Assembly (NCBI GenBank): GCA_050260175.1 | Contig: JBLNBS010000042.1 | Coordinates: 1,544 to 65,543, forward strand | Length of the DNA: 64,000 bases | Direction of reading: 5' to 3' | DNA from: Patescibacteria group bacterium | GTDB taxonomy: Bacteria > Bacillota > UBA4882 > JAAYXC01 | Part shown: positions 1-64,000 of the stretch, piece by piece | How the letters are laid out: each line of letters starts with the position of its first letter | How positions within the stretch are numbered: position 1 is the stretch's first letter | The notes under the pieces: model-generated | What the model saw: only the letters and a program-made list of their open reading frames with translations | What the model was told of the DNA's origin: nothing | Database searches by the model: none | Position numbers and translations under genes: made by a program

Positions 1-2024
1 ACGATCAGGTCGTCCAGCTTCGTGGCGCCGGATTCCGCCGCGCACCGCCGCGCTTTCCGCATGTTCTCTTGGGCTCCCTCCAGGTCGCCCTGGGCCTGCC
101 TGACCCGGGCCAATGCAATGTACCCGTCCACCGCCACCAGCGGGGTCCATGCCCCGGCCAGTTCGATTCCTCGGGACAACTGCGCGGCCGCGTTCTCCAG
201 GTCGTTTCGCTCGCGCGCCAGATCTCCGAGGCCGATCAGGGCCATGCCCGCGATGGGTTCCGCGCCGCCCGCCAGGGTCCGCGCCAATACCTCCTCGTAT
301 CGTGCCTGCGCTTCGCCGAGCATGCCCTCGATGATGGAGATCTCCGCCCGCTGGCACTGGGCCATGGCTGTGAGCACCCGGTTGCCGGCTCTCCGCCCAA
401 ACTCGGCTGACTCCTCGAACGCGCGGCTCGCCTCATCCACATCGCCCTGCATGATCGCGGCGGTGCCCAGGTTGATCGCGGCGAGGCTGCGAAAGATCAG
501 ATCCTCCGGGGGCAGGATCCGGAGGGCCGCGCGCGACAGCTCGCCGCCCCGGCCAACGTCCCCCTGGAAACTGGCGAGCATGCCCCGGAGGGCTGTCCGG
601 GCCCCGGCGACACGCGCCGGCTCTTGTCCGCACGAGGCTTCCAGCAGGGCTTCGATCTCGTCCGGGGAACTGGAGCCCAAAAGAAGCACGGCGGCCTGAT
701 AGATAGGGAGGAGCGGCCGGGAGTGGAGCGCCTCAGCGGTCAGGGCTTCCAGCCAGCGGGCCAGGGTGGCCAGTTCGCCGCTGAAGATGGTATTCTCGGC
801 GGCCCGCTCGATCAGGTCCGCCGCTCGCTCCCGGTCTCCGGCGGCCAAGGCGTGCTCGATCGCTTCCCCGGTCAGGCCGTGCCATTCATACCAAGCGCTG
901 GCCTTGCGATGCAATGCCGCGAGGCCTTCCGCGCCCGCCTGTCGTAATAACCTCTCGCGGAGCGAATCCGCGAAGAGTTGATGATATCTGTACCATCTCC
1001 CCTCGTCGTCCAGGGGGAGGAGGAAGAGATTGGCCCGCGCCAATCCTTCCAGCATGGCCTGGCCCGTCCTCCCGGCCCCGAACCGGGATGGGGCCTCTTT
1101 TTCCTCTTCCCCTTCCCCCGCGAGCAGGAATTCGCAGAGTGGGCCGCAGAGCCGGTCGAGGATAGAGGTACGGAGCAGGAAGGTCTGAACGTCCTCGCGC
1201 TGCCGCGCGAGGACCTCTTCAGCCAGGTATGCCGAGACGTACAGGTTGCCGCCCGAGAAGGACCGGATGAACCCGGCCGCCTCCGGCTGTCCCGCAAGGG
1301 AAATGGCGGCCATCTGGAGCCCAGCCGCCCAGCCTTCCACCCGGCCGGCCAAGGCGGCGGCCTCGTCCGCGCTCAGGCTCGGTCCGCCCGCATTCCGGAT
1401 GAAGGCGGCGGTCTCCTCGGCGGTGAAGCAGAGATCGTCCCTATGGATCTGGCCGAGTTCCCCCCGGGCGCGCCAGCGCGCCAGGGGCAGAGGCGGCTCG
1501 GCCCGCCCGGCGAGCAACGGATGGAGCGTGGGCGGCAACCGCTCGAAGAAGAAGGCCAGGTCGTCGAGGAGCGCGGGCTCGGCGAGGAGATGGAAATCGT
1601 CCAGGGCCATCAGGACCGGGCGCGACAGGGCGGCGAGTTCGTTCAGCAGATCCACCAGGAGGGCCTCGCGGGGAAAGCCGCGCCCTAGGCGGGTGCCGCC
1701 GAGCATGGAGAAGCCGGCCAGGTACGCCAGGGGAGCATCGCCGAAACCGGGGACGGCGGCGGCCAGGGAAGCAAGGAAATGGCGCCAGAATCGCACCCGA
1801 TCGTTATCCGCCTCGTCCAAGGCGAGCCAGGCGCCGGTACACTCGCTCTCCGCCAGCCAGGAGCGGAGCAGGGTCGTCTTACCGTAGCCGGCCGGGGCGG
1901 CGATCAGCGTCAGGCGCCGGAGGGCCAGACTTTCCCGGAGCTTTTCCAGCAACCGGGGGCGCCGGACCAAGGACGGCCGCAGGGGTGGAGGAAAGATCTT
2001 GGTCTGCAGGATGGCATCGGGCAC
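1..2024 (-). CDS. MalT/LuxR-family STAND (NB-ARC/AAA) ATPase transcriptional regulator with TPR-like C-terminal repeats; partial, C-terminus lies beyond window start
   Basis: Minus-strand frame is open from GTG at 2022-2024 (RBS AGGGAGAGGA 6 nt upstream) to coordinate 1 with no stop. The translation contains Walker A LTLIAAPAGYGKTTLL about 45 aa from the start, then an alpha-helical TPR-like region, as in MalT-like regulators. It is absent from the ORF track because no stop codon lies in the window. Confidence 0.65.
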   Translation of the reverse strand, partial: MPDAILQTKIFPPPLRPSLVRRPRLLEKLRESLALRRLTLIAAPAGYGKTTLLRSWLAESECTGAWLALDEADNDRVRFWRHFLASLAAAVPGFGDAPLAYLAGFSMLGGTRLGRGFPREALLVDLLNELAALSRPVLMALDDFHLLAEPALLDDLAFFFERLPPTLHPLLAGRAEPPLPLARWRARGELGQIHRDDLCFTAEETAAFIRNAGGPSLSADEAAALAGRVEGWAAGLQMAAISLAGQPEAAGFIRSFSGGNLYVSAYLAEEVLARQREDVQTFLLRTSILDRLCGPLCEFLLAGEGEEEKEAPSRFGAGRTGQAMLEGLARANLFLLPLDDEGRWYRYHQLFADSLRERLLRQAGAEGLAALHRKASAWYEWHGLTGEAIEHALAAGDRERAADLIERAAENTIFSGELATLARWLEALTAEALHSRPLLPIYQAAVLLLGSSSPDEIEALLEASCGQEPARVAGARTALRGMLASFQGDVGRGGELSRAALRILPPEDLIFRSLAAINLGTAAIMQGDVDEASRAFEESAEFGRRAGNRVLTAMAQCQRAEISIIEGMLGEAQARYEEVLARTLAGGAEPIAGMALIGLGDLARERNDLENAAAQLSRGIELAGAWTPLVAVDGYIALARVRQAQGDLEGAQENMRKARRCAAESGATKLDDLI

Positions 2025-2492
2025 GGTCGATCCTCTCCCTGGCGCGAAGCGGCGGTCGTCGCCCCGCTTGCGCTCAAATTCCTGCCGAGAGCTCGGGATC
2101 GATGCATCGGATTCCGCGCGGAAATCGCAAATCCTCCCGGAAAGGGGAAGCCCGTAGTGTGGCTGGAGGTCGGATTCCCTTCTTGTTGTTGAGAAGGAGG
2201 GGAAGGAAGGAAAATAGAGAACTATCGTAATTGATGGTAGTGTTCAGTCTGGCGCACGGTCGGAGCTTGACGCCACAAGATAAAGCACATCCTCGACCAA
2301 TCCTCTCGCGAATTTCGCGACTTTTGCAGCCCCGACAAGGAGGACCCGCACATGCCCTCCACCCCGACCAACGCCTACCTCGTCTGCAGCAAACACGTCA
2401 GTCAGATTGCGATTGCTCGAAGTCACGGGACAGGAGCCGTTCGTTCTGACCAAGGCGGATTTTGAGGAATCCAGTATATCGGCGGAAGGATA

Positions 2493-3050
2493 GTGCGTGC
2501 CATGCTGTTCATGCACAATGTGGGTGAACCGGTCGTCCAGCCGCTCACCGCACGGAACCTCCGGCAAGCGGCGGCACTCATGGTGCGATTGAGACCAGAC
2601 TGGTGGGACATGGAGGGAGCGCTCGGCCAACTCGATTCGGGAACAGGCTGGGCGCTCCTGAATAATGACGGCCGCGTGGCCGGCTGGTTGCTCGCCAATC
2701 TCTTTTCCGGCTACCGAACCCTGCAGATCGAATGCCTCGGTTATGACCAGGACGGGACCCTGGTCATCAACGAGCAACTCCGCCCCTTGCTGATCGCGAG
2801 CGAGGAATGGGCCAAGGGACAGGACTGCGTCAATATCAGGTTTATCAGCGGGTCCGCCGGCACCTCCTGCCACGGAATGGTCATCGAGAGGCCGTGGGAA
2901 GTGTTGAGGGATTTCGCTTCGCTGGAAAATGAGACGATCGAATGGTTCATGTCCATGGGTTACTTACCGTCAGGCCTCCTTCCGGACATCTATGGGCGGG
3001 GCTGCCACGGCATCATGCTGATCAAGCGGTTGTGGACCGGTCAGCGATGA
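2493..3050 (+). CDS. hypothetical protein (possibly acetyltransferase-like); lower-GC gene
   Basis: 185-aa ORF with protein-like composition in a ~58% GC patch. It is preferred over the overlapping 2244..2873 minus ORF, whose translation is low-complexity. Confidence 0.35.
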   Translation: MRAMLFMHNVGEPVVQPLTARNLRQAAALMVRLRPDWWDMEGALGQLDSGTGWALLNNDGRVAGWLLANLFSGYRTLQIECLGYDQDGTLVINEQLRPLLIASEEWAKGQDCVNIRFISGSAGTSCHGMVIERPWEVLRDFASLENETIEWFMSMGYLPSGLLPDIYGRGCHGIMLIKRLWTGQR

Positions 3051-3199
3051 TATACGTCCTGGAGTAACACAAGAGCGTGTGTCGACGATTGGGGCCTCCG
3101 AAGCCAAGGTACCGGTCTTGTCGAGGGGATTCTGGCAGATTTTGCCCCGAAAGGCTTCGCGTATTTGGCGATCTCAATGAAAAAGGAGGATGCCCGCAG

Positions 3200-3463
3200 A
3201 TGTCCAATGAGGAATTGACCGTGGCCCTGGAAAACGCCCAGCGTCAGATCGAATCCTTGCGGAACGAATTGGCTTCGTTCAAGCAGTCGGTCCGTGAGCA
3301 TAGGCACGAATACCATACCAATCTGATGAGCGATAAATTCCTTACCAGGGCCTTCGCGGTCTTGGGGCATTACATGGTGGCCGGTTTGATCGTTGCTGCG
3401 CCTTTCTACATCATTGCCATCATTATCGGCATAATCGCCGGCATTGCCGGCAGTATCCACTGA
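3200..3463 (+). CDS. small membrane protein (N-terminal coiled coil, C-terminal hydrophobic helix)
   Basis: ATG at 3200 is preceded by AAAAGGAGGA. The C-terminus AGLIVAAPFYIIAIIIGIIAGIAG is a clear transmembrane segment. The upstream part of ORF 3077 is probably untranslated. Confidence 0.4.
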   Translation: MSNEELTVALENAQRQIESLRNELASFKQSVREHRHEYHTNLMSDKFLTRAFAVLGHYMVAGLIVAAPFYIIAIIIGIIAGIAGSIH

Positions 3464-3477
3464 CAGCTTGCGGCGCC

Positions 3478-4053
3478 ATGAAAGAACCGGCACTGATCGA
3501 ACCAGCGGCGGAATACGAGGCGGAATACCTGGCGATGCTCGCGGAGTGGCGGGCCACGGGCGAGAAGCTCACTCCCTTCGTGCTCAAGATGGACCCGAGC
3601 GATTTCCCGGGTCTGGTGGCCAAACTCAAGCGCTACAGTAGGGGCGAGGGCATCCCCGCGTCGTTCGTCCCGCACGAGACCTATTGGCTGGTGGACGAGG
3701 ACCGCCGGATCCTGGGCGTGGTCAATATCCGGCCCCGGCTCAACGAGAGCTTGATGGTACGCGGCGGGCACATCGGCTACGGCGTGCGGCCGAGCGAGCG
3801 CGGCAAGGGCTGCGCCACGGAGATGCTCCGGCTGGCCCTGGAAAAGACGAAAGCCATGGGACTGGAGCGCGTATTGCTGACATGTGACAAGGAGAATACC
3901 GCCTCGGCGCGGGTGATCGTGAAGAACGGCGGCGTTCTGGAATCCGAGATCCACCTGGATGGCGCGATCGTCCAGAGGTACTGGATCGAGCTACATCCTC
4001 CCCGCGCCGCGGCCGAAAGGAAATCCATCGATGCAATCGTTCCTTCTGAATGA
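3478..4053 (+). CDS. GNAT family N-acetyltransferase
   Basis: GNAT core motif HIGYGVRPSERGKGCATEMLRLALEKTKAMGLERVLLTCDKENTASARVIVKNGG. Confidence 0.75.
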   Translation: MKEPALIEPAAEYEAEYLAMLAEWRATGEKLTPFVLKMDPSDFPGLVAKLKRYSRGEGIPASFVPHETYWLVDEDRRILGVVNIRPRLNESLMVRGGHIGYGVRPSERGKGCATEMLRLALEKTKAMGLERVLLTCDKENTASARVIVKNGGVLESEIHLDGAIVQRYWIELHPPRAAAERKSIDAIVPSE

Positions 4054-4816
4054 GTACGGTGCTTACCTATGTTATCACGACCTGCCCGGCGCCGAGCCGG
4101 CCCGGGTCTTCATCCACGGCCTCGGTTCGGCATCCTCCGCTGAGTTCGTCTGGACGGCCGCGCACCCGCTCTTGCGCGATAACCGTTCGATTCTCCTGGA
4201 TCTCCCGGGTTTCGGTTACAGCGACCGCCCGCGGCGTTTCGGTTATTCCTTGGAGGACCATGCGCTCTGCGCGGCCAGGCTCCTCGACCACCTGCAACTA
4301 AAGCGTTGCGACCTCATCGGGCACAGCATGGGCGGATCGGTGGCCATCACGCTGGCGGCCCTGCGGCCGGATCTCGTCGGCCGCTTAGTCGTGGCCGAGG
4401 GCAACCTGGATCCCGGGGGAGGGTCCGTCAGCACCCCCATCGCCCAGCAGCCCGGCTGGCTTTTCGCGCTGGCGGGACACCGCCTGATGCTGCGCCGGCT
4501 CAAAAAGGGCGCCTTCGAGGGGAGCGCGGGCGTTGTCTCATATCACGCCACCGTCCGGGCCTGCGCCTCCCGGTCGCTGCACCGCAGCGCCGTCGGCCTG
4601 GTGCGGGGAACGCGTCCCACCATGCGGGAAAGGTTCTTGAACTTAGACATCCCGCGGGCCTTCATCTTCGGCCAGCGTTCCCTGCCAGATCCGGACCTCG
4701 CGTTTCTTGAGCAGAGGGGTGTACGGGTCTTCGTCGTCCCTGACGCCGGGCACGCCATGATGGATGACAACCCGGAGGGCTTCGCAAGGGCGGTGGCTGA
4801 GGCGCTTGAAGGATGA
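4031..4816 (+). CDS. alpha/beta-fold hydrolase
   Basis: Nucleophile elbow GHSMGG and an HGLGSASS oxyanion region. ATG at 4031 (MQSFLLNEYG...) is the likely true start within ORF 3959..4816. Confidence 0.7.
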   Translation: MQSFLLNEYGAYLCYHDLPGAEPARVFIHGLGSASSAEFVWTAAHPLLRDNRSILLDLPGFGYSDRPRRFGYSLEDHALCAARLLDHLQLKRCDLIGHSMGGSVAITLAALRPDLVGRLVVAEGNLDPGGGSVSTPIAQQPGWLFALAGHRLMLRRLKKGAFEGSAGVVSYHATVRACASRSLHRSAVGLVRGTRPTMRERFLNLDIPRAFIFGQRSLPDPDLAFLEQRGVRVFVVPDAGHAMMDDNPEGFARAVAEALEG

Positions 4817-4902
4817 GGGAACAAAAGGGTAATAATCGCGCGCGGCGTACAAGGATGCGCCGAAGCCGCCTCTCTGCGGGATAATCTGTTTTTCACACCC
4901 CG

Positions 4903-5943
4903 CTAGGGGAGGGGATTCTTTGGCGTCAGCTCGCCGCGCAGATTTTCCCCGACCAGCCGCCGCACCTCGGCCGGGGAGTAGCCTTTTTTGAAGAGGTAAA
5001 AGAGCTTGGTCAGCGCGGCCTCGGCGGTCATGTCCAGGCCGCTGACCACGCCCGCCTCCAGGAGCACGCGGCCGGTGGCGTAAATCTCCAGGTTCGCGGA
5101 GCCGTAGAGGGGCTGGGGCACGTCCACGATGACCACGCCGCGGTCGGCGGCGGCGCGCAGCGCCTCGAGAAAGGGCTTGTTCCGATCGGGCGCGTTGCCC
5201 GCGCCGTAGCACTCCAGCACTATCCCCTGGACCGGTGGCGCCAGGATGTTCTCGAGGTACTCCGCCTTGAGCCCGGGAAAGAGCCTGATGGCCGCGATCG
5301 TGGCCTCGCCCATCTCGACCACTGCCGGCGCGCCGCTCATGGCGGGCGGGGGAGGCACCAGACCCCAGTTGATGACGATATTGATCCCCGCCGTGCCCAC
5401 GGGAGGGAACTTGGGCGAGGCGAAGGCGGCGAAGCCGCCCGCGTCGATCTTGGTGGCGCGGGTGCCGCGCAGGAGCTGGTTGGCGAAGTAGAGGTAGACT
5501 CCGGGCAGGCGGGCGTGGAACTGATCCAGGATCAAAAGAGAGGTCAGGAGGTTTTCCTCCGCGTCGTTGCGCGTCTCCTCCAGCGGCAACTGGGCGCCGG
5601 TCAGGATGACGGGCTTGCCCAGCCCCTCCAGCATAAAGGAGAGGGCCGCGGCGGTAAAGGCCATGGTGTCCGTGCCGTGCAGGACAAGAAACCCGTCATA
5701 ATCGCGGTAATAAGCCTGGATGATCCGGGCGATCCGCACCCAGTCCTCCGGGGTCATATTGGCGCTGTCGAGCAGGGGCTCACACTCGCGGATCTCGTAG
5801 TCGGGCAGATCGGCGGCGTGAAACCGCGGATTGCGCGCGAGCAGATCCGGCAGGCAGCCCGGCACCGGCCGGTAGCCCTGGGGCGTCCGCTTCATGCCGA
5901 TGGTGCCGCCGGTGTAAGCGATTAGAATCCGGGCTCGGGGCAT
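4903..5943 (-). CDS. ansA: L-asparaginase, type I
   Basis: N-terminal ILIAYTGGTIGM threonine-containing active-site motif and full-length similarity to cytoplasmic asparaginases. Confidence 0.85.
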   Translation of the reverse strand: MPRARILIAYTGGTIGMKRTPQGYRPVPGCLPDLLARNPRFHAADLPDYEIRECEPLLDSANMTPEDWVRIARIIQAYYRDYDGFLVLHGTDTMAFTAAALSFMLEGLGKPVILTGAQLPLEETRNDAEENLLTSLLILDQFHARLPGVYLYFANQLLRGTRATKIDAGGFAAFASPKFPPVGTAGINIVINWGLVPPPPAMSGAPAVVEMGEATIAAIRLFPGLKAEYLENILAPPVQGIVLECYGAGNAPDRNKPFLEALRAAADRGVVIVDVPQPLYGSANLEIYATGRVLLEAGVVSGLDMTAEAALTKLFYLFKKGYSPAEVRRLVGENLRGELTPKNPLP

Positions 5944-6050
5944 AATCTCCCTTCCTCGCAGGGGGATTCATTCTTTCCATAGTAGTTTGACAGGGAGGCG
6001 CAACGGTATATAAGGGGAATGGCTTAACTGGATTTGCCCATGTCTTCCTC

Positions 6051-6824
6051 CTATTCCCCCAGCCGGTCGCAGTAAACATGCATCGCCTCCCGCAGGAACG
6101 CGGCCAGGCCCGGTTTGACCTTGTCGATGTTCTCGGTGAAGCGGTGGTCGTTCACATACAAATCCCCGAGGCCGCGGAAGATCTCCGGCGTGCATGCGTA
6201 AAAACTATTTGTGATGTGTTCCCGCCACTCCGTCACCGCGGCCTGGACCTCCGGGTCCGCCGGCCCGCGCTCCATCGCGTCGGCGATGCGCCGGTAGATC
6301 TCGTTGCCCCGGGCGAGGATGGCCGCCCAGTCCTCCTTGGTGTACCTGGCGGTCTTGCGCTCGCACTCCGCCACGACCTTTGGATCGTACTTTTGCCGGA
6401 CCTCGTCGGCATATTTCGCTTGATGTTTCTCGATCTCCGCCATGTCAAAGCCCTCGAACATCTCTTTCTTTTCCATGCTGCGCCCCTCCTCCATCGCTTT
6501 CAGGGTCCTGTCCACGGTCCGGATGATCTCCTCGAGCCGCCTTTTCTTCTCCGTGAGCAGCTCCCTGTGGGCCCGCAAGGCGCGTCCCCGGTCAAAGTCC
6601 GGCCGGTCGAGGATCCCCCGGATTTCCTCGAGGTTGAAGCCGATCTCACGAAAGAAGAGGATCTGCTGCAGCCTCTGGAGGTCGCGGTCGGAGTACTGCC
6701 GGTACCCGGACGGGGTCACGGCCTCGGGCTTCAAGAGCCCGATCCGGTCGTAATGGTGCAGCGCGCGTACGCTGATCCCCGCCATGCCGGCCACTTCCTT
6801 TACCCAGTACGGCAATTCCGCCAC
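6051..6824 (-). CDS. MerR-family transcriptional regulator with TipAS/Mta-like effector domain
   Basis: N-terminal MerR HTH (GISVRALHHYDRIGLL), coiled-coil linker and a C-terminal TipAS-like domain. Confidence 0.8.
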   Translation of the reverse strand: MAELPYWVKEVAGMAGISVRALHHYDRIGLLKPEAVTPSGYRQYSDRDLQRLQQILFFREIGFNLEEIRGILDRPDFDRGRALRAHRELLTEKKRRLEEIIRTVDRTLKAMEEGRSMEKKEMFEGFDMAEIEKHQAKYADEVRQKYDPKVVAECERKTARYTKEDWAAILARGNEIYRRIADAMERGPADPEVQAAVTEWREHITNSFYACTPEIFRGLGDLYVNDHRFTENIDKVKPGLAAFLREAMHVYCDRLGE

Positions 6825-6906
6825 CTCCCGATCACGATCATAAACCCTGACGCAGCGTGAGGGTCAAGAGGGAAATTCCTGTAGGCGTTATGACGCGGCG
6901 CCGGGA

Positions 6907-8325
6907 TCAACAGGACATTTCACGGTCCGACCGGTGATGTAAAGCCATGGCGTGTTCCCATGCGCCAGAGCGAAAACGCAGATAAACAACGGTCGCCCTG
7001 GTATACTGGTCCAGTACCAGGGCGATCCAGGCGCCGTTCAATCCCCAGTGGAAGATGTTGACGAACGCGTAAGCCGCGGCGACTCGAAACCCCCAGATGC
7101 CGATGACGGACGCATAGAGGGGATACATGGTGTCGCCGGCTCCACGGAGCGCCCCGGCCAGAGTGAGCTGTGTGGACTGGCCCGGCTGGGCGAGCGCCAG
7201 GATCTTGAGAATGACGCCGGCCAGAGCCGCGGCGGCCAGGTCGGAGGTGTATAAACGGGCCAAAGGATGCGAAAAGAGAATAAAGATCGCGCCCGTAAAG
7301 CAGGCCGTGCCCATTGCCATTTTGTGGATCGCGCGGGCGTAGCGCCGCGCTTTTTCCGCATCATGCGCGCCAAGGCTCTGACCGACCAGGGTCGTGGCGG
7401 CGACCCCAAAAGCCATGCTGGGCGCAAAAGATATTCCGCTGATGTTCAGGCCGATCTGATGCGCGGCAAAGTTCAGCGTGCCGAGCCCCGACACCGTCCT
7501 GGCAAACAGCATCAGACCGCTTTGCAGCACGAATTGTTCCAGGGCCGCCGGCAGGCCGATGGAGAAAACTTTTTTGACGGTGGGCCAATCAGGACGATAA
7601 TCACCCTTGAAGCGCAGGGCGAGGATGGTCTGGCGCGAGCGAAAGAGTATGTACAGCCCCGCCAGGCAGGCAACGAACCTGGCAAGAGTGGTGGAAGCGG
7701 CGGCGCCCGCCACTCCCCAGCGGGGGAAGCCAAACTTGCCGTAGATTAAGACGTAATTGCCGAAGACGTTCAGGAGGTTGCTGCCCACGTTGTAGAGCAT
7801 CGGCGCCGTGGTCTCCCCGGCGCCCCTCAAGGAGGCGGTAATACCCATCGTCACGGCCTGAAACAGCAGCCCGGCGGCGACAATCTGGAAATAGGCGGTG
7901 GCGTCCTTTACCGTATCCGGCCCCGCACCCATGAACAAGACCACCGGGCGGGCGGCCAGCACCCCCAGCAGGCCGATCGCCGTCCCCAGGATCGCGTTGA
8001 CGACCAGAACCTGGCGGGTGATGGAACGCGCCTTCCTGAGATGGCTGCCCCCGATATTCCAGGCGACGAGCGTGGTCGTGCCGACATTGACCGCGGCGAA
8101 GATGGCCAAAAGCAGCATGAACGGCTGGCCGGTCAGGCCCACGGAGGCGATGGCCGCGGGGCTCAGCCGGCCGACCATGATCATATCGACCATGCCAAAG
8201 AGAGTGGACATGACCAGTTCGACAAAGGCCGGCCAGGTAATGGCCGCGATCTCCCGCCACATGGGATTGAGGCGGGAGCGAGGCGCGCCGGCCTCGCCGA
8301 TCGTGGATGTACCGATGCGTCGCAA
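6907..8325 (-). CDS. MATE family multidrug efflux transporter
   Basis: 472 aa with 12 predicted TM helices and a MATE-type N-terminus (AITWPAFVELVMSTLFGMVDMIMVGRL). Confidence 0.85.
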   Translation of the reverse strand: MRRIGTSTIGEAGAPRSRLNPMWREIAAITWPAFVELVMSTLFGMVDMIMVGRLSPAAIASVGLTGQPFMLLLAIFAAVNVGTTTLVAWNIGGSHLRKARSITRQVLVVNAILGTAIGLLGVLAARPVVLFMGAGPDTVKDATAYFQIVAAGLLFQAVTMGITASLRGAGETTAPMLYNVGSNLLNVFGNYVLIYGKFGFPRWGVAGAAASTTLARFVACLAGLYILFRSRQTILALRFKGDYRPDWPTVKKVFSIGLPAALEQFVLQSGLMLFARTVSGLGTLNFAAHQIGLNISGISFAPSMAFGVAATTLVGQSLGAHDAEKARRYARAIHKMAMGTACFTGAIFILFSHPLARLYTSDLAAAALAGVILKILALAQPGQSTQLTLAGALRGAGDTMYPLYASVIGIWGFRVAAAYAFVNIFHWGLNGAWIALVLDQYTRATVVYLRFRSGAWEHAMALHHRSDREMSC

Positions 8326-8583
8326 AAGGCATCCTTCTTTGAACCGGAATTTTGAAAACTAAAGCCTTATAGGCAGCCTGCTGCGCCTTTGGCGCGCGGT
8401 AGGCGACACCGTATGCATTCTTCGAGCTTCGGGGTCTTTTTCCTTTCCGCATCCACGATCCTGTTCATGCTGGCCATTAATAGCGTACCGAGGGAGGATT
8501 CGTGCATCCGCCCGGGAAATTCCAGAAAAACATCATCTATATCACCCGGGGCGGGCTCATAACGAAAAAAAGAGGAGTGAAGA

Positions 8584-9252
8584 GTGATGCATGAAAGGGA
8601 GTGCTTGAGGATGAGCTCCGCCAGGGGCGGTGGCCGCGGGAAACGGCCCGAGCGGGCGGCGGGAATCCCGGCCGTTCTTTTACTCTTGACGGTGCTCATC
8701 AGCCCTCTTCATGCCTCCGCCGGGCCCCGTTACGACAAGGAGACGGGCACGATCGTCCTGGCCGAGCCCATGATGGCCGCCCTGCGCAGGTTCAACCCGC
8801 GCTTCAAGCCTTGGGCGCTCAAGGATTACGCGCCGACCATCCTGGAGCGATTCGCCGGGGACGAGGCGCCCGGTCCGCCGTTTGCCGTCATCACCGATGC
8901 CAATCGGGACGGCGCGCCCGATGTCATCCTGGACGGGCATGACGGCGCGAGGTCGCTTTTGCTTGCCGTGGTCTCCGATCGGAGCGCGTACGAGGTGGTG
9001 GTCATCGAGGAAAAGGCGAAGGTCGATCCCGCTGTCCTGGAAAATGAATTCGAGGGGAAAAAGGAGAAGGGATTGGCGGCTTACCTCTGGCCCGTGAACG
9101 ACGACAAGGAGACGGGCGACAGAGTGGAAGTCTTTATCCGCCTGTTTCCGCAGCAGACCAACGCAGCCGGCGAGCTCGTGAATGACGGGGGATTTGTCGA
9201 GTACAGTTACTGGAAAGGCAGGTTCTTCATCTCGGGGGAGTTTGTCGCGTAG
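8584..9252 (+). CDS. hypothetical exported protein
   Basis: Signal-peptide-like stretch PAVLLLLTVLISPLHASA. No recognisable domain. The start is uncertain. Confidence 0.4.
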   Translation: MMHERECLRMSSARGGGRGKRPERAAGIPAVLLLLTVLISPLHASAGPRYDKETGTIVLAEPMMAALRRFNPRFKPWALKDYAPTILERFAGDEAPGPPFAVITDANRDGAPDVILDGHDGARSLLLAVVSDRSAYEVVVIEEKAKVDPAVLENEFEGKKEKGLAAYLWPVNDDKETGDRVEVFIRLFPQQTNAAGELVNDGGFVEYSYWKGRFFISGEFVA

Positions 9253-9338
9253 GAGTACCCTGTCCGACGGTAATGAGAGTGGAAGCCGTGCAGGGAAGAG
9301 AATGGAGGGGTGCCGTCGCAAAACCTACCGTCCCGCCC

Positions 9339-9818
9339 TCATCCCCGCCCGATCTCCAGCCTCATCTTCTGGGCGTAGGCCGTAAATCCCACGCTCCGCC
9401 AGAAGGCCGTCGCTTCCGGATTGGCCAGGTAGACGTGGATGTCCAGGGCGTTGATACCACGGCAGGCGAACCAGTCGCGCATGGCGAAAAAGAGCAGGCG
9501 GCCCAGGCCGTGGCGGCGGCGCGCGGGGTCGACGAAGAGGTCGACGATGTAGCCCAACCTCCCCGGCTCGAGCACCGGGGTGAGCTGCTGGACGAGGCCA
9601 AAGATGAAACCTGCGGGCCGGCCGTCCGCGTAGGCGGCAAAGACGGCCCCCTCCCCGGAGAGGAGCGAGGCCGTGGCCCGCTGCAGCCAAGCCTTTTCTC
9701 CGCCGGCGGCGGGGTGAAAGAATGGAATGAGGGCGGCATGATGCGCCATCCCCTCCCGCCAGAGCGGCAGGAGGGCCGGGAGTCCGGCGGCCGTGACCTC
9801 CCGGATCGCGGCGCGCAT
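9339..9818 (-). CDS. GNAT family N-acetyltransferase
   Basis: GNAT motif region RRHGLGRLLFFAMRDWFACRGINALDIHV. Its start abuts the lepA stop codon (9818/9819), suggesting co-transcription. Confidence 0.7.
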   Translation of the reverse strand: MRAAIREVTAAGLPALLPLWREGMAHHAALIPFFHPAAGGEKAWLQRATASLLSGEGAVFAAYADGRPAGFIFGLVQQLTPVLEPGRLGYIVDLFVDPARRRHGLGRLLFFAMRDWFACRGINALDIHVYLANPEATAFWRSVGFTAYAQKMRLEIGRG

Positions 9819-11618
9819 CTACTCCTCCAGCCGCAGCACGGCCAGGAAGGCCTCCTGCGGCACCTCCACGAGCCCCACCTGTTTCAACCGCTTCTTGCCT
9901 TCCCGCTGTTTCTCCAGGAGCTTGCGCTTGCGCGTGACGTCGCCGCCGTAGCATTTGGCCAGGACGTCCTTGCGCAGGGGCTTGATGGTCTCGCGGGCGA
10001 TGACCCGGCTGCCTATGGCGGCCTGGATCGGGATCTCGAACAGCTGGCGCGGGATCAGCTCTCGCAGGCGGTTGACGAGCGCCTTGCCGCGGGTGTAGGC
10101 CCTCTCCCGGTGGATGACCGCCGAGAGGGCGTCCACCGGCTTGCCGCCGAGGAGAATGTCCAGCTTGACCAGGTCCGCCTCCTCGTGGCCGGCGTACTCG
10201 TAGTCCAGCGAGGCGTAACCGCGGGTGCGCGACTTGAGCTTGTCGTAAAAATCGACCAGGATCTCGGCCAGGGGGAGCGTATAGGTGAGCATGGCGCGGG
10301 CGGCCGAGAGGTAGGTAAGGTCCTCGAAACGCCCCCGCGCCTCCTGGCACAGCTCCATGATCGGGCCGATGTATTCCGCGGGCGCGATGACGGTCGCCTT
10401 GACCACGGGCTCCTCGATGCGCTCGATACGGCCGGCGTCCGGCATCTCGGCCGGATTGCTCACCTCGATCTGCGAGCCGTCCGTGAGGTGGACGCGGTGG
10501 GAGACCCCGGGCGCGGTAAAGATGAGCTCCAGGCCGTACTCACGTTCCAGCCTTTCCTGGACGATCTCCATGTGCAAGAGGCCCAGGAAACCGCAGCGAA
10601 AGCCGAAACCCAGGGCGGCCGAGGTCTCGGGCTCGAACCGCAGCGCCGCGTCGTTGAGCTGCAGCTTGCCCAGGGAATCGCGCAGCCGCTCGTAGTCGTC
10701 GCTGTCCGAGGGGTAGAGCCCCGCGAAGACCATGGACTGGACGCGCCTGTAGCCCGGCAGGGGCTCGGCGGCGGGCGCGGCCGCGGCCGTGACGGTGTCG
10801 CCCACCCTTGTGTCGCGGACGTCCTTGATGCCCGCGATGAGGTAACCCACTTCGCCCGGACCCAGGGAGGCCGCGGGGGTCATCTCCGGGGTAAAGAAGC
10901 CCAGCTCGTCCAGGTCAAAGTCGCGGCCCGAGGCCATGAGCCTGATCTTCATCCCCCGCCGCAGCTCGCCATCGACCACACGGACGTAAGCGATGACCCC
11001 GCGGTAGGGGTCGTAGTGCGAGTCAAAGATCAGGGCCCGCAGGGGGGCGGCGCGCTCGGCGGGCGGCGGCGGCAGGCGGCGTACCACCGCTTCCAGAACC
11101 TCGGCCGTACCGAAGCCCGTCTTGGCGCTGATCGCGATCGTCCCGCCCGGATCCAGACCGGCGACCTCCTCCAGCTCGCGCATGGTCCCCGCCGGATCCG
11201 CGGCGGGCAGGTCGATCTTGTTGATCACGGGGATGATGCGGAGGTCGTGTTCGAGCGCCAGGTAGAGGTTGGCGATGGTCTGGGCCTCGATGCCCTGCGT
11301 GGCGTCGACCACCAGGAGCGCGCCCTCGCAGGCGGCCAGGGAGCGGCTCACCTCGTAGCTGAAATCGACGTGGCCCGGCGTGTCGATGAGGTTCAGGACA
11401 TAGTCCAGCCCGTCCGCGGCGCGGTAGTTGAGGCGGACGGCGCGCAGCTTGATGGTGATCCCCCGCTCGCGCTCGAGATCCATGGAGTCCAGGACCTGGT
11501 CGGTCATGTCGCGGGGCGAGACGGCTCCGGTGGCCTCGAGCAGGCGATCGGCCAAGGTGGACTTGCCGTGGTCGATATGGGCGATGATGGAAAAATTCCT
11601 GATCCTGGACGGATCCAA
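9819..11618 (-). CDS. lepA: elongation factor 4 (LepA)
   Basis: [23 protein letters not shown]-domain, DTPGHVDF, and a C-terminal LepA-specific domain. TTG start at 11618 with AAGGAGGA RBS is preferred over the upstream in-frame start at 11681. Confidence 0.9.
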
Positions 11619-11693
11619 GGGCGCTCCTCCTTGCCGCGGGGACACAGGTCCAATTATAGCACCGGCGCCGGTACGCGGCAAGGAGGGGTTATT

Positions 11694-13637
11694 TCAGGCG
11701 CGGCGGGCTTTCAGGCAGCCGCAGCCCATGGCGACTTCGGCCACGTGGAGGACGGCTCCCAGGTTCAGCTCGAGCGCCATCCGGCCGGAGAGGAGGGATC
11801 CCGAGCCGGTCCTGGCGATGGCCGCGTCGGGTTGGATCTCGTCCAGCTCCAGTTCGAGCAGGTCCACGATCTCGAGGAGCGAGCGCCGGCCGTCGGCCCA
11901 ATAGGCGAGGCGGAAGAAGACGAGGTCCAACTCGTTCCCGTACAGGGCGGAGAGGAAGGCGCGGGCCTCCGCGGGGGGCAGCCTGATCTCGGGGGGCATG
12001 GTCATGCCCAGCGTGGCGCGGGAGAGGACGAGGGACGAGGCGGCCTCCAGATCGCTCCTCGCGGCGCGGCGGGGTGCCTCGCGAGGAAAGCTCATGCGCC
12101 GGCGCTCGCACCAGGCCTCGACCTGGGCCGCAAGTTCCTCAGCCAGCGCCGCGCACTCGGGCTCCGGCAAACCGAATCGCCGCAGTGAAGCGCAGAGGAT
12201 GCCAAAGCGCAGGTTGAACCAGCGCTTTGTCCGTTCGAGGCCGAAGGGCCAGGAACCCCCGAGCAGCCTCAGCTCCGTCCGGAAAAGCCTCTCCCGGCAG
12301 GCGGCGGCGGCCACGGCAGCCAGGTATCGCGCCTCGCGGGGGCCGGCATCGGCCAGGAAATAGAGGTGGGTGGCGCAGAGATTGCCCACGGCCTCCATCA
12401 CATCCGCGTCGAGCGTATCCGGGCGGTCGGAGGAGGCGTGGTAGTGGCGGGCTGGGTACTGGATGAGGGTCGGCAACGGGATACCGATATTGGGATCGGC
12501 CGTGACCGCGTCATTGATGATCTCGGCCCGGTCCGCCACGGATTTCCAGCGCAGGGCCGGCGAGAGGATTTCGCGGCAGAGGTGTTCCGCCAGGTAGCCG
12601 ACGCAGGACTCGCCCGCGGCCGGCGGCATGAATAGATGCAGGACCGACCTTCCCTCCGCCTGGTTCACGCCGATCTCGTCGATATTGATCCCGCCCAGGA
12701 AGCGCGGGATGCTCTCCCGGTGCGCGTGGACCCAGGCCAGGAGGCCGAATCCCTCCCAGCCCAGCAGGAAACGGATGCCGCGGCGGGGCCGGGGGATCGT
12801 GCCTCCTTCGATGGCGGCGTTGAGGCCGCGCGCGATCTCCAGCGCCAGCCCTGCTCCGGACGCGTTGTCGTTGGCGCCGGGCTCGAAGAGGTGGGAGATG
12901 AGCAAGACCTCCCCCGCGTCGGGATCGGCGCCGGGGATGTGGGCGGTGGCCGATTTCATGACGCCGTCGTAGAGGCGGGTCCTGACCTCCGCCCTCAGGC
13001 GCACCGGCCCCTGTGCCAGCATCTCCCGCAGCATGGCGCCCTGGCGGGGCGTGAGCATAAAGCCCCAGTGCTCGCCGGGATAAGGCTTGAAGGCAAAATT
13101 CTCCCAGCGCACCGCGTCGGGGAGGTCGAAGGCGTCGCGCACGCCGGGCAGCGTGCCGAGGAAATCCGAGACGATGCCCTTGATGCCCAGGGCGCGCATC
13201 TCCGGCAGGACATCCATGATGCGCCGCCGCGTAAAGGGGATCTTGCCCGCCGGCGGGGCGGGCGTCTCCCCGTTCCATTCCACGAGCTCGCCCTCGCAGG
13301 CGCACGACCCGGAGTACATGACGAGGGTTTCGGGCGTGATTGACCAGTCGGCCAGGATCCTGCGCTCGGGGTGTACCATGGCGAGGACGGCCGAATCCAC
13401 GTCCCAGGCCTGCATGGCCCGCCAGCCGGACCAGGCTGTGCGCCCGTCGGCGGGAAAGACCTCGGTACGTGCTTCGGCCAGCCCGGCCCTTGCCAGTTCC
13501 TCCCGGCAGTAGTCGGCGGATTGTTCAAAACGCGGGAAGGTAAAGAAGCGTTCGAGGCGATTGAGCTCCGCCGCCTGCCGCGCGGCGCGCCGTCCATGGA
13601 GCGAACCGGCAAAGCGCGCGAAGAATGACCTCCACAT
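11694..13637 (-). CDS. M28-like (DUF4910-type) aminopeptidase-like domain protein with C-terminal extension
   Basis: ISHLFEPGANDNASGAGLALEIARGL metallopeptidase-like core. Divergently transcribed from the catabolic locus. Confidence 0.5.
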   Translation of the reverse strand: MWRSFFARFAGSLHGRRAARQAAELNRLERFFTFPRFEQSADYCREELARAGLAEARTEVFPADGRTAWSGWRAMQAWDVDSAVLAMVHPERRILADWSITPETLVMYSGSCACEGELVEWNGETPAPPAGKIPFTRRRIMDVLPEMRALGIKGIVSDFLGTLPGVRDAFDLPDAVRWENFAFKPYPGEHWGFMLTPRQGAMLREMLAQGPVRLRAEVRTRLYDGVMKSATAHIPGADPDAGEVLLISHLFEPGANDNASGAGLALEIARGLNAAIEGGTIPRPRRGIRFLLGWEGFGLLAWVHAHRESIPRFLGGINIDEIGVNQAEGRSVLHLFMPPAAGESCVGYLAEHLCREILSPALRWKSVADRAEIINDAVTADPNIGIPLPTLIQYPARHYHASSDRPDTLDADVMEAVGNLCATHLYFLADAGPREARYLAAVAAAACRERLFRTELRLLGGSWPFGLERTKRWFNLRFGILCASLRRFGLPEPECAALAEELAAQVEAWCERRRMSFPREAPRRAARSDLEAASSLVLSRATLGMTMPPEIRLPPAEARAFLSALYGNELDLVFFRLAYWADGRRSLLEIVDLLELELDEIQPDAAIARTGSGSLLSGRMALELNLGAVLHVAEVAMGCGCLKARRA

Positions 13638-14020
13638 CCGGACGTCCCCCTTTCCCTTCGATTATCAATCTCGGATGGCCGCGGAGCAAGGGTTCCTCTT
13701 CCGCCCCTGGGCCGTCCCGCGTCCCATTGGCGGCAAATACGGGGCATGTGCGGAGGTGGATGCAGCGAGAGGGCGGTTATTTAACTTTCTCCCAGAATGA
13801 AAGAAATAGACCCTTGTCCTGGCGGGCAAATGGACACACGCTGATTTACCAGGGAAAATAAGTTCGAACAGGCAGGAATCGTCCTTTGAGGCCAGAACAT
13901 GTTTGATAATCGTTGCAGAGCGTGAAGTTCTCTTCCAATTATTTCAACCAGATAGAAAGAAAAAGGTACCATCCCCTGTACGGCTTGGCATGGCGAAAAC
14001 TCCCGGGGAGGTCTTGGCAA

Positions 14021-15391
14021 GTGGCCTGGGCACGGAAGGATACCTGGCGCAAGGAAGCCGCACTCGTCGAGCAGGTTCTCGAGGCGGCACCGCCCATAGA
14101 CCGCCATCTCCGCATCGGGAGGGAGGAATTCGAGGCGCGCCGGCGCAAGGTCGTCGCGGCGCTGGCCCGGCGGGGGCTGGACGCGGGCGTGGTGTATTGC
14201 GACGCGCATTACAACGGCGACGTGCCCTACCTCGGCGGCAACACCAACATCACCATCGAACCCGTGGCCGGTGTGGTCGGTCCCGGTGGATTCCACATCC
14301 TGGCCGGCCTCGAGGGCGGCTACGTGGTCGAGCAGCTTGCCAAGAGGTCCGGCGCGATCGTGCACAAGGTCGAGATGCTCAAACTCGCGGACGAGAACTA
14401 TCCCATCGAGGCTGAGCGGGTGGAGGACGTCATCGCCGCGGCGGCCGGCGGGCGCCCGTCGCGCATTGGCCTTCTTACCCCGCGGCAGGTGCTGCCGGCC
14501 AGTTTCTATCAGTTCCTGGCCGGCTATACGGGCTCTCCGGACGGCGCCGGGGTCATCGACGTCCAGGAGGATTACTACCGTATCAAATACCTCAAGTCAG
14601 ACGCGGAGATGCGCCTCATCGGCGAGGCCAGCAAGATCGCTGACGTGATGATCCGGGCCATGCTGGCGGTGCTCAAACCCGACATGCTCGAGACGGAGGT
14701 CGCCGCCTGGGGGTGTCTCGTGGCCAAGGAACTGGGCGCGGAGGAGATGGGCTGGGATGTGATGGTCACGGCCAACACGGCCAACCGCACCCTGATCGGC
14801 AAGGCGCTCAACCGGCCCATCAACCGGGGCGACATGGTGCATATCGGCGTCGCGCCCAAGTGCGACGGCCTCAATTCCTGCGAGCGCGTCTCCGTGGCCG
14901 CGGTGGCCGATCCCGCGGAGGTCACGCCCGCGCAGCGTTACTGGTTGGATTTCGTGGGCCGGGCCTTCGAGGCGGGCCTCGCGGCCTACCGCCGGGTGGC
15001 GGCCGAAAATCTCCCCGCCAGGCTGCAGGAGCAGGCACTGGTGGACTACTTTGCCGCCAGATCGGCCGAGGTCTCGGCCCGTGTGGGCCGCCCGGTGGAC
15101 ATGACCAGGCAAAAGCCGTATACGGGCACGCACAACGGCGGCTACACCGAGTGCCAGGAGTTCTACGGCGCCATCACGCTCGATTCGGAGGAGCCGCTCG
15201 GCGGGCAGATCGTCACCATGCTCGACGTGGCCGTGCGCGGGGTGGGCGACAGTTTTGACGACGTGATCATCCCGGATCTGGACTACGTCGTGGTCGAAAA
15301 GACCCTGGGCAAATACGGCCCCAGGGTGGAGGTGCTCAACAAGCTACCCGTGGACGTGCAGCACCTGGTGGGGCACGCCGGCGGGGTGTGA
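14021..15391 (+). CDS. creatinase/prolidase-like M24 family peptidase (paralog 1)
   Basis: Creatinase_N-like plus M24 'pita-bread' domains. About 65% identical to the paralog at 26056..27411. GTG at 14021 (RBS GGGGAGG) aligns with the N-terminus of paralog 2; ORF track gives 13913. Confidence 0.65.
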   Translation: MAWARKDTWRKEAALVEQVLEAAPPIDRHLRIGREEFEARRRKVVAALARRGLDAGVVYCDAHYNGDVPYLGGNTNITIEPVAGVVGPGGFHILAGLEGGYVVEQLAKRSGAIVHKVEMLKLADENYPIEAERVEDVIAAAAGGRPSRIGLLTPRQVLPASFYQFLAGYTGSPDGAGVIDVQEDYYRIKYLKSDAEMRLIGEASKIADVMIRAMLAVLKPDMLETEVAAWGCLVAKELGAEEMGWDVMVTANTANRTLIGKALNRPINRGDMVHIGVAPKCDGLNSCERVSVAAVADPAEVTPAQRYWLDFVGRAFEAGLAAYRRVAAENLPARLQEQALVDYFAARSAEVSARVGRPVDMTRQKPYTGTHNGGYTECQEFYGAITLDSEEPLGGQIVTMLDVAVRGVGDSFDDVIIPDLDYVVVEKTLGKYGPRVEVLNKLPVDVQHLVGHAGGV

Positions 15392-15410
15392 CGCAAAGGG
15401 GGATTTCATC

Positions 15411-16130
15411 ATGGGTGACGAGGCAAGGATTACCGTCCTGGCGCTGGGGGCGCATCCCGACGACCTGGAGTTCATGGCCGGCGGGACCCTGGCCAATTTC
15501 GCCCGGGCGGGCCACCGGGTGGTGATGGCCACGGCCACCAACGGGAACCAGGGGCACATGGTGATCATGCCGCCGGAACTGGCCGCGATCCGCCGCGAGG
15601 AGGCAGCCAGGGGCGCGGCGGTCATCGGCGCTGCTTACGAGGGGCTGGGGATCGACGACGAGTTCCTCACGGACTCTCTGGAGGACCGGATGAAGGTCAT
15701 CGAGCTTTTCCGGCGGGTACAGCCGGATCTCGTCATCACCAATCCGCCCGATGATTACCATCCCGATCACCGCGCCTGTTTCCAGCTCGTCTTCGACGCC
15801 AGCTTCGTGGCCACCGTGCCGCACATCAGCGATTCCCCGCGCCTCAAGGCCGTGCCGCAGATCTATACCATGACGCCGGTGGGCGGGATCGACGCCCAGC
15901 CGGAGTTCTACATCGACATCACCGAGACGATCGGGATCAAGCTGGAGGCCCTGGGCAAGCACGAGAGCCAGGTCGTCTGGCTCAAGGAGCACGACAATTT
16001 CGATCTGGTGGCGACCGCCCGGGCCGAGGCGGCCCATACCGGTTTCAAATGCGGCGTGGCCTATGCCGAGGGCTTCAGGCGCGTGCATCGCTATCCCGGC
16101 ATTAGGGCGCAGAGGCTCCTGCCTTACTAG
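15411..16130 (+). CDS. PIG-L (LmbE-like) family N-acetylglucosaminyl deacetylase
   Basis: LALGAHPDDLEF and PDDYHPDH zinc-binding signature motifs. Confidence 0.8.
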   Translation: MGDEARITVLALGAHPDDLEFMAGGTLANFARAGHRVVMATATNGNQGHMVIMPPELAAIRREEAARGAAVIGAAYEGLGIDDEFLTDSLEDRMKVIELFRRVQPDLVITNPPDDYHPDHRACFQLVFDASFVATVPHISDSPRLKAVPQIYTMTPVGGIDAQPEFYIDITETIGIKLEALGKHESQVVWLKEHDNFDLVATARAEAAHTGFKCGVAYAEGFRRVHRYPGIRAQRLLPY

Positions 16131-16280
16131 ATTCCACAGGCTTGACGCGGAAGGGGGTGGGCGGAGGGCCCGGAGCCTGTATCGGTCTTTGCGGTACGGC
16201 ACGGCGCGGAAATGCACGAAAGCGGTCTTTCTGGCTTGAGCTTCGCCTTCAGGGATGAATTTCGAAAGGTGGGCGAGATT

Positions 16281-17615
16281 GTGAAGGGGAAACGGCTGAT
16301 CGGTCTCTTGCTCGTGGCTTCGGTGCTGTTGGCCACCTGGACGTGCACCACGGCGCTGGCGGCCAAGAGGGAGCTCGAGGTGGCTATCTTCGAGTGCGCT
16401 TACGGCATGGATTTTCTCAAGACCCTGGCCGCCGGGTATGAGAAGGAACATCCCGACGTCAAGGTCAACGCCTGGGGCAATCCCCGGGTCTGGGAGCAGC
16501 TGCGGCCGCGGTTCATCGAGGGGAATCCGCCCGATCTGATGATCCCGGGCTGGGGCTTTTCCACCTGGCCGGCCATTGCCGAAAACCAGATCCTGGCCCT
16601 GGACGAGGCCCTGGCGGGCAAGTCATACGACAAGAAGAGCGTGTGGAAGAACACCCTGCAGCAGTTGGAGAGCTTCCAATACAAGGGCAAGACCTACGGC
16701 GTGCCCTATTTCCTCGACGTCTTCGGCTGGTGGTACAACGAGGCTCTTTTCAAACAAAAAGGCTGGAAGGTGCCGAAGACCTGGGACGAGCTCTGGAAAC
16801 TCTGCGACAAGATGAAGAGCGCCGGCATCGCGCCCTTTGCCACCTGCGGCCTGACGCCCGACTACATCGTCTACTGGCGCTGGGGTGTCTTTGAATACTA
16901 CGTGCAGCGGCTCGGCGGTATCAAGGTGCTGGAGGACGCCCTGAACATGGTGCCCGGCGCCTGGAAGCACGAGGCCATCCTCAAGGCGGCCGATATCGCA
17001 CAAAAGGTCAACCGCGACGGCTACTTCCTCCAGGGTACGCTCGGGCTCTCCCACACCGACTCCCAGGTCATGTTCTTTACCGGCAAGGCGGCCATGATCC
17101 CGGTCGGTTCCTGGGTGCAGGTCGAGAGCCAGGATGTCATCCCCAAGGACTTCAAGCTCCGCTTCATGGTTCCGCCGGCGATCAAGGGCGGCAAGGGCGA
17201 CCAGACCGCCATCCACGTACAGAGCAACACCTCGGCCTCCTGGTTCGTGCCGGCCAAGGCCAAGAATCCAGACTTGGCCATCGATTTCCTCAAGTACGCG
17301 ACGAGCCTCAAGAATGCCATGCAGAGCACCAAGCTCGGCGCTTCAGCCGTGGCCGTGAACGGGGCCTTCAAGGCGGTCACCGCCGCGAGCGTCCTCTCCT
17401 CCTGGAACGCGGTGGCCAAGGCCAAGACCACTTTCAACAGCAGGGTCTGGGAGACCAGGTACCCGCCGTTCGACAAGGACTACAACATCGCTATCTACGA
17501 CCTCGTCACCATGAAGAAGACGCCGCAGCAGTTCGCCGCGTATATGGAGGAAGCGGCCGAGAAGATCAGGCAGGACAAGAACACCGTCTGGTTCCCGGTC
17601 AAGCTCTCCAAGTAA
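16281..17615 (+). CDS. ABC transporter extracellular solute-binding protein (family 1, carbohydrate-type)
   Basis: GTG start with RBS GAAAGGTGG. Signal/lipobox-like N-terminus LLVASVLLATWTCTTALA. SBP_bac_1-like composition. Confidence 0.75.
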   Translation: MKGKRLIGLLLVASVLLATWTCTTALAAKRELEVAIFECAYGMDFLKTLAAGYEKEHPDVKVNAWGNPRVWEQLRPRFIEGNPPDLMIPGWGFSTWPAIAENQILALDEALAGKSYDKKSVWKNTLQQLESFQYKGKTYGVPYFLDVFGWWYNEALFKQKGWKVPKTWDELWKLCDKMKSAGIAPFATCGLTPDYIVYWRWGVFEYYVQRLGGIKVLEDALNMVPGAWKHEAILKAADIAQKVNRDGYFLQGTLGLSHTDSQVMFFTGKAAMIPVGSWVQVESQDVIPKDFKLRFMVPPAIKGGKGDQTAIHVQSNTSASWFVPAKAKNPDLAIDFLKYATSLKNAMQSTKLGASAVAVNGAFKAVTAASVLSSWNAVAKAKTTFNSRVWETRYPPFDKDYNIAIYDLVTMKKTPQQFAAYMEEAAEKIRQDKNTVWFPVKLSK

Positions 17616-17700
17616 GCCGATGATTTCCAGCGGGCGGGGGTGGGAATCCACCCCGCCCGCCGCCGGCCCGCCATAGCCTGTCTAAAAGGTGGGATAGCGT

Positions 17701-18774
17701 TTGACTCCGCGCGAAAGGTTGCGCGCCACCCTGGACTTTTCGACCCCCGATCGGATACCCTGGACGCTCGATATCGGGGGTATTGGCGGTTTCTCCCCCA
17801 TGCTCCTCGAGAGGTTCAGGCGCGAGACCGGCATCGAGGATCCAGCCGCCCACTTCGATTACGATTACAGGCAGATCGGTACGGTCTACCGGCCGCTGGC
17901 CCTCGATCGCGAGCGCTACCTGCCGGACCTGCCCCCCGAGGGCAGCATCAACGAGTGGGGCATAGGGATCGTGCCCTGGCCGGACAATCCCGGTTTTACC
18001 CAGGTGGTGCATCCCTTCCGGCGCTTCGAGGATCCGGCGGAGGTGGACGCCTTTCCCAGGTCCGAGGTGGATCTCGACGCCATGCGGCACGCCGCCGCCG
18101 CCGTACATGCGGCGGGGCGCTTGGCCGTCGCCCACTCCGGCAGCATCTACGAGCTGGCCCGCTGGTACCGTTCGATGGAGGAATTCCTGGTCGACCTGGC
18201 GATCCGCCCGGAGATGGCAAACCGCATCCTGGACATGTGCGCGGAGCTGACCCTGGGGATCAGCCTGGCCCTGGCCGCGGCGGGCGTGGATATCCTGGCC
18301 TTTTACGACGATTTTGGCATGCAGACCGGGTTGCAGATCAGCCCGGTGATGTGGCGGGCATACGTCAAGCCGCGTTGGGCCGCTGTTTTGGGAGCCATCA
18401 GAAGCGCATACCCGGGGGCCCTCTTCTTTCTCCATACCTGCGGCAGGATCGAGGAGATCGTGGACGACCTCGTCGAGCTGGGTTTTGACCTCCTCCATCC
18501 CCTGCAGCCCGAATGCAACGACCTCGAGGCAGTCGCCGCGCGGGTGAGGGGCAGGTTGACGGTCTGGGGCACCATCAGCAACCAGAGGACGCTGCCTTTT
18601 GGGAGTAGAGACGATCTGCGCCGGGAGATCGAGCAGCGGATCGCGCTGTTCGGCCGCCGGGGCGGGCTCGTCCTCTCGCCGTCGAACATCATGGGACCCG
18701 AGATCCCGGTGGCCAACGTGCTCGCCCTGGCGGAATTGTGCGCGGAGTTGTGCGGTAGCGGGAGTGGAGGTTGA
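17701..18774 (+). CDS. uroporphyrinogen decarboxylase (URO-D/MtaA) family protein
   Basis: N-terminal ERLRATLDFSTPDRIPW (URO-D family start) and TIM-barrel length. Paralogous to 28458..29597. Confidence 0.75.
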   Translation: MTPRERLRATLDFSTPDRIPWTLDIGGIGGFSPMLLERFRRETGIEDPAAHFDYDYRQIGTVYRPLALDRERYLPDLPPEGSINEWGIGIVPWPDNPGFTQVVHPFRRFEDPAEVDAFPRSEVDLDAMRHAAAAVHAAGRLAVAHSGSIYELARWYRSMEEFLVDLAIRPEMANRILDMCAELTLGISLALAAAGVDILAFYDDFGMQTGLQISPVMWRAYVKPRWAAVLGAIRSAYPGALFFLHTCGRIEEIVDDLVELGFDLLHPLQPECNDLEAVAARVRGRLTVWGTISNQRTLPFGSRDDLRREIEQRIALFGRRGGLVLSPSNIMGPEIPVANVLALAELCAELCGSGSGG

Positions 18775-18780
18775 TCCGTC

Positions 18781-19671
18781 TTGGGCGTGGTTGCGAACGA
18801 GCGAAGAAAACTGATCCTGGCCTTCCTGGCGCCAGCCACGGCGCTCTATCTTCTTTTAGTGGTCTATCCCGTGCTGCGCGCCTTCCAGTACAGCCTCTTT
18901 TTCTGGCGCGGGATCTCGGCCAACATGCGCTTTGTCGGCCTGGAGAACTTTGCGCGCATCATCACGCGCGACAGGGACTTTTGGGGCTGCCTGGGCAACA
19001 ACGCCCAGTACATGCTCATCACGTGCCTGGTCATCCTCCCCCTGAGCCTGCTCATCGCCGTGCTGCTCGCCAAGAAAGGCAGGGGATCGCGCGTCTATCC
19101 CGTGATCTTTTTCGGCCCTAATGTCCTTTCCCTGGCCACCGTAGCCATCCTCTGGATGTTCATCTATAATCCCATCCTCGGGCTCCTCAACGGTTTCCTC
19201 AGGCTGATCGGCCTTGGTTCCTGGGCGTACACGTGGCTCGTCGACCCGATCAAGGCCCTGCCCGCCATCTCGGTTGCCGAGATCTGGCGCCTGACCGGTT
19301 TTTACATGCTCCTCTTCCTGGCCGGCATCAAGAACATCCCCGCGGATCTGTACGAATCGGCACGCATCGACGGGGCTTCGGAGATCAAACAGTTCTTTCA
19401 CATCACCCTTCCCATGCTGACGGAGATGATCCAGATCGCCACCGTCTTTCTCGTCATCAACGGCCTGAACGTCTTCGTGCTGCCTCAGATCATGACAGAC
19501 GGCGGACCGGGCAGGCATACCCAGACGGCCGCGCTCTACATGTACGAGCAGGCCTTCAAGAACTCCAACTTCGGCTACGCTTCGGCCATGGGATTGATTA
19601 TGTTCGCCATCGTCATGCTGGCCTCGGTCATTTCTCTGCGGCTCACGAGGAGGGACTCGATTGAATACTAG
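18781..19671 (+). CDS. ABC transporter permease (MalF/UgpA-like)
   Basis: Six TM helices and the EAA-loop region IDGASEIKQFFHITLPM. Confidence 0.8.
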   Translation: MGVVANERRKLILAFLAPATALYLLLVVYPVLRAFQYSLFFWRGISANMRFVGLENFARIITRDRDFWGCLGNNAQYMLITCLVILPLSLLIAVLLAKKGRGSRVYPVIFFGPNVLSLATVAILWMFIYNPILGLLNGFLRLIGLGSWAYTWLVDPIKALPAISVAEIWRLTGFYMLLFLAGIKNIPADLYESARIDGASEIKQFFHITLPMLTEMIQIATVFLVINGLNVFVLPQIMTDGGPGRHTQTAALYMYEQAFKNSNFGYASAMGLIMFAIVMLASVISLRLTRRDSIEY

Positions 19672-20533
19672 AACGGCGGCGGCCAAGAAACACGGGCTTC
19701 GCCCCGGGCGGCTCCTGCCCGGCCTGTTGAAACACCTCTTCCTCGCGGGCTACGCGGTGGTTGTGATCTATCCTGTGCTCTGGGTCATCACGAGCTCGCT
19801 CAAGGACACCCTGGAGATCTTTGCCAGCCCGTGGAAACTCCCGACCATGCTGCGTTTTGAGAACTACGCGCGGGCCTGGATCGAGGCCCAGCTCGGCCGC
19901 TACTTCCTGAACAGCATCTTCGTGACCGTCATCACCCTGCTCTTCGTGACCTACATCGGCGCCATGGCCGCTTATGTCATCGCCCGCATCCCCTTTTGGG
20001 GGCAAAAGTTCTTTTATTACTTCTTCACCTCGGGCCTGGTTTTCACGGTCTTCCTGGTGCTGGTGCCGCTTTTCATCCTCCTGAAGGATCTCAGGATGTT
20101 AGACACTTACTACGGCTTGATCTCAGCCTACGTGGCCTACAGCCTGGCCTTCACCATCTTTGTGCTCGTCGGCTTTTTTCGCACCGTGCCGGGCGAGATG
20201 GCGGAGGCCGCACGGGTCGACGGCTGTTCGGAGTTCGCCATCTTTTGGCGCGTGATGCTGCCGATCGCCAGGTCGGGCCTGATCACGGCCACGATCTTCA
20301 ACGCCTTGGGCATCTGGAACGAGTTCATCCTGGCCATGATCATCATCGCCCGCAACGAGCTGCGCACCCTGCCCATCGGCCTTGCGGCCATGCTCAACCG
20401 CAACCAGTACCGGACCGATTGGCCGGCCCTCTTTGCCGGCCTGGTGATCGTCATCGTTCCCACGTTCATGGCCTACGCGTTCTTTCAGCGGCAGCTGACG
20501 GAGAACGTCACTGCCGGGGCGATCAAGGGATAA
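19661..20533 (+). CDS. ABC transporter permease (MalG/UgpE-like)
   Basis: EAA motif region EAARVDGCSEFAIFWRVMLPI. Overlaps the previous permease gene. Confidence 0.8.
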   Translation: MNTRTAAAKKHGLRPGRLLPGLLKHLFLAGYAVVVIYPVLWVITSSLKDTLEIFASPWKLPTMLRFENYARAWIEAQLGRYFLNSIFVTVITLLFVTYIGAMAAYVIARIPFWGQKFFYYFFTSGLVFTVFLVLVPLFILLKDLRMLDTYYGLISAYVAYSLAFTIFVLVGFFRTVPGEMAEAARVDGCSEFAIFWRVMLPIARSGLITATIFNALGIWNEFILAMIIIARNELRTLPIGLAAMLNRNQYRTDWPALFAGLVIVIVPTFMAYAFFQRQLTENVTAGAIKG

Positions 20534-20546
20534 GGAGCGAGGGCGC

Positions 20547-21593
20547 ATGCTGTACCGTCCCGATGTCGACGAGGTCGTCGAACGTTACCGCCGCTACTGG
20601 GCGGGAGAGATGCGTGACCAGGTGCTGATCCTGGCCACCCTGGCCGGTGAGGATATCTTCGCCTCGTGGCTGGGCTGGCCTTCGTACGAGGACACTTTCG
20701 CCAGGTTCGACGCGTTCTTCCAACACCGGCTGGGGATAGAGGACGATACGATCCCCGTGGCCCTGCCCGGTTTGGGCCTCGGGCCTTGGGGCGGGATGTT
20801 CGGCGCCGAGGTGACGCTCATGCCGAGCGCCAGTTCCAGCATCCCCTTCCCCTCCATCCAGGCCGTCCTGGACCTGGTCCTGGACAAGGAGAACTATTGG
20901 GTCAAGCGCCAGCTCGATTCCGTGGCTTATTTCTGCGAACACGCCAAGGGCAGGTTCGCCGTGGCGCCGGCCGAGACCATCTCGGGGGTGAACGTCCTGT
21001 ATGCCCTCAGGGGATCCGAGGTCTTCGCCGACCTGGCCGAGGATCCCGAGGCCTGCCTGAAGGTGATCGATCTCGTGCGCCCGATCGGCATCTGGATGGC
21101 CGAGGAACAGAAAAAGATGACCGGCTCCTACCGGGGCGGCGTCTTCGATCACTGGCAGGTCTGGCTCCCCGGCAATCCCGTCTGGTTCTCCGTGGACATG
21201 AACTCCCTTTGCTCCCCGGCTTATTACGACCGGTTCGGCTTCCACGACACCCAGGCTTTCCTGGACCATTTCGGGGGCGGCTTCATCCACGTGCACAAGC
21301 CCACGGGTCTCTATCTCCTGCCGCAGCTCGTCAAGCACAGGCATGTCGCGGGATTCGAGTTCTACCACGACCTCGGCTCGCTCGAGACCTGTTTCACCGG
21401 CTTGCGCGAGATCAGGGACATGGTGGGCACGGGCCTCCTGGTGGACTGCGACTTCGCCCAATTCACCGCCCAACTCGAGCAAAAGACCCTGCCGGGCGGC
21501 ATCATCTACGAGGTCAAGAACTGCCCGGGGGCGGCCGCCGCCAACGAACTCGTGGCCAGAGCGCGGGCGTACAGGGATCCCGGCGTGGACTGA
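20547..21593 (+). CDS. hypothetical protein (unassigned fold) in catabolic operon
   Basis: 348-aa ORF with coding-like composition and an RBS. No motif recognised. Confidence 0.4.
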   Translation: MLYRPDVDEVVERYRRYWAGEMRDQVLILATLAGEDIFASWLGWPSYEDTFARFDAFFQHRLGIEDDTIPVALPGLGLGPWGGMFGAEVTLMPSASSSIPFPSIQAVLDLVLDKENYWVKRQLDSVAYFCEHAKGRFAVAPAETISGVNVLYALRGSEVFADLAEDPEACLKVIDLVRPIGIWMAEEQKKMTGSYRGGVFDHWQVWLPGNPVWFSVDMNSLCSPAYYDRFGFHDTQAFLDHFGGGFIHVHKPTGLYLLPQLVKHRHVAGFEFYHDLGSLETCFTGLREIRDMVGTGLLVDCDFAQFTAQLEQKTLPGGIIYEVKNCPGAAAANELVARARAYRDPGVD

Positions 21594-21670
21594 AAGTCAC
21601 TTTAAGTCGCATAGCCCGAAAGGCATGACTCACATCCCGTTTCGTTTGTTGCAGGGGGGGGGGCGAAACG

Positions 21671-22759
21671 ATGCCGGCATATCGCCCGGGCCGCCATTAC
21701 GGGTGCCGCGTGATCCTGGATGCGACCATCGGGGGTTTTCGCGCGGTCTTTCTGGAGAACGAGCAGCTCCGTGTGACCGTCTTGGCCGACAAGGGCGCCG
21801 ATATACAGGAGTTCCTGCACAAGCCCACGGACACGGATTTTCTCTGGCGGTCGCCCATGGGCCTGCGCCATCCGACCCTGAACGTCTCACCCCCCAGCGC
21901 GAACGGCGGGGAGTGGCTCGACTATTACGAGGGCGGCTGGCAAGATCTCTTTCCCAGCGGCAGTTCCGCGTCCAGTTACAAAGGGGCGGACTTCGGCTTC
22001 CACGGCGAGTCCTCGACCGCGCCGTGGCAGGTCGATCTCGTCACCGACAGCCCGGAGGAGGTGGCGGTCAGGTTCTCCCTCTATACCTGCCGCTCGCCTT
22101 TTTATGCCGAACGCGTCCTCAGCCTGCGCCGGGGCGAGCCGGTCCTGCGCGTCGATGAGACCCTGACCAACCTGGGCCGCGAGGAGATGGACCTCATGTG
22201 GGGCCATCACCCGGCCCTCGGCGCGCCCTTTCTCTCCGGCGACTGCGCGATCGATCTGCCTACGGTGGGCCGCGTCTGGGTGGGGCCTGAGCCATACTTT
22301 GAAAGGCAGCGGGTCAAGCCCGGGGGCGGGGCGGAGTGGCCCTGGGCCGAGGGGCGGTTAGGCGGTCGGGTGGACATGTCCCTGGTGCCGGGGCCGGAGG
22401 TGGAGACCGCCGACGTGCTGGGCCTGACCGGCCTGGCAGCCGGCTGGTACGCGGTGACGGATCGGCGCCGCAGGATCAGCTTTGGCCTCGCCTGGCCGGT
22501 GGAGGTCATGCCGTGGCTCTGGTTCTGGCAGGTCTGCCACGGCGCGTATGGCTATCCCTGGTACGGCCGAGCCTACGTCATGGCCCTGGAGCCCTGGACC
22601 ACCCCGCCCGGGCCCGGGCTCGGCTGGGCCGCGGCCAACGGCACGGCGGCCAAGGTACCGGCCGGCGGCAGCATCAGCGCGCGGATCATGGCCGTCGCGG
22701 CCGCGGGTTACACCCGCGTCACGGGCATCGACGCCGACGGGCGGGTCAGTGGGGAATGA
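21671..22759 (+). CDS. aldose-1-epimerase/mutarotase-like (DUF4432-like) protein
   Basis: Beta-rich sequence with a galactose-mutarotase-like N-terminus (LENEQLRVTVLADKGADIQEF). The assignment is tentative. Confidence 0.35.
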   Translation: MPAYRPGRHYGCRVILDATIGGFRAVFLENEQLRVTVLADKGADIQEFLHKPTDTDFLWRSPMGLRHPTLNVSPPSANGGEWLDYYEGGWQDLFPSGSSASSYKGADFGFHGESSTAPWQVDLVTDSPEEVAVRFSLYTCRSPFYAERVLSLRRGEPVLRVDETLTNLGREEMDLMWGHHPALGAPFLSGDCAIDLPTVGRVWVGPEPYFERQRVKPGGGAEWPWAEGRLGGRVDMSLVPGPEVETADVLGLTGLAAGWYAVTDRRRRISFGLAWPVEVMPWLWFWQVCHGAYGYPWYGRAYVMALEPWTTPPGPGLGWAAANGTAAKVPAGGSISARIMAVAAAGYTRVTGIDADGRVSGE

Positions 22760-23143
22760 CAGTATGGGTTCGCGTGTTTCCCGCGGCGGGCTCGATACAC
22801 AGGAACTCCTGCCCCGCGGCGCGCCCGGGGCGATCAGGGCCGAGGTGAAAAGGCTGTCGAGTCTGATGGCCGCGGTCTGCGGCGGGCATCGACATTATCG
22901 GGCCGGAATGCGCCATACCGCTTCGCACGGGCAGGGCGGGCCTGGCCGCCATCTCAGCGCGGGTCCGCCGGGACGGCCCGGCGCGGGCAGGAGGCCGCGG
23001 CGGGGGCCGCGAATAACCGTTTGGCGTTTATAACCATTTTCTTATGTAAGAGGCCTTTATAAGGCCGTGCCGTTTTCCTCCATCACGGCCCGGCTGAAAG
23101 CGGTGATGCCTTGGTGCAACGGCGGCCTTCGGATCCGCGCGCC

Positions 23144-24364
23144 ATGCGCGAACACAATACCCTGGCCATCCTGGACACGATCCGCAAACACGGCCCCCTC
23201 ACCCGCGCCGAGACGGCGGAACGTTCTGGGCTCAGCCTGCCCACCGTCTGCCGGATCGTGGACGACCTGGTCCTGCGCGGCGCCGTGCTGGAGACGGGCA
23301 AGGGGGATTCCAGCGGGGGCCGCCGGCCCATGGTGCTCAAATACGATGCCCGGCAGGCGGCCGTGGTGGGTATCTTTGCCGGGGACGTCAGCATCGCGGT
23401 CGCCCTGGCCGATCTGGACGGCGAGATTGTGGCCCGCACGTCGTTTCCCATCGCAGAGGCGGGATTGGGGAGCGCCATCATCGCCAGGATAGCCCGGGCG
23501 ATTTACGATCTCTTCAGCGAGGCGGGCATGCGGCTGGATAGCCTGGCCGGCATCGGCCTCGCCCTGCACGGCACGACCGATCCCGCCTGCCAGGTCGTGA
23601 ACGAGGCGCCCTTCCTGACCGGCTGGGACAACCTGGCCGTGAGGGAGATCTTCGGCCAAGCCTTTCCCGTGCCCATCGTGCTGGACAACGAGGCCAATCT
23701 GGCTGTGCTGGCCGAGCATTGGCGGGGGTCGGCCAAGGGCGCGGACAACATCCTCTACATCACCATCAGCGCAGGCATCGGCGGCGGCATTATGATCGGC
23801 GGTTCCATCTACCGCGGCAACACCGGCCGCGCCGCGGAGATCGGGTTCATTACCGTGGGGCGCCCCGCGCGGGACGACAAGGCCGATCGGCTGGGGTACC
23901 TGGAGTCGCATTACGGCACCGAGGCGGTGGTCAACCGGATCCGGGCAGAGCTTGCCGCAGGCAGGCCCTCCATCCTTCAGGCGCCCTTTGCCGCCGGGGG
24001 CGGCGTCCTCACCAGGGCGCAGGTCTGGGAGGCGGCCCGGAACGGCGACGCACTGGCCCGGGAGGCGGTGCTGGAAACCGCTGAATACTGGGGATTGGCC
24101 ATCGCCAATGCCGCCGCCATCGTCGATCCTGAACTGATCGTGGTCGGCGGTGATGCCAACAGTATCTGGGAGGTGGTGGCGGAGGTTATAACCAACACGG
24201 TCGGCAGGTTCATACCCAAATCGCCGCCGATCGTCCTCTCCTCGTTGGGCTGGGACGCCCAGCTGTATGGAGCGATCAAGTCGGTACTGATCAAGGTGGG
24301 CTACGATTTCGTCCTTAAACCAAGGAAGCCAAGCCGTCACGTCGCAGGCGGCCGGAACGCTTGA
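23144..24364 (+). CDS. ROK family transcriptional regulator (NagC/XylR-like)
   Basis: N-terminal wHTH (LTRAETAERSGLSLPTVCRIVDDLV) followed by a ROK sugar-kinase-like domain with glycine-rich ITISAGIGGGIMIGG. Confidence 0.8.
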   Translation: MREHNTLAILDTIRKHGPLTRAETAERSGLSLPTVCRIVDDLVLRGAVLETGKGDSSGGRRPMVLKYDARQAAVVGIFAGDVSIAVALADLDGEIVARTSFPIAEAGLGSAIIARIARAIYDLFSEAGMRLDSLAGIGLALHGTTDPACQVVNEAPFLTGWDNLAVREIFGQAFPVPIVLDNEANLAVLAEHWRGSAKGADNILYITISAGIGGGIMIGGSIYRGNTGRAAEIGFITVGRPARDDKADRLGYLESHYGTEAVVNRIRAELAAGRPSILQAPFAAGGGVLTRAQVWEAARNGDALAREAVLETAEYWGLAIANAAAIVDPELIVVGGDANSIWEVVAEVITNTVGRFIPKSPPIVLSSLGWDAQLYGAIKSVLIKVGYDFVLKPRKPSRHVAGGRNA

Positions 24365-24439
24365 TACAGTGTCAGTTGCCCGTCGCAGCATAGAAAAGCG
24401 GGAGTCCCAGGACACAAGAATTACCACGGAGGGTCTGAC

Positions 24440-25141
24440 ATGAACGTGTTGGGGATCGGTGCTCATCCGGATGACCTGGAGCTCATGGCGGGAGGCACGC
24501 TTAGAAAGTACGTAGAGCAAGGCGCCGCGGTCACCATGAGCTATCTCACCAATGGCGACATGGGACATGCCGTCATCCAACCCGGGGAATTGGCCGGGAT
24601 CCGTAAAGCCGAAGCAAAGGCCGCGACCGAGGTGATCGGAGCAGGCTTCGAGTGGCTCGGGATTAGCGACGAATGGCTGTTCGCAGACGAGCCGACACGC
24701 CGCAAGGTAGTGGACTTGATCCGCAAGGCCCAGCCGGATGTCATTCTCACCCATGCGCCGAACGACTATCACCCCGACCACCGCAACGCTCACCACCTGG
24801 TCTTCGATGCGAGCTTTCTCGCGACCGTGCCGCATATCGGTGGCGACTATCCCACCCTGGGCAAAGTCCCGGAAATATACTGCCTCGACACACTCGGGGG
24901 CCTGGAAACGGAGCCCACTCATTACGTGGACATCACCCCCGTGTACGAAACCAAGGTCGAAGCCTTGCGGCGGCACGCCAGCCAGTTGCAATGGATGCTC
25001 GATCATGACGGCATAGATTTTGTCGACTGGATGCGCATCATGGCCGAATTTCGCGGCCTTCAAAGTGGATGCAGATATGCGGAGGCATTCACGCTCGTAA
25101 GGAGGTGGCCTGCGGTTTCCACAAAACGGGTGCTACCGTGA
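24440..25141 (+). CDS. PIG-L (LmbE-like) family deacetylase (paralog 2)
   Basis: GIGAHPDDLEL and PNDYHPDH motifs. Confidence 0.8.
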   Translation: MNVLGIGAHPDDLELMAGGTLRKYVEQGAAVTMSYLTNGDMGHAVIQPGELAGIRKAEAKAATEVIGAGFEWLGISDEWLFADEPTRRKVVDLIRKAQPDVILTHAPNDYHPDHRNAHHLVFDASFLATVPHIGGDYPTLGKVPEIYCLDTLGGLETEPTHYVDITPVYETKVEALRRHASQLQWMLDHDGIDFVDWMRIMAEFRGLQSGCRYAEAFTLVRRWPAVSTKRVLP

Positions 25142-25171
25142 TCAACCATGAAAAACAAGGAGGTTTAATTC

Positions 25172-25954
25172 ATGTATGACGAGAAATTCGCGGCCCAATA
25201 CCCCACAAAGGACAAGGATTTCCTGACGATCTGCAAGGAGTTCCTTGAGAAAATCGAGGAAACGGAGCGCGAAAACTTCATCAAGGCCGGCAAGGTCCTG
25301 GGCGACAGGATTATGCAGGACGAGGTCTTTTACTGCGTGGGCACGGGCGGCCATACCTATGTGCCCGCCATGGACATGACCCATCGCGCCGGGGCTTTCG
25401 CTTGCGCCAGCCCCACCTTCGACGTGAGCACGAGTCCCTTTGCCGGCGGCACCCGCAGCATCAGGCTGGAGCGTGTCGAGGGCTACTTCAGAGTCCTTAT
25501 GGAGTACTACAAGATCAAAAAAGGCGACGTCGTCCTCATCTTCAACAACATCGGCGTCAACGCCGGGTGCATTGACGCCGCCCTGGCCTGCAAAGAGAAG
25601 GGCGCAACGGTGATCGCCGTCAGCAGCAGGGTCTGGCAGAAACAGATCCCAATGGACCATTTCACGCGCCACTCCAGCAAGAAGAACCTTTTTGACATCG
25701 CCGACATCTGCATCGACGATTACAACCCCATGGGCGACAGTGTCATGATGATGGATGGCATGGACGTCCCGTTTGGCCCCATCTCCACCGTCACCGATGC
25801 CTACATCGTGCGCCGCATCGAGCAGGAAGCCATCAGGTACATGGTGAGCAAAGGCTTTACACCGCCGGTGTACAGCAGCGGTAACCAGGTTGGCGGCATG
25901 GAACGCAACGCTGCCCTGGAGAACAAGTATTTCTACCGCATCAAAGTGCTCTAG
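25172..25954 (+). CDS. SIS-like (UPF0309-type) sugar-phosphate-binding domain protein
   Basis: FYCVGTGGHTYVPAMD and VVLIFNNIGVNAG resemble phosphosugar-binding SIS folds. Tentative. Confidence 0.4.
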   Translation: MYDEKFAAQYPTKDKDFLTICKEFLEKIEETERENFIKAGKVLGDRIMQDEVFYCVGTGGHTYVPAMDMTHRAGAFACASPTFDVSTSPFAGGTRSIRLERVEGYFRVLMEYYKIKKGDVVLIFNNIGVNAGCIDAALACKEKGATVIAVSSRVWQKQIPMDHFTRHSSKKNLFDIADICIDDYNPMGDSVMMMDGMDVPFGPISTVTDAYIVRRIEQEAIRYMVSKGFTPPVYSSGNQVGGMERNAALENKYFYRIKVL

Positions 25955-26055
25955 GAGCGCGGGAGTATAGGCCATCTAGGATCAACAGCGGGCGGCGGGG
26001 CTTTCCGGGCCGAACGGGGGCCCCGAGCCCGTCCGTCAAGGCGGAGGTTCTTTAC

Positions 26056-27411
26056 ATGTGGACACGGAACGTCCAATGGCGGCGTGAAGCCGACCTCGTG
26101 GCAAAGGTGCTCGAAAGGGCACCAGCGGTGGATCCGAAGAAATCTCTCGGGCTGGAGGAGTTCCGTGAGCGGCAGCGGAGGGTAATCGAGGCCATCCGTT
26201 CCGCCGGGTTGGATGCGGCGGTCGTATACTCGGACGAGCTTTACGATGGGGACGTCCCCTATCTGGCGGGGAACACCAATATCAGCATCGAGCCCGTCGC
26301 CGCCGTTATCGGCCCGAACGGGCTGCACGTCTTGGCCGGTTTGGAAGGCGGTTACGTGGTGGAACAACTGGCGGGCCGGTCGGGCGCAAAGGTTCACAAG
26401 GTCGAAATGCTAAAGCTGGCGGATGAGAACTACCCGATCAAGGCAGAGCGCGTCGAGGATGTCATTGAAGAAGCCGCCGGCAAGAAGCCCCTGAGAATAG
26501 GTCTCCTGACCCCGCGGCAGGTCCTGCCGGTCTCAATCCACGAGTTCCTCGCCTCTTATGTGGGTGATGCCGGGGAAATCGTCGACGCTCAGGAACTCTA
26601 TTATCGCATCAAATATGAAAAATCCGATCTGGAGATGGACCTCCTGGCGGACGCGGGCAAGATTGCCGACACAATGATGCGCGGGATGCTCGCGGTGCTC
26701 AAGCCCGGCATCCTCGAGACCCAGGTCGCGCAGTGGGGGTACGCCATCGCCCGGGAGATGGGCGCTGAAGAGATGGGTTTTGATGTCATGGTTACGGCCA
26801 ACGAGGCGAACAGAACCCTGATCGGTAAGGCGTTGAACCGCACGATTCACGAGGGCGACTGGGTTCACCTCGGCGTCGCCCCAAAGCGGGACGGGCTTAC
26901 CTCCTGCGTCCGGAGTTCGGTGGTGGCGGTGCCCGAACCAGGCGCGATGACGGCGGATCAGCGGTATTGGCTTAGCTTCGTGGAAGAAGCTTTTGAAGTT
27001 GGATTGTCCGCCTATCGCCGGGTTGCCGCCGAGGGTCTACCGGCCAAGCTCCAGGAAGAAGCATTGGTTGAATACTTCCGCTCCCGGTCCGACGAGGTGG
27101 GGAAGCGGATAGGCCGTCCGATCCGGCTGGAGGATCAAAAGCCTTATACCGGCACCCATAACGCCGGCTATACGGAATGCCAGGAGTTCTTCGGAGCCAT
27201 TACGCTCGATTCCGAGGAGCCCCTGGGCCGCCAAATCGTGACTATGCTCGATGTGGCGATCCGCGGGATCGGGGATGGTTGGCACGACGTGGTCATTCCC
27301 GGCCTGGACTACGTGGTCGTCGAGCGAACGCTCGGCAAATATGGCAGGGAGGTTCGGCTGCTCACCGAACTGCCCGTCAAGGTACAGGGCCTGGTGGGTA
27401 AGATCGAATGA
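26056..27411 (+). CDS. creatinase/prolidase-like M24 family peptidase (paralog 2)
   Basis: Collinear similarity to 14021..15391 (e.g. VVYSDELYDGDVPYLAGNTNISIEPVA vs VVYCDAHYNGDVPYLGGNTNITIEPVA). Confidence 0.65.
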   Translation: MWTRNVQWRREADLVAKVLERAPAVDPKKSLGLEEFRERQRRVIEAIRSAGLDAAVVYSDELYDGDVPYLAGNTNISIEPVAAVIGPNGLHVLAGLEGGYVVEQLAGRSGAKVHKVEMLKLADENYPIKAERVEDVIEEAAGKKPLRIGLLTPRQVLPVSIHEFLASYVGDAGEIVDAQELYYRIKYEKSDLEMDLLADAGKIADTMMRGMLAVLKPGILETQVAQWGYAIAREMGAEEMGFDVMVTANEANRTLIGKALNRTIHEGDWVHLGVAPKRDGLTSCVRSSVVAVPEPGAMTADQRYWLSFVEEAFEVGLSAYRRVAAEGLPAKLQEEALVEYFRSRSDEVGKRIGRPIRLEDQKPYTGTHNAGYTECQEFFGAITLDSEEPLGRQIVTMLDVAIRGIGDGWHDVVIPGLDYVVVERTLGKYGREVRLLTELPVKVQGLVGKIE

Positions 27412-28418
27412 ACGGCCAAGCCGGAAACCCGGGATTACTGCATGAGATTCGCAGTTTTCTCCAGGGCGACGGCGGCGGAGAATGTAAAGGGGCGTTTATT
27501 TTGCGTTTCGATTACGATCTCGCCAAGTTCATTCCCTTTCGGGACAGGGAGGCCTGCGCCAGGGTAAGGGCGATCAAAAAAACGGAAATCTGCCGTCATC
27601 CCAATCCCGATTTCCGCATCCGGATAATCGAGGATAAACAGGTTTTTTATACTGAATTCGCCCTGGACATCGTCACCAGGATCAAACGCGCGCTGGAGGA
27701 GGGCCGGCGCTTCGTGGGGATCTTCCCCGTCGGCCCCATGCCCCAGTATGCCATAGCGGCCAGGATCATCAACGAGTTGGGCTTGTCCTGCCGCCATGTG
27801 CACACCTTCAATATGGACGAGTACGCGGACGAGAACGGTAATACGGCTCCCGCGACCTGGCCCGGTTCCTTCCAAAAGGCAATGATGGAGCAGTTCTTTC
27901 AGCGCATCGAGGAAAAGCTGAGGCCCCCGCTCTCTCAGATCCACTTTCCCACCCGGGAAGCGCTGCCCGATTATGGGCGGATGCTCGAGGATCTGGGCGG
28001 AGCCGATGTCTGTTACGGCGGGATCGGTTGGTGTGGACATATCGCCTTTTGGGAGGCAGATCTGGGCCTCGAATTCGGCGGCGACCTGGAAGCGTTCATG
28101 CAGGCCGGCCCACGCTGCGTGGAACTGTCCCCCATGACCATTATGCAGAACGCGTTACATTCCTTTGGCGGTGACTGGTCGTGGGTGCCGCCCAGGGCCA
28201 ACACCATCGGCCCCCGCCAGATCGTGAGCGCCAGGGATCGCAGTTTCTGGCTGGACGGTTATCTCGGCGGCGGCGTCAGCTGGCAGCGGTTCATTGCCCG
28301 GCTGGTGGCGCACGGCCCAGTAACACCCCTGGTGCCTGGTTCGATCCTGCAGACGTTGCCCGGTACTTTTAACATCCTCGGCGGGGTCGCGGACGACGTG
28401 GAGATCGAGATGAGTTAA
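27408..28418 (+). CDS. glucosamine-6-phosphate deaminase/isomerase-like (NagB/6-PGL superfamily) protein
   Basis: CYGGIGWCGHIAFWE matches the GIGxDGHIAFNEP active-site region of NagB-family enzymes. Diverged. Confidence 0.55.
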   Translation: MNGQAGNPGLLHEIRSFLQGDGGGECKGAFILRFDYDLAKFIPFRDREACARVRAIKKTEICRHPNPDFRIRIIEDKQVFYTEFALDIVTRIKRALEEGRRFVGIFPVGPMPQYAIAARIINELGLSCRHVHTFNMDEYADENGNTAPATWPGSFQKAMMEQFFQRIEEKLRPPLSQIHFPTREALPDYGRMLEDLGGADVCYGGIGWCGHIAFWEADLGLEFGGDLEAFMQAGPRCVELSPMTIMQNALHSFGGDWSWVPPRANTIGPRQIVSARDRSFWLDGYLGGGVSWQRFIARLVAHGPVTPLVPGSILQTLPGTFNILGGVADDVEIEMS

Positions 28419-28457
28419 GAACTCGTGCATCCAATTTCTTTCGAGGTTGGTGTCCAG

Positions 28458-29597
28458 ATGTTGAAACCCAGAGAACGCATGGCCCTGGCCCTGGACCATC
28501 GCAACCCGGACCGGGTGCCGCTCGACTTCGGCAGCAGCATCACTTCGATCACGGTCGAGGCCTATGAGAATCTCAAAAGACATCTCGGCGTAAGCCTGCC
28601 AACCCGTATCATAGGCAAGGCCCTGGAAACCGCCGAGGTCGACGAGGAAGTGCTGGGACTGCTCGGAATCGACACCCGCTATCTCCGGCCGATACTCCAT
28701 GGCCCCCTGGCCACGGAGGTGCTCGTTGACGAGGGCTATACCGACGAGTGGGGGATTCGTTGGCGGAGGTCGGCGGGCGGCCGTTACTACGACATCGTGG
28801 CGTCCCCGCTGAGGGATGCCGATCTTGTCGACCTGTCACGGTACCGCTGGCCAGCGACGCACGATCCCGAAGCCCTGCGCGAGGTCAAGGCCGAGGCCAA
28901 AAGGCTTTTAGAACAGACGGACTACGCCTTGGTGGCCGATCCCCTGGCACCCGCCATTTTTGAACCCGCGTGGTATCTCAGGGGCCTGGACCAGTTCCTG
29001 ACCGATCTGGTGCTCGATCGCGCCTTCGCCGACAGGCTCCTGGGCAACATCCTCCAGCATAGGCTCGAGTTTTTCGAGGCTTTCCTCGACGCTGTCGGCA
29101 ATTCTGTCCAGGTCGTAGTCCTCGGAGACGACCTGGGCATGCAGGATCGCCCCCTGCTTTCACCCTCGCTCTACCGGGAGATGATCAAACCTCGGCACAG
29201 GGAACTATTCCAGTTCATCAAGTCCAGGACGAAGGCAAAGATCTTTCTTCATAGCTGCGGCTCGATTATCGATCTCATCGATGACCTCCTGGATGCCGGC
29301 GTGGACATCCTGCACCCTCTACAGACAACCGCGGCGCGCATGGAGCCGGAGGAACTCAAACGAAGGTTCGGCGACAGGCTCGTTTTCTGGGGCGCCGTGG
29401 ATATCCAAAGGGTATTGCCAGCGGCGAATGATGCCGAATTCGAGGCTTACCTGCAAAGGATCATCGGGTCACTCGGCAGGCAGGGAGGTTTCGTCCTGGC
29501 GCCGGGGCACAACATCCAGGCCGACACGTCGGCGGAACGCATCGTCAGCCTGTTTCGGACGGCCATGCGTTTTGGCGAATACGGACGAGATAACTGA
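28458..29597 (+). CDS. uroporphyrinogen decarboxylase (URO-D/MtaA) family protein (paralog 2)
   Basis: MLKPRERMALALDHRNPDRVPLDF N-terminus parallels 17701..18774. ATG at 28458 is the likely start. Confidence 0.75.
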   Translation: MLKPRERMALALDHRNPDRVPLDFGSSITSITVEAYENLKRHLGVSLPTRIIGKALETAEVDEEVLGLLGIDTRYLRPILHGPLATEVLVDEGYTDEWGIRWRRSAGGRYYDIVASPLRDADLVDLSRYRWPATHDPEALREVKAEAKRLLEQTDYALVADPLAPAIFEPAWYLRGLDQFLTDLVLDRAFADRLLGNILQHRLEFFEAFLDAVGNSVQVVVLGDDLGMQDRPLLSPSLYREMIKPRHRELFQFIKSRTKAKIFLHSCGSIIDLIDDLLDAGVDILHPLQTTAARMEPEELKRRFGDRLVFWGAVDIQRVLPAANDAEFEAYLQRIIGSLGRQGGFVLAPGHNIQADTSAERIVSLFRTAMRFGEYGRDN

Positions 29598-29773
29598 ACG
29601 GTTTTGCGCCGGAACGGGCTGGAATAGCCGTAAGCCGGGCGCGACGGGGAGGTGATGCCGGGCGGAAGGACGGACTCCGTTTTCAGGAAGGAGTGGTCCC
29701 TTCCCTTAATGGGTTCATCATGGCGACACGGACGATGAACACAAGGAGATCAAAGATCAAGGAGGTCAGAATC

Positions 29774-31108
29774 GTGAAGAGGAATCGACGGCGTCTGGGT
29801 ATGTTCGTGATGGCAGTCACCGTCATGATTCTGCTGGTTACCTTCGCCACGGGCCAGGCCGCAAAAACGATCACTTTGACCTTTTGGCACCATGAGGCAC
29901 CCGCCCATCGGGTCGCGGCCATGCAAAAGGTCATCCAGATGTTCGAGAAGGCCCATCCCAACATCAAGCTCAATCAGCAGGTGGTGATGTGGGGCGACGC
30001 GTGGCCTAAGACCATCGCCTCCATCCAGGCCGGCAACACCCCCGATTTTCAGATGTCCCTGCCTGAGCTGACCCTGGTCGGCAACCGCATGGGCGCCGCC
30101 CTGCCGGTGGACGATCTCATCAAGGAACTCGACAAAAAGTACAAGTTCATCAAGTCGCAGCTGGCGCCGTATTACTACGAAAAGCACCACTGGGGCGTGC
30201 CAATCTGGACTATGCCAATGACCATCCTCACGTACAGGCCGAGTTACCTCGAGAAGTATGCCGGCACCTCCGAGCCTCCCAAGACCTGGGATGAGCTGCT
30301 GGCCATGGCCAAGAAGCTTACGGTCGACACCGATAACGACGGTAAGATCGATATTTACGGCATCGGTCTCACCGCCGGCAACAACCTCTGCACGCAGGAG
30401 CAGGTCTACACCTTCATGGCGGCCGCTGGAGCCACGATGTTCGACGCCAAAGGCAACCTGACCTTTAACAGCGCGCAGACGAAGAAGGCCATCCAGTTCT
30501 ACGCCGATCTCTTCAAGTTCGCTCCGCCGGGTGCCACCGGTTGGCTCTGGGGCGAACTGGAGCTGAACTTCGGCGCAGGCAGCGTGGCCATGATGCCGTA
30601 TTTCGGCACCCTGCAAAAACGCTTCTACGACATGAAGAGCTTTGACTATGCAGCCGTGCCCATGCCATACCCCGCGGGAGGCAAGTCGGCGGGCCTCATC
30701 TATCCCAACGACATCACGATCTACAAGGCCGCCCAGAAACGCGGCCATCTCAAGGCCGTCAAGGACTTCGTCCGCTTCGTTTCCCGTCCCGATATCAATG
30801 CCATCCTGACCGCGGGCGCCGAGCCGGGCGGATTCGTGCCCGTCACCGAGGCCGCGACCAAGGACAAGGCATACTGGAACAATCCGATCATCGCCAAGTT
30901 CAAGGAGCTTAACGAGACCATCATCTCCACGATCCCCAACGGCAAACTGTATGGCTTTGAGCATGGATCCCTGGCCAACTTTGGCGTGGGCGACATCTCC
31001 GGCGCCAACATCATCGCCGAGGCTGCCCAGAAGGTCGTGACGGGCAGCGCCACGGTGGATCAGGCGGTGGAATGGGCCACGGCCGAGATTAAAAAACTCA
31101 TGAAGTAA
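29774..31108 (+). CDS. ABC transporter extracellular solute-binding protein (family 1)
   Basis: GTG start after GGAGG. Signal peptide MFVMAVTVMILLVTFATGQAA. SBP_bac_1-like. Confidence 0.75.
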   Translation: MKRNRRRLGMFVMAVTVMILLVTFATGQAAKTITLTFWHHEAPAHRVAAMQKVIQMFEKAHPNIKLNQQVVMWGDAWPKTIASIQAGNTPDFQMSLPELTLVGNRMGAALPVDDLIKELDKKYKFIKSQLAPYYYEKHHWGVPIWTMPMTILTYRPSYLEKYAGTSEPPKTWDELLAMAKKLTVDTDNDGKIDIYGIGLTAGNNLCTQEQVYTFMAAAGATMFDAKGNLTFNSAQTKKAIQFYADLFKFAPPGATGWLWGELELNFGAGSVAMMPYFGTLQKRFYDMKSFDYAAVPMPYPAGGKSAGLIYPNDITIYKAAQKRGHLKAVKDFVRFVSRPDINAILTAGAEPGGFVPVTEAATKDKAYWNNPIIAKFKELNETIISTIPNGKLYGFEHGSLANFGVGDISGANIIAEAAQKVVTGSATVDQAVEWATAEIKKLMK

Positions 31109-31229
31109 CCAAAACGGGCGTGCTGCGGAGCACGCCAGGCCCAAAACAGCCGGGGGCTCCGGGGCATCCCGGACGCCTCCGGCCTGAAGACCGCAAGGCG
31201 GGGTAAATCAGGGTTGTGGATGTGATGCA

Positions 31230-32111
31230 ATGCTAAAGCACGGGCAACATGCCGCCTACCTGTTATTGATGCCGATCATCCTGCTTCTTCTGGTCCTGAT
31301 CGTCATTCCGGTGATCTGGACGTTTTATCTGTCCCTGCACAACACGCCCTTCGGCTTCGGAGACATGAAGTTCGTGGGTCTAGGCAATTATCTTCAGCTC
31401 CTTGCCGATCCGGTTTTCTGGGGATCGTTCAAGATCTGGATACTCTGGGGCTTTGGCAATCTGGTCCTGCAGATGACGATACCTCTGGGCATCGCCCTGC
31501 TGCTTAACCGGCATTTCCCCGGCAACAACCTGGCCCGCATGCTCGTCGTCATCCCATGGATTATCCCCATGGCTGTCATCGCCATCCTGACGCGCTGGAT
31601 GTTCGAGCCGACTCTAGGCATTATCAACGAACTCCTGTTGACGACGGGCCTCTCGAGCCAGGCCGTGAACTTCCTCGGTTCGAATATGAACGCTCTGCCC
31701 GTGCTGATCATGGTCAATTCGTGGAAGTATCTGCCTTTTGGCACCATCATGATCCTGGCCGTGCTCCAGACCATCCCGGAAGAGCTCTACGAGGCGGCCA
31801 CGGTCGACGGTGCCTCCGGTTTCCAGCAGTTCAAGCATATCACGTTCCCACTGCTCGGGACGGTGGTCTGGTTTGTTGCCTTCCTGGCATTTGCCTGGAG
31901 CATGAATGCATTTGACCTGATCTGGCTGACGACGGAGGGCGGACCTGGCAATTCCACCATGACGCTACCGGTCATGATCTACAAAAGGGCCTTCAAGACA
32001 TTCTCAGCCGGGACAGCCTCGGCCATTGCCATATTCATCACGATGTTTTTAACTGTTACGGGTGTCTTCTACTTTAAATACCTCAGCCCAAAAAAGGATG
32101 ACGGCAGATGA
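31230..32111 (+). CDS. ABC transporter permease (MalF-like)
   Basis: TM helices and the EAA loop EAATVDGASGFQQFKHITFPL. Confidence 0.8.
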   Translation: MLKHGQHAAYLLLMPIILLLLVLIVIPVIWTFYLSLHNTPFGFGDMKFVGLGNYLQLLADPVFWGSFKIWILWGFGNLVLQMTIPLGIALLLNRHFPGNNLARMLVVIPWIIPMAVIAILTRWMFEPTLGIINELLLTTGLSSQAVNFLGSNMNALPVLIMVNSWKYLPFGTIMILAVLQTIPEELYEAATVDGASGFQQFKHITFPLLGTVVWFVAFLAFAWSMNAFDLIWLTTEGGPGNSTMTLPVMIYKRAFKTFSAGTASAIAIFITMFLTVTGVFYFKYLSPKKDDGR

Positions 32112-32965
32112 AGAAATTCCCGGTGAGAGGCTTTCCTGGCGGAACCGCGCTTCAGATGCTGATCGTGGCGGCGGTGCTTGCCGTCATGCTGTTTCCGTTT
32201 TATTGGATCTTTTCTTCATCTTTTAAACCGATCGGCGAGATCATGACCACCCACCCGTCGCTCGTGCCCAGACAGCCGACTCTCCGGAATTATCTGGAGA
32301 TTTTCTTGTCCATCAGTCCCGTGCGCAACTTCCCGCGTTTCCTACTGAACAGCCTGATCGTGTCCCTGGCGACGGCTGTGATCTCGACACTGATTGCCAT
32401 TGCGGGAGGTTATGCCCTGGCACGTTACTCTTTTCCCGGCAAGACCGCTCTCTCGCGCTGCCTGCTCTTCGTCTACGTCTTTCCCACAGTCCTGCTCCTG
32501 GTGCCGATCTATCAGATCATGACCAAACTCGGTTTGCTGGACAAGTGGATCAGCCTGGTCATCGTCTATACGACCCTGGTGGCGCCCTTTTGTGCCTGGC
32601 TCTTGAGCGGTTTTTTCCGGTCAATCCCGATCGAACTGGAGGAATCGGGCCGGGTCGACGGCGCCAGCAGGTTCGGTATTCTATTTCGAATCCTCCTGCC
32701 CATCGCCGCCCCCGGCGTGGTGACCGCCGCCGTCTATGCCTTCGTCACCTCCTGGGGTGAGTATATGTTCGCGTTGCTTCTGATGTTTTCCAATGAGATG
32801 AAAACCGCGCCGCTCGGCCTCTCAAGTTTCATGGCCGAGCAGTACATCGAATGGGGGCCGCTGCTGAGTGGATCGGTCCTGGTAATCCTCCCAATAACCA
32901 TCTTTTTCCTGCCGTTTGCCAAGTATTTCGTCAAGGGGCTTGCCTCAGGTGCGGTGAAAGGCTAG
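32108..32965 (+). CDS. ABC transporter permease (MalG-like)
   Basis: EAA loop ESGRVDGASRFGILFRILLPI. 4-nt overlap with the upstream permease. Confidence 0.8.
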   Translation: MKKFPVRGFPGGTALQMLIVAAVLAVMLFPFYWIFSSSFKPIGEIMTTHPSLVPRQPTLRNYLEIFLSISPVRNFPRFLLNSLIVSLATAVISTLIAIAGGYALARYSFPGKTALSRCLLFVYVFPTVLLLVPIYQIMTKLGLLDKWISLVIVYTTLVAPFCAWLLSGFFRSIPIELEESGRVDGASRFGILFRILLPIAAPGVVTAAVYAFVTSWGEYMFALLLMFSNEMKTAPLGLSSFMAEQYIEWGPLLSGSVLVILPITIFFLPFAKYFVKGLASGAVKG

Positions 32966-32987
32966 AAACTCTGATCGGGAGGGTGAA

Positions 32988-34331
32988 TTGGACGTGAAAA
33001 AGGGACTAAGACGGTTAGCCGTTTTGTGCGCCGTCTTCCTGGCTGTGGCCGGCTTTGTACCGTACGAGACCGGGGCTTTTGATAAGATCCAGGAGGACGC
33101 TCCTTGCACGGTGGAGGTCGTCAAGGAGTATATGCTCCCGGTCTGTGAACTGGCATCCACCCTGACCGAGCCGGAGGTCATCAAGCTGGCCAACGGACTG
33201 GTCGAAGTCTCCCTTGTACCTAACCGCGGGCGGGTCCTCTTTGAATATCTCTATAAACCGACCGGCGTCAATTATCTATACGCCTCCAGGCAGCCGATCC
33301 CCTTCGAGACGGCGGACGGTTATATCGCTGAATTCGGGGGTTACTACCTGAGTCTCCCATGGAACACCCGCGACCGGCAACCTTACGATCTGGAACGGGA
33401 GATCGTGGCCAAAAGCGGCGATGAAGCCTCAGTGAGACTCTGGGCGCGCGATCCCGCCACCGAACTGATGGCTGAGATTCTGATCAGTCTGCGCAAAGGT
33501 TCCTCCCGGGTGGAGATCAGCAGTGTGCTGAAGAACGACCAGTCCCGAACAGCGGCCTTTATCCCGGGCGATCATTGCGTCATGGCCTACCCGGCGGCAG
33601 GGAAGCCCACGACCCTCTGGCTGCCCGCGGAGAAGGTGGTGCCGGGGGAAAACCAGGGCGGCTGGATGGGCCCGGCCGGGCAGTCAAAACCATGGCCTCA
33701 ACCATGGCTTCTTTCCAGTTCCTTTCGTGCCAAGGGCGAATTTGCCGTTCCGCGCCTCGAAGCTCCGTTCTTTGCCGTCGCCGGTGCAGGGGCGGGTTTC
33801 GTGCGCAGCTGGTCTCCGGCGGATATCTACGATACCCTCAAGGTTTTTGCCTGGGGCACCAGATACGGGGATGAACTGGGAGGAGAGCGATACGCGCATT
33901 TCGTCGCCGGCGGGCCCAAACGGGAATTACCAGCCGGCGGGAGCATGAAGACGACAACCTACCTCTATGCTGCGTCAAAGCTTGAAAACATCATCGCAGC
34001 CAACGGCGAGGCGTGCGTCTCCGCCATTTGGGATGCGGCCAAGAAGCAGGCCAGGTTCGCCGTGGCTCGCCCCGCCGTTAATGGGGAGGCGGTGCGTCTG
34101 ACCTTGACCCTGGCTGCTCCTGACGGCAAGATACTGGGCTCGGCAACTAGCGGGGAACTGGCGGGAGTCGGTCCGAACATGCCCGCATTCGGCGGTTTGT
34201 CTCTGCCTATCGCACCCAAGGACCTTGCCGCCCAAAGCCTGCGATTGGTGGTTGTGGTCGAGGATTCGTCAGGCGGCAGGCTGCTTGAGCAGACCGTCCC
34301 AGCTGCGCTGATCTTGCCGCTCAAGCGCTAG
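32988..34331 (+). CDS. exported mutarotase-like/unknown-function protein, last gene of module 2
   Basis: N-terminal signal/anchor LAVLCAVFLAVAGFVP. Beta-rich and distantly similar in layout to 21671..22759. Confidence 0.4.
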   Translation: MDVKKGLRRLAVLCAVFLAVAGFVPYETGAFDKIQEDAPCTVEVVKEYMLPVCELASTLTEPEVIKLANGLVEVSLVPNRGRVLFEYLYKPTGVNYLYASRQPIPFETADGYIAEFGGYYLSLPWNTRDRQPYDLEREIVAKSGDEASVRLWARDPATELMAEILISLRKGSSRVEISSVLKNDQSRTAAFIPGDHCVMAYPAAGKPTTLWLPAEKVVPGENQGGWMGPAGQSKPWPQPWLLSSSFRAKGEFAVPRLEAPFFAVAGAGAGFVRSWSPADIYDTLKVFAWGTRYGDELGGERYAHFVAGGPKRELPAGGSMKTTTYLYAASKLENIIAANGEACVSAIWDAAKKQARFAVARPAVNGEAVRLTLTLAAPDGKILGSATSGELAGVGPNMPAFGGLSLPIAPKDLAAQSLRLVVVVEDSSGGRLLEQTVPAALILPLKR

Positions 34332-34441
34332 GTCAGTTTGCCGGACTCCCGCGCGTATTCCAGGGAGTGCGCCAAGTCAGGCACACCCTTGGGATAATCG
34401 AAGGATCGCACGCCAGGGACGGCGTCGTCATGGAGGACGAA

Positions 34442-34484
34442 AGGTTCGGCGGGCGCAAGGATAGCGGCCCGCCGAACCTTTTTC
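34442..34484 (+). terminator. rho-independent terminator after module 2
   Basis: Perfect 13-bp stem AGGTTCGGCGGGC / GCCCGCCGAACCT with a 12-nt loop, followed by TTTTT. Confidence 0.7.
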
Positions 34485-34568
34485 CCGTGACACCGTGCAG
34501 CGCGGAACTGTTTTGGCTTGCCGGATCGCACTTGGCGAGAGAGATCTCCCGCCCCTGCCTTTTCATGC

Positions 34569-34967
34569 TCAATCCCTTACTTCCGCTTCAGGCGCCTCTT
34601 CCCGTTGCCCCATGACCCGGAACGCCATGGCGCAGTGCGGGCAGACGGCGGTGTACCCCTGTTCGCGCAGGGGCGCGCGCATGCGTCCGTCGCAGCGGGG
34701 GCATTGGAGGATCAGGCTTTCGCCCGGCGCGAGAGGCGCGCGGGCAGGTTCCGCGGCGCCGGGCCGGACGGGGTTACCGCAGCAATTGCAGGCATACCCC
34801 GTTTCAGGCCGGCCGACCGGAAAGACTGGCACGAAAAAAAGCGTGAAATAGCTGCGCGCGGTGATCCGTTCCAGGTTGCGCAGATCGCCGCATACCGGGC
34901 AGAATCCCCTGCCGTCCGTCCCCTCCCGTTTTACGACCGGCCGGATGCCGCAGATGATGAAAAACAA
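34569..34967 (-). CDS. zinc-ribbon domain protein
   Basis: CPVCG...CNCCG and CPRC...CPHC cysteine pairs. Confidence 0.35.
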   Translation of the reverse strand: MFFIICGIRPVVKREGTDGRGFCPVCGDLRNLERITARSYFTLFFVPVFPVGRPETGYACNCCGNPVRPGAAEPARAPLAPGESLILQCPRCDGRMRAPLREQGYTAVCPHCAMAFRVMGQREEAPEAEVRD

Positions 34968-34988
34968 GATACGTGCCCCCCAATCTTC

Positions 34989-35705
34989 CTAGACCGGCCT
35001 CAACTCCCCGTTGACCCATTCCAAGCGGCGGTAAGCCTCGCCAAGCTTGGCCTTGATTCGCTTGCCGTATTCGGCCGCCGTGGCCCGCAAAGCGGTCTCG
35101 ATTCCGTCCCACCCCGCGCCCGTCTGGCTCGCGTGGCAGCGCAAGGCCTCGAGCTTTTGGGGAAAGACCTTGGTCACGTCATTGACGCGGCAGGGCTCGG
35201 GCAGGTTGGTGCCAAATAACAGGTAGCACGCGGGCGAGTCAGTCCATGCCTTTGGCTCATTTTCCGGGAAGTACCTGACGCAGGGATGCAGGTAGCCGGC
35301 CTCGAAGGCCACGCGGCCCACGGTGGTGTGATCGGGGTGCGGGTCCAGGCTCTGGGGATCAAAGGTGATGAGGACCTGGGGCTGGTAATTTCGCATGGCG
35401 CGGTACAGCCTGGCGCGGAGCGTGTTCAGGCTGGCGTATGCCAGATCGCCGTCGGGCAGGTCAAAGAAGATCGTCTCCTGGACGCCGGTGACGGCTGCGG
35501 CGGCCATCTGCTCCCGGCGCCGCGCGGCGGCCAGGGCCGTTTCGTCCACGCCGGGATCGCGGGTGCCCTTGTTCCCCGAGGTCGCGATGATGTGCACGAC
35601 GCGGTTCCTGCGCGCGAGCTGGCAGATGGTCCCCCCAAAGAGCCACTCCAGGTCGTCCGGGTGGGCGGTGACGGCCAGGATGGTGCGATCGGTGAATTCA
35701 AGCAT
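34989..35705 (-). CDS. PIG-L (LmbE-like) family deacetylase (paralog 3)
   Basis: AVTAHPDDLEW and DPHPDH motifs. Confidence 0.8.
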   Translation of the reverse strand: MLEFTDRTILAVTAHPDDLEWLFGGTICQLARRNRVVHIIATSGNKGTRDPGVDETALAAARRREQMAAAAVTGVQETIFFDLPDGDLAYASLNTLRARLYRAMRNYQPQVLITFDPQSLDPHPDHTTVGRVAFEAGYLHPCVRYFPENEPKAWTDSPACYLLFGTNLPEPCRVNDVTKVFPQKLEALRCHASQTGAGWDGIETALRATAAEYGKRIKAKLGEAYRRLEWVNGELRPV

Positions 35706-36046
35706 GGCTGCTCCCCCTCTGCCTGAGTTTACGTGCGTTGATTTCTGGATTAGCCGCCGCTTCCCCTCTTTGCATATCCCCTTTGCTCCGGAAATCTCAA
35801 ACTGCTTTTAACCTGGGTTTTCCCTCCATCTCCCCGCCCCTACGATATCCCGGTAGACCCAGGGTGAATAGGCCGCGCCGCCGCGATACGGCGCAAGCAG
35901 ATCGGATCCGGCCTCCCCCTCCTGTTGTAGCGGCAGGCGAACTCGTCGAGGTCGGCCTGGAGATGCTGTCACGAACAAATGCCGCAGTCAATGGGTTGCC
36001 GTGCCTGAGTTAGGGGGATACTCAAAAAAAGTCGGGCGGGGGGAGC

Positions 36047-36976
36047 CTAGAGGAAGAGCACGCTCACGGAGATATTCTGGTGGATGCGGCGGATGGCGTC
36101 GCCGAGCAGCGGGGCGACCGAGAGGACCTTGAGATTAGGGGGGGTTTGCTCGGGTTTGATGGCGATGGTGTTTGTCACGACGATCTCCCTGAGAGCCGGG
36201 TGGCCCAGCCGCTCCGCCGCCGGCGGCGAAAAGACGCCGTGCGTGGCCAGGATGTGGATCTCCGGCCTGGCGCCCCGCTGCAGCAGGGCCTCGACCACCT
36301 GGATCATGCTCCCGCCCGTGTCGATGATATCCTCGATGACGATGGGCGTGAGGTTCTCGACCTCGCCGATGAAATAGCTCACCTCGGCCACGTTGCGGGC
36401 CGGGCGGCGCTTGTACATCACGCCCAGCGGCAGATCCAAAAGATCGGCCAGTTTTTCGGCTTTTTTGACGCTGCCCGCATCGGGGGCGATGATGACGCCG
36501 TTCTGGATGGGCTTGTTCTTGATATACTGGGCCAGCATGGGCAGGGCCGTCATGTGATCCACGGGGATATTGAAGAAGCCCTGGATGGCGGGGGCGTGCA
36601 GGTCCATGGTGATGATGCGGTTGGCGCCGGCGGTGGTGATGATGTCCGCCACCATGCGGGCGGTGATGGGCTCCCTGGGGGCGGTCTTCTTTTCCTGCCG
36701 CGCGTACCCGTAATAGGGGATGACGGCGGTGATGCGCCCGGCCGAGGCCCGCTTGAGTGCGTCGATCATGATGAGCAGCTCGACCAGGTTCTCGTTGATC
36801 GGGGCCGAGAGGGGTTGGAGCACGAAGATGTCCGCACCCCTGACACTTTCCTCGTAACGCACGTAGATTTCCCCGCTGGCAAAACGCGAGATATCGACAC
36901 CGCCCAGGGATATGCCCAGGAAATCGGCCACTTCCTGACCGAGCCCAGGATTGGCGGTGCCGGTAAAGAGTTTCAT
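36047..36976 (-). CDS. prs: ribose-phosphate pyrophosphokinase
   Basis: MKLFTGTANPGLGQEVADFLG start. PRPP-binding motif VIIAPDAGSVKKA and a DIIDTGGS loop. The ORF-track upstream extension from 37096 was rejected. Confidence 0.85.
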   Translation of the reverse strand: MKLFTGTANPGLGQEVADFLGISLGGVDISRFASGEIYVRYEESVRGADIFVLQPLSAPINENLVELLIMIDALKRASAGRITAVIPYYGYARQEKKTAPREPITARMVADIITTAGANRIITMDLHAPAIQGFFNIPVDHMTALPMLAQYIKNKPIQNGVIIAPDAGSVKKAEKLADLLDLPLGVMYKRRPARNVAEVSYFIGEVENLTPIVIEDIIDTGGSMIQVVEALLQRGARPEIHILATHGVFSPPAAERLGHPALREIVVTNTIAIKPEQTPPNLKVLSVAPLLGDAIRRIHQNISVSVLFL

Positions 36977-37144
36977 CTGGTTGTTGTACGGCACAGGCTC
37001 CACTCCACAGCTCAACCTCTCGGGCCATCCGCCGGCGCTTTTAATATGCAACGAATTATATTTGAACCTATAGGTGGCGAAAACGCATAAATGCACTACA
37101 ATTTTGGCTTCAGCGCTATAATTAAATTCGCTGCATATAGGAGT

Positions 37145-37167
37145 AAAACGGCGAGCTCTCGCTCGCC
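37145..37167 (-). terminator. rho-independent terminator downstream of rpmB
   Basis: GGCGAGC-GAGA-GCTCGCC 7-bp stem followed, on the minus strand, by GTTTTAC. Confidence 0.55.
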
Positions 37168-37192
37168 TGTAGGGATGGCGGCGGTTCCCGTT

Positions 37193-37384
37193 TTACGCCT
37201 GGCGCTTGATCAGGCCCGAGCGCAGGCAGCGCGTGCATACCCGCAGGCGGCGCGGGGCGCCGTCCACGACCGCGTTGATGTTGCGCAGGTTTGGTTCCCA
37301 ACGGCGATGGGTCTTGATGTTGGAGTGACTGACGAGATTGCCGGCGAGCTTGCCCTTGCCGCAGACTTCGCATTGCTTGGCCAC
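37193..37384 (-). CDS. rpmB: 50S ribosomal protein L28
   Basis: VAKQCEVCGKGKLAGNLVSHSNIKTHRRWEPNL is the canonical L28 sequence. GTG at 37384 gives 63 aa. Confidence 0.85.
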   Translation of the reverse strand: MAKQCEVCGKGKLAGNLVSHSNIKTHRRWEPNLRNINAVVDGAPRRLRVCTRCLRSGLIKRQA

Positions 37385-37750
37385 TTTGCTTTTGATCCCC
37401 TTCCCAAACGACAGGAATGACATCGATCATTTTAACACATGCCCCGGACCGGCGCAAGGGCAAGACGGATCGCGGTTCGCCGCCGGGTCATGAAGGAAAA
37501 TGCCTCCTGCGCCACGAAGTCTCCCCGTCATCAAGCCGATAAATTATGCAGTGCGGATCGGTGAGGATCCAATCAGGGCGTCTAGCTCTGCCCACGATGG
37601 GCATAAAGCGAGCGACGTACATGGATGTACCAAAGCAGCTCAGCCGGGATTTCACGTACCACCAAAAAAGCAGGAATAATACCGTGATCCGAGAATAGTA
37701 ATGTGGTCTTCCCCGGTGGAGAAAAACTACCTCCCACAGGGGTGAATGGA

Positions 37751-38131
37751 TTGGCATTGGACAATGGGGCCGCTCGTTCCCTCGGGGAGATAAACGTATC
37801 ACCGGATGCCATCGCCACGGTCGCCGGTATAGCGGCGCTGGAATGCTACGGTGTCGTTGGCATGGCCTCCCGCAGCCTGCAGGACGGGATTGCCGAGCTC
37901 CTGCGCGGCAGGGACAACCTGGCCAAGGGGATCGAGGTCAGCATCGAGAACGATCGCGCCACCATCGATCTGTACGTGATCGTTGAATATGGCACGCGCA
38001 TCAGGGAAGTGGCCAGAAACGTCATCGAGAGGGTCAGGTACACGGTCGAATCGCACTTGGGCCTGTCTGTCGTGGATGTCAACGTCATCGTGCAGGGTGT
38101 GCGCACCGGGGTCAAGAACGCGAACCAGTAA
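37751..38131 (+). CDS. Asp23/Gls24 family envelope-stress protein (YloU-like)
   Basis: GEINVSPDAIATVAGIAA...DLYVIVEYGTRIREVARNV is a typical Asp23 family sequence. Starts at one of TTG 37751/37757 or GTG 37742; ORF track gives 37703. Confidence 0.7.
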   Translation: MALDNGAARSLGEINVSPDAIATVAGIAALECYGVVGMASRSLQDGIAELLRGRDNLAKGIEVSIENDRATIDLYVIVEYGTRIREVARNVIERVRYTVESHLGLSVVDVNVIVQGVRTGVKNANQ

Positions 38132-38305
38132 CCCGTTCGTTTCCCTCGCATTAGCCGGTATCCGTTTCATTTCGGATGGGACGGGACTTTCGAAACCCCA
38201 GGGGCTTATGCCCAAGCATACCGCGTCTTTGGCTCCGGCATGGCGACCAAAGCCGCGGGGGAGTAAGGTATTTCGAAATTCCGGGTTTAGAGGGGGTTTC
38301 GCTTT

Positions 38306-39961
38306 TTGCACGCCGACTTGGTGGATGGCGAACGGTTCTGGCAGATGCTGTCAGCCGGCACCGCCTTGCTTCACGAACGCAAAGAGGAGGTCGACGCCCT
38401 CAACGTTTTCCCGGTTCCCGACGGGGATACCGGTACGAACATGTACCTCACCCTGCTTGCCGCCTTGCGCGAGGTGGAAAAGACATCCCGCGCGCAACTC
38501 GGCCAGGTGGTGGACGCCGCGGCCCAGGGGGCGCTCATGGGGGCGCGCGGCAATTCGGGCGTTATCCTTTCCCAGCTGTTCCGGGGTTTTGCCAAGGCCG
38601 TGGCGGGGCTGGAAGCGCTTGACAAGCGCGCTCTGGCAAAGGGATTGACCGGCGCGGCCGTCGTGGCTTACCAGGCGGTGCGCAAACCCGTGGAGGGCAC
38701 GATCCTCACCGTGGTAAAGGAGGCCGCCAAAGCCGCCGAGGCGGCCGCCCAGCAGGAAGCGTCGTCGCTGGTGGGTTTTTTCGAGGAGATCTATGCCCAC
38801 GCCTCCATTACGCTCTCACGCACCCCGGAGATGCTTCCCACGCTCAAGCAGGCGGGGGTGGTGGACGCGGGGGGCAAGGGCTGGCTGATCATCCTCGAGG
38901 GTGCGATCAGGGCCCTGAAAGGCCAGCCCGTGAACGAGCCGGGCGAGATACGGGAAGCCGTACCCCGGGCGGATATGGCCGGTATCATGATCTCCGAGGA
39001 TGAACCGTTCAATATTAACTTCCAGTATTGCACGGAATTCCTCCTGCGGGGGACGAGCCTCAGCGTGGAGGAGATACAGGCTGATCTGGCGCCCCACGGC
39101 GATTCGCTGCTCGTGGTGGGAGACGAGCAGGTCGTCAAGATCCATCTGCATACCAACAACCCCGGACTCATCCTCGATTACGCGGTGCGCCTGGGCGAGC
39201 TGAGCGAGATCCAGATCAATAACATGATCGAGCAGAGCCGGGCCCGGCTGGACCGCATCAAGCAGGCCAAGGCCGCCGAGGCGCCCTCGGGCGAACTGAA
39301 GGAGATCGGCCTCGTGGCGGTGGCCATCGGCGACGGCCTGGCCCAGATCTTTCGCAGCCTGGGTGTGGACGAGATCGTCGAGGGCGGCCAGACCATGAAT
39401 CCGAGCACGGAGGACCTCCTGCGTGGGGTGCAAAGGGTCGCGGCCAAGCAGGTCCTCATCCTGCCCAACAACGGCAACGTCATCATGACCGCCGGGCAGG
39501 TCGGCGAGCTGACCGAGGTGCCGATCGCCGTGGTGCCGACAAAGTTCATCCCCCAAGGAATCGCGGCGCTCATGGCCTACAACCCCTTAGCCGATCTCCA
39601 GGAAAACGTGCTCGGCATGACGCGCGCCTGCGCGGAGATCAAGACGGGCGAGGTCACTTACGCCGTGAGGGCGTCGGCGGTCAACGGTTTCAAGATCGCC
39701 GAAGGGGACATCATCGGCCTCATGGACGGCGAATTGGTGGCCGTGGGCAAATCGGCCGAGGAGGTCCTGCGCGGGCTCCTGGCCAAGATGGTCCCCGGGG
39801 ACAAGGCCGATGTCCTGATCTCGCTCTACTACGGCCACGATGTCACCCAGGAGGAGGCCAAACGGGTTCTCTCGGCCACATCGGACCAGTGGCCCGAGGC
39901 GGACGTCGAACTGTACTACGGCGGGCAACCCCTCTACTACTATATACTTTCCGTCGAGTAA
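38306..39961 (+). CDS. fakA: DAK2-domain fatty acid kinase subunit FakA (YloV-like)
   Basis: LNVFPVPDGDTGTNM Dak2 signature. Conserved asp23-fakA order as in Bacillus yloU-yloV. Confidence 0.85.
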   Translation: MHADLVDGERFWQMLSAGTALLHERKEEVDALNVFPVPDGDTGTNMYLTLLAALREVEKTSRAQLGQVVDAAAQGALMGARGNSGVILSQLFRGFAKAVAGLEALDKRALAKGLTGAAVVAYQAVRKPVEGTILTVVKEAAKAAEAAAQQEASSLVGFFEEIYAHASITLSRTPEMLPTLKQAGVVDAGGKGWLIILEGAIRALKGQPVNEPGEIREAVPRADMAGIMISEDEPFNINFQYCTEFLLRGTSLSVEEIQADLAPHGDSLLVVGDEQVVKIHLHTNNPGLILDYAVRLGELSEIQINNMIEQSRARLDRIKQAKAAEAPSGELKEIGLVAVAIGDGLAQIFRSLGVDEIVEGGQTMNPSTEDLLRGVQRVAAKQVLILPNNGNVIMTAGQVGELTEVPIAVVPTKFIPQGIAALMAYNPLADLQENVLGMTRACAEIKTGEVTYAVRASAVNGFKIAEGDIIGLMDGELVAVGKSAEEVLRGLLAKMVPGDKADVLISLYYGHDVTQEEAKRVLSATSDQWPEADVELYYGGQPLYYYILSVE

Positions 39962-39971
39962 AAAACAGGGG

Positions 39972-40838
39972 GTGTCATGGAGCGTGTCCCAGAGACTGAG
40001 GATCGTCACCGACAGCACAGCCGATCTGCCGGCCAAGCTCATTACGGATTACGGTATCACGGTGGTCCCCCTGAACGTTCATTTCGGGGAGGAAGTGTTA
40101 AAGGACGGGGAGGATATCTGGGCGGAGGAATTCTACCACCGGCTCAAGAACGAGGTGCATCTCCCCAACACGTCCCAGCCGTCGCCTGCGGAATTCGCCC
40201 GCGTCTACGAACAGCTCGCGGGCGAGGCGGATTGCATCTTTTCCATCCATATCTCCGAGAAACTGAGCGGCACGCTCTCCTCGGCGCACATGGCCGCCGA
40301 GATGGTCAAGGACAAGGTCAAGGTCGTGGTCGTCGACTCGCAGGTAGTCTCCATGGGCCTCGGGCTCATCGCGCTCGCCGCGGCCAGGGCCGCGGCCGCG
40401 GGCGCGGATTCGGCGGCGGTCGAGGCTGAGATCAAGCGGGCGCAGGCCCAGTTGAGCCTTTATTTCACCGTGGAGACGCTGGCGCATCTGAACCGCACCG
40501 GCCGCATCGGCAAGGCCTCGGCCCTGCTCGGGAGCCTGCTCAACATCAGGCCCATCCTGAGCCTGGCGGATGGCACGATCATCCCCGCGGAAAAATACCG
40601 GGGAAGCTCGGCCAAGGCCAATGTCCGCCTGCTCGAGCTGCTCGGCGAGGACATGGCCGGACGGCCCTGCTGGGTGGCGCTGGTGCACGCGGACGCGCCG
40701 GCCGAGGCGGAACGCCTGAAAGGGTTAATCCCCTCCTATCTCGAGGCGCGGGAGACGCATATCTCGTTCGTCGGGCCCATCGTCGGCGTGCATGCGGGCC
40801 CGGGAACCATCGGCATCATGGCCCTGCCCGTCGCCTGA
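39972..40838 (+). CDS. DegV family fatty-acid-binding protein (FakB)
   Basis: RIVTDSTADLP N-terminus and DegV-type fold. GTG at 39972. Confidence 0.8.
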   Translation: MSWSVSQRLRIVTDSTADLPAKLITDYGITVVPLNVHFGEEVLKDGEDIWAEEFYHRLKNEVHLPNTSQPSPAEFARVYEQLAGEADCIFSIHISEKLSGTLSSAHMAAEMVKDKVKVVVVDSQVVSMGLGLIALAAARAAAAGADSAAVEAEIKRAQAQLSLYFTVETLAHLNRTGRIGKASALLGSLLNIRPILSLADGTIIPAEKYRGSSAKANVRLLELLGEDMAGRPCWVALVHADAPAEAERLKGLIPSYLEARETHISFVGPIVGVHAGPGTIGIMALPVA

Positions 40839-41392
40839 TGCGCGTCATCGCCGGGAGGTTCGGGGGGCGCAGGCTCAAGAGGCCGGTTCGCCTGGATCTG
40901 AGGCCCACCTCGGACAGGGTGCGCGAGTCGCTCTTCAATATTCTCGGCCCGCGGGTGGCCGGCGCCACGGTGCTTGATCTTTTTGCCGGCACGGGCGGCC
41001 TGGGCATCGAGGCCCTGAGCCGCGGGGCGTCCCGGGCCATCTTCGTGGAGAGGGATCGCCGGGCGGGGGACTTGATCCGGAGAAACCTCGCCATGCTGGG
41101 GCTCGGTTCCGGGGAGGCCGAGGTGCGCGGCGAGCCCGTGGCCGATGCCCTGGCGGCGTTGGCCGCGTGCGGGTGCCGGTTTGACCTTGTTTTGGCCGAT
41201 CCGCCTTACGGGGCGGGAGCCGCGCGGGACACGCTCGCGTCGCTGGCCCGCGGGGGGCTTGTTTCCCCGGGCGGCCTGGCGGTGTTGGAACACGCGGCAA
41301 AGGAAAGCATACCCGCGCCGGACGGCATGATCCTCGTGGACAGGCGCGGCTATGGCGATACCGCTCTCAGTTTTTTCAAGCCCGCGCCTTGA
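40838..41392 (+). CDS. rsmD: 16S rRNA (guanine966-N2)-methyltransferase RsmD
   Basis: [23 protein letters not shown] motif I and a DPPY motif IV. Confidence 0.75.
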
Positions 41393-41405
41393 ATCGGAGG
41401 GACTC

Positions 41406-41894
41406 ATGGGTAACGAGCTGGCCATCTGCCCCGGGAGCTTCGATCCCGTGACCTTGGGGCATCTCGACATCATCGAACGCATGGCGGCCATCTTTTCCCG
41501 TGCCATCGTGGCGGTCCTGGACAACCCGGCCAAGGCACCGCTTTTTTCCACGCTCGAGCGGTGCACCCTCCTGCGCAAGGCCACCAGCCACCTGGCCAAC
41601 GTGGAGGTCAAGCACTTCGACGGCCTTTTGGTAGAATTCGCCCGCGCCGAAGGAGCCAGGGTGATCGTGCGGGGCCTGCGGGCATTGGCCGACTTCGAGG
41701 CCGAGTTCCAGATGGCGCTCACCAACAAACACCTGGCGCCCGAGATCGAGACCGTCTTTATGGTGACCAGGCCGGAGTTTTCCTTTTTGAGCTCGAGCGG
41801 TGTCAAGGAGATCGTCCGTTTTGGGGGCAATGTCACGGGCCTGGTCACGCCGGCCGTGGAGGAGGCCCTCCTGGCCAAACGCGACCTGCTTTAG
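41406..41894 (+). CDS. coaD: phosphopantetheine adenylyltransferase
   Basis: [18 protein letters not shown] contains the HxGH nucleotidyltransferase motif. Confidence 0.85.
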
Positions 41895-42110
41895 ACCGTT
41901 TTGACAGGATTAACATGATTTTTAGATTTACACGGATTCTTGTCTATCTATTAGATTGTCTTTGTTAATGAAGTTGGGCCTAGAATCCTGTTAATCCCGT
42001 TAATCATGTAAATCATGTGATATCATTCCCTGTTTTACATGATTAAAACCATTTTGACAGGATTAACATGTCTATCGGTTTAAGACGGTTTTATACGCCG
42101 CTCTGGCGAG

Positions 42111-42569
42111 GTGAGACCCGTGGCCCGGCTCAGTGTCCTGATACTCCTCGACCGGTTGGAGGAAACCCTCAGCGGACGCTTTCGCCTGGGCGGGCGGGCC
42201 TGGGTGGATGGCGAAGCCGCCATGGAGCTCTTGCAGAAGATCCGCGCCGCCCTCCCGGACGAACTGCGCGAGGCCGAGTGGCTGACGAGCGAGAAAGACC
42301 GCCTGATCTACGAGGCGCAGGAGGAAGCGAAGCGGATCCTCCGCGACGCTGAAAATTACGGGGCCAAGCTGGTCCAGGACAGCCAGATCCTGCGCCAGGC
42401 CGAACAGAAGGCGGACGAGGTCATCGCCCAGGCCAGGCGCGAGGCGGCCGCCATCCAGGAGGACGGGCGCGCGTATGCGCGGCATGTCCTGGCCCAGCTC
42501 GAGGAGAACCTGGAAAAAGCCCTGCGCGTGGTGCGCAAGAGCCTGGACGACCTGGCCGGGCAGGAATGA
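42111..42569 (+). CDS. hypothetical coiled-coil protein (ATP-synthase-b/DivIVA-like heptads)
   Basis: Highly charged helical sequence. The true start may be the internal MELLQKIRAAL. Confidence 0.35.
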   Translation: MRPVARLSVLILLDRLEETLSGRFRLGGRAWVDGEAAMELLQKIRAALPDELREAEWLTSEKDRLIYEAQEEAKRILRDAENYGAKLVQDSQILRQAEQKADEVIAQARREAAAIQEDGRAYARHVLAQLEENLEKALRVVRKSLDDLAGQE

Positions 42570-43273
42570 AAATGGATCGCGGGATCAGGATCGCCATCGA
42601 CGGTCCCGCCGGTTCGGGCAAGGGGACCGCGGCCCGGCTCCTCGCGGCCAGGCTCGGGTATGTTCACATCGACACCGGCGCCATGTACCGCGCGATCACC
42701 CTCAAGGCCATGCGCGAGGGCATCGGGCCGGGCGAGGACGAAGCTCTCGCGGACTTGGCTGGACGGACGGAACTGCGTTTTGCCGGCGCGGAGCACGGAG
42801 TGGACGGCACTCCCGCCTGCCGCCTATTTATGGATGGCGAGGACGTGAGCGGGGAGATCCGCGGCGCCGCCGTGACGAATATGGTATCACCCGTCTCAGC
42901 CGTCCCCGGGGTGCGCAGGATTCTGGTCCGGCTCCAGCAGGAACTGGCCAGGGACGGCGGTGTGGTCATGGAGGGCCGAGACATCGGCTCGACGGTCCTG
43001 CCCGACGCCGAACTAAAGATTTACCTGGACGCGGACCCCGAGGAAAGGGCCAGGCGCCGGTGTCTCGAGGAGTCGAGGAAAGGCTTGCGCCCGGAAAAAG
43101 AGGAGATAAGAAGGCAGATCGAGCGCCGGGACCACCTGGACAGCCACCGGGCCGTCTCCCCGCTCAGGCCGGCACCGGGCGCGATCGTCATCGACACCAC
43201 GCAACTCTCTATCGACGAGGTCGTGGACCGTTTACTGGCCCTGGCCCGGGAAAGGGGCGCGCATGTTCTATAG
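42566..43273 (+). CDS. cmk: cytidylate kinase
   Basis: IAIDGPAGSGKGTAARLLA P-loop and a HIDTGAMYR motif. Confidence 0.85.
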   Translation: MKMDRGIRIAIDGPAGSGKGTAARLLAARLGYVHIDTGAMYRAITLKAMREGIGPGEDEALADLAGRTELRFAGAEHGVDGTPACRLFMDGEDVSGEIRGAAVTNMVSPVSAVPGVRRILVRLQQELARDGGVVMEGRDIGSTVLPDAELKIYLDADPEERARRRCLEESRKGLRPEKEEIRRQIERRDHLDSHRAVSPLRPAPGAIVIDTTQLSIDEVVDRLLALARERGAHVL

Positions 43274-43895
43274 GTTCATGGGTCTCATCATGCGTGCGAT
43301 CTTCGCCTCCCTGTACCGCTGGCGCGTGCGGGGCCGCGAGCATGTGCCGGCGGCGGGCGGGTGCGTTATCGTGGCGAACCACACCAATTTCGCCGATCCC
43401 CTGGTGCTGGGCAGCGCCATTCTCCCCGTGCGTGTCACCAGATTCATGGCCAAGGCCGAGATCTTTTCCTGGCCGGTCCTGGGCCTTCTGGCCCGCTGGC
43501 TGCAGGCCTTTCCGGTCCGCCGCGGCGTGGCGGATCGGCATGCCATCGCCACCGCCCTGCAGTTGGTCCGTGACGGCCAGGTGCTAGGCCTTTTCCCCGA
43601 GGGGACGAGGCACCGCGACGGGAGCCTGCACGAGTTGCGGAACGGCGCGGCCATGGTCCATCTCAATACCGGCGCTCCGATCGTGCCCGTGGGGCTCGCC
43701 GGCACGGAGCGGCTCAGGCTTTTCCGTTTCCCCCTCCTCTGCGTCCAGATCGGCCGCCCCCTGGCGCCGGTACGCACGGAGGGAATGTCGGATAAGGAGG
43801 CCATCGCCGCGGTCAACGCAGCCATCAGAGAGGGGCTCGAGGCGTCCATGGCCCAAGCGCGCGCCCTGCGCGCCGCAAGGGCGGGACGCGGCTGA
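43263..43895 (+). CDS. plsC: 1-acyl-sn-glycerol-3-phosphate acyltransferase
   Basis: NHTNFADP (HX4D) motif and a FPEGTR motif. Confidence 0.8.
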   Translation: MFYRFMGLIMRAIFASLYRWRVRGREHVPAAGGCVIVANHTNFADPLVLGSAILPVRVTRFMAKAEIFSWPVLGLLARWLQAFPVRRGVADRHAIATALQLVRDGQVLGLFPEGTRHRDGSLHELRNGAAMVHLNTGAPIVPVGLAGTERLRLFRFPLLCVQIGRPLAPVRTEGMSDKEAIAAVNAAIREGLEASMAQARALRAARAGRG

Positions 43896-44740
43896 TGCGG
43901 GTCACGCTGGCGCCCGGCGCCGGTTTCTGTTTCGGGGTCAGACGCGCGGTGGAACTGGCCGAAAAGACCGTGGCGCGCGCCGCGGGGCCGGTCGCCACCC
44001 TCGGCCCGCTCATCCACAACCCGACCGTGGTGCAGTCCCTGGCAAAAAGAGGGGTCAGGGCCGTGCGCACGCCGGAGGAGGCGGCCGGGGGAACGCTGAT
44101 CATCCGTTCGCACGGCGCCCCTCCGGAAGTTTTTGCGGCCGCGGCCCGGCTCGGGCTTACGGTGGTGGATGCCACCTGCCCCTTCGTCCGCAAGGCGCAG
44201 CGCTTGGCGCGCCGCCTGGCCGAAGGCGGCTACCAGGTGGTGATCGTGGGAGATCCCGAGCATCCAGAGATACAGGCTGTGGCGGCGGGCGCGGGGCCGG
44301 CGCTGGTGGCGGCCGATGCCGCCGATCTCCCCGCGTCGGATCTCAGGCCGAGGGTGGGCGTGGTCTGCCAGACCACCATGGCGCCGGAGCCCCTGGCGCG
44401 GGTGGCGGGAGCCCTTGCTCCGCGTTGCCGCGAGCTGGTGGTGCATAATACCATCTGCACGGCCACCTTTGACCGGCAGCGCGCTGCGGCCGAACTGGCA
44501 AAGAAGGTAGAGGTCATGGTCGTGGTGGGGGGCCGCGAGAGCGCCAACACAGCCCGCCTGGCCGGGATCTGCCGGGAGATCGTCCCGACATACCAGATCG
44601 AGGGACCGGAGGATCTTGACCCCGACTGGTTCAGGGGGGTCGGGGAAGTGGGCTTGGCCGCGGGCGCGTCCACGCCCGTTGAACAGATAGAGGCCACACG
44701 GAAGTATTTACAGGAGTTGACAGTGGAGGGAAGAGCATGA
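43895..44740 (+). CDS. ispH: 4-hydroxy-3-methylbut-2-enyl diphosphate reductase
   Basis: LytB/IspH family with conserved cysteines and HNP/SAN motifs. Found in the cmk-plsC-ispH-S1 arrangement common in Clostridia-like Firmicutes. Confidence 0.85.
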   Translation: MRVTLAPGAGFCFGVRRAVELAEKTVARAAGPVATLGPLIHNPTVVQSLAKRGVRAVRTPEEAAGGTLIIRSHGAPPEVFAAAARLGLTVVDATCPFVRKAQRLARRLAEGGYQVVIVGDPEHPEIQAVAAGAGPALVAADAADLPASDLRPRVGVVCQTTMAPEPLARVAGALAPRCRELVVHNTICTATFDRQRAAAELAKKVEVMVVVGGRESANTARLAGICREIVPTYQIEGPEDLDPDWFRGVGEVGLAAGASTPVEQIEATRKYLQELTVEGRA

Positions 44741-45963
44741 CGGACGAGAGGGACGATCTGGCGCTTGGGCCGCAAGCGGAGACCAAGGCGGATACCGGGG
44801 AAGAGGAGATGGATCTGTCCGCGCAGGAGATCAGGGACGGACTGCTCTCCGCGGCCAGGAGCTTTAGCGAGGGGGAGATCGTACCGGCCAGGGTGGTCCA
44901 GGTCCAGGACGACCTGGCCTTTGTGGATATCGGCGGGAAATCCGATCTGCCGATCCCCAGGGAGGAGCTGTCGCTGCAACCGGTCGCCTCGGCCAGGGAA
45001 GCGGTGGCCCCCGGGGACGAGATCCGGGTGATGGTGGTCAAGGCCGATGAGGACAAGGGGATCGAGCTCTCCAAGAAGCGCGCCGACCAGGAGGAACGCT
45101 GGCTCGCGCTGGAGAAGGCCCTCGCTGATGGCGGCGATGTCACCGGCCGCGTGACCGAGACCACCAAGGGCGGCCTGGTGGTGGATGTGGGCGTGCGGGG
45201 TTTCGTGCCCGCCTCCCAGGCCGCGCTGGGTTTCGTGCAGGATCTCGCGCCGATGGTGGGGGAGACCTGGGTGATGCGCCTCCTGGAGGTGGACCGGGCC
45301 GAGCGCCGGGTGGTGCTCTCGCGCCGGGCGATCCTCGCCGAGGAGCAGGCCAGGCGGGAGGCTGAGGCCTTCGCCAGGATCAAGGAGGGCGATGTCCTGC
45401 CCGGCCGCGTGGCGCGCCTGGCCGGTTTCGGGGCCTTCATCGATCTGGGCGGCGTGGAAGGCCTCCTCCATGTCTCGGAGATCGCCTGGGAACGGGTGAA
45501 CAACCCCGCCGACCGCCTGGCCGTGGGCGAGGAGCTCAAGGTCCAGGTCATCAAGGTCGATCCCGAGGCCAAGCGGATCTCCCTGAGCCTCAAGTCGCTG
45601 CAGCCCCACCCCTGGGCCGGCGTGGCCGACCGCTTTCCCGAAGGGTCGGTACACACCGGCAAGGTGGTGCGCATCGCCCCGTTCGGCGCCTTCGTGCGCC
45701 TGGCCGAGGGCATCGACGGCCTGGTCCATGTCTCGCAGATGGCCGAGAAACGCGTCAACCGGCCCGAGGATGTGGTCAGGACGGGCCAGGAGGTCGCCGT
45801 CAAGGTGCTCAAGGTGGACCAGGATCAGAAGAGGCTCAGCCTCTCCATGCGCGCCGTCTCCGAGGAGGCCGAAAAGGAGCAGGTCCAGTCCTACCTCAAC
45901 CGGCAGGACGAGACGGTCATCACCATCGGGGACCTGATCAGGGTCAAGAAGGAGAGGAAATGA
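44737..45963 (+). CDS. 30S ribosomal protein S1 homolog (four S1 domains)
   Basis: Repeated S1 RNA-binding domains (GxV...GFVP / GLLHVSE motifs). Confidence 0.8.
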   Translation: MTDERDDLALGPQAETKADTGEEEMDLSAQEIRDGLLSAARSFSEGEIVPARVVQVQDDLAFVDIGGKSDLPIPREELSLQPVASAREAVAPGDEIRVMVVKADEDKGIELSKKRADQEERWLALEKALADGGDVTGRVTETTKGGLVVDVGVRGFVPASQAALGFVQDLAPMVGETWVMRLLEVDRAERRVVLSRRAILAEEQARREAEAFARIKEGDVLPGRVARLAGFGAFIDLGGVEGLLHVSEIAWERVNNPADRLAVGEELKVQVIKVDPEAKRISLSLKSLQPHPWAGVADRFPEGSVHTGKVVRIAPFGAFVRLAEGIDGLVHVSQMAEKRVNRPEDVVRTGQEVAVKVLKVDQDQKRLSLSMRAVSEEAEKEQVQSYLNRQDETVITIGDLIRVKKERK

Positions 45964-46169
45964 CCTTCCTTCGCTGAGGCCAGGGAGGGTTATTGAACCT
46001 GACCCCCGGCGGCGATATGTTGATTACAGGGCTTTCGAAAGGTCTTTCAGGTGTAGCCCCGGGATTCATCTCCTACCCACGATGGGTAAAAGACTGCGAC
46101 GACCAAGGATGGTCCAAAGCAGCTCCCCGGGTTTAAAGAACGGGTTTTTCACACCGTTTTTAGATGTTG

Positions 46170-46198
46170 CGGCAGGCTATTAGCCTGCCGTGTTTTTC
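46170..46198 (+). terminator. rho-independent terminator
   Basis: GCGGCAGGC-TATTA-GCCTGCCG followed by TGTTTTT. Confidence 0.75.
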
Positions 46199-46402
46199 CA
46201 AGCATGGTCCGGACATACTTACCCAACCCTCCCCATGCTCCGGTCAAGTAATGATGAATTGAGAATTTAATTCTTTATTTTTCATTCTACATTCATCATT
46301 ATTTATCGCCGCAAGGCGTCCCCGCCCATCTCCTGCCATCTCTCCTCCCGCATACCCGCACCTCCCGCCGGCCATCCTAAGCCGGAAAGGTGGCGGGTTG
46401 CC

Positions 46403-47092
46403 TTGGCTCTCGGCCTGATCCTCCTCGCGGTCGTTTCCGTCCTGGTCCTTTTGGGCCTGGCCCACAGGGTGCTGGATCGGATGTACCTCTCGGACGGGGG
46501 GGCCCTGCTCTTCCTCGGCGGCATGATCGCGGGCAGCTTCATCGAGATCCCCCTCTTGCGCGGGCCGAATCCTGTTTCCATCAACGTCGGCGGGGCCATC
46601 CTCCCGGCGGGCCTGGCGGTGTATGTGCTGTCGCGGGCCGGCACGGCGTGGGAGAAATGGCGGGCCATTATCGCCGCCGTCGTGACAGCCGGGGCAGTCT
46701 ACGCGCTGGCGAAGTTCGTCAATTTTGGCGAAAAGCAGATGCCCCTCGATCCCCTCTACCTCTTTGCGATCCTGGCGGGGACCGTCGCCTATCTCGTCGG
46801 GCGGTCGCGCCGGACGGCCTTTATCTCCGCCACGCTGGGCCTGCTCCTCATGGATGTGGTCCATGTCTTCGAGGTGCGGGCCATGGGCACGCGGGCTGCC
46901 ACGCGGATCGGGGGAGCCGGGGCCTTTGACAGCATCATCCTGGCGGGATTGCTTGCCGTGGCGCTGACCGAGATCTTTGGCGAGACCAGGGAACGCCTGG
47001 GCGGCGGGCCGTACGACGCCGAACATAGGCCGGCGGGGCTGCGGCGGGAAGAGATCCTGGAACGCCTCGGCGACGACAGGGGAAAGAGGTGA
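46403..47092 (+). CDS. DUF1614-like integral membrane protein
   Basis: Multiple hydrophobic helices. TTG start with RBS GGAAAGGTGG. Confidence 0.5.
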   Translation: MALGLILLAVVSVLVLLGLAHRVLDRMYLSDGGALLFLGGMIAGSFIEIPLLRGPNPVSINVGGAILPAGLAVYVLSRAGTAWEKWRAIIAAVVTAGAVYALAKFVNFGEKQMPLDPLYLFAILAGTVAYLVGRSRRTAFISATLGLLLMDVVHVFEVRAMGTRAATRIGGAGAFDSIILAGLLAVALTEIFGETRERLGGGPYDAEHRPAGLRREEILERLGDDRGKR

Positions 47093-48249
47093 TCTCCATG
47101 CGCAGGGCTGTACTGTTCCTCGCCCTCCTCCTGGTCATTGCGGCCGTCACCCCGCCGGCGCTGGCCGAGGACGAACGGCGATCCGGGTACTTCACGCTCG
47201 TGGACATCGATACGGGCCGGGCCCTCTGCCGCACGGGGCACGTGGTCCGCGCAGGCGATCAATACATGACGGACGGCAACCTCCTCTACAGTGTCGTTCG
47301 CGTGCGCGGCGACAGTGCATACGCGCGGTTCGTGCGCCGGATCAACCTCGACCGCGCGCTGGCCAATGCCCGCCAGGGCTGGCTCGCCGGGATCTGGCGG
47401 GCGGCCGTCTCCTTCCTGGCCGGCGGTAGACCGACCGGCCCGGTGGCCATCTACCACACGCACGGCGACGAGTCGTACGTGCCCACGGACGGTACGGCGA
47501 GCAGGAAAGGGGAGGGCGGCATCTACCAGGTGGGGCGGTCGCTGGCGGCCCGGCTCCGCCGGCGGGGGCTGCCGGTCGAGCATTCCTACGCCAGCCATGA
47601 ACCGCATGACGGCATGGCTTACGAGCGTTCCCGGCGCACGGCCGCGTCGCTGTTGCGCAAGAACCCGGCGGCCCTCTTTGACATCCACCGCGACGCCGGC
47701 CCCCGTTCGGAGTATGCCTCGGTCGTGGACAACCAGGGCGTGACCAAGGTCCAGATCGTGCTCGGCCGCAGCAACCCGAACCTCAAGGCCAACGAGTCGT
47801 TCGCCTGGCGCCTCAAGTCGGTGGTGGACAAGAAGTACCCGGGGCTGATCAAGGGCATCTTTTACGGCTCGGGCAAGTACAATCAGGATCTCTCGCCCCG
47901 GGCGCTCCTTTTGGAACTGGGCACCGAGGCCAACAGCAAGCAGGCCGCGGAGCGGGGGGCCAGTATCTTCGGCGAGGCGGCCGTCAGCGTGATTGAGGCC
48001 GGGACGCGGGGCGGCGTCGCGGGCCGGTTCGGCGGCAACAGCGGCGCCTGGCGCGCGATTCTGTACGTCTTGGGCGGTGTGCTGGTCGTGGCCGTGTTCT
48101 TTCTCTTACTCAACGCCGGTTCGTTCAGAGGCGCCGCCAGTAATCTGGGCGGGTTCTTCCGGCGTGAATTCGCCAGCGCCATGGGCGACCGGAAACGCTC
48201 CAACCGGCGCAAGGAAGACAAGGGCGGCCGGCATCGAAACAGACGGTAA
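47089..48249 (+). CDS. spoIIP: stage II sporulation protein P (SpoIIP)
   Basis: N-terminal TM, IYHTHGDESY and DIHRDAG motifs characteristic of the SpoIIP amidase/peptidase family, and a basic tail. Confidence 0.75.
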   Translation: MISMRRAVLFLALLLVIAAVTPPALAEDERRSGYFTLVDIDTGRALCRTGHVVRAGDQYMTDGNLLYSVVRVRGDSAYARFVRRINLDRALANARQGWLAGIWRAAVSFLAGGRPTGPVAIYHTHGDESYVPTDGTASRKGEGGIYQVGRSLAARLRRRGLPVEHSYASHEPHDGMAYERSRRTAASLLRKNPAALFDIHRDAGPRSEYASVVDNQGVTKVQIVLGRSNPNLKANESFAWRLKSVVDKKYPGLIKGIFYGSGKYNQDLSPRALLLELGTEANSKQAAERGASIFGEAAVSVIEAGTRGGVAGRFGGNSGAWRAILYVLGGVLVVAVFFLLLNAGSFRGAASNLGGFFRREFASAMGDRKRSNRRKEDKGGRHRNRR

Positions 48250-48253
48250 CGGC

Positions 48254-48718
48254 GTGCGGATCGAGCGGATCGTCTATCAGTGCCGATCGGGCGCCCATGC
48301 GGCGCCCGTGGCCGCCGCCATCCACCTGGGCCTGCTGCCCGCCGGGCGCCGCCCGACCCGCCGGGAGATCGCCGCGGTGCCCGGCTTCGATCGCCTCGGC
48401 CCACACGATCTGGGTTTCCTCCATGCATGCGGGCGCGGCCCGGACGGATGCGAGGTCTTCGTCATGGGCGTGGGCCGGCACGCGGATCTGGCGCGCCGCG
48501 CGGCCGGCGCGGCGGGGAATCTGGCGGGGCTCGATCCCCTGAGTTTCGCCTTTGTGGATTGCTCGCGCGTCCCCGGCCCCCTATGGCAGGCGGCGGGGCG
48601 CCTGGTGCAATTGATCCTGGGCCGCGGAGCGCGGCGCGCTTTCCTGGCGGCGGCGCTCGCCAGGTCTTACCCAGTACTGGCCCGCATCGCTGGAGATGGG
48701 GGCCGGATCTCTCCGTGA
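48254..48718 (+). CDS. DUF3189-like protein (tandem paralog A)
   Basis: IVYQCRSGAHAAPVAAAIHLGLL. GTG start. Its stop overlaps the next gene's start (GTGA). Confidence 0.5.
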   Translation: MRIERIVYQCRSGAHAAPVAAAIHLGLLPAGRRPTRREIAAVPGFDRLGPHDLGFLHACGRGPDGCEVFVMGVGRHADLARRAAGAAGNLAGLDPLSFAFVDCSRVPGPLWQAAGRLVQLILGRGARRAFLAAALARSYPVLARIAGDGGRISP

Positions 48719-49176
48719 GGGTCTTTTACCAGTGTTTCGGCAGGGCGCACAGCTCCATCGCCGCTGCCCATCTGCACCTGGGGCATCTCAGCGCGCGGGG
48801 GGTGCCGAGCCTCGGGGAGATCATGGCTCTGCCCTATTTCGACCGGTCCGGCGTGGAGGATTTCGGCGTGCCTCTGGCCTTTGGCAAAGACGCGGCCGGC
48901 CACGAGATCTTCGCCCTGGGCCTGGGCATGGCGGCGCCGGCCGGATTGGGGGCTATCGCCAGCATGTTCCGCCTGGCCGGGGAGGAAGGCCCTTTGATCG
49001 TGGACACGCTGTCCGGCCTGGGGCTTTTGGCCCGCGTCGGCGGGGCCCTCTCGCGCCAGCTCGGCCTGGTGGCTCTGGGCCGGCCGTTGGTGGCTCACGG
49101 CTTGCGGCGGGCCTATCCCAGGCTCGTGGAGACGGTGGCCGGAGTCAAGCGTTTTCTGGAGGAAGTGACGGGATGA
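48715..49176 (+). CDS. DUF3189-like protein (tandem paralog B)
   Basis: VFYQCFGRAHSSIAAAHLHLGHL parallels paralog A. Confidence 0.5.
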   Translation: MRVFYQCFGRAHSSIAAAHLHLGHLSARGVPSLGEIMALPYFDRSGVEDFGVPLAFGKDAAGHEIFALGLGMAAPAGLGAIASMFRLAGEEGPLIVDTLSGLGLLARVGGALSRQLGLVALGRPLVAHGLRRAYPRLVETVAGVKRFLEEVTG

Positions 49177-49751
49177 CGGTCGAGGCGGGGATAAAAGAGG
49201 TCATCGTGGTCACCGACGGGGATGCCACGGCCCGGAGGGTGCTCGAGCGGGTGGCCGGCAACGTGGGGGGGCGCTGCATCTCGCTCTCGGCCGGCAATCC
49301 GACGGATGTGACGGGGGACAGGCTGGTTGACGCGATCAAGGAGGCCAAGGGCAATCCCGTCCTGGTCATGGTGGACGACGGCGGCAAACGCGGCGCCGGG
49401 CCGGGGGAACGGGCGCTGTCCGCCATCGCCGACGATCCGGCGATCCGGGTGATCGGGGCCATTGCGGTCGCCTCGGATACCAGCCGGGTCGAGGGCGTTG
49501 AGGTTGCCGCCTCCGTGGACCGGGAAGGCCGGATCATACCATCCCAGGCCGTGGACAAGAACGGCCTGCCCCGGACCTCGGACCGGATCAGCGGGGATAC
49601 GGTCGATGTCTTGAACCGCCTGCATGTGCCGGTGGTCATCGGCTTGGGCGATCTGGGCAAGATGGACGACGCGGACCGGGTGGAGGCCGGGGCGGAGATC
49701 ACCACCCGGGCGGTGCGGGAGATCCTGCGGAGGGCCGGCCGCCGTGGGTGA
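49173..49751 (+). CDS. small Toprim-like domain protein
   Basis: IKEVIVVTDGDATARRV...PVLVMVDDGG resembles Toprim (RNase M5/primase-like) acidic motifs. ATGA overlap with the upstream gene. Confidence 0.4.
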   Translation: MTVEAGIKEVIVVTDGDATARRVLERVAGNVGGRCISLSAGNPTDVTGDRLVDAIKEAKGNPVLVMVDDGGKRGAGPGERALSAIADDPAIRVIGAIAVASDTSRVEGVEVAASVDREGRIIPSQAVDKNGLPRTSDRISGDTVDVLNRLHVPVVIGLGDLGKMDDADRVEAGAEITTRAVREILRRAGRRG

Positions 49752-50679
49752 GCGCCTGCGCGTCGGCCTGCCCAGGGCACTGCTCTATTACTGGTACGCG
49801 CCGGCCTGGGAGGCCTTCCTGGCCGGCCTGGGCTTTGACCCGGTCGTTTCGCCGCCTACCAACAAGGAACTGCTTGCTCTAGGCCTGCGCGCCGCGCTGG
49901 ACGAGGTCTGCCTGCCGGTCAAGCTCTTCCTGGGCCATGCCGCCTACCTGGCGGCTGATTGCGACGTACTGCTCGTGCCCCATCTCGTCTCCGTGGAGCG
50001 GGGAGCATTCACCTGCCCAAAGTTCATGGGCCTGCCGGACCTGGTCCGCCAGGCGCTGCCGGGCCTGAAGACCGTGGTGGCCACGGTCGACGTCAAGGGC
50101 GGCGCCGCGTGGGAGGCGGCCGCCAGGGAGATCGCGGCGGGACTGGGCGGCGGCAGAGCCGGGGCGGCGCGGGCCTGGGCGCGCGCGCGCGCCAGGCAGG
50201 CCGGGTACGAGGAGGATCTGCGCGGGGGCCGGCTACCCGGGCTGGGGCCGCCGCGCGGCAACGGTCCCGTGCTGGCCGTGCTCGGCCACCCATACTGCCT
50301 TTATGACTCCTTTATCAACATGAATCTCCTGCCGCGTCTGGCGTCCATGGGGTGCAGAGCGGTCACGCCCGAGATGCTCCCCGGCGAGGCCATCTCCCAA
50401 GGCCTGGCCGAGCTGCCCAAGGAACTCTTCTGGACTTTTGGCCGCAAGCAGATCGGGGCGGCCTACCATCTCCTGGACGGGGGGCGCTGCCGGGGAGTGA
50501 TTCATACCACGGCCTTTGCCTGCGGGCCCGAGTCGCTGGTGGGCGAATTGATCGAGCGGGCGGCCGCGCGGCGCCGCATCCCCCTGCTCCGCCTCCACCT
50601 CGACGAGCACACGGGCGAGGCCGGGTTTCTGACCAGGCTCGAGGCTTTTCTCGACATGATCGGGAGGCGGCGCGCGTGA
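49744..50679 (+). CDS. acyl-CoA dehydratase/activase-associated (DUF2229-like) domain protein
   Basis: Similar to the uncharacterised partners of BadF/BcrA-type activases. GTG start overlapping the upstream stop. Confidence 0.5.
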   Translation: MGERLRVGLPRALLYYWYAPAWEAFLAGLGFDPVVSPPTNKELLALGLRAALDEVCLPVKLFLGHAAYLAADCDVLLVPHLVSVERGAFTCPKFMGLPDLVRQALPGLKTVVATVDVKGGAAWEAAAREIAAGLGGGRAGAARAWARARARQAGYEEDLRGGRLPGLGPPRGNGPVLAVLGHPYCLYDSFINMNLLPRLASMGCRAVTPEMLPGEAISQGLAELPKELFWTFGRKQIGAAYHLLDGGRCRGVIHTTAFACGPESLVGELIERAAARRRIPLLRLHLDEHTGEAGFLTRLEAFLDMIGRRRA

Positions 50680-51791
50680 AGGTCACTTTCCCCCACATGG
50701 GCACGGCCCACCTGGCCTTTGCCACCCTCCTCGCGGATCTGGGCCTGGAACCCGTGGTGCCGCCGCCCACGAGCCAGCGCACCATCGCCCTGGGCGTCCG
50801 GCATGCGCCGGAGTTCGCCTGTTTTCCCCTCAAGGTCAACCTGGGCAACTACCTCGAGGCGCTGGCCGCGGGCGCCGAGGCCATCCTCATGGTCGGCGGC
50901 GCGGGTCCCTGCCGGCTCGGGTATTACGCCGAGGTGCAGCGGGAGATCCTGCGCGGCCTGGGCCACGACATTGAACTCATCGCCCTGGAGCCGCCCAACC
51001 ACGGCATCGGCAGGCTCTGGCGGGCCGTGCGGCGGCTCATCCCCGGCATCAGCCCGGCAAAGCTGGCCCGCGCCCTCTTTTTTGCCCTGCGCAAGCTGGC
51101 CGCCCTGGACGAGCTGGAGCGCCTGGCCGCCGTGATCCGCCCGCGGGAGGCGCGCCGGGGGGAGGCGAGCGCGGTCTGGGCCGGCTGCCGCCGGGCCCTG
51201 GCCCCGGTCACGGACATGTCCGGCCTCCGCCAGGCGCTTTTGCAATGCAGGCAGGCCCTGGCGGCGGTGGCCGTCGAGCCGGAGAGGCCCGTGCTCCGCG
51301 TGGCGTTGGGCGGGGAGGTGTACATGGTCCTGGAGCCCGCGGTCAACCTGGATCTCGAGCGGGTCCTGGGCGAGCAGGGGGTGCTCGTGGACAGGAGGAT
51401 CTACCTCTCCTCGTGGATCAACGACCAGCTCATCAAGGGCTTCCTCTCGCGCCGCTGGTTCGACGGTATCCGCGATCTGGCCCGGCCCTATCTCGGCCAT
51501 TTCGTGGGCGGGCATGGGCTCGAGAGCGTGGCCCAGGCCGTGGACGCGGGCGTGAACAGGTACGACGGCCTCATCCAGCTGGCGCCCTTTACCTGCATGC
51601 CGGAGATCATCGCCCAGAGCGTCCTGCCCCGCGTAGGCAGGAACCTCGATCTCCCGATCATGACCCTCATCCTGGACGAACACTCAGGCGAGGCCGGAGT
51701 GCTGACGCGGGTCGAGGCCTTTCTCGATCTGCTCCGGCGCCGGCGCGCCAAGGAGGCGCTTTCTCTTGCCCCGGTGTTTTCTGGGCGTTGA
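50676..51791 (+). CDS. acyl-CoA dehydratase/activase-associated (DUF2229-like) domain protein, second copy
   Basis: Parallel ending motifs in the two proteins (LILDEHSGEAGVLTRVEAFLDLL vs LHLDEHTGEAGFLTRLEAFLDMI). GTGA overlap. Confidence 0.5.
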   Translation: MKVTFPHMGTAHLAFATLLADLGLEPVVPPPTSQRTIALGVRHAPEFACFPLKVNLGNYLEALAAGAEAILMVGGAGPCRLGYYAEVQREILRGLGHDIELIALEPPNHGIGRLWRAVRRLIPGISPAKLARALFFALRKLAALDELERLAAVIRPREARRGEASAVWAGCRRALAPVTDMSGLRQALLQCRQALAAVAVEPERPVLRVALGGEVYMVLEPAVNLDLERVLGEQGVLVDRRIYLSSWINDQLIKGFLSRRWFDGIRDLARPYLGHFVGGHGLESVAQAVDAGVNRYDGLIQLAPFTCMPEIIAQSVLPRVGRNLDLPIMTLILDEHSGEAGVLTRVEAFLDLLRRRRAKEALSLAPVFSGR

Positions 51792-52755
51792 CGTCGGCTC
51801 GGTCAGCACGAACCTGGCCGTCCTGGACGAGGACGGCGACCTCGTGCACAAGCTCTACCTGCGCACAAAGGGCGATCCCATCGGCGCGATCAAGGCGGGG
51901 CTCGAGGCCCTCGCCCCGCGCTGCGCCGCTCTGTCCGTGCGGGGGGTGGGCGCCACGGGTAGCGGCAGGCGGCTGGCAGGCGTCATGCTCGGCGCTGATG
52001 TGGTCAAGAACGAGATCACGGCCCACGCCGTGGCGGCGCAGCATGCGGTGCCGGATGTGCGCACGGTCGTGGAGATCGGCGGCCAGGACTCAAAGATCAT
52101 CATCCTGCGCGAGGGGGTGGTGGTCGACTTTGCCATGAACACGGTCTGCGCGGCCGGCACCGGTTCTTTCCTGGATCAGCAGGCGGCCAGACTCGGCATT
52201 CCCATCGAAGAGTTCGGAGGATACGCCCGCCTGAGTACGTCTCCCGTGCGGATCGCGGGGCGCTGCTCGGTCTTTGCCGAATCGGACATGATCCACAAGC
52301 AACAGGTGGGCCACGCGCTGCCCGACATCATCGCCGGCCTCTGCCAGGCCCTGGTGCGCAACTACGAGAACAACGTGGGCAAGGGCAAGGAGATCCTGCC
52401 GCCCGTCGTCTTTCAGGGCGGGGTGGCGGCCAACGCCGGCATCCGGGACGCCCTGAGCCAAGCCCTGGGTTTCCCCATCGTCGTCCCCGAGCACTATGAG
52501 GTCATGGGGGCCATCGGCGCGGCCCTACTGGCGGCCGAGGCGGCCCTCCTGGACCCGGATTCGGGGTCGGCTTTCCGCGGTTTTGGGCTGGCCGGCGAAG
52601 AGGTGCGGACCGCGGGCCGCGAATGCGCGGGCTGCCCCAACCAGTGCGAGATCGTGACCCTCAGCATCGGCGGGGAGGCCGTGGCGGCCTGGGGGGATCG
52701 GTGCGGCAAATGGAGCGGGGCGGGGGCTGGATGCCAGGCGCCGGTATTAGGCTGA
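51766..52755 (+). CDS. BadF/BadG/BcrA/BcrD-type ATPase (CoA-substrate-specific enzyme activase, HgdC-like)
   Basis: FLGVDVGSVSTNLAVLD actin-fold ATPase start. C-terminal CxxC (CAGCPNQC) [4Fe-4S] bridging motif. Confidence 0.7.
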   Translation: MPRCFLGVDVGSVSTNLAVLDEDGDLVHKLYLRTKGDPIGAIKAGLEALAPRCAALSVRGVGATGSGRRLAGVMLGADVVKNEITAHAVAAQHAVPDVRTVVEIGGQDSKIIILREGVVVDFAMNTVCAAGTGSFLDQQAARLGIPIEEFGGYARLSTSPVRIAGRCSVFAESDMIHKQQVGHALPDIIAGLCQALVRNYENNVGKGKEILPPVVFQGGVAANAGIRDALSQALGFPIVVPEHYEVMGAIGAALLAAEAALLDPDSGSAFRGFGLAGEEVRTAGRECAGCPNQCEIVTLSIGGEAVAAWGDRCGKWSGAGAGCQAPVLG

Positions 52756-52766
52756 GAGCTTCGAAT

Positions 52767-52796
52767 TTGACATCCCCTCCAGGCCGGGGTTATAAT
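52767..52796 (+). promoter_or_regulatory. sigma-A-type promoter of vapBC
   Basis: TTGACA at 52767-52772 and TATAAT at 52791-52796 (18-nt spacer), about 40 nt upstream of vapB. Confidence 0.55.
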
Positions 52797-52836
52797 AATC
52801 TTACAATCGTCTTACACGGCAATGGGAGGGGAAAAG

Positions 52837-53088
52837 GTGGTATACACGCGTCTGTCAAGCAAGGGACAGGTCGTGATCCCGGGAAGCATACGATCGGCGC
52901 ATGGCTGGGGTGCCGGGACGGAGCTTGTGGTCGAGGATCGCGGGGATGCAGTCATCCTCCGCGTGGCCCGGCCTTTTCCGCCGACCAGGGTTGACGAGGT
53001 CTGGGGTTGCACGGGTTACGGCGGTCCAAAGCGGACCCTGAAGGAGATGCGGTCGGCCATCGTCAAAGGAGCCCGCGAACGGCGATGA
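52837..53088 (+). CDS. vapB: AbrB/MazE-family antitoxin VapB
   Basis: VVYTRLSSKGQVVIPGSIR swapped-hairpin DNA-binding motif. GTG 52837 after GGGAGGGGAAAAG (ORF track gives ATG 52822). Confidence 0.75.
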   Translation: MVYTRLSSKGQVVIPGSIRSAHGWGAGTELVVEDRGDAVILRVARPFPPTRVDEVWGCTGYGGPKRTLKEMRSAIVKGARERR

Positions 53089-53477
53089 CAGCCGTGGATA
53101 CCAATGTGCTGGTCCGGTTGCTCACCGACGATGACCCGTCCCAGGCGGAACGCGCCGCCCGCCTGTTCCAGGACGGGTCCGTATTTATCGCCAAGACCGT
53201 GCTTTTGGAGACCGAGTGGGTGCTCCGTCATGCCTACGGCTTGAGCCGGGATGTATGCAACGCGGCTTTTGTCAAACTCTTGGGCCTGCCCGGTGTGAGC
53301 GTGGAGGACATGCCTGCGGCCGGTAAGGCCATGGCGTGGTACGCGGCGGGTTTGGATTTCGCCGACGCGCTCCACCTGGCCGCGGCTGGCGGCGCCGAAC
53401 GCTTCGTGACTTTCGACCGGGATTTCGTCAAACGGGCCGCAAAAGTCTCGGCCGATGTGGAAGTGCGGTTGGTATGA
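53085..53477 (+). CDS. vapC: PIN-domain toxin VapC
   Basis: MTAVDTNVLVRLLTDDD N-terminal PIN acidic motif. ATGA start/stop overlap with vapB. Confidence 0.8.
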   Translation: MTAVDTNVLVRLLTDDDPSQAERAARLFQDGSVFIAKTVLLETEWVLRHAYGLSRDVCNAAFVKLLGLPGVSVEDMPAAGKAMAWYAAGLDFADALHLAAAGGAERFVTFDRDFVKRAAKVSADVEVRLV

Positions 53478-53551
53478 TTGATGGACGTGCTCGCGTCCGG
53501 GCCTTCCTCCCTATCCTCCGGAGGGGGCATCTGTTGCGACAAAATCCGGGT

Positions 53552-53935
53552 TTAATTCATCATTCTACATTCATCATTCATCATTGCTCTTAGCAGCAGT
53601 CTCATCCCATCCAAAAAAGCCCTCTCCCCGAGCATCGCCGTCTCCAGGTAATGCGCCGATCCCAGGGCCTCGCTGTATTGGAGGAGCATCCTTTGGCCCT
53701 CCTCGGGCAGCATCTCCCGCAATTGCGCGTAGAGGCGGGAGGCCTTTTCCTGCTGCACATGGTACTCCTTCGGCGCTTGGCTCGTATCAACTCGGTCCAA
53801 GCGGGAGCAGATGAATTCCCTGAGATCGACCATGAAGTCGTCGTCGAAATAGGAACGGTCGCGGGCGAGGAGGGGGGAACGGGATGCGGGGGAAACCGGT
53901 AATTGGTAGAGCACGGTGATCGCGCCCTCTCTCAT
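53552..53935 (-). CDS. hypothetical protein
   Basis: 127-aa ORF with balanced composition. Its 3' end overlaps AT-rich repeat copy 2. Confidence 0.35.
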   Translation of the reverse strand: MREGAITVLYQLPVSPASRSPLLARDRSYFDDDFMVDLREFICSRLDRVDTSQAPKEYHVQQEKASRLYAQLREMLPEEGQRMLLQYSEALGSAHYLETAMLGERAFLDGMRLLLRAMMNDECRMMN

Positions 53936-54017
53936 GTTATTGCTTGGGTGTCTTTAGGTCAATTATAATCAATAAGTTATTGAATGTCAATAGATATACC
54001 CAACCCGTATTGACCCG

Positions 54018-54026
54018 TGGTATAAT
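54018..54026 (+). promoter_or_regulatory. extended -10 promoter element (TGgTATAAT)
   Basis: TGGTATAAT about 22 nt upstream of the RHH gene TTG start. Confidence 0.45.
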
Positions 54027-54047
54027 GCCAGCGGAGGGGGATGGCAG

Positions 54048-54221
54048 TTGGCGGTAGGAGCGGGGAAGAGGAACCAGACCGTGGTGCTGGACAAGGAGGT
54101 ATATGAGGTCGTCAACAATCTGGCCTGGGAGCAGCGGAGGAGCTTTAGCAACATGACCAACATGCTTTTGCGAGAGGTCCTGCAGGCGCGGGGCTTACTG
54201 GCAAAGGACTCTCAAAAATAA
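54048..54221 (+). CDS. ribbon-helix-helix (CopG-like) protein, putative orphan antitoxin/regulator
   Basis: TTG start after GGAGGGGGA. The translation LAVGAGKRNQTVVLDKEVYEVVNNLAWEQRRSFSNMTNMLLREVLQARGLL fits an RHH beta-strand plus two helices. 57 codons, so it fell below the ORF-track threshold. Confidence 0.5.
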   Translation: MAVGAGKRNQTVVLDKEVYEVVNNLAWEQRRSFSNMTNMLLREVLQARGLLAKDSQK

Positions 54222-54966
54222 CAGAGCCCATCTCGAGGATATTTTTTGTACTAACCAGCGAGGAAGTCTTGGTCACGTTACTCATTCTGCATTCTTCATT
54301 TATCATTGCCTTCATCCCGTGAACCGTTTGGCCAGGGAGCATCTTGAGTCCCGCGGCCTTTTGCGCAAGTGGGAACCGAGATCGTAAGCAAATGAGGCCA
54401 ATCGCTTCCAGCCACTCTTTATGTAAGAGAGCGGTGGTATCTCAACGCCAGGATGAGCGGCTGACTCGCGATCCGCCGACTCGTGACCAGCTTTTTTTCG
54501 GGCCGTCATTCTTTGACGGTCTCGTTTGTTACTCTTGACATATGGCGGGAGATTGGCAGGAATCGGGGAGCGGGTGGGCGAATTTTTGGATAGTGATGGC
54601 AATCACATTGGGGCGCCTGAGGCAGCGGTTTCCGTGGCTGGTGAATGTCCGGATGCGAGTGGTGGTGGAATAACGCCTACCGAGGACGCATTGATCGCGT
54701 TGCGCCGTATTCCGGCAGTTAATACTGATGATATTGAGTATTTAGCGAACCCAGCTCTACGCATGACCGATGGTCAAGTAATGGGTGAAGGTCATTTGCA
54801 CATAATACTAAAGACATAGGGTTTCATTCCTCTTCAAAATAGTTGGATAAAGTAAATAGGAAGAAGGTCGGCGGGTTCTGAAGAGGGTTTTAGCATATGT
54901 GGCGAAAATTTAAATACAGTTTATCTTTATCATGTAGAGTATAATCACTGAAGGCGAGGATGACCT

Positions 54967-56826
54967 TTGACCAATCAGCAGATAGGTCAATTTTTCCAAA
55001 CAACGAATGTCAATATCATGGATAATGCTTTTCTCCGTGAACCTCAGATCGGTGGCTATCAGGCAGCATGTGAGCATTTCTCCCGTAGCCGGGCGCATGC
55101 TATTTTGCAGATCCCTGTCGGTTGTGGTAAGACTGGGCTTATGAGTATTTTACCATTTGGTATGGCCGAAGGTCGTGTACTCATAATCGTCCCGAACCTA
55201 GAAATTCGCCGGGGGGTGGCGCATGAACTCGATATCACAAACAATCAATGTTTCTGGAATAAGGCCCATGTTCTTCGCGACTACTCTACTGGTCCCTATC
55301 GTGCAGAGCTCGATAGCGACGCCAATATTCATGATTGTCGAAGAGCGCATTTTGTAATCACAAATATCCACCAATTGGCAAATCGTGTTGACCGATGGTT
55401 GCCAAAATTTGAGGATAACTTTTTTGACCTTATCTTGGTTGACGAAGCTCACCATAATGCTGCAGAAAGTTGGCAACGTGTATTCGAAAGATTTCCTAAT
55501 GCCAAGGTCATAAGTTTAACCGCCACTCCCTTCCGTTCTGATGGACGTCCGGTTGAAGGACAATCAATTTACCGATATTCTTTCGCAGAAGCTATGCGTA
55601 ATGGATATATTAAGCAACTTCGTGTGGCTGATGCGCAACCTGCACAGATATATTTTACTTTTCAAGGTGATGAATATCACCACTCTCTTGAAGAAGTCCT
55701 TGCTCTTCGCGAAGAAGCGTGGTTCCGACTGGGGATTGCACTTTCTCGACCGACAAATGAGACAATTGTAAATTCGAGTCTGGAGTTACTTGATCGGTTA
55801 CGTTCAGCTGGTCGTCATCATCAGATCGTTGCAGCTGCATGTAGTATTAACCATGCACGTGATATAGCCTCTTTATATCGAGAACGTAATTACTCAGCAG
55901 ATGTGATATCTAGTGATATGCGTTCAGAGGAACGGGAGTCGGTTCTTCAACGCCTTAAGTGTAATCAACTCGATTGCATCGTTCAGGTAAACATTCTTGG
56001 TGAAGGATTCGATTGGCCTCAACTTAGCGTTGCGGCTATCTTTCGCCCTTTCCGTAGTCTTGCACCATATATCCAATTCGTCGGCCGAATCATGCGCGTC
56101 CTTGAGCAAAACGACCCATATCATCCAGATAACGAAGGTTGGGTGATTTCGCATATTGGTCTTCAACAGGATGAACGGTGGGAAGATTTCCAACGCTTTG
56201 ATGAGGATGACCAGGAACTCTTCCGGAACATAGCACATGGAAATGATCCTGGTCCGCGTGAAGGAAATGGTTCAGAGCGTCGACGCTTAAAACCAGATAT
56301 GCGGGTTATCAATGAAGTCCTTGATCGCCTTGTAACTCGGGATTTTCTTGATCCTACGGATGCCGGTGCGGTCGATGCCGTCTTAGCAGAAATGCGTCGT
56401 ACGTTAGGTGTAGAACCAGAAGAGATCGGGCTTTCGCGTGAAGAGCTAGCCGGCCGCCTTCTTCAAGCTCGTAGACGCGAGCAAGTCCACCCAAGACCTC
56501 GGCCAGTCCAACCTCAAGACCGTCGCCGTGAGCAACAGCGTCGCCTTGATGAAGCGGCTCGATCTGTAGCCGGTCGGATTCTTGAAGTCTTAGGTCTATC
56601 ACCTTCCGGTGTAGATATTATTAGGCGAATGCCTGAGCTTGCATCAGCCCATAACAACATCGGAGCGGCAATCCGCCTTATGCACCGTAAAGTGAACGAG
56701 AGTATGGGTTTCCAACCAGGCCATCGTCGTGAGCTTGATATTCCAGAACTAGAGCAAGCTCTAGAACATCTTGATGAATATGGGGATGTTTTAGAGGCGG
56801 AACTTCGTCATCAGCTAGGGAGGTAA
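54967..56826 (+). CDS. SF2 DEAH-box helicase (ResIII-type helicase core plus C-terminal helicase domain)
   Basis: Q-motif QIGGYQAACEHF, Walker A VGCGKTG, DEAH box LVDEAHH, motif III SLTATP. AT-rich codon usage. Confidence 0.75.
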   Translation: MTNQQIGQFFQTTNVNIMDNAFLREPQIGGYQAACEHFSRSRAHAILQIPVGCGKTGLMSILPFGMAEGRVLIIVPNLEIRRGVAHELDITNNQCFWNKAHVLRDYSTGPYRAELDSDANIHDCRRAHFVITNIHQLANRVDRWLPKFEDNFFDLILVDEAHHNAAESWQRVFERFPNAKVISLTATPFRSDGRPVEGQSIYRYSFAEAMRNGYIKQLRVADAQPAQIYFTFQGDEYHHSLEEVLALREEAWFRLGIALSRPTNETIVNSSLELLDRLRSAGRHHQIVAAACSINHARDIASLYRERNYSADVISSDMRSEERESVLQRLKCNQLDCIVQVNILGEGFDWPQLSVAAIFRPFRSLAPYIQFVGRIMRVLEQNDPYHPDNEGWVISHIGLQQDERWEDFQRFDEDDQELFRNIAHGNDPGPREGNGSERRRLKPDMRVINEVLDRLVTRDFLDPTDAGAVDAVLAEMRRTLGVEPEEIGLSREELAGRLLQARRREQVHPRPRPVQPQDRRREQQRRLDEAARSVAGRILEVLGLSPSGVDIIRRMPELASAHNNIGAAIRLMHRKVNESMGFQPGHRRELDIPELEQALEHLDEYGDVLEAELRHQLGR

Positions 56827-56830
56827 TTAC

Positions 56831-57085
56831 ATGTCCAGAGGACGTATAAAGAGCATTCTACATACCGCACATATTAGTCAAGCAAGTTTACGAGGGCGAC
56901 ATCGTATTTGCCGTGGAGATAGTAAAAATCATATTATTCCCTTTGGTGGTTGGTACCTTGGCATAAAGGACGGGTTGGAAGAAAAGAGTTACTGTTTAAA
57001 ATGTGCTCGTGCCATCTTGGAAAAAGGACAAATGAAGCTTGATATTCTTATTAAAAATCTCGAAAAAGCTGAACGTAATGCTTAG
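56831..57085 (+). CDS. small zinc-ribbon protein
   Basis: 84 aa with CRGD...CLKC cysteine pairs, 4 nt after the helicase stop. Confidence 0.4.
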   Translation: MSRGRIKSILHTAHISQASLRGRHRICRGDSKNHIIPFGGWYLGIKDGLEEKSYCLKCARAILEKGQMKLDILIKNLEKAERNA

Positions 57086-57191
57086 TAGATTATCAAAATC
57101 TCCAGTTCAATCGATTATTATAACTTTTATTGATATAGGAGATAAAGTACTGCTGGGTTTTGTATGTATCGGAAAGGAGTATTGATGGAAT

Positions 57192-59135
57192 ATGAGTCAA
57201 CAATTGCATCTCTTTCCTGATAGCTCTTTTTCATTTGGTCCGCGCTTTTTGCACGATCACGCAGGCCGCATCATTACTGATCCTCGTATTGCACTTGTTG
57301 AACTTGTTGCAAACTCGTATGATGCTGGTGCTTCACTCATTAAAATTCAATGGCCGGATAACATAGGTGGTATATTTCAAGTTGAAGATAACGGTACAGG
57401 AATGACAATGGATGAATTCAATAAAAGATGGAGGACGCTTTCGTATAGTCGAGTACTAGAACAGGGACCTTATGTTGAATATCCACCTGATGTAAAAGGA
57501 ACGAAACGGATAGCGTTTGGCCAAAATGGAAAAGGAAGATATAGTCCTTTTTGCTTTGCTGATGCATATGAGGTGGAGACCTGGAAAAACGGGAATAGTA
57601 TTGTGGCAAGGGTTGAACTCACTCAAGGTGGTATTGAACCATTTCACTGCGAAATCATAACTGAAGGAACTAGAAAAGGACATGGAACATGCATACGTGC
57701 AGCTATTGATCGTAATCAAATTTCAGTCGCTAGTGTATCTGAAGCAATAGGCTCCAAGTTTTTAGTTGATCCATTCTTTTCTGTTTTTATTAATGAAATT
57801 AAACTTGAACTTTTTTCGCTATCAGGCATCGCAAGTACTTCACTGCAATTGGATCCGTATGGTACTGTAGTAATTCATCAGATTGATGCACAAATGCAAG
57901 ACAGAACAATGTTCTTACGAGGAATTACATGGTGGGTTAACAAGCGAATGGTAGGTATCTCACCATCATGGGATGGATTAGATGGGCGTGGTGCAATTTT
58001 GGACGGGCGGACAGCACTTGCCAAGCGCTGTAGTTTCATTGTGGAAGTAGATTTTCTGAAAGAAGACGTAAAAGATGATTGGACTGGATTTCGTGACACG
58101 CCACGTGTCTTAGCAGTACGTGACACGGTCCGTAACTATGTGATTGAAGCACTCAATAAGCTCCTTGCAGAAAATCGAAGAGAGCGAAAACTTGAAGCAT
58201 TGGCTCAGAACAGAGAAGTCCTTGGCCGTCTTCCTACATTATCAAAACGTTTAGTTGGTCAATTTATTGATGAAGTTCAACAAAGTTGTCCCACCTTATC
58301 CCAAGGTGACTTAGAACGGGCAGTTACGATTTTTACAAAGATGGAAGCAGCTCGGAGTGGCTATGAACTCCTCGAAAAATTAGCCGCTTGTTCCCCAGAT
58401 GATTTGGATACATGGAATAAACTCATGGAAGAATGGACAGCAAGCAATGCAGAGATCATTCTTAGTGAATTAAAACGGCGTCTTGATCTTATTCAGCGTA
58501 TGCAACAACTCGTTAATGTCGCAACAACCGATGAACTTCATGAACTACAACCATTATTTGCCCGTGGTTTATGGATCTTTGGACCAGAATACGAATCAGT
58601 AGAATTTACCTCCAATCGAGCGATGGCAACAATCATCAATAATTATCTTGGGGGTACTTCAAATTCACTTTCCAATCGCCGACCAGATATAGTAGCTCTA
58701 CCTGACAGATCGATTTGTTGCTATACAGCAGATAAATTTGATGATAATGGTGAAGTGGATGGAATTAGAAAGGTTCTCATTGTCGAACTGAAAAAAGGTG
58801 GATTTATACTACGAACTACTGAGCTTCGCCAAGGTGAAGACTACGCTCAAGAATTACAAAAAGCTAATCTTGTAACAAAGAGCACAGAGATTATCGTATA
58901 TGTTTTGGGAGCTCGGTTGTCTGACGACGCAACCGAAGAACGTACAATTGGATCATCAATAAAGATTATACCCATGACCTATGATACAATATTGAAACGT
59001 GCGCACGCTCGGACGTTTAACTTACAGCGAAAATTACAGATTATCGAACCTGCTCCTACACATGATAGAGATGTTGAAGATATCATATCAGTACCTTTAT
59101 TTAAAAGTGTAACGATTGATAAAGCTATGACATAA
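57192..59135 (+). CDS. GHKL (HATPase_c, MORC/MutL-like) ATPase domain protein with uncharacterised C-terminal half
   Basis: Bergerat-fold motifs ELVANSYDAGAS (N-box) and VEDNGTGMTMDEF (G1 box) within the first 120 aa. Confidence 0.65.
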   Translation: MSQQLHLFPDSSFSFGPRFLHDHAGRIITDPRIALVELVANSYDAGASLIKIQWPDNIGGIFQVEDNGTGMTMDEFNKRWRTLSYSRVLEQGPYVEYPPDVKGTKRIAFGQNGKGRYSPFCFADAYEVETWKNGNSIVARVELTQGGIEPFHCEIITEGTRKGHGTCIRAAIDRNQISVASVSEAIGSKFLVDPFFSVFINEIKLELFSLSGIASTSLQLDPYGTVVIHQIDAQMQDRTMFLRGITWWVNKRMVGISPSWDGLDGRGAILDGRTALAKRCSFIVEVDFLKEDVKDDWTGFRDTPRVLAVRDTVRNYVIEALNKLLAENRRERKLEALAQNREVLGRLPTLSKRLVGQFIDEVQQSCPTLSQGDLERAVTIFTKMEAARSGYELLEKLAACSPDDLDTWNKLMEEWTASNAEIILSELKRRLDLIQRMQQLVNVATTDELHELQPLFARGLWIFGPEYESVEFTSNRAMATIINNYLGGTSNSLSNRRPDIVALPDRSICCYTADKFDDNGEVDGIRKVLIVELKKGGFILRTTELRQGEDYAQELQKANLVTKSTEIIVYVLGARLSDDATEERTIGSSIKIIPMTYDTILKRAHARTFNLQRKLQIIEPAPTHDRDVEDIISVPLFKSVTIDKAMT

Positions 59136-59253
59136 GTTTAAATAACGAACACTTTTTTTGATAATTAAGTAGATTATTCAAATTCTTGGCAGGATGTTCC
59201 CTCTAGGTGGCAAATTCTTGGCCCTATTCCCCAAAGACAGGAGATGCCGTTCC

Positions 59254-61893
59254 ATGCCTCCCAAACGCCGCCAGGATACGACCGCCGAGGCCTACGATCA
59301 CAAAGACCAGGAGGCCCTCCTCCGCCCGGACGTCGGCCTCCAAGCCCAGTTCAAGAAGAAGAAACTTCCGGTGAAGTACCGCTACGACCCTTCGCTCGAT
59401 CCAGAATTAAGCTGGGACATCAATGCCGATCGGGAGCGGGCCGAAGTCCTGATCGAGCAGATACGCACGGCCAGCACGCTTGAGGAGGCCAAGGCCGCCG
59501 CTGAGCAGCTCAAGCGAATGTCCCAGCCCTTCCTCAACTGGGCCGGTAAAGCCGAGCGGTCCGAATTCACCGTGCCCACGCTGCCGCTCTTTGTCCATGA
59601 GCGGCTCTCGACCAAGGCTATTCTGGAATCCGTCCGCACCAGGAAACGCATGATCGGTCTTTTTGCCGATCCCGAGCTGGCTATCGCCGATCGTGCGCTA
59701 AAGGCCTACGAGCACAAGACCGGCTGGGTCAACCGCCTCATTCTGGGCGACAGTCTTGTCGTCATGAATAGCCTCTTGCAGTATGAGGGTCTCGGCGGCC
59801 AGGTCCAGATGATCTATATGGACCCGCCGTATGGCGTAAAATTTGGGTCGAACTTCCAGCCATTCATTCGCCGGCGCGACGTCAAACACAACGATGACGA
59901 GGATATGACCCGGGAGCCGGAGATGGTGCAGGCGTATAGGGATACTTGGGAGCTTGGGCTACATTCATATCTTACGTATCTGCGTGACCGTTTGTGGCTT
60001 TGCCGTGAACTATTATCGCCAACAGGTTCAATATTCATCCAAATCAGTGACGATAACTTGCATATGATCCGTTGCTTGATGGATGAGGTTTTTGGTGCAG
60101 GTAATTATCTTAACACAATTGCCTTTGTAAAAACGAGTGGTGTTACCACTAAATTTTTACCTAGTCGGATTGACTTTTTAGTTTGGTATGCTCGAAATAA
60201 AGAGTATTCAAAATATCATCAAATTTACGTTACAAAATCAACAGAGATGGGTACAGCAGAAAACTACAACTGGATCGAGTTACCTGATGGTACAAGACGT
60301 GGTTTGACCGCAGCAGAAAGACGTGACCGAACTTTAGTTCCAAACAATGCAAAGATTTATAAACCAGATAACATAACTAGTCAGGGTAATCCAATTTTTG
60401 ACTTTGAATATCAGGGAAATGTTTATCGTCAGGCATGGAAAACAACCCCCGAAGGACTAAGAAGGCTTGCATCTGCAATGCGCCTACATGTAGCAAAAAA
60501 TTCACTGCAATATGTCAGGTATCTTACAGATTTTCCGTGTGTCCCAGCAACACAGCTTTGGGAAGATACTGGCACTGGTAGTTTCACTGATGATAAGATT
60601 TATGTAGTACAAACAGGGACAAAAGCCATTGAGCGGTGCATCCTCATGAGCACCGATCCCGGTGACCTCGTCCTCGACCCCACCTGCGGTAGCGGCACGA
60701 CGGCCTACGTTGCGGAGCAGTGGGGCCGGCGGTGGATCACCATCGACACGAGCCGCGTGCCGATCGCCCTGGCCAAGCAGAGGTTGTTGACCGCGACCTA
60801 CGACTATTACGAGCTGCGGGATGAGAAGGCCGGAGTCGCGGGCGGGTTCAAATACGAGCGTAAGCAGAACAAGAAAGGCGAGGAAATAGGCGGCATTGTG
60901 CCGCATATCACCCTAAAAAGCATCGCCAACAACGAGCCGCCGGAGGAAGAGGTCCTGGTGGACCGGCCCAACATCGTACCGGGCGTGGTGCGGGTGACCG
61001 GGCCCTTCGTTGTTGAGGCGACCATCCCGACACCGGTGGATATCGATGCCGACGGCGTCGAGGATTCCGGCGTCCCGGCCGGTGACCACTACCAGCGGAT
61101 GTTGGAGGTGCTGCGGCGTTCGCCCGTGCTGCGGTTGCCGGGCAACCGAACCGTCACATTCAAGAACGTCCGCCAGCCCGCGAAATCGCTCAACCTGCAC
61201 GCCGAGGCGATAATCGAGGGAAACGGCGAAAAGCCGGTGGCCTTCCTCTTTGGCCCCGAGAGCGGCGCGGTCAGTGAAAAGATGATCTATGAGGCGGCGC
61301 GCGAGGCCCATGGCAAGAGCTATGCCCATCTCTACATCATCGGCTTTGCCTGCCAGGATGCGGCTACCCGCTTGATCCGCGAATGTGAAAGCGTGATGGG
61401 TATCCCGGCCACTTTTGTCGCGGCCACCATGGACCTCGCCATGCACGACCTGCTCAAGACGAGCCGCGCTAGCCAGGTTTTTAGCGTCACGGGCGCGCCC
61501 GAGATCAAACTGCTCAAGCTCAAGCAAAAGGGGGCCAACGGCGAGGATCTCTATCAGGTCAAGCTGTTGGGCCTGGACGTCTTTGATCCCGTCACCATGG
61601 AGACCGATCACCTCCAGGGCGACGACGTTCCCGCGTGGTTCCTCGACACGGACTACAATGAGCTGTCCTTCCTGGTCGGCCAGGCGTTCTTTCCGCGCAC
61701 CTCTGCGTGGGACAGCCTCAAGCGGGAATTGAAGGGCGTTTACCTCGACAGCGTCTGGGAGCACCTGGCCGGCGATACGAGCGAGCCCTTTACCGCGGGC
61801 GACAACGGCAAGATCGCCGTCAAGGTCATCGACGAGCGGGGCAACGAACTGATGGTGGTCAAGCCCCTGGCCGAGGCGGAGGTGGAGGCATGA
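59254..61893 (+). CDS. mod: type III restriction-modification Mod subunit (beta-class N6-adenine/N4-cytosine DNA methyltransferase)
   Basis: Motif IV IYMDPPYG (around 59815) precedes motif I DPTCGSGTT (around 60680), with a variable middle region between them. ATG 59254 after AGGAG. The stop overlaps the res start. Confidence 0.8.
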   Translation: MPPKRRQDTTAEAYDHKDQEALLRPDVGLQAQFKKKKLPVKYRYDPSLDPELSWDINADRERAEVLIEQIRTASTLEEAKAAAEQLKRMSQPFLNWAGKAERSEFTVPTLPLFVHERLSTKAILESVRTRKRMIGLFADPELAIADRALKAYEHKTGWVNRLILGDSLVVMNSLLQYEGLGGQVQMIYMDPPYGVKFGSNFQPFIRRRDVKHNDDEDMTREPEMVQAYRDTWELGLHSYLTYLRDRLWLCRELLSPTGSIFIQISDDNLHMIRCLMDEVFGAGNYLNTIAFVKTSGVTTKFLPSRIDFLVWYARNKEYSKYHQIYVTKSTEMGTAENYNWIELPDGTRRGLTAAERRDRTLVPNNAKIYKPDNITSQGNPIFDFEYQGNVYRQAWKTTPEGLRRLASAMRLHVAKNSLQYVRYLTDFPCVPATQLWEDTGTGSFTDDKIYVVQTGTKAIERCILMSTDPGDLVLDPTCGSGTTAYVAEQWGRRWITIDTSRVPIALAKQRLLTATYDYYELRDEKAGVAGGFKYERKQNKKGEEIGGIVPHITLKSIANNEPPEEEVLVDRPNIVPGVVRVTGPFVVEATIPTPVDIDADGVEDSGVPAGDHYQRMLEVLRRSPVLRLPGNRTVTFKNVRQPAKSLNLHAEAIIEGNGEKPVAFLFGPESGAVSEKMIYEAAREAHGKSYAHLYIIGFACQDAATRLIRECESVMGIPATFVAATMDLAMHDLLKTSRASQVFSVTGAPEIKLLKLKQKGANGEDLYQVKLLGLDVFDPVTMETDHLQGDDVPAWFLDTDYNELSFLVGQAFFPRTSAWDSLKRELKGVYLDSVWEHLAGDTSEPFTAGDNGKIAVKVIDERGNELMVVKPLAEAEVEA

Positions 61894-64000
61894 GCCAGCT
61901 CCACGAGGTCGATCGGCCGATCATCAACAGCCCTTATGAGGAACCGACACAGTATTATGAGATCGTGCCCGGCGAGCCGCCAGTGCTCAAGCAGGGCCGC
62001 CGGCCGGCTTTTTACTACTATCGCCCCCCCGCGCGCAAACCGGGCCAGGATCCCACGGGTGATCCCGGCAGGCGCGAGGAATTGGCGCTCGTCAACGAAT
62101 TGCGCCGGCGGGTCAAGGAATGGCGGGAAAAGGACTACCCCGGCGTGACCAGGACCACGCTGGATCTACTAAACTACTGGCAAAAGCCTGATAGGGAGCT
62201 CGATCGGCGCCTCTTCTTTTGCCAGCGCGAGGCGGCGGAGACGGTCATCTTCTTAGTCGAGGCCAGGGCGGATCTCCGCCAGGGCCTGGAGATCCCCCGC
62301 GACGAGCCAGGCGATGACGGCAAGGCCAAGGGTTACACCGGTTTCGTCCGCTACGCCTGCAAGATGGCGACCGGCAGCGGCAAGACCACGGTCATGGCCA
62401 TGCTCGCGGCTTGGAGCATCCTGAACAAGATAAACAGTCGCAATGACGGGCGTTTCTCCGACGTGGTCCTCGTCCTCTGCCCCAACGTGACCATCCGCGA
62501 ACGCCTGGGTGAACTCGACCCGAACCTGGGCGAAAAGAGCATCTACCGTACGCGCGACCTGGTGCCGCCGGGCCTCATGGAACAGCTCCGCAAGGGTTTC
62601 GTCGTCGTCACCAACTGGCACGTACTCGAGCCTCGGGCCGGCAACCAGGTGAACGGCGAGAGCGCGCGCGTGGTCGATAAAGGACCGGAATCGGATACCG
62701 CCCTCGTCCAGCGAGTCATGGGCAGGCACGTCGGTGGCAAGCAAAACATCCTGGTCATGAACGATGAGGCCCATCATGCCTATCGACTCGGCAAGGGGGC
62801 AAACGGCGAAGACGAGGAGATGGAGGAAGAAGAGGCGGGGGAGGACGACGAGGAGCGCAAGGAGGCCACGGTCTGGATCGGCGGTCTGGACAAGATTCAC
62901 AAGGTGCGCGGGATCAATCTCTGCGTGGATCTCTCCGCCACCCCTTACTACCTCAACAACACGGGCAACGATCCCGGCCGGCCCTTCCCTTGGGTCGTCT
63001 CGGATTTCGGCCTCATCGACGCCATCGAGAGCGGCCTGGTCAAGATCCCGCAACTGCCGGTCCAGGACAGCACGGGCGAGATTATCCCGGCCTATTTCAA
63101 CGTCTGGAAATGGATCCTCGAAGAAAAGCTGACCAGCGCGGAAAGAGGCGGGCGCCGCGGCCAGATCAGTTCAAAGGCCGTGCTCAAATACGCCCAGGTG
63201 CCGATCGCGCAGTTGGCCGGGCTCTGGCGCGAGACCTTCAGGGAATGGCAGAAGGATCCGATGATCCACCCGACGCCGCCGGTCTTTATCATCGTCTGCC
63301 GGGACACGACCCTGGCCAAGGCGGTCTACAACTGGATCGCGAACGGCGAGGGCGAGACGGACAAGCTCATCGAGGAGTTCTTGAATCGCGACGGTAAACG
63401 GTACACGGAGAGAGTGGACTCAAAGGTGGCGGCGGAGATCTCATCCGGCACGACGAAGAGCAACGAGACAAAAAGGCTCCGCTTCGTGCTCGAAACCGTC
63501 GGCCGGACCACCTGGCCGGGCAACAAGCCGCCTGATGAATGGGTGAAACTCGCCGAGGAACTGGGCGTGGATCCTTTCATACCGCCCGGGCGCGACGTGC
63601 GCTGCATCATCTCCGTGGCTATGCTCACCGAGGGCTGGGACGCCCGCACGGTCACGCACATCGTGGGCCTACGGCCCTTTGAGTCGCAGCTCCTCTGCGA
63701 GCAGGTGGTGGGCCGCGGCCTGCGGCGGTCGCAATACCAGGATCTGACCATCGAGGAGGAGGCCAAGGTCTACGGCGTGCCGTTCGAGATCATCCCGTTC
63801 AAGGCGCCGCCGCGTGGTCCCGTGTCCCCGCCGCCCAAGACTCATCATGTCTATGCAATGCCCGAACGGGCGCATCTGGAGATCATCTTCCCTCGGGTGG
63901 AGAGTTACGCCTATGCCATCAGGAGCCGCATCACCGTTGACTGGGAGTGCGTGCCGCGGCTGATCATGGACCCGCTTGACGTCCCGCCCGATGTGCTGGT
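61890..64000 (+). CDS. res: type III restriction enzyme Res subunit (helicase-nuclease), partial, continues beyond window end
   Basis: ATGA overlap with mod. Walker A MATGSGKTTVMA, DEAH box VMNDEAHHA, and an open frame to position 64000. It is not in the ORF track because no stop lies in the window. Confidence 0.75.
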   Translation, partial: MSQLHEVDRPIINSPYEEPTQYYEIVPGEPPVLKQGRRPAFYYYRPPARKPGQDPTGDPGRREELALVNELRRRVKEWREKDYPGVTRTTLDLLNYWQKPDRELDRRLFFCQREAAETVIFLVEARADLRQGLEIPRDEPGDDGKAKGYTGFVRYACKMATGSGKTTVMAMLAAWSILNKINSRNDGRFSDVVLVLCPNVTIRERLGELDPNLGEKSIYRTRDLVPPGLMEQLRKGFVVVTNWHVLEPRAGNQVNGESARVVDKGPESDTALVQRVMGRHVGGKQNILVMNDEAHHAYRLGKGANGEDEEMEEEEAGEDDEERKEATVWIGGLDKIHKVRGINLCVDLSATPYYLNNTGNDPGRPFPWVVSDFGLIDAIESGLVKIPQLPVQDSTGEIIPAYFNVWKWILEEKLTSAERGGRRGQISSKAVLKYAQVPIAQLAGLWRETFREWQKDPMIHPTPPVFIIVCRDTTLAKAVYNWIANGEGETDKLIEEFLNRDGKRYTERVDSKVAAEISSGTTKSNETKRLRFVLETVGRTTWPGNKPPDEWVKLAEELGVDPFIPPGRDVRCIISVAMLTEGWDARTVTHIVGLRPFESQLLCEQVVGRGLRRSQYQDLTIEEEAKVYGVPFEIIPFKAPPRGPVSPPPKTHHVYAMPERAHLEIIFPRVESYAYAIRSRITVDWECVPRLIMDPLDVPPDVL

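Follow-up and report, generated by a model that had tools for sequence, protein, structure and literature searches.

Two paralogous sugar-transport modules with PIG-L, M24-like and URO-D-fold proteins that probably degrade N-acylated amino sugars

Introduction

The closest precedent for an M24-type enzyme working next to a deacetylase comes from ectoine catabolism (EutD/EutE, also DoeA/DoeB), in which the gene for an M24B-fold hydrolase of a non-peptide C–N bond adjoins the gene for an N-deacetylase that uses the hydrolase's N-acetyl product (PMC8739950). In amino-sugar catabolism, the NagA/NagB/NagC and AgaA/AgaS/AgaI routes for GlcNAc and GalNAc and the archaeal Dac–GlmD route for chitobiose combine a deacetylase with a subsequent deaminase or isomerase and a ROK/NagC-type regulator, and the aga cluster brings SIS and NagB-like proteins together. 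NagS (SCO4393), a GlcNAc-6P dehydratase of the UPF0309 family, belongs to a clade related to the etherase MurQ; the paper describing it reports that homologues of approximately 30% identity outside Streptomycetaceae lack NagS activity. The DUF4910 family (CA_C2195 of glycan clusters) carries an M28-like domain and is tied to amino-sugar-modifying genes; it lacks a conventional peptidase site, and sugar amides instead of peptides have been proposed as its substrates (PMC4000134). The (beta/alpha)8 fold and PF01208 membership link the methylcobamide methyltransferases MtaA and CmuA, as well as HemE, to the URO-D-fold proteins described here. MtaA-type zinc sites activate thiols.

Here we describe a locus within a 64-kb stretch of DNA (the window) that brings several of these families together. 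A reading of the bare sequence (the original prediction) had proposed tandem paralogous catabolic modules for N-acetylated amino sugars, outside any described pathway.

Results

Layout and paralogy of the two modules

Eighteen genes with one shared direction, located between 13.9 and 34.3 kb, form two modules with a matching family list, as verified by ORF and Pfam analysis. Each encodes an M24-like protein together with a PIG-L deacetylase, the CUT1 binding protein and two permeases of an importer, a URO-D-fold protein and a DUF4432-like protein, and a NagC-like ROK regulator sits between the modules. All genes named in the original prediction are present at its coordinates and its parts list is correct; its order for module 1 (binding protein, permease, permease, URO-D) has to be corrected to binding protein, URO-D, permease, permease. 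Gaps within the modules do not exceed 121 nt, a hairpin lies 3' of each binding-protein gene, and module 2 ends with a strong intrinsic terminator (34439–34482, forward strand) made up of a GC-rich stem of 16 bp and a trailing UUUUU, for which a 66-nt fold has an MFE of −36.6 kcal/mol (z −5.9).

Sequence comparison places the paralogy of the modules far above chance. The inter-module identities are 69% for the M24-like proteins (624 bits), 49% for PIG-L (9e-82), 30% for URO-D (3e-32), 31–32% for the permeases (4e-35 and 6e-46) and 25% for the binding proteins (2e-7). The original description as tandem paralogues therefore stands with respect to paralogy, but not if it is taken to mean local duplication: judged from the sequences, the modules did not arise by recent duplication, because every copy in the window has nearer relatives in other organisms than in the adjacent module, and because GC3 also differs between the modules (~0.86 vs 0.74). 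The two M24 copies, despite 69% mutual identity, are no closer to each other than to orthologues of other phyla, and the binding protein and URO-D of module 2 are 48% identical to those of Thermatribacter velox versus 25–30% to their module 1 counterparts.

By the same comparisons, the gene set recurs in distant phyla. Module 2, minus M24, has a syntenic counterpart in the cultured Atribacterota T. velox (L120), where, as in L122, a single cluster encodes the NagB-like protein (73% identity), PIG-L, SIS_2 (54%), the binding protein (48%), a permease (56%), URO-D (48%), a second permease (55%) and the exported protein (34%), and adjoins NagA-like, GntR/UTRA and FGGY kinase genes. A further metagenome contig (L038) carries a counterpart of module 1 at 55–75% identity, with PIG-L, binding protein, URO-D, two permeases, a 348-aa URO-D-like protein, ROK and M28/DUF4910; the URO-D gene lies among the transporter genes in the same order as in module 1. 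A block of NagB-like, M24 and PIG-L genes occurs in L026, L057, L060 and L085, accompanied by ROK in some of them.

Transporters and regulator

The binding protein of module 1 (16212–17615, forward strand; SBP_bac_1 2e-29) has as its nearest solved relative 9h0n (1e-33), which binds fucosylated lacto-N-biose blocks, and is weakly similar to the chitin-oligosaccharide binders 7ehp and 7eho (3e-16). That of module 2 (29774–31108, forward; SBP_bac_1 2.9e-29) is nearest to 8ula and YcjN (8vqk). Each is encoded with two BPD_transp_1 permeases on the forward strand, at 18781–20533 (18781–19671 and 19661–20533) in module 1 and at 31230–32965 (31230–32111 and 32108–32965) in module 2, the latter pair being 55–56% identical to T. 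velox permeases. The NagC/Mlc-like ROK regulator (23144–24364, forward; ROK 3.7e-36 plus HTH_24) has an N-terminal wHTH, and its top NCBIfam match is NagC (2.4e-43, under cut-off).

Deacetylases and M24-like proteins

The PIG-L/LmbE proteins of module 1 (15411–16130, forward; PF02585 99 bits) and module 2 (24440–25141, forward; 110 bits) match BshB1 with 131 bits and 133 bits, respectively, both under the cut-off of 182. A third PIG-L (34989–35705, reverse strand; 102 bits) is convergent on the flank and 32–34% identical to the module proteins; a Zn-ribbon gene (34569–34967) runs co-directionally with it, and its membership of the system is uncertain. The AHPDD and HPDH motifs are intact in all three.

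The M24-like, pita-bread-fold proteins are encoded on the forward strand at 13913–15391 in module 1 (PF00557 37 bits; conserved core beginning at ~14027; nearest relative P0098, 79% identity) and at 26056–27411 in module 2 (45.7 bits), the latter having more than 2000 homologues at 62–75% identity spread over phyla. Both Asp metal ligands are invariantly lost, with Gly273 and Cys284 (numbering of the module 2 copy) in the positions of Asp1 and Asp2, which makes a canonical peptidase unlikely. The predicted AF2 structure of the module 2 copy retrieves prolidases, creatinases and EutD (6twk, TM 0.62–0.70) in Foldseek. Compared with the ectoine system, however, sequence identity to EutD is ~14%, the deacetylase partner is PIG-L/LmbE and so outside the EutE family, a CUT1 sugar-type ABC system takes the place of TRAP or Ehu as the transporter, and the surrounding genes point to amino sugars rather than to diaminobutyrate catabolism.

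We surveyed 80 loci, each carrying an M24 orthologue at 60–75% identity. The most frequent neighbour was GFO_IDH_MocA (25/80 loci), and PIG-L was found in 17 loci, directly adjoining M24 in 15, URO-D in 8 and NagB-like in 6. Further neighbours were a GlmD-type deaminase, a DegT aminotransferase and GFO oxidoreductases resembling UDP-GlcNAc 3-dehydrogenase, and some orthologues lie in glycan-biosynthesis or TPP-dehydrogenase contexts. Since M24 mostly occurs without PIG-L (~80% of loci) and in these other contexts, its reaction may not be de-N-acylation. Gene-neighbourhood analysis, put forward in the original prediction as a check, shows the PIG-L/URO-D/transporter cluster conserved in L038 and T. 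velox. The proposed obligatory pairing of M24 with URO-D does not hold: most of the surveyed M24 loci lack URO-D, and the module 2 cluster of T. velox lacks M24.

NagB-like, SIS_2, DUF4432-like and DUF4910-like proteins

Module 2 encodes a divergent NagB-like deaminase/isomerase (27408–28418, forward) that reaches 52 bits against nagB (TIGR00502, cut-off 237) and 2.5e-7 against GlcN6P deaminases in the PDB. It retains FNMDEY and GHIAF.E and the equivalents of D72, H143, E148 and R172, the last of which suggests a phosphorylated substrate. The SIS_2/UPF0309 protein (25172–25954, forward; PF13580 2.8e-28) exceeds the PRK02947 cut-off (207 vs 135 bits) and matches 3cvj (1e-27) and, over its full length, NagS (9eol, 2e-25), a member of the same subfamily to which it is distantly related.

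The DUF4432, mutarotase-like protein of module 1 (21671–22759, forward; PF14486 1.5e-18) is cytoplasmic. Its proposed mutarotase-like equivalent at the end of module 2 (32988–34331, forward), a 447-aa protein with no Pfam match, shows only remote likeness to it (BLASTP, 21% identity over ~200 aa, 2e-6) and carries an N-terminal signal sequence, as does its T. velox homologue. Divergent from module 1, a 647-aa M28/DUF4910-like protein is encoded on the reverse strand (11694–13637; Peptidase_M28 2e-10, DUF4910 3e-7); its L038 orthologue (55% identity) comes after the module-1-like cluster there. In contrast to CA_C2195, it lies in a catabolic, transporter-linked setting rather than an NDP-sugar biosynthesis cluster, and its Pfam match is weak (30 bits).

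URO-D-fold proteins

Three URO-D-fold proteins are encoded at the locus, all on the forward strand. URO-D 1 (17701–18774; PF01208 76.6 bits) and URO-D 2 (28458–29597; 72.5 bits) retain the HxC zinc motif of MtaA. In alignment with MtaA (4ay7), URO-D 1 keeps LHxCG and has lost the third Cys, and among the more than 1000 homologues of URO-D 2, conservation is complete at H265 and C267 and at least 90% at H351. The third protein (20547–21593; module 1), an addition to the original parts list, is a highly divergent 348-aa paralogue with no Pfam match, no HxC at all and 12 homologues in total; its predicted AF2 structure (pLDDT 90) is most similar in Foldseek to MtaA (4ay7) and HemE (TM 0.63). Unlike MtaA and CmuA, the URO-D proteins of the window have no nearby corrinoid partner, their third zinc ligand is His or lost, and, in contrast to HemE as well, they score far under the equivalog cut-offs and are encoded inside sugar ABC operons. 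As originally noted, no corrinoid protein is present: the motif DxHxxG..SxL..GG is absent from every frame of the 64-kb window, and the same pattern recovered genuine corrinoid proteins in 4 other loci.

Discussion

The amino-sugar theme of the original prediction is borne out by the intact PIG-L motifs, the retained NagB catalytic equivalents and the NagC match of the regulator, and the gene set probably degrades N-acylated amino sugars via an uncharacterised route. Every NCBIfam equivalog match falls far below its own cut-off and literature searches found no characterised pathway for the gene set, in line with the original view that it is not a described one; with the enzymes so far under the nearest characterised equivalogs, each activity is extrapolated. 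Compared with the known GlcNAc/GalNAc routes, with which the NagA-like and GntR/UTRA genes of the T. velox region agree, the deacetylase is PIG-L and not the amidohydrolase NagA, the NagB-like protein is far from the family model, kinase, PTS and glycosidase are absent from the modules, and M24-like, URO-D-fold, DUF4432 and DUF4910 proteins, none of them part of those routes, are added.

Based on the observed gene content, paralogy, cross-phylum synteny and active-site features, we infer a substrate class, an order of steps and roles for the M24-like and URO-D proteins, and propose two independently evolved catabolic operons, arranged head to tail under NagC-like ROK control, each importing and processing an N-acylated amino-sugar-containing glycoside, a reading to which we give about an even chance. 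In this hypothetical scheme, (i) the CUT1 binding protein and two permeases would take up the substrate, powered by a shared ATPase encoded elsewhere, and in module 2 the exported DUF4432-like protein may act on it beforehand, extracellularly; (ii) in the cytoplasm, the N-substituent would be stripped by amidase-type enzymes, namely the zinc-dependent PIG-L and the M24-like protein, joined in module 1 by M28/DUF4910, with the M24-like protein (remodelled, non-canonical active site) and PIG-L probably forming a hydrolase/deacetylase pair comparable to EutD/EutE of ectoine catabolism; (iii) the freed amino sugar would be deaminated, isomerised or beta-eliminated by the NagB-like and UPF0309 SIS proteins; (iv) the three URO-D-fold proteins would perform an additional step, for which O-/S-alkyl or carboxyl removal are candidates. 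Genes for a glycoside hydrolase and a sugar kinase are absent from both modules, although the R172 equivalent of the NagB-like protein suggests a phosphorylated substrate, and essential steps would therefore be encoded elsewhere. It also counts against this scheme that a URO-D enzyme is not obviously needed in it and that distant UPF0309 homologues lack NagS activity.

A role for the URO-D proteins would be provided by a corrinoid-dependent removal of methyl groups from O- or N-methylated sugars, in which they would act as MtaA-type methyltransferases with a corrinoid protein encoded elsewhere, the remaining enzymes finishing the amino sugar. URO-D 1 and 2 best match MtaA/CmuA-type methyltransferases (NCBIfam; PDB 4ay7), their HxC motif is invariant with His as third ligand in the module 2 type, the host lineages are anaerobic and could not use O2-dependent demethylases, and M24 orthologues elsewhere lie near MttB-like and URO-D genes, four such loci holding a genuine DxHxxG corrinoid protein. 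We nevertheless consider demethylation unlikely, given that corrinoid protein, MttB and activase are missing from the 64-kb window and from 10 kb on either side of the T. velox URO-D, that NCBIfam scores of 32–69 bits face cut-offs of 235–400, and that the third zinc ligand is gone from the module 1 URO-D, as is HxC from its 348-aa paralogue. Recycling of necromass peptidoglycan, in which GlcNAc–MurNAc peptides are imported, M24 and M28 trim the stem peptide, PIG-L acts as deacetylase and the lactyl ether is taken off by the MurQ-related SIS protein, appears distinctly unlikely: it leaves the URO-D role unexplained, the M24-like protein, without its Asp ligands, is unlikely to be a canonical peptidase, DUF4910 has no conventional peptidase site (PMC4000134), NagZ, AmiD/AmpD and MurK/AnmK homologues are absent, and the binding proteins resemble oligosaccharide binders. 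It would account for peptidase-fold M24 and M28 proteins beside a SIS protein of the MurQ-related clade, for PIG-L, NagB-like and NagC-like proteins, and for the NagA-like and sugar kinase genes adjoining the T. velox cluster.

The PIG-L, ROK, SIS and NagB-like set recalls the Dac/GlmD logic of Thermococcales and, together with the weak resemblance of the module 1 binding protein to chitin-oligosaccharide binders (7ehp, 7eho; 3e-16), would fit an ordinary archaeal Dac-type pathway for chito-oligosaccharides or GlcNAc disaccharides (diacetylchitobiose deacetylation by PIG-L, then a deaminase), with M24 and URO-D as passengers. This is improbable, as glucosaminidase, other glycoside hydrolases and kinase are lacking, M24 adjoins PIG-L in 15 loci, and URO-D sits inside the transporter gene set in each of three unrelated layouts (modules 1 and 2 and T. 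velox), which argues against a passenger gene. Very improbable in our view is the salvage of thiol glycosides or conjugates, such as bacillithiol (Cys-GlcN-malate) or mycothiol (AcCys-GlcN-inositol), by a BshB-/Mca-type PIG-L amidase, an M24 that removes the cysteinyl group and a URO-D zinc site that handles the thiol. The best NCBIfam matches of PIG-L (BshB1, BshB2, Mca, MshB), the thiol activation by MtaA-type zinc sites and the suitability of aminopeptidase-like M24 chemistry for Cys-GlcN amide cleavage speak for it. However, BshB1 scores of 96–133 bits are under the 182.5 cut-off, and these matches may simply be the closest PIG-L models that have been curated. Thiol-specific enzymes are absent, and the cluster is shared by Atribacterota, a group not known to produce these thiols. 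The host of the operons is a spore-forming bacterium.

Organisation of the locus

The locus is a carbohydrate utilisation locus of a known kind that carries an unusual, conserved and uncharacterised set of enzymes. ORF and Pfam analyses revealed 18 co-directional genes on the forward strand within 13.9–34.3 kb of the window, the GC content of which is high (about 60–70%). Module 1, the first of two neighbouring operons, encodes by Pfam assignment an M24-like protein (13913-15391), a PIG-L deacetylase (15411-16130), an SBP_bac_1 solute-binding protein (SBP 1; 16212-17615), a URO-D-family protein (URO-D 1; 17701-18774), two BPD_transp_1 permeases (18781-20533) and a DUF4432 protein (21671-22759), the last preceded by a 348-aa protein without any Pfam match (20547-21593). 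A ROK protein with an N-terminal winged helix (HTH_24 and ROK; 23144-24364) separates it from module 2, in which Pfam matches identify a PIG-L deacetylase (24440-25141), a SIS_2 protein (25172-25954), a second M24-like protein (26056-27411), URO-D 2 (28458-29597), SBP 2 (29774-31108) and two permeases (31230-32965); this module also encodes a NagB-like protein of 336 aa (27408-28418) and a 447-aa protein (32988-34331). Upstream of module 1, in divergent orientation, is an M28/DUF4910 gene (11694-13637, reverse strand), and downstream of module 2, in convergent orientation, a third PIG-L gene (34989-35705, reverse strand). The latter is co-directional with a small Zn_ribbon_15 gene (34569-35705, reverse strand, for the pair) next to prs, and may encode a housekeeping deacetylase outside the catabolic modules, with thiol biosynthesis as one possible role.

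Gaps between genes inside the modules are at most 121 nt, and module 2 ends at a strong terminator (34439-34482, z −5.9). GC-rich hairpins directly 3' of both SBP genes (17630-17667 and 31117-31136) have modest z values (−1.6 and −1.8) and are of the kind commonly linked to differential stabilisation of SBP mRNA. An Rfam search of the window gave no matches, neither a riboswitch nor a glmS ribozyme, and no convincing common operator palindrome was found in the three promoter regions. Both modules contain the SBP_bac_1 protein and two BPD_transp_1 permeases of a CUT1 importer. No LSGGQ or Walker A motif of a cognate ATPase occurs in the coding frames of the window; a shared protein of the MsmK/MsiK type, encoded outside it, presumably fills this role.

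Relationship between the modules and conservation elsewhere

The repeated parts list described in the original prediction was borne out family by family in an all-against-all BLASTP comparison: the M24-like copies share 69% identity (624 bits), the PIG-L proteins 49% (9e-82), URO-D 1 and 2 30% (3e-32), the two permease pairs 31–32% (4e-35 and 6e-46) and the SBPs 25% (2e-7). This pairing is more than chance. The genes listed are present, although the URO-D gene of module 1 actually lies between the SBP and permease genes, and the list overlooked the 348-aa protein, a second, very divergent URO-D-fold protein in that module. For the 447-aa protein, seen in the prediction as the counterpart of the terminal protein of module 1, a pairwise test gave a remote similarity to DUF4432 (21% identity over about 200 residues, 2e-6); it carries a signal peptide, as does its 34% identical homologue in Thermatribacter velox, and hence acts outside the cytoplasm.

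The description of the modules as tandem paralogues does not hold in the sense of a duplication. A recent tandem duplication is ruled out, since both M24-like copies share more identity with orthologues from elsewhere, copy 1 with family member P0098 (79%) and copy 2 with P0002 (74%), than they do with each other (69%, which lies within the family-wide mean of 71%). The genes of module 2 share 48–73% identity with those of T. velox, an isolate of the Atribacterota, compared with 25–30% with their module 1 counterparts, and GC3 is about 0.74 in module 2 versus about 0.86 in module 1. The modules are systems that either diverged long ago or were acquired separately, and now lie side by side.

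A metagenome contig (L038; L-numbers denote loci of homologues elsewhere) encodes PIG-L, SBP, URO-D, permease, permease, a 348-aa-protein homologue, ROK, M28/DUF4910 and a second M28-like protein at 55–75% identity, and this synteny indicates that the M28/DUF4910 gene belongs to the module 1 system. An M24-like gene directly upstream of PIG-L in this contig was considered and rejected; the contig stops at this point, in a partial ORF that is unrelated. For module 2, T. velox B11 (CP121689.1, about 1,520,600-1,529,500; L120) and a JGI contig (L122) possess an orthologous cluster of NagB-like (73%), GntR/UTRA, PIG-L, SIS_2 (54%), SBP (48%), permease (56%), URO-D (48%), permease (55%) and exported protein (34%) genes, followed by NagA-like, GntR, FGGY kinase, a second SIS_2 and a second ABC system. 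The M24 gene is not in this cluster. Because its parts recur as blocks in other loci, module 2 seems to have been put together from a URO-D/SIS_2/ABC core and a NagB-like/M24/PIG-L block.

The M24-like protein

The M24-like proteins match PF00557 with 37–46 bits (cut-off 23), and the AF2 model resembles prolidases and creatinases (TM 0.6–0.8), with a pita-bread catalytic domain and a creatinase/prolidase N-domain in the two-domain prolidase/creatinase/EutD fold. The five metal ligands of the dinuclear centre (Asp, Asp, His, Glu, Glu) are not all retained: in the alignment with 3q6d, the first Asp is replaced by Gly273 and the second by Cys284. Both replacements are invariant in 30 family members, as are H271, H368, E374, C375, E377, D399 and E423. 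An invariant loop, THNAGYTECQE, is the sole part that AF2 cannot place (pLDDT below 50). The family is unusually conserved, with more than 2000 matches at 62–75% identity, and its lineages include Firmicutes, Spirochaetota, Verrucomicrobiota, Omnitrophota, Ratteibacteria, Acidobacteria, Atribacterota and Armatimonadota. Searches of a plasmid collection with the M24-like and URO-D proteins gave no match or uninformative matches.

We surveyed the neighbourhoods of 80 M24 orthologue loci, each at least 6 kb long. GFO_IDH_MocA occurred in 25 of them (adjoining M24 in 14) and PIG-L, in two subtypes, in 17 (adjoining in 15), followed by LacI (11/80), TPP-dependent E1 alpha/beta, MttB-like and AsnB-type amidotransferase genes (10/80 each), URO-D (8/80), and NagB-like and ROK genes (6/80 each). 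The block of NagB-like, M24 and PIG-L genes, in some cases with ROK, recurs in L026, L057, L060 and L085. The association of M24 with URO-D and PIG-L is thus recurrent and non-random, though not obligatory as had been proposed.

Ten of the 80 loci (L004, L033, L041-L046 and L058 among them) contain an operon of LacI, GFO_IDH_MocA, M24-like, TPP E1 alpha and E1 beta genes, often followed by a lipoyl protein, which is a different, equally uncharacterised context of the M24-like protein. Elsewhere, the M24-like gene lies directly 3' of the AsnB-type amidotransferase gene in a GT4/DegT cluster resembling glycan biosynthesis (L013-L017, L021, L073, L074, L077, L093), in Omnitrophota, Ratteibacteria, Vermiphilus sp. 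and unclassified MAGs or metagenome contigs; the best NCBIfam match of this amidotransferase is the XrtA/PEP-CTERM system amidotransferase. The adjacency hints at amidated or amidino sugars as substrates of the M24 protein.

URO-D-fold proteins

URO-D 1 and 2 belong to the URO-D superfamily by profile (PF01208, 76.6 and 72.5 bits versus a cut-off of 23.9) and fold, the 348-aa protein by fold only. The HemE equivalog TIGR01464 scores 23.5 bits, far below its cut-off of 303. URO-D 1 and 2 align with MtaA and keep LHxCG, with HxC invariant. The third zinc ligand, Cys in MtaA, is lost in module 1 (Asn/Ser) and is a His in the module 2 type, where it is at least 90% conserved. A search of 5.8 billion sequences found only 12 homologues of the 348-aa protein, one of them with PF01208; the AF2 model of the protein (pLDDT 90) matches MtaA 4ay7 and several HemE structures best (TM about 0.63). 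Its family profile reached just 6% probability against URO-D 1, and the identity came from the fold search. In L036 (GCA_964401335.1), a distant homologue of this protein (30%) directly follows a GH95 (fucosidase-family) gene, a further tie of this fold to glycan breakdown.

The cognate corrinoid protein expected near an MtaA/CmuA-type enzyme was found neither in the window, where no frame contains a B12-binding motif, as the original prediction had stated, nor in the 10-kb flanks of the T. velox URO-D gene, though one may be encoded elsewhere in the genome. With the same motif, genuine corrinoid proteins were picked out in four M24 loci, which carry MttB and URO-D as well. DxHxxG corrinoid proteins accompany a URO-D-like gene in L008 and L028 and an MttB-like gene in L041 and L065, each with an M24-like gene in the locus and, in L028 and L041, a second, creatinase-type M24. 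These four loci may be methylamine or creatine-type demethylation systems.

Distant URO-D homologues (41–47% identity) occur with GFO_IDH_MocA, AP_endonuc_2, DegT and creatinase-type M24, others with MttB, DUF4432 and inositol-1-phosphate synthase, and some alone. In L124 (JGI Ga0646000_000030), a homologue (43%) is divergent from an adjoining MttB-like gene, with DUF4432, inositol-1-phosphate synthase and a ribose-type ABC system nearby. Here the same families occur recombined in another arrangement.

Other enzymes, regulator and binding proteins

All three PIG-L/LmbE proteins match PF02585 (99–110 bits, cut-off 28) and contain the AHPDD and HPDH motifs, with scores below the BshB1 equivalog (96–133 versus 182.5 bits). 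The NagB-like protein likewise remains below the NagB equivalog TIGR00502 (52 versus 237 bits). It keeps the equivalents of the catalytic residues Asp72, His143 and Glu148 and of the phosphate-binding Arg172; relative to human GNPDA1 (1ne7), FNMDEY, GHIAFxE and R...L are conserved and Asp141 is replaced by Cys. The SIS_2 protein belongs to UPF0309/PRK02947 and shows homology to NagS, a GlcNAc-6P dehydratase (9eol, 2e-25). It is a distant homologue without the traits of a NagS orthologue (at least about 59% identity, Streptomycetaceae, dmdR1 linkage); the NagS paper described homologues of about 30% identity outside Streptomycetaceae as lacking that activity and the clade as related to the etherase MurQ. 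The regulator combines an N-terminal wHTH with a ROK domain, and its best NCBIfam match is NagC (149 bits, cut-off 650). The best solved relative of SBP 1 binds fucosylated lacto-N-biose blocks, whereas the relatives of SBP 2 are generic. Sugar amides, and not peptides, are the proposed substrates of DUF4910 (PMC4000134).

Discussion

From the observed gene content, paralogy, synteny and active-site features, we infer a substrate class and an order of reactions. The importers, the NagC-like regulator, the zinc N-deacetylase, the deaminase/isomerase, the NagS/MurQ-related SIS protein and the NagA/GlmD-like/DegT genes in orthologous loci point to amino-sugar derivatives. The three amidase-type folds (PIG-L, remodelled M24 and M28/DUF4910) suggest a substrate whose amino group bears acyl or amidino substituents, which would be removed before deamination. 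PIG-L directly adjoins M24 in both modules and in 15 of the 80 loci, an adjacency resembling the EutD/EutE bimodule, although the deacetylase family differs here. In ectoine degradation, an M24-fold hydrolase opens a cyclic acetamidine and a deacetylase takes the N-acetyl product (PMC8739950). There is, in our judgement, an even chance that the modules serve the import, stepwise de-N-acylation and subsequent deamination or isomerisation of amino-sugar glycosides. The amino-sugar part of the original prediction accordingly stands on the sugar importers, the NagC-like ROK protein, the PIG-L motifs and the NagB residues, but not its obligatory URO-D/M24 component.

A bolder, more doubtful reading takes in the whole set, which is conserved among several anaerobic phyla: a URO-D-fold zinc protein in a sugar ABC operon, a UPF0309 SIS protein, PIG-L, the divergent NagB-like protein and the exported protein resembling DUF4432, in many cases together with the M24-like protein. 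This set might constitute an undescribed pathway for N-acylated or alkylated amino-sugar glycosides, in which the URO-D-fold protein would catalyse a corrinoid-independent reaction without precedent in its superfamily, and M24 and PIG-L would form an amidine/amide hydrolase-deacetylase bimodule for sugars. That the pathway is not a described one, as originally predicted, agrees with our searches: no component reaches the cut-off of a characterised NCBIfam equivalog, and literature searches on URO-D with LmbE and M24, on DUF4432, and on URO-D with SBP and deacetylase found no such combination described. Amino sugars go unmentioned in the T. velox paper.

Corrinoid-dependent demethylation of methylated sugars would fit the similarity of the URO-D proteins to MtaA and the MttB/corrinoid contexts of other loci; we consider it unlikely, given that the corrinoid partner is missing from the window and from the 10-kb flanks of the T. 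velox URO-D gene. Muropeptide recycling, to which the peptidase folds and the MurQ-related SIS protein could point, is quite unlikely in view of the non-canonical M24 and DUF4910 sites and the missing NagZ, amidase and kinase genes. The position of URO-D among transporter genes in three different arrangements makes it very unlikely that the locus serves plain chitobiose catabolism with the M24 and URO-D genes as passengers. Salvage of bacillithiol- or mycothiol-type thiol glycosides would accord with BshB and Mca as the best PIG-L matches and with the general capacity of MtaA-type zinc sites to activate thiols, yet all scores lie below the cut-off, and we regard this reading as highly improbable.

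The strongest leads are the M24-like clade with its substituted active site and the URO-D-fold proteins in sugar ABC operons without a corrinoid partner. If the amino-sugar reading is correct, it would provide a first physiological role for the M24-like clade (more than 2000 sequences, 62–75% identical, at least eight phyla), and likewise for the URO-D subfamily (more than 1000 sequences), UPF0309 outside Streptomyces, DUF4432 and DUF4910. It would also reveal how anaerobes, among them Atribacterota and further subsurface lineages, recycle amino-sugar-rich necromass or glycoconjugates. As the cultured T. velox B11 carries the orthologous cluster, these hypotheses are directly testable.

Host and genomic surroundings

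The modules sit between housekeeping genes, with LepA, Prs, a FakA-like protein, SpoIIP and SpoVAE encoded in the flanks. Together with the GC content of 60–70%, these genes (the region 47089-49751 was among those considered) indicate a spore-forming member of the Bacillota rather than the 'Patescibacteria' of the NCBI label, and the MAG is probably mislabelled or mis-binned. A low-GC island at 53007-61893 (0.44–0.47 versus about 0.65) encodes PIN, ResIII helicase, HATPase_c_3 and N6/N4 DNA methylase proteins and probably represents restriction-modification or defence genes gained by horizontal transfer. At 50352-52755, a DUF2229 protein beside a BcrAD_BadFG ATPase, unrelated to the modules, resembles the activator pair of 2-hydroxyacyl-CoA dehydratase or benzoyl-CoA reductase.

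Follow-up and report, generated by a model that had tools for sequence, protein, structure and literature searches.

A probable mosaic interspersed repeat family with a conserved branched fold in a Limnochordia-like bacterial lineage

The gap between rpmB and asp23 in the 64-kb stretch of DNA analysed here (the window) holds a folded element, copy A, which a sequence-only reading had taken for the 5′ leader of asp23-fakA. That role is not borne out: the element is missing from the orthologous site in six relatives, and its other copies stand beside unrelated genes. As far as sequence comparison can tell, the element is a dispersed repeat and not a conserved regulatory leader of asp23. Copy A is probably a member of a new, lineage-restricted, mosaic interspersed repeat family, MITE/ERIC/BOX-like in type, whose fold is under selection. 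Two copies that differ by compensatory changes need not signify a regulatory leader; here a dispersed, insertion-like repeat carries that signature. It represents an undescribed family, with no Rfam, viral, plasmid or phage match and a single match in 185,579 species genomes.

Copy A folds into a branched structure

Copy A sits between rpmB (minus strand, L28 ORF) and the Asp23 ORF, and its sequence and coordinates (37561-37670) are as first quoted. In single-sequence MFE prediction the complete fold spans 37561-37655 on the plus strand and is closed by a stem in which GUGAG-g-AUCC (37561-37570) pairs with GGAU-UUCAC (37647-37655). Within this stem, hairpin P2 (37589-37603, plus strand; UGCCCA-CGA-UGGGCA) has six pairs and an invariant CGA triloop. 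Stem P3, formed on the same strand by 37607-37613 with 37635-37640, contains one bulge, one A.A mismatch and the internal loop GAC/CAAA, and bears the terminal hairpin GUACA-UGGA-UGUAC (37617-37630, plus strand), which was obtained from pair counts and RNAalifold. Model R1, which has A among its building sequences, scores the core at 37586-37643 with 73.6 bits.

The likely start of asp23, derived from orthologues of 124-130 aa, falls at 37739-37748, ~85-95 nt 3′ of the end of the fold (37655) and on the same strand, in agreement with the earlier figure of ~90 nt. The earlier view that the element does not encode protein also stands: the frames of A and B, the second copy, differ by a 1-nt indel, and the stop lies in a different frame in each copy. 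A small-protein reading was rejected, as A and B lie in different frames with stops. ARAGORN found neither tRNA nor tmRNA in the window, and a tRNA-like reading was therefore dropped.

Full and truncated copies in two genomes

The blocks reported to be shared by A and B are indeed shared. Across the whole window, CCCACGATGGG occurs exactly at 37591 and 46076 only, and CCAAAGCAGCTC exactly at 37630 and 46114 only, with ~0.4 chance matches expected for the latter when up to one mismatch is allowed. An nhmmer search of ~0.3 Mb recovered B from A at E=1.4e-5 and A from B at E=4.5e-5. An unsupervised repeat search placed 4835-4871, 37605-37641 and 46089-46125 in one family, D10, and so brought in a third site.

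Copy B is a full unit of ~140 nt (46026-46166, plus strand), made up of a 5′ module ACAGGGCTTTCGAAAG..., a fold at 46050-46155 and the tail GGGTTTTTCACACCGTTTTTAGATG. It lies 3′ of an ispH/S1-domain gene pair, with DUF1614/spoIIP also as neighbours, and scores 78.1 bits with model R1 at 46070-46127 (B, too, is among the building sequences). An intrinsic-terminator-like hairpin with a U tract follows B directly (46168-46192, plus strand). Copy C (4828-4905, plus strand) is 5′-truncated and lacks the first hairpin; it was found by nhmmer at E=0.016-0.078, as a member of D10 and as a local R1 match at 4842-4866. It retains the GGA hairpin GGCGUA-CAAGGA-UGCGCC (4844-4861, plus strand) and the tail TGTTTTTCACACC (4887-4899, plus strand), and lies between convergent genes, one of which encodes an asparaginase.

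The nearest genome is the bin GCA_050260415.1, whose FakA is 80% identical to that of the window; both organisms are present in run SRR24035586. This sister bin holds two asparaginase contigs, L026 and L027, which are 90% and 79% identical to the window, and it may therefore be composite or mix two populations. Its contig L005 carries a full copy, L005R (6244-6356). B and L005R are 92% identical over 131 nt (L005 6223-6353), a value that can be read neither as strong constraint nor as recent transfer because the bin looks composite. The identity begins exactly at ACAGGGCT and stops at CACACCG, and the flanks are unrelated. L005R lies upstream of a D-Ala-D-Ala carboxypeptidase (dac) gene, and the window contains no homologue of any gene beside it. 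A diverged partial partner, L005L (L005 6081-6215, minus strand), faces it head to head, with a GUACA-GGA-UGUAC hairpin and the tail GGTTTTTCACACCGTTTTTAGATG, both in common with the family. Stem-loops read from the sequence also follow L005R, with a U-rich tail, and L005L, with a poor U tract.

A fourth full core, copy D, lies in the lysA-dapA interval of the sister-bin contig L029 (18468-18566, minus strand) and is antisense to the two genes. Scored with a covariance model from which it had been left out, D reaches 49.8 bits at E ~6e-10, where the short calibration leaves E-values rough. G+C-rich hairpins flank D on the minus strand: CCCCUCUC-UAAGCUUG-GAGAGGGG upstream (L029 18560-18660) and CUCUGACCC-UUCC-CGGGUCUGAG downstream (L029 18440-18485). 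Finally, L010, a locus from a relative, ends in a tail-only copy (14841-14863, minus strand), a 23-nt exact match beyond which the contig stops after ~40 nt. The tail GGTTTTTCACACC... is common to the partial copies.

Searches for further copies, as the first reading had advised, yielded L005R and D as full copies and C, L005L and the L010 tail as partial ones, and the family comprises at least four full and three partial copies (~143 kb of two genomes searched). With filters off, model R1 finds two cores in the 64-kb window (A and B), and two in 79 kb of the sister bin (L005R and D); 86 kb of sequence from more distantly related genomes yielded none.

A full unit measures ~95-140 nt and can be assembled from up to three modules, with subsets differing by copy. 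The 5′ module is ACAGGGCT..., and the 3′ tail module is GGGTTTTTCACACCG...; the core is a closing stem round a junction from which the CGA-triloop hairpin and a second stem, with the GAC/CAAA internal loop and an (A/U)GGA cap, emerge.

Compensatory changes preserve the fold

The two compensatory pairs first noted between GTACA-TGGA-TGTAC in A and GACCA-AGGA-TGGTC in B are real, and a third is found in the first hairpin (UGCCCA/UGGGCA versus UACCCA/UGGGUA). The covariation is genuine and spans three helices and the closing stem. In the four full cores (A, B, L005R and D) the fold comprises 17 base pairs, and 97% of the 68 cells are standard pairs; 8 of the 17 pairs are changed on both sides. 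None of 500 shuffles reached any of the five measures applied, and pairing was destroyed in all controls in which the partners were slid by 1-3 columns. P2 contributes six pairs round the invariant CGA triloop, three of them changed on both sides among the four copies by pair counts. P3 contributes six pairs, with an internal loop GA(C/A) / CA(A/G)A, and the terminal hairpin on P3 five, with an (A/U)GGA or GGA loop. RNAalifold alone predicts the same helices on the four cores, and every full copy folded singly adopts the same architecture within the closing stem. Junction nucleotides are invariant across the full cores alongside the CGA and (A/U)GGA loops.

The outer closing stem varies in sequence. 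Next to GUGAG-g-AUCC/GGAU-UUCAC in A, MFE prediction gives GUCGCG...AUCCA/UGGAU...CGCGAC in D and GGUGU/ACACC in L005R. For B it yields the inner stem only, AGCCC (46055-59) with GGGUU (46129-33); the complementarity of GGUGU (46050-54) and ACACC (46151-55) in B was seen by eye, and the equivalent stem is an MFE result in L005R only. That the closing stem covaries points to a fold under selection, as opposed to a DNA sequence bound by protein. In stability A (z-score −1.4) and B (−1.9) do not exceed shuffled sequence by much; the z-scores of D and L005R are −2.7 and −3.7. The CCCACGAUGGG strand seems to be the folding one, since it is the strand with G.U pairs, namely in the first hairpin of D, the hairpin of C and the closing stems of A and B.

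The covariation had been read as the signature of a functional RNA as opposed to a simple DNA repeat. The conserved fold holds; the contrast does not, since a dispersed repeat here keeps its fold. It is conceivable, though we rate it as unlikely, that the element is a functional RNA selected by the host, either a small RNA gene family or a protein-binding cis module, with a CsrA-type site as its most concrete form. The strong covariation, the invariant CGA and (A/U)GGA loops and junction nucleotides, and the G.U pairs that point to one folding strand all agree with such an RNA, as does the arrangement of A, B and L005R, which are co-oriented with the downstream gene and, in B and L005R, followed by a terminator-like hairpin. 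Against it, the flanks as read contain no promoter-like sequence common to the regions upstream of the copies, and L005R adjoins its inverted partner where a promoter would have to be. D is in antisense to the genes on either side, C has convergent genes round it, and the element is missing at the orthologous sites of the six relatives.

Under the preferred reading as a dispersed repeat, selection would act on the fold of the CCCACGAUGGG strand, so that stems change by compensation and loops stay fixed. The fold may be needed for propagation, one option being that the folded single strand is recognised by a trans-acting enzyme; alternatively, it may provide a stable RNA module once co-transcribed. 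Effects on neighbours, such as RNA stability or processing, termination, or a hybrid promoter at A, would then be by-products and not dedicated control of asp23.

Occupied and empty sites

In L010, L011, L012/L013, L014, L022 and L024 the rpmB/asp23 gap contains a DUF1858 gene (71-96 aa) and no element; nhmmer and model R1 detected no element at this site in any of the six relatives. A search of the window by tblastn with four DUF1858 orthologues returned no remnant of the gene, and a DUF1858 pseudogene at A was rejected on that result. When the gap was compared by eye between the window (37424-37700) and L010 (9074-9593), homology was gone after ~37535 and back at GCAGGAATAA (37670). It follows that A lies within a lineage-specific replacement of the DUF1858 gene, the segment standing in for that gene being 37536-37669 on the plus strand (approximate limits from the same by-eye comparison). 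The ~100 nt beside rpmB (~37425-37535) are still L010-like by eye; they may represent a conserved minus-strand leader of rpmB.

A promoter-like match straddles the right-hand edge of A (37651-37680, plus strand), with a −35-like TTCACG at the 3′ end of A and, 18 nt further on, a −10-like AATAAT in the flank common to L010; this is a consensus match only, one site against 0.6 expected. With DUF1858 and whatever lay before it lost, the two boxes could together serve asp23-fakA as a hybrid promoter.

At the site of B, the S1/DUF1614 gap of L011 measures 130 nt and contains a terminator only, without the element. The site of C has a counterpart in the sister bin. The asparaginase of the window (4903-5943) ends ...TPKNPLP* at a TAG in the C tail, and the plus-strand CTA at 4903-4905 in C is the TAG stop of this convergent gene. 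The L026 orthologue (5410-6462; 90% identical) has no element and is 4 codons longer, and homology between the two genes breaks off at the element edge; the window asparaginase is thus 4 residues short because its TAG is supplied by copy C. Similarly, the TAG of cmk in L010 (14842-14844) falls inside the 23-nt exact tail match. Filled and empty sites are therefore seen between relatives at A, at B and at C (the last against L026), and model R1 found no core in the loci of the remaining relatives. The copies occur in both orientations, with D antisense to lysA/dapA and C between convergent genes, and the neighbouring genes (asp23, DUF1614/spoIIP, dac, lysA/dapA and asparaginase) are functionally unrelated.

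Such a distribution would be expected if the units arrived by insertion or duplication and not by descent with the neighbouring genes. A would have taken the place of the DUF1858 gene, still present at this site in relatives, and C and the copy at the L010 end may have overwritten the last codons of convergent genes and given them TAG stops. The truncated and mosaic copies and the very narrow range of the family agree with a repeat as well. MITE-type repeats are known as long RNA stem-loops, often at gene 3′ ends, that are co-transcribed and fuse with or alter ORF ends (PMC3184786). The repeat described here alters its surroundings in that it replaces the DUF1858 gene, shortens the asparaginase by 4 codons and gives two genes their stop codons. 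It could also serve as a marker of contig breaks and of differences between strains in this uncultured lineage of Limnochordia-like bacteria.

Comparison with mobile repeats

The element is short, non-coding and present in several dispersed copies, with no frame common to A and B, as MITEs are. The family is nevertheless not a textbook MITE: no conserved terminal inverted repeats (TIRs), target duplication or transposase was found in the scope searched. The ends pair, and their sequence differs per copy; a covarying closing stem does not resemble the sequence-conserved TIR to which a transposase binds. Direct repeats do not flank the copies consistently; ATGTTG stands on either side of B and belongs in part to the shared tail. 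Transposase genes were found neither among 20 window ORFs scanned with Pfam (~1/3 of the called ORFs) nor in the gene lists of the fetched loci. Two further points weigh against the repeat reading: three full cores out of four point the same way as the downstream gene, and the terminator-like hairpin after B and L005R would also suit a leader or a small RNA gene.

Among known repeats, ERIC/IRU, RUP, BOX and Correia elements resemble the family in being ~100-150 bp long, non-coding, intergenic and present in both orientations at filled and empty sites, and in forming stable RNA stem-loops at gene 3′ ends or fused to ORF ends (PMC3184786). BOX elements also consist of modules, comparable to the 5′ module, core and tail of this family. 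There is, however, no sequence similarity between these elements and ours, whose host is a Limnochordia-like member of the Bacillota and so belongs to another phylum. Moreover, no conserved TIRs or target duplications were found in our element, which forms a branched junction with invariant loops instead of a simple long hairpin. REP/BIME and REPIN sequences are likewise strand-specific palindromes without TIRs or target duplications, occur as inverted doublets (compare L005L/L005R) and have GTAG before a G+C-rich stem. They are single hairpins of 20-40 nt, in contrast to branched units of 95-140 nt; GTAG is found in three copies of the family only, and no RAYT was seen in the loci examined. 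The three with GTAG before the stem are B, L005R and L005L (GTAGCCCCGGG, GTAGCCCAGGG); A has GUGAG and D has GUCGCG instead.

These likenesses bear on the idea that the fold is the single-stranded DNA recognition structure of an HUH-type element (IS200/IS605 or REP/RAYT-like), the units being non-autonomous, PATE- or REPIN-like derivatives that depend on a Y1 transposase gene located elsewhere. Rather than contradicting the repeat explanation, this would supply a specific mechanism for it. We judge it improbable in this form. It would explain why ends at which no TIRs or target duplications were found are still sharp and strand-specific, as in the stretch from ACAGGGCT to CACACCG shared by B and L005R, why stems covary while loops are fixed, why L005L and L005R form a head-to-head inverted pair like a REP doublet, and why GTAG stands 5′ of the stem in the three copies named. 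It is opposed by the lack of a Y1/RAYT gene in the fetched loci (Pfam lists) and among the 20 window ORFs scanned, and by the lack of a common target sequence on the left side of the copies. Known REPs consist of one hairpin of 20-40 nt, the folds seen here being branched and ~100 nt long; G.U(T) pairs and a three-way junction are commoner in RNA. An integron attC site was rejected as well, as there are no R′′/R′ core sites and copies are scattered in either orientation.

Comparison with regulatory RNAs

The CsrA consensus obtained by SELEX is RUACARGGAUGU, with GGA in a hairpin loop (PMC4347634). All copies of the element have GGA in a short hairpin loop, and A (GUACAUGGAUGU) and C (GUACAAGGAUGC) each match the consensus at 11 of 12 positions, with the invariant ACA and GGA in both, the latter within the loop; B matches at 9 of 12, and B and D have CCA for ACA. 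In presenting GGA this way the terminal hairpin resembles a high-affinity CsrA site. If the functional RNA took this form, the role of the copies would be to recruit a CsrA-like regulator or titrate it, and A would act on the asp23-fakA transcript. There is, however, one clear GGA hairpin site per unit, as opposed to the many in CsrB-type sponges, and we saw no connection with flagellar or carbon-storage genes. The functional spacing of paired CsrA sites is roughly 10-63 nt; at ~115 nt from the ribosome-binding site of asp23, the hairpin of A is too distant for CsrA control of this gene.

Leaders that contain riboswitches or bind ribosomal proteins share with the element a conserved, covarying junction fold, and some copies likewise lie 5′ of genes with a terminator between. 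They differ in that the element is not found at orthologous sites, has unrelated genes downstream, includes antisense and truncated copies and matches no Rfam family. A new riboswitch or self-cleaving ribozyme that regulates or processes the neighbouring transcripts is a highly improbable reading. Its compact junction fold, invariant unpaired nucleotides and covarying stems would suit it, as would the occurrence of several copies, some followed by terminators; small ribozymes do occur dispersed and in both orientations. On the other side, no Rfam model matches even at E up to 10, the hammerhead core CUGANGA is absent from the sequences, and copies lie next to unrelated genes in two sister genomes only, some of them truncated.

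Guanidine-II (mini-ykkC) was rejected, as ACGA occurs in one hairpin only, where its closing pair makes the CGA triloop. A K-turn at the GAC/CAAA internal loop was rejected as well, as the flanking pairs covary as Watson-Crick pairs.

Invariant loops and junction together with freely covarying stems, the closing stem included, are found more typically in functional RNAs than in repeats to which a transposase binds. The core might on this account be a new functional-RNA class that moves as a mobile cassette, either a CsrA-type decoy or recruiter or a small catalytic or ligand-binding RNA, and rewires neighbouring transcripts; we give this idea little credence. If the GGA hairpin did bind CsrA, or if the core were catalytic, the family would be a rare mobile functional RNA module in the Bacillota. 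To our knowledge, no CsrB-type decoy RNA has been established in that phylum.

Database searches and host lineage

The relevant genomes examined amount to ~230 kb. A pattern scan of 185,579 species genomes gave nine matches, eight of which are chance matches in unrelated phyla; L005 is the only real one, with L005R the only true match. All seven matches to a relaxed hairpin-plus-tail pattern in JGI metagenomes were due to chance, viral contigs had no match to tail or core patterns, and blastn of B against plasmids and phages found none. No known Rfam family claims the element: the whole window is without matches at the gathering thresholds, and Rfam 15 at E<=10 around A, B, L005 and D gave chance-level matches to unrelated families only. 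The nearest Rfam family in kind is CsrB, with 7.6 bits against a gathering score of 71.

The window contains sporulation genes, and the nearest cultured FakA is that of Capillibacterium thermochitinicola (58%). On this gene content and FakA relative we treat the organism as an uncultured Limnochordia-like member of the Bacillota. The NCBI labels 'Patescibacteria group bacterium' for the window and 'Bacteroidota bacterium' for the sister clash with the sporulation genes and the Limnochordia-like relatives.

Other features of the window

Three AT-rich segments (46197-46335, 53506-53600 and 54257-54314) have ~20-30% G+C, compared with ~65-70% for the genome, and are interrelated (nhmmer E=4e-4 and 0.025); no copies of them were found in the other fetched loci. 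A 10-nt inverted repeat, AATGATGAAT...ATTCATCATT, lies in the first segment at 46240-46300, and a Logan contig of the same organism begins inside it at ~46235. Another AT-rich intergenic block (41884-42110) follows a CTP_transf_like (coaD-like) gene. It contains a 55-nt direct repeat (41884-41938 and 42037-42091, 75% identical), an internal inverted match, and TTGACA-like and TTTTTAGAT strings.

A defence-like island of lower coding G+C extends over 53007-61893 and encodes a PIN-domain protein (53007-53477), a ResIII/helicase protein (54967-56826), an HATPase_c_3 protein (57192-59135) and an N6_N4 DNA methylase of 899 aa (59194-61893). Elsewhere, 14174-15372 and 26206-27398 are paralogous stretches 12 kb apart with 71-76% DNA identity (repeat families D1 and D2), which are probably duplicated sugar-utilisation genes.

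Follow-up and report, generated by a model that had tools for sequence, protein, structure and literature searches.

A dispersed two-hairpin repeat, probably behaving like a mobile element, downstream of an S1-domain ribosomal protein gene in an uncultured Bacillota lineage

REP/BIME/REPIN sequences and MITEs (Correia, ERIC, BOX) are short, structured intergenic repeats that occur in many copies and in both orientations. Mosaic arrays, insertions in 3' UTRs and assembly breaks are typical of REP/BIME/MITE-type repeats; their hairpin arms covary, and it is the structure, not the sequence, that is recognised. Among structured RNAs, the poorly understood TwoAYGGAY class (RF01731) has two successive hairpins arising from a basal stem, the first simple and the second composite: a stem, then an internal loop, then 4 bp topped by an AYGGAY hexaloop on a closing C-G pair. 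The Psychromonas example of RF01731 reads AAAC-AUGGAU-GUUU, then AGUUCGG-CUCU-GCAC-AUGGAU-GUGC-UGU-CCGGACU, and the basal stem ranges from tiny to more than 20 bp according to Weinberg et al. 2010 (PMC2864571). In a 2026 preprint (bioRxiv 10.64898/2026.09.22.753630), TwoAYGGAY is multi-copy, intergenic, arranged in doublets, associated with repeats and spaced by a few hundred bases, and its expansion is described as mobile-element-like. Bacillaceae-1 (RF01690) is likewise multi-copy, with eight copies in B. subtilis, and Weinberg et al. 2010 (PMC2864571) place it in many gene contexts, often beside rRNA operons, with RUCCU loops. The sponge RNAs CsrB, RsmY and RsmZ are known only in Gammaproteobacteria (PMC4333381); in Bacillus subtilis, the antagonist of CsrA is a protein, FliW. 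We describe here how a structured element from an uncultured spore-forming Bacillota lineage compares with these systems. The stretch of DNA analysed (64 kb; "the window" below) contains only two good copies of this element, A and B.

Structure of copy B and its resemblance to described RNA classes

The initial annotation had placed a structured core followed by an intrinsic terminator at copy B, and both are present, at 46073-46130 and 46168-46197, with a fold of the architecture that it described. The parts of copy B are as follows.

46026-46157, + strand: B-type repeat segment of 132 nt (blastn match to locus L021, 6224-6354)
46073-46130, + strand: copy B core (covariance model R1, 74 bits, E about 5e-16)
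46058-46063, + strand: 5' arm of basal stem P1, CCCGGG, pairing with 46126-46131 (MFE fold)
46126-46131, + strand: 3' arm of basal stem P1, CCCGGG (fold)
46075-46087, + strand: hairpin 1, ACCC-ACGAU-GGGU, or 5 bp with a CGA loop (fold)
46092-46124, + strand: composite arm consisting of P3, internal loop GAC/CAAA and hairpin 2 (folds)
46101-46114, + strand: hairpin 2, GACC-AAGGAU-GGUC (fold)
46143-46166, + strand: carrier inverted repeat, right arm, GGTTTTTCACACCGTTTTTAGATG (identical to the reverse complement of L021 6083-6106)

By analogy with the unit-sized indels described below, the minimal copy B unit probably extends from about 46070 to 46124 (CTCCTA...GCAGCT). The RNA from 46055 to 46200 folds at -59.1 kcal/mol, versus -40 +/- 3.7 for shuffled sequences (z=-5.1, equalled by none of 200 shuffles), a value much of which is supplied by the terminator, as the core alone (46060-46140) gives z=-1.9. 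The small hairpin AACGG...CCGTT reported between the core and the terminator does exist, at 46139-46158; as a conserved hairpin it does not stand, being one arm of the carrier inverted repeat. The P3 of copy B (GACUGC/GCAGCU) is weakened by A.C and G.U, and that of L021 is a perfect 6 bp. With its outer P3 pairs broken and the left arm of the carrier missing, copy B has the appearance of a slightly decayed insertion.

Across the family, the unit measures about 51-58 nt. Its first hairpin is capped by ACGAU or AGGAU; a stem then leads through a GAC/CAAA internal loop to a second hairpin capped by A(N)GGAX. Most copies also have a conserved CUC 2-3 nt 5' of hairpin 1. Basal stem P1 often encloses both hairpins: it is seen in copy B and, at the same position, in L021 (CCCGGGG/CCCCGGG), and is variable elsewhere, taking the form of a 20-nt inverted repeat in L020. 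Covariation was assessed on 14 distinct copies from several genomes, with 500 shuffles and slid controls. In this set, 89.7% of the cells were paired (21-40% in the slid controls), and 9 of the 16 base pairs changed on both sides, a result matched by none of the 500 shuffles. Two-sided changes affected four pairs in P3 and three in hairpin 2, and the outer pair of hairpin 1 covaried (GC/AU/CG). The structure is under selection, and the covariation across these 14 copies bears out the earlier description of the element as real, conserved and structured. A double-stranded DNA operator for a transcription factor was considered and rejected: the stem arms change identity yet remain complementary. 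In a loop census of 23 distinct copies, the hairpin 2 loop conformed to A(N)GGAX, with a closing C-G pair, in 20, including AAGGAU in copy B, AUGGAU in copy A and ACGGAU in the L029 copy, and a strict AYGGAY in only six (ACGGAU in four, AUGGAU in two). The hairpin 1 loop was ACGAU in 13 copies and AGGAU or AGGAA in eight.

Among the described classes, copy B most resembles TwoAYGGAY. Its fold, with P1, hairpin 1 and the P3/hairpin 2 arm, reproduces the TwoAYGGAY architecture; the second hairpins of copy A (GUAC-AUGGAU-GUAC) and L015 (GCAC-AUGGAG-GUGC) are like that of TwoAYGGAY, and both families are multi-copy and intergenic, with doublets or arrays (27 copies in the MAG133 loci described below). 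The differences lie in the first hairpin, which here usually has a 5-nt ACGAU loop without GGA (13/23), in the internal loop, which is GAC/CAAA (3x4) here and CUCU/UGU in TwoAYGGAY, and in the host, an uncultured spore-forming Bacillota lineage. AYGGAY is not found in both loops: hairpin 1 has mostly ACGAU, and hairpin 2 of copy B has AAGGAU. The nested insertion and unit-sized indels seen here are absent from the accounts of TwoAYGGAY in the accessible portions of the literature compared.

Bacillaceae-1, when read as its reverse complement, has its parts in the order found here: an AGGAY-type hairpin, a 3-4-nt linker and then a composite arm, in which a 6-7-bp stem encloses a 3-nt loop, an AGGAC/AGGAU hairpin and a 4-7-nt loop. 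It differs from our family in that Rfam annotates the opposite strand as the RNA, and in that mobility is undescribed in the literature compared. On the reverse strand of our family, the loops are mostly AUCC(N)U for hairpin 2 and AUCGU for hairpin 1, the latter being AUCCU or UUCCU in 8 of the 23 copies. The Bacillaceae-1 model yielded 25.5 bits (E=0.029) at L024 617-675 and 20.5 bits at L023 2752-2810, for a gathering score of 35; these matches were restricted to variants with AGGAU in both loops and lay on the strand opposite to R1. No Rfam family matched copy A or copy B at the gathering score or at E<=10. TwoAYGGAY gave no match at the gathering score in the window or eight loci, and relaxing the threshold to E<=10 for the copy B region, its 96-nt core and the L024 and L023 arrays still brought up no RF01731 match. 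Besides Bacillaceae-1, the matches were noise only (sR6, miRNA families and, in an array, RsmY at 12.3 bits, E=2.6). From sequence and predicted fold, the element appears to be a TwoAYGGAY/Bacillaceae-1-like lineage, undetected by Rfam, in uncultured spore-forming Bacillota.

Dispersed copies, unit-sized blocks and carriers

An exact-pattern scan over 185,579 species genomes returned 15 matches on 13 contigs of a single related metagenome-assembled genome, MAG133 (JBLNCE01), many of them within 50-400 nt of a contig end; the matches outside JBLNCE01 look like chance. With covariance model R1, 27 copies were found in the fetched MAG133 contigs, on both strands, in arrays in which copies lie about 200-290 nt apart and which include adjacent inverted pairs. 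Three more single copies were identified in unrelated metagenome contigs. One of these (L029) lies within an insertion in a 23S rRNA gene, antisense to the containing 23S transcript. All copies are intergenic, and their orientation with respect to the neighbouring genes is mixed (about seven co-oriented and four opposed, by eye from a crude GC3-based gene call, a count too rough to indicate a bias). The B-type segment of the window (46026-46157) is 91.6% identical to L021 6224-6354 over 131 nt (blastn). In L021, it lies between genes unlike those of the window, and the pairwise alignment shows that the similarity ends abruptly on both sides.

The remaining traces of the family in the window are as follows.

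37588-37646, + strand: copy A, a solo core in the divergent rpmB/asp23 spacer (R1, 67.5 bits)
37590-37602, + strand: hairpin 1 of copy A
37617-37630, + strand: hairpin 2 of copy A (GUAC-AUGGAU-GUAC)
4829-4899, + strand: possible degenerate third copy (R1, 12.3 bits, E=0.25; weak evidence)

Copies A and B align over 64 nt at 78% identity (E=3e-7, blastn within the window), and the closest relatives of copy A are two tandem copies in L015 (88-90% identity over 58 nt). Copy A had been said to lack a terminator; none was found, and most family members likewise have none. In six relatives (L001-L008), a DUF1858 gene occupies the place of copy A, and these rpmB-asp23 spacers contained no copy A or other element. 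The possibility that copy A is a DUF1858 pseudogene was rejected, as tblastn with three DUF1858 proteins gave no match in the window. One promoter-like site was found near copy A, at 37651-37680; from this site and a reading of the sequence, copy A is likely to lie upstream of both likely promoters in the spacer. The P3 register of copy A is irregular, and this copy, too, looks like a slightly decayed insertion. The possible third copy has a P3 and hairpin 2-like part with an AAGGAU loop and no hairpin 1, followed by TGTTTTTCACACC, a module also found after copy B (13-mer match with one mismatch).

Units of about 51-54 nt form clean presence/absence blocks. At L023 2467-2578, the hairpin 2 loop of one copy is interrupted precisely by a second, 53-nt unit. 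L020 is missing one 52-nt unit and one doublet of two units, both of which L024, L023 and L013 have at the corresponding positions. The tally is one nested copy and three clean unit-sized differences. An 8-9-nt direct repeat, GCAGC(C)TCT, borders one of these differences, and precise deletion, in place of insertion, could have produced them.

Two larger carriers have the terminal inverted repeats expected of MITEs: that of L020 (7159-7813) is bounded by a perfect 23-nt repeat, with no clear target-site duplication at its ends, and that of L021 (6093-6353) by a perfect 14-nt repeat (6093-6106/6340-6353). The carrier of copy B retains its right arm only, the sole other near match to this arm in the window being at 4887-4899, and copy A has no terminal inverted repeat. 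The family resembles REP and MITE sequences in having such carriers (L020, L021). It differs from them in that its unit is a junction of two hairpins whose loops are conserved, not a single imperfect palindrome or long inverted repeats, in that the conserved part is an internal core rather than the termini, and in that no RAYT or transposase was found nearby and no target-site duplication was identified. More generally, no transposase or other mobilising gene was found beside any copy in the loci inspected. Subfamily 1 cores lie at a fixed distance from the repeat end, an observation that had brought to mind TnpB/IscB guide RNAs, IS110 bridge RNAs and group II intron ends; all three were rejected, there being no large ORF inside or beside the repeats. 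A phage or plasmid origin was also rejected: positions 46026-46200 gave no match by blastn in distant mode against 50,697 phage and 72,556 plasmid records, and a viral contig scan gave a chance match only. Overall, copy B is probably a member of a dispersed family of two-hairpin repeat units with the behaviour of a mobile element.

The S1 terminator and the DUF1614-spoIIP operon

Copy B lies between the S1 gene and the DUF1614-spoIIP operon, in the following setting.

44737-45963, + strand: S1-domain ribosomal protein gene, 408 aa (Pfam S1 domain, E=2.3e-68), with copy B in its predicted 3' UTR
46168-46197, + strand: intrinsic terminator assigned to the S1 transcription unit (terminator scan, fold and relatives)

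A public MAG protein, P0121, is 100% identical to the window S1 protein. The terminator scan identified an 11-bp stem (46168-46192) followed by TTTTT. In two relatives with the gene order S1, DUF1614, SpoIIP (L046 and L048), an intrinsic terminator directly follows the S1 stop codon, and a search of their S1-DUF1614 spacers with covariance model R1, filters off, found no element. Because these relatives keep a terminator after the S1 stop codon without the element, the terminator downstream of copy B is assigned, on this comparative basis, to S1, and copy B therefore lies within the S1 3' UTR. Among relatives sharing this gene order, even the nearest have S1 proteins 73-75% identical in amino-acid sequence to that of the window; at such a distance, the "empty" S1-DUF1614 sites are not recent.

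These comparisons bear directly on the initial annotation, in which copy B and the terminator were proposed to form a terminator-type riboswitch or cis-regulatory leader governing DUF1614-spoIIP. Such a leader is suggested by the presence of a structured element and then a terminator on the same strand, upstream of the operon, but we now regard it as scarcely tenable. The terminator and the operon are retained in relatives without the element, contrary to what would be expected of an expression platform opposing the terminator to an alternative aptamer pairing. The element is not conserved at orthologous positions upstream of orthologous genes (L046, L048 and L001-L008), and the annotation itself had named lack of conservation in relatives among the grounds for abandoning its proposal. 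A complement to the 5' arm of the terminator, GCGGCAGGC, was sought in the sequence and none was found besides the terminator's own 3' arm, so an antiterminator segment is lacking. DUF1614 starts at 46403, about 205 nt past the terminator, with an AT-rich island between the two. The core, furthermore, occurs in many unrelated contexts and orientations, even within an rRNA gene; the 132-nt B-type segment is also present in another genome, in another gene context (L021), in a family that is multi-copy and found in both orientations; and there were no matches to Rfam riboswitches. The repeat reading leads instead to the following scenario. Copy B would have arrived on a 132-nt fragment of an inverted-repeat-bounded carrier, inserted between the S1 stop codon and S1's own intrinsic terminator. 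It would be transcribed within the S1 3' UTR, with transcription ending at the S1 terminator, and would have no control over DUF1614-spoIIP.

3' UTRs are a known source of small RNAs. A discrete trans-acting sRNA of about 120-170 nt, running from 46026 or 46057 to 46197 and produced from its own promoter or by processing of the S1 3' UTR, would agree with the strong terminator immediately 3' of the copy, with the well-folded region, and with the judgement of Weinberg et al. 2010 (PMC2864571) that Bacillaceae-1 and TwoAYGGAY are trans-acting or non-cis-regulatory. We nevertheless consider it unlikely: no sigma-70-like promoter was found in 45900-46450, where the best candidate by eye (TTGAAC-17-TATGTT, 45993-46021) matches only 8 of 12 positions, the S1 gene accounts for the terminator, and copy A and most family members have none.

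Candidate functions of the hairpin loops

Different carriers, genomes and subfamilies share the loop sequences and the structure, which hints at a role that goes further than selfish spread. The hairpins may be kept because they are recognised in single-stranded form, by an enzyme that moves the unit or by a CsrA/Rsm-type RNA-binding protein. High-affinity CsrA/RsmE sites are ANGGAX hexaloops placed directly on a stem, A-GGA-X without the N being weaker (Duss 2014, PMC4005645). Strong CsrA-motif matches have been reported for TwoAYGGAY and for the reverse complement of Bacillaceae-1 (Gardner and Eldai 2015, PMC4333381), and the 2026 preprint restates the sponge idea for TwoAYGGAY (10.64898/2026.09.22.753630); in these sources, CsrA binding by this class is presented as a proposal (PMC4333381; 10.64898/2026.09.22.753630). 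Judged by the rules of PMC4005645, our loop census reveals multiple A(N)GGAX motifs in hairpin loops, as in sponge RNAs. The family resembles CsrB, RsmY and RsmZ in these repeated loops, paired in a manner suited to a dimeric protein, and differs from them in having no significant Rfam match or per-unit promoter or terminator, and in being dispersed and repeat-like.

The repeat may thus be a putative CsrA/Rsm-type protein-binding RNA module, an interpretation that is compatible with mobility and that we put forward tentatively, as a possibility with the balance against it. Each + strand unit would present one or two A(N)GGAX loops, on stems closed by C-G and about 27 nt apart, that could clamp a CsrA dimer; arrays would act as multivalent sponges, and copy B would draw CsrA to the 3' UTR of the S1 mRNA or titrate it there. 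The C-G-closed A(N)GGAX loop of hairpin 2 in 20 of 23 copies and the AGGAU or AGGAA loop of hairpin 1 in eight are consistent with this role, as are the hexaloops of copies A and B and L029, all of which fit ANGGAX. Copy B, moreover, lies upstream of the S1 terminator, which makes its transcription on the + strand certain. On the other hand, hairpin 1 has an ACGAU loop without GGA in most copies, including A and B, the copies face either way with respect to the genes around them, that of L029 opposes the 23S rRNA transcript, copy A seems to lie upstream of both likely promoters of its spacer, and binding is proposed from motif matches throughout the class. No csrA match was obtained by tblastn with approximate E. 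coli and B. subtilis CsrA queries in the 64-kb window and fetched loci; with 64 kb of the genome covered, this result is uninformative. The literature on CsrA in combination with MITEs yielded nothing useful.

The functional strand could also be the opposite one, in the Bacillaceae-1 orientation, yielding an RNA whose loops read AUCC(N)U and AUCGU. Such loops, rich in pyrimidines and similar to the anti-Shine-Dalgarno sequence, could base-pair with ribosome-binding sites or be bound by a homodimeric protein. The weak Bacillaceae-1 matches to the reverse complement of the double-AGGAU variants (25.5 and 20.5 bits) point in this direction, as do the RUCCU loops of Bacillaceae-1 and its frequent location beside rRNA operons (PMC2864571), and it is this strand that is transcribed within the 23S rRNA in L029. 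Both matches nonetheless fall below the gathering score of 35, with none for copies A and B. At copy B, this strand runs antisense to the S1 3' UTR and shows no promoter or terminator, and wobble counts on the + strand are slightly contrary (G.U 10 versus A.C 5, several of these stemming from alignment register problems). We consider the opposite strand very improbable as the functional one.

Returning to copy B as one copy of a dispersed, mobile-like repeat, its setting removes a false riboswitch lead: there is no conserved structured leader for DUF1614-spoIIP here, and the terminator, by comparison with relatives, ends the S1 unit. The nested copy and the unit-sized differences are sequence-level evidence that the approximately 53-nt core is a discrete insertion/deletion unit. 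Whether such repeats are selfish DNA, a CsrA sponge or both becomes easier to test with a compact family whose units, carriers and empty sites are defined. A bolder version, in which the approximately 53-nt unit would be a tiny mobile module that inserts at or in GGA-type hairpin loops, those of related copies included, and displays candidate CsrA/Rsm loops once transcribed, seems quite doubtful to us. If true, a mobile module would scatter regulator binding sites or sponge arrays over the transcriptome of one Bacillota lineage, mobility would be tied to regulation, a link left open by the 2026 TwoAYGGAY study, and Bacillota would gain an RNA antagonist of CsrA beside FliW.

The S1-DUF1614 spacer and its counterparts in relatives

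Copy B is a two-hairpin core in the spacer between an S1-domain gene and the DUF1614 and SpoIIP genes. It aligned with copy A at 78% identity across 64 nt (E=3e-7, blastn within the window), and the predicted folding energy of the RNA at 46055-46200 is -59.1 kcal/mol, against -40 +/- 3.7 for shuffled sequences.

Main features of the two loci and of the predicted fold of 46055-46200
44737-45963, plus strand: S1-domain gene (Pfam)
46139-46158: small hairpin, S1-DUF1614 spacer
46168-46192: 11-bp stem of a strong intrinsic terminator, followed by TTTTT (46168-46197 overall), S1-DUF1614 spacer
46403-47092, plus strand: DUF1614 gene (Pfam)
47089-48249, plus strand: SpoIIP gene (Pfam)
37588-37646: copy A, in the spacer of rpmB and asp23 (minus and plus strand, respectively)
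Copy B basal stem: CCCGGG/CCCGGG
Copy B hairpin 1: ACCC-ACGAU-GGGU
Copy B second arm: P3 stem, internal loop GAC/CAAA, hairpin 2 GACC-AAGGAU-GGUC

The structured core, the downstream intrinsic terminator and the second copy were all found as described in the initial annotation, which had read copy B as a candidate terminator-type riboswitch or cis-regulatory leader of the DUF1614-spoIIP operon, or else as an independently terminated small RNA. Orthologous regions of relatives were reached through their Asp23 and S1 proteins. The order S1, DUF1614, SpoIIP is retained in two of them (L046 and L048; S1 73-75% identical), in which a GC-rich hairpin with a trailing T run lies directly 3' of the S1 stop codon and the element was not found with the covariance model, even with filters off. 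Because the S1 stop directly precedes the terminator in these relatives, without the element, the terminator at 46168-46197 belongs to the S1 transcription unit, and copy B lies within the S1 3' UTR, upstream of the S1 terminator. Likewise, blastn and the covariance model detected no copy A-like element in six rpmB-asp23 spacers (Asp23 74-84% identical), which hold a small DUF1858 gene in its place. No part of the copy B element is able to compete with the terminator stem, and DUF1614 starts ~205 nt past the terminator, beyond an AT-rich island. Rfam gave no match in the window at gathering score, and no relevant match around copy B at E<=10. With the terminator kept without the element, no conserved leader and no competing pairing, the riboswitch or leader reading is effectively refuted. 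Copy B might instead belong to a small RNA derived from the S1 3' UTR in which it lies, which we consider quite improbable.

Other features of these spacers were recorded. The DUF1858 gene, of 68-81 aa, lies between rpmB and asp23 in the relatives L001-L008 (compared with window 37424-37702); it was not found anywhere in the window, where copy A occupies the corresponding spacer. Just 5' of the DUF1614 start codon, GGCCATCCTA(A/G)(G/T)C-GG-(A)AAGGTGG is conserved between the window (46371-46395) and two distant relatives, L046 (3876-3900) and L048 (3773-3800); this stretch could be a ribosome-binding region, with a possible hairpin masking the Shine-Dalgarno sequence. Three intergenic sites on the plus strand (46240-46305, 53557-53585 and 54282-54308) share the AT-rich motif CATTCT(A/G)CATTC(A/T)TCATT. 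The first is upstream of DUF1614/spoIIP in a ~65-nt AT-rich island with the inverted repeat AATGATGAAT...ATTCATCATT. The motif may serve as a common promoter or operator element, perhaps one specific to sporulation.

A dispersed, structurally conserved repeat family

One genome per species, from 185,579 species, was scanned with the pattern CCCACGATGGG-N6-13-GCGAC-N10-20-CAAAGC. Fifteen matches, on 13 contigs, came from a single metagenome-assembled genome (JBLNCE01, 'Bacteroidota bacterium MAG133'; hereafter MAG133), and many of these lay 50-400 nt from a contig end, the signature of a repeat breaking assemblies. The same pattern identified three further real copies in metagenome contigs (L029, L036 and L044). 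The remaining matches in species genomes were chance-like, with no hairpin 2 or P3, and viral contigs yielded only a chance match.

Fourteen distinct copies were aligned with MAFFT, and the alignment supported three helices, with 89.7% of cells paired and changes on both sides in 9 of 16 pairs; none of 500 shuffles attained the observed values, and slid controls were 21-40% paired. The covariance model built from this alignment scored copy A at 67.5 bits and copy B at 74 bits, and detected a weak partial third copy in the window at 4829-4876, followed by TGTTTTTCACACC, a module that also follows copy B. In the MAG133 loci it found 27 copies on both strands, some in arrays ~200-290 nt apart and some as adjacent inverted pairs. 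All copies were intergenic, in mixed orientation with respect to the neighbouring genes.

The window also contains two ~1.26-kb stretches (14115-15372 and 26147-27398; 70% DNA identity) that are probably paralogous genes, and a Cobalamin riboswitch (99.5 bits) at L020 4184-4376 is unrelated to the repeat. The public metagenome-assembled genomes with the S1 protein of the window (P0121, the window source) and its relatives (P0013/P0125), together with JBLNCE01, carry the label 'Patescibacteria group bacterium' or 'Bacteroidota bacterium' but encode SpoIIP, YunB and DUF1614 and have a Bacillota-typical gene order; these labels look wrong.

Carriers, nested units and probable insertion sites

Window positions 46026-46157 matched L021 6224-6354 at ~92% identity, with a sharp loss of similarity at both ends. 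The L021 segment has a 308-aa gene on one side and, judging from its translation, a D-alanyl-D-alanine carboxypeptidase-like gene on the other, S1 not being adjacent. It forms part of a ~260-nt element that has a perfect 14-nt inverted repeat at its ends, of which the window has the right arm only (46143-46166), the exact reverse complement of the L021 left arm. The small hairpin of the initial annotation, at 46139-46158, is this carrier arm. The outer P3 pairs of copy B are A.C and G.U, whereas both are G-C in L021. Copy B is best described as a mobile-element-like two-hairpin repeat, slightly decayed and with its left carrier arm missing, which probably arrived on a carrier fragment that inserted between the S1 stop codon and the terminator. 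In MAG133, the commonest subfamily is found close to the right-hand end of composite elements, which measure 650-975 nt, carry up to five cores and have a terminal inverted repeat of 23 nt that is perfect. In the S1-DUF1614 spacer of the distant relative L046, ...CAACTTATACGAC (3740-3762) resembles this terminal repeat, AAGCTTATACGAC, and could be what is left of a carrier end.

Smaller units also differ between loci. At L023 2467-2578, a 53-nt unit in opposite orientation splits another copy within its hairpin 2 loop, precisely at the junction of AUGG and AGGGUC. A 52-nt unit and a two-unit doublet present in L024, L023 and L013 are missing from the matching positions of L020 (alignment A5), with otherwise collinear flanks. 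All of these differences begin and end at unit boundaries, the unit extending from a conserved CUC immediately 5' of hairpin 1 as far as the 3' end of P3, and one of them has an 8-9-nt direct repeat at its flanks; they could be insertions or precise losses. Another filled site (L024 ~330-348) directly follows, on the 3' side, a hairpin that reads CGGAU on its opposite strand. Together with the unit nested in a GGA loop in L023, this site hints that GGA-type hairpins are preferred targets. No transposase genes were seen beside the copies in the neighbourhoods of the loci examined.

On the minus strand of L029, a 23S rRNA gene (Rfam LSU match 184-3834; 3651 nt versus a 2925-nt model) contains a copy, antisense to the rRNA, within a ~270-nt insertion (~2950-3215) in what is probably the helix-25 region, by comparison with the E. 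coli sequence. The gene exceeds the Rfam model by ~700 nt, and the ends of the insertion, CCGCTCAGTTAAATGCA / TGCATTTAACTGAGCG, are complementary. The insertion resembles an intervening sequence of mobile-repeat origin.

Loop sequences and known RNA motifs

The hairpin 2 loop is A(N)GGAX with a C-G closing pair in 20 of 23 distinct copies (variants AGGAU, ACGGAU, AUGGAG, AAGGAU, AUGGAU and ACGGAA); the hairpin 1 loop is ACGAU in 13 copies, with AGGAU or AGGAA in another 8. The high-affinity CsrA/RsmE site is an ANGGAX hexaloop directly on a stem, the same loop without N being rated weaker (Duss et al. 2014, PMC4005645). The loops of the repeat thus resemble a known protein-recognition motif on the plus strand. 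Binding of a CsrA/Rsm-type protein by transcribed copies would be the most attractive functional reading and is compatible with mobility; the plus strand of copy B is certainly transcribed. Nevertheless, most copies have just one GGA loop, copies are in mixed orientation with respect to transcription, and wobble pairs do not fix the strand (G.U 10 versus A.C 5, several being alignment-register artefacts), so that we regard such binding as rather unlikely. Neither the 64-kb window nor the fetched loci contained a csrA gene, a scope uninformative on the whole genome.

The nearest known motifs are TwoAYGGAY (RF01731) and Bacillaceae-1 (RF01690). In the TwoAYGGAY alignment of Weinberg et al. (2010, PMC2864571), a simple AUGGAU hairpin precedes a stem, an internal loop and GCAC-AUGGAU-GUGC, both hairpins being enclosed by a basal stem whose length varies greatly, an architecture and orientation like those of the repeat. 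The reverse-complemented Bacillaceae-1 consensus also has its element order. However, RF01731 gave no match to the repeat, and RF01690 matched only variants of it, below the gathering score of 35 (an array at 25.5 bits, E=0.029, on the strand opposite to our model, and a second variant at 20.5 bits); hairpin 1 mostly lacks GGA and the internal loop is different. For these reasons, the repeat is akin to these motifs but a member of neither Rfam family. TwoAYGGAY and reverse-complement Bacillaceae-1 match a CsrA-binding motif, and both were proposed, without validation, as CsrA-binding RNAs (Gardner and Eldai 2015, PMC4333381). In a 2026 preprint (10.64898/2026.09.22.753630), TwoAYGGAY is multi-copy (a median of 11-23 elements in each Pseudomonas genome and as many as 202), enriched in doublets ~249 bp apart and repeat-associated, with mobile-element-like expansion, and the connection between mobility and regulation is left open. 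The two-hairpin repeat behaves alike (multi-copy, doublets, mobile-element-like).

The best-supported account, which we consider probable, is that of a selfish repeat whose single-stranded hairpins are recognised and conserved. The locus itself is ordinary, but the two-hairpin repeat usefully adds a new branch to an unexplained class of elements.
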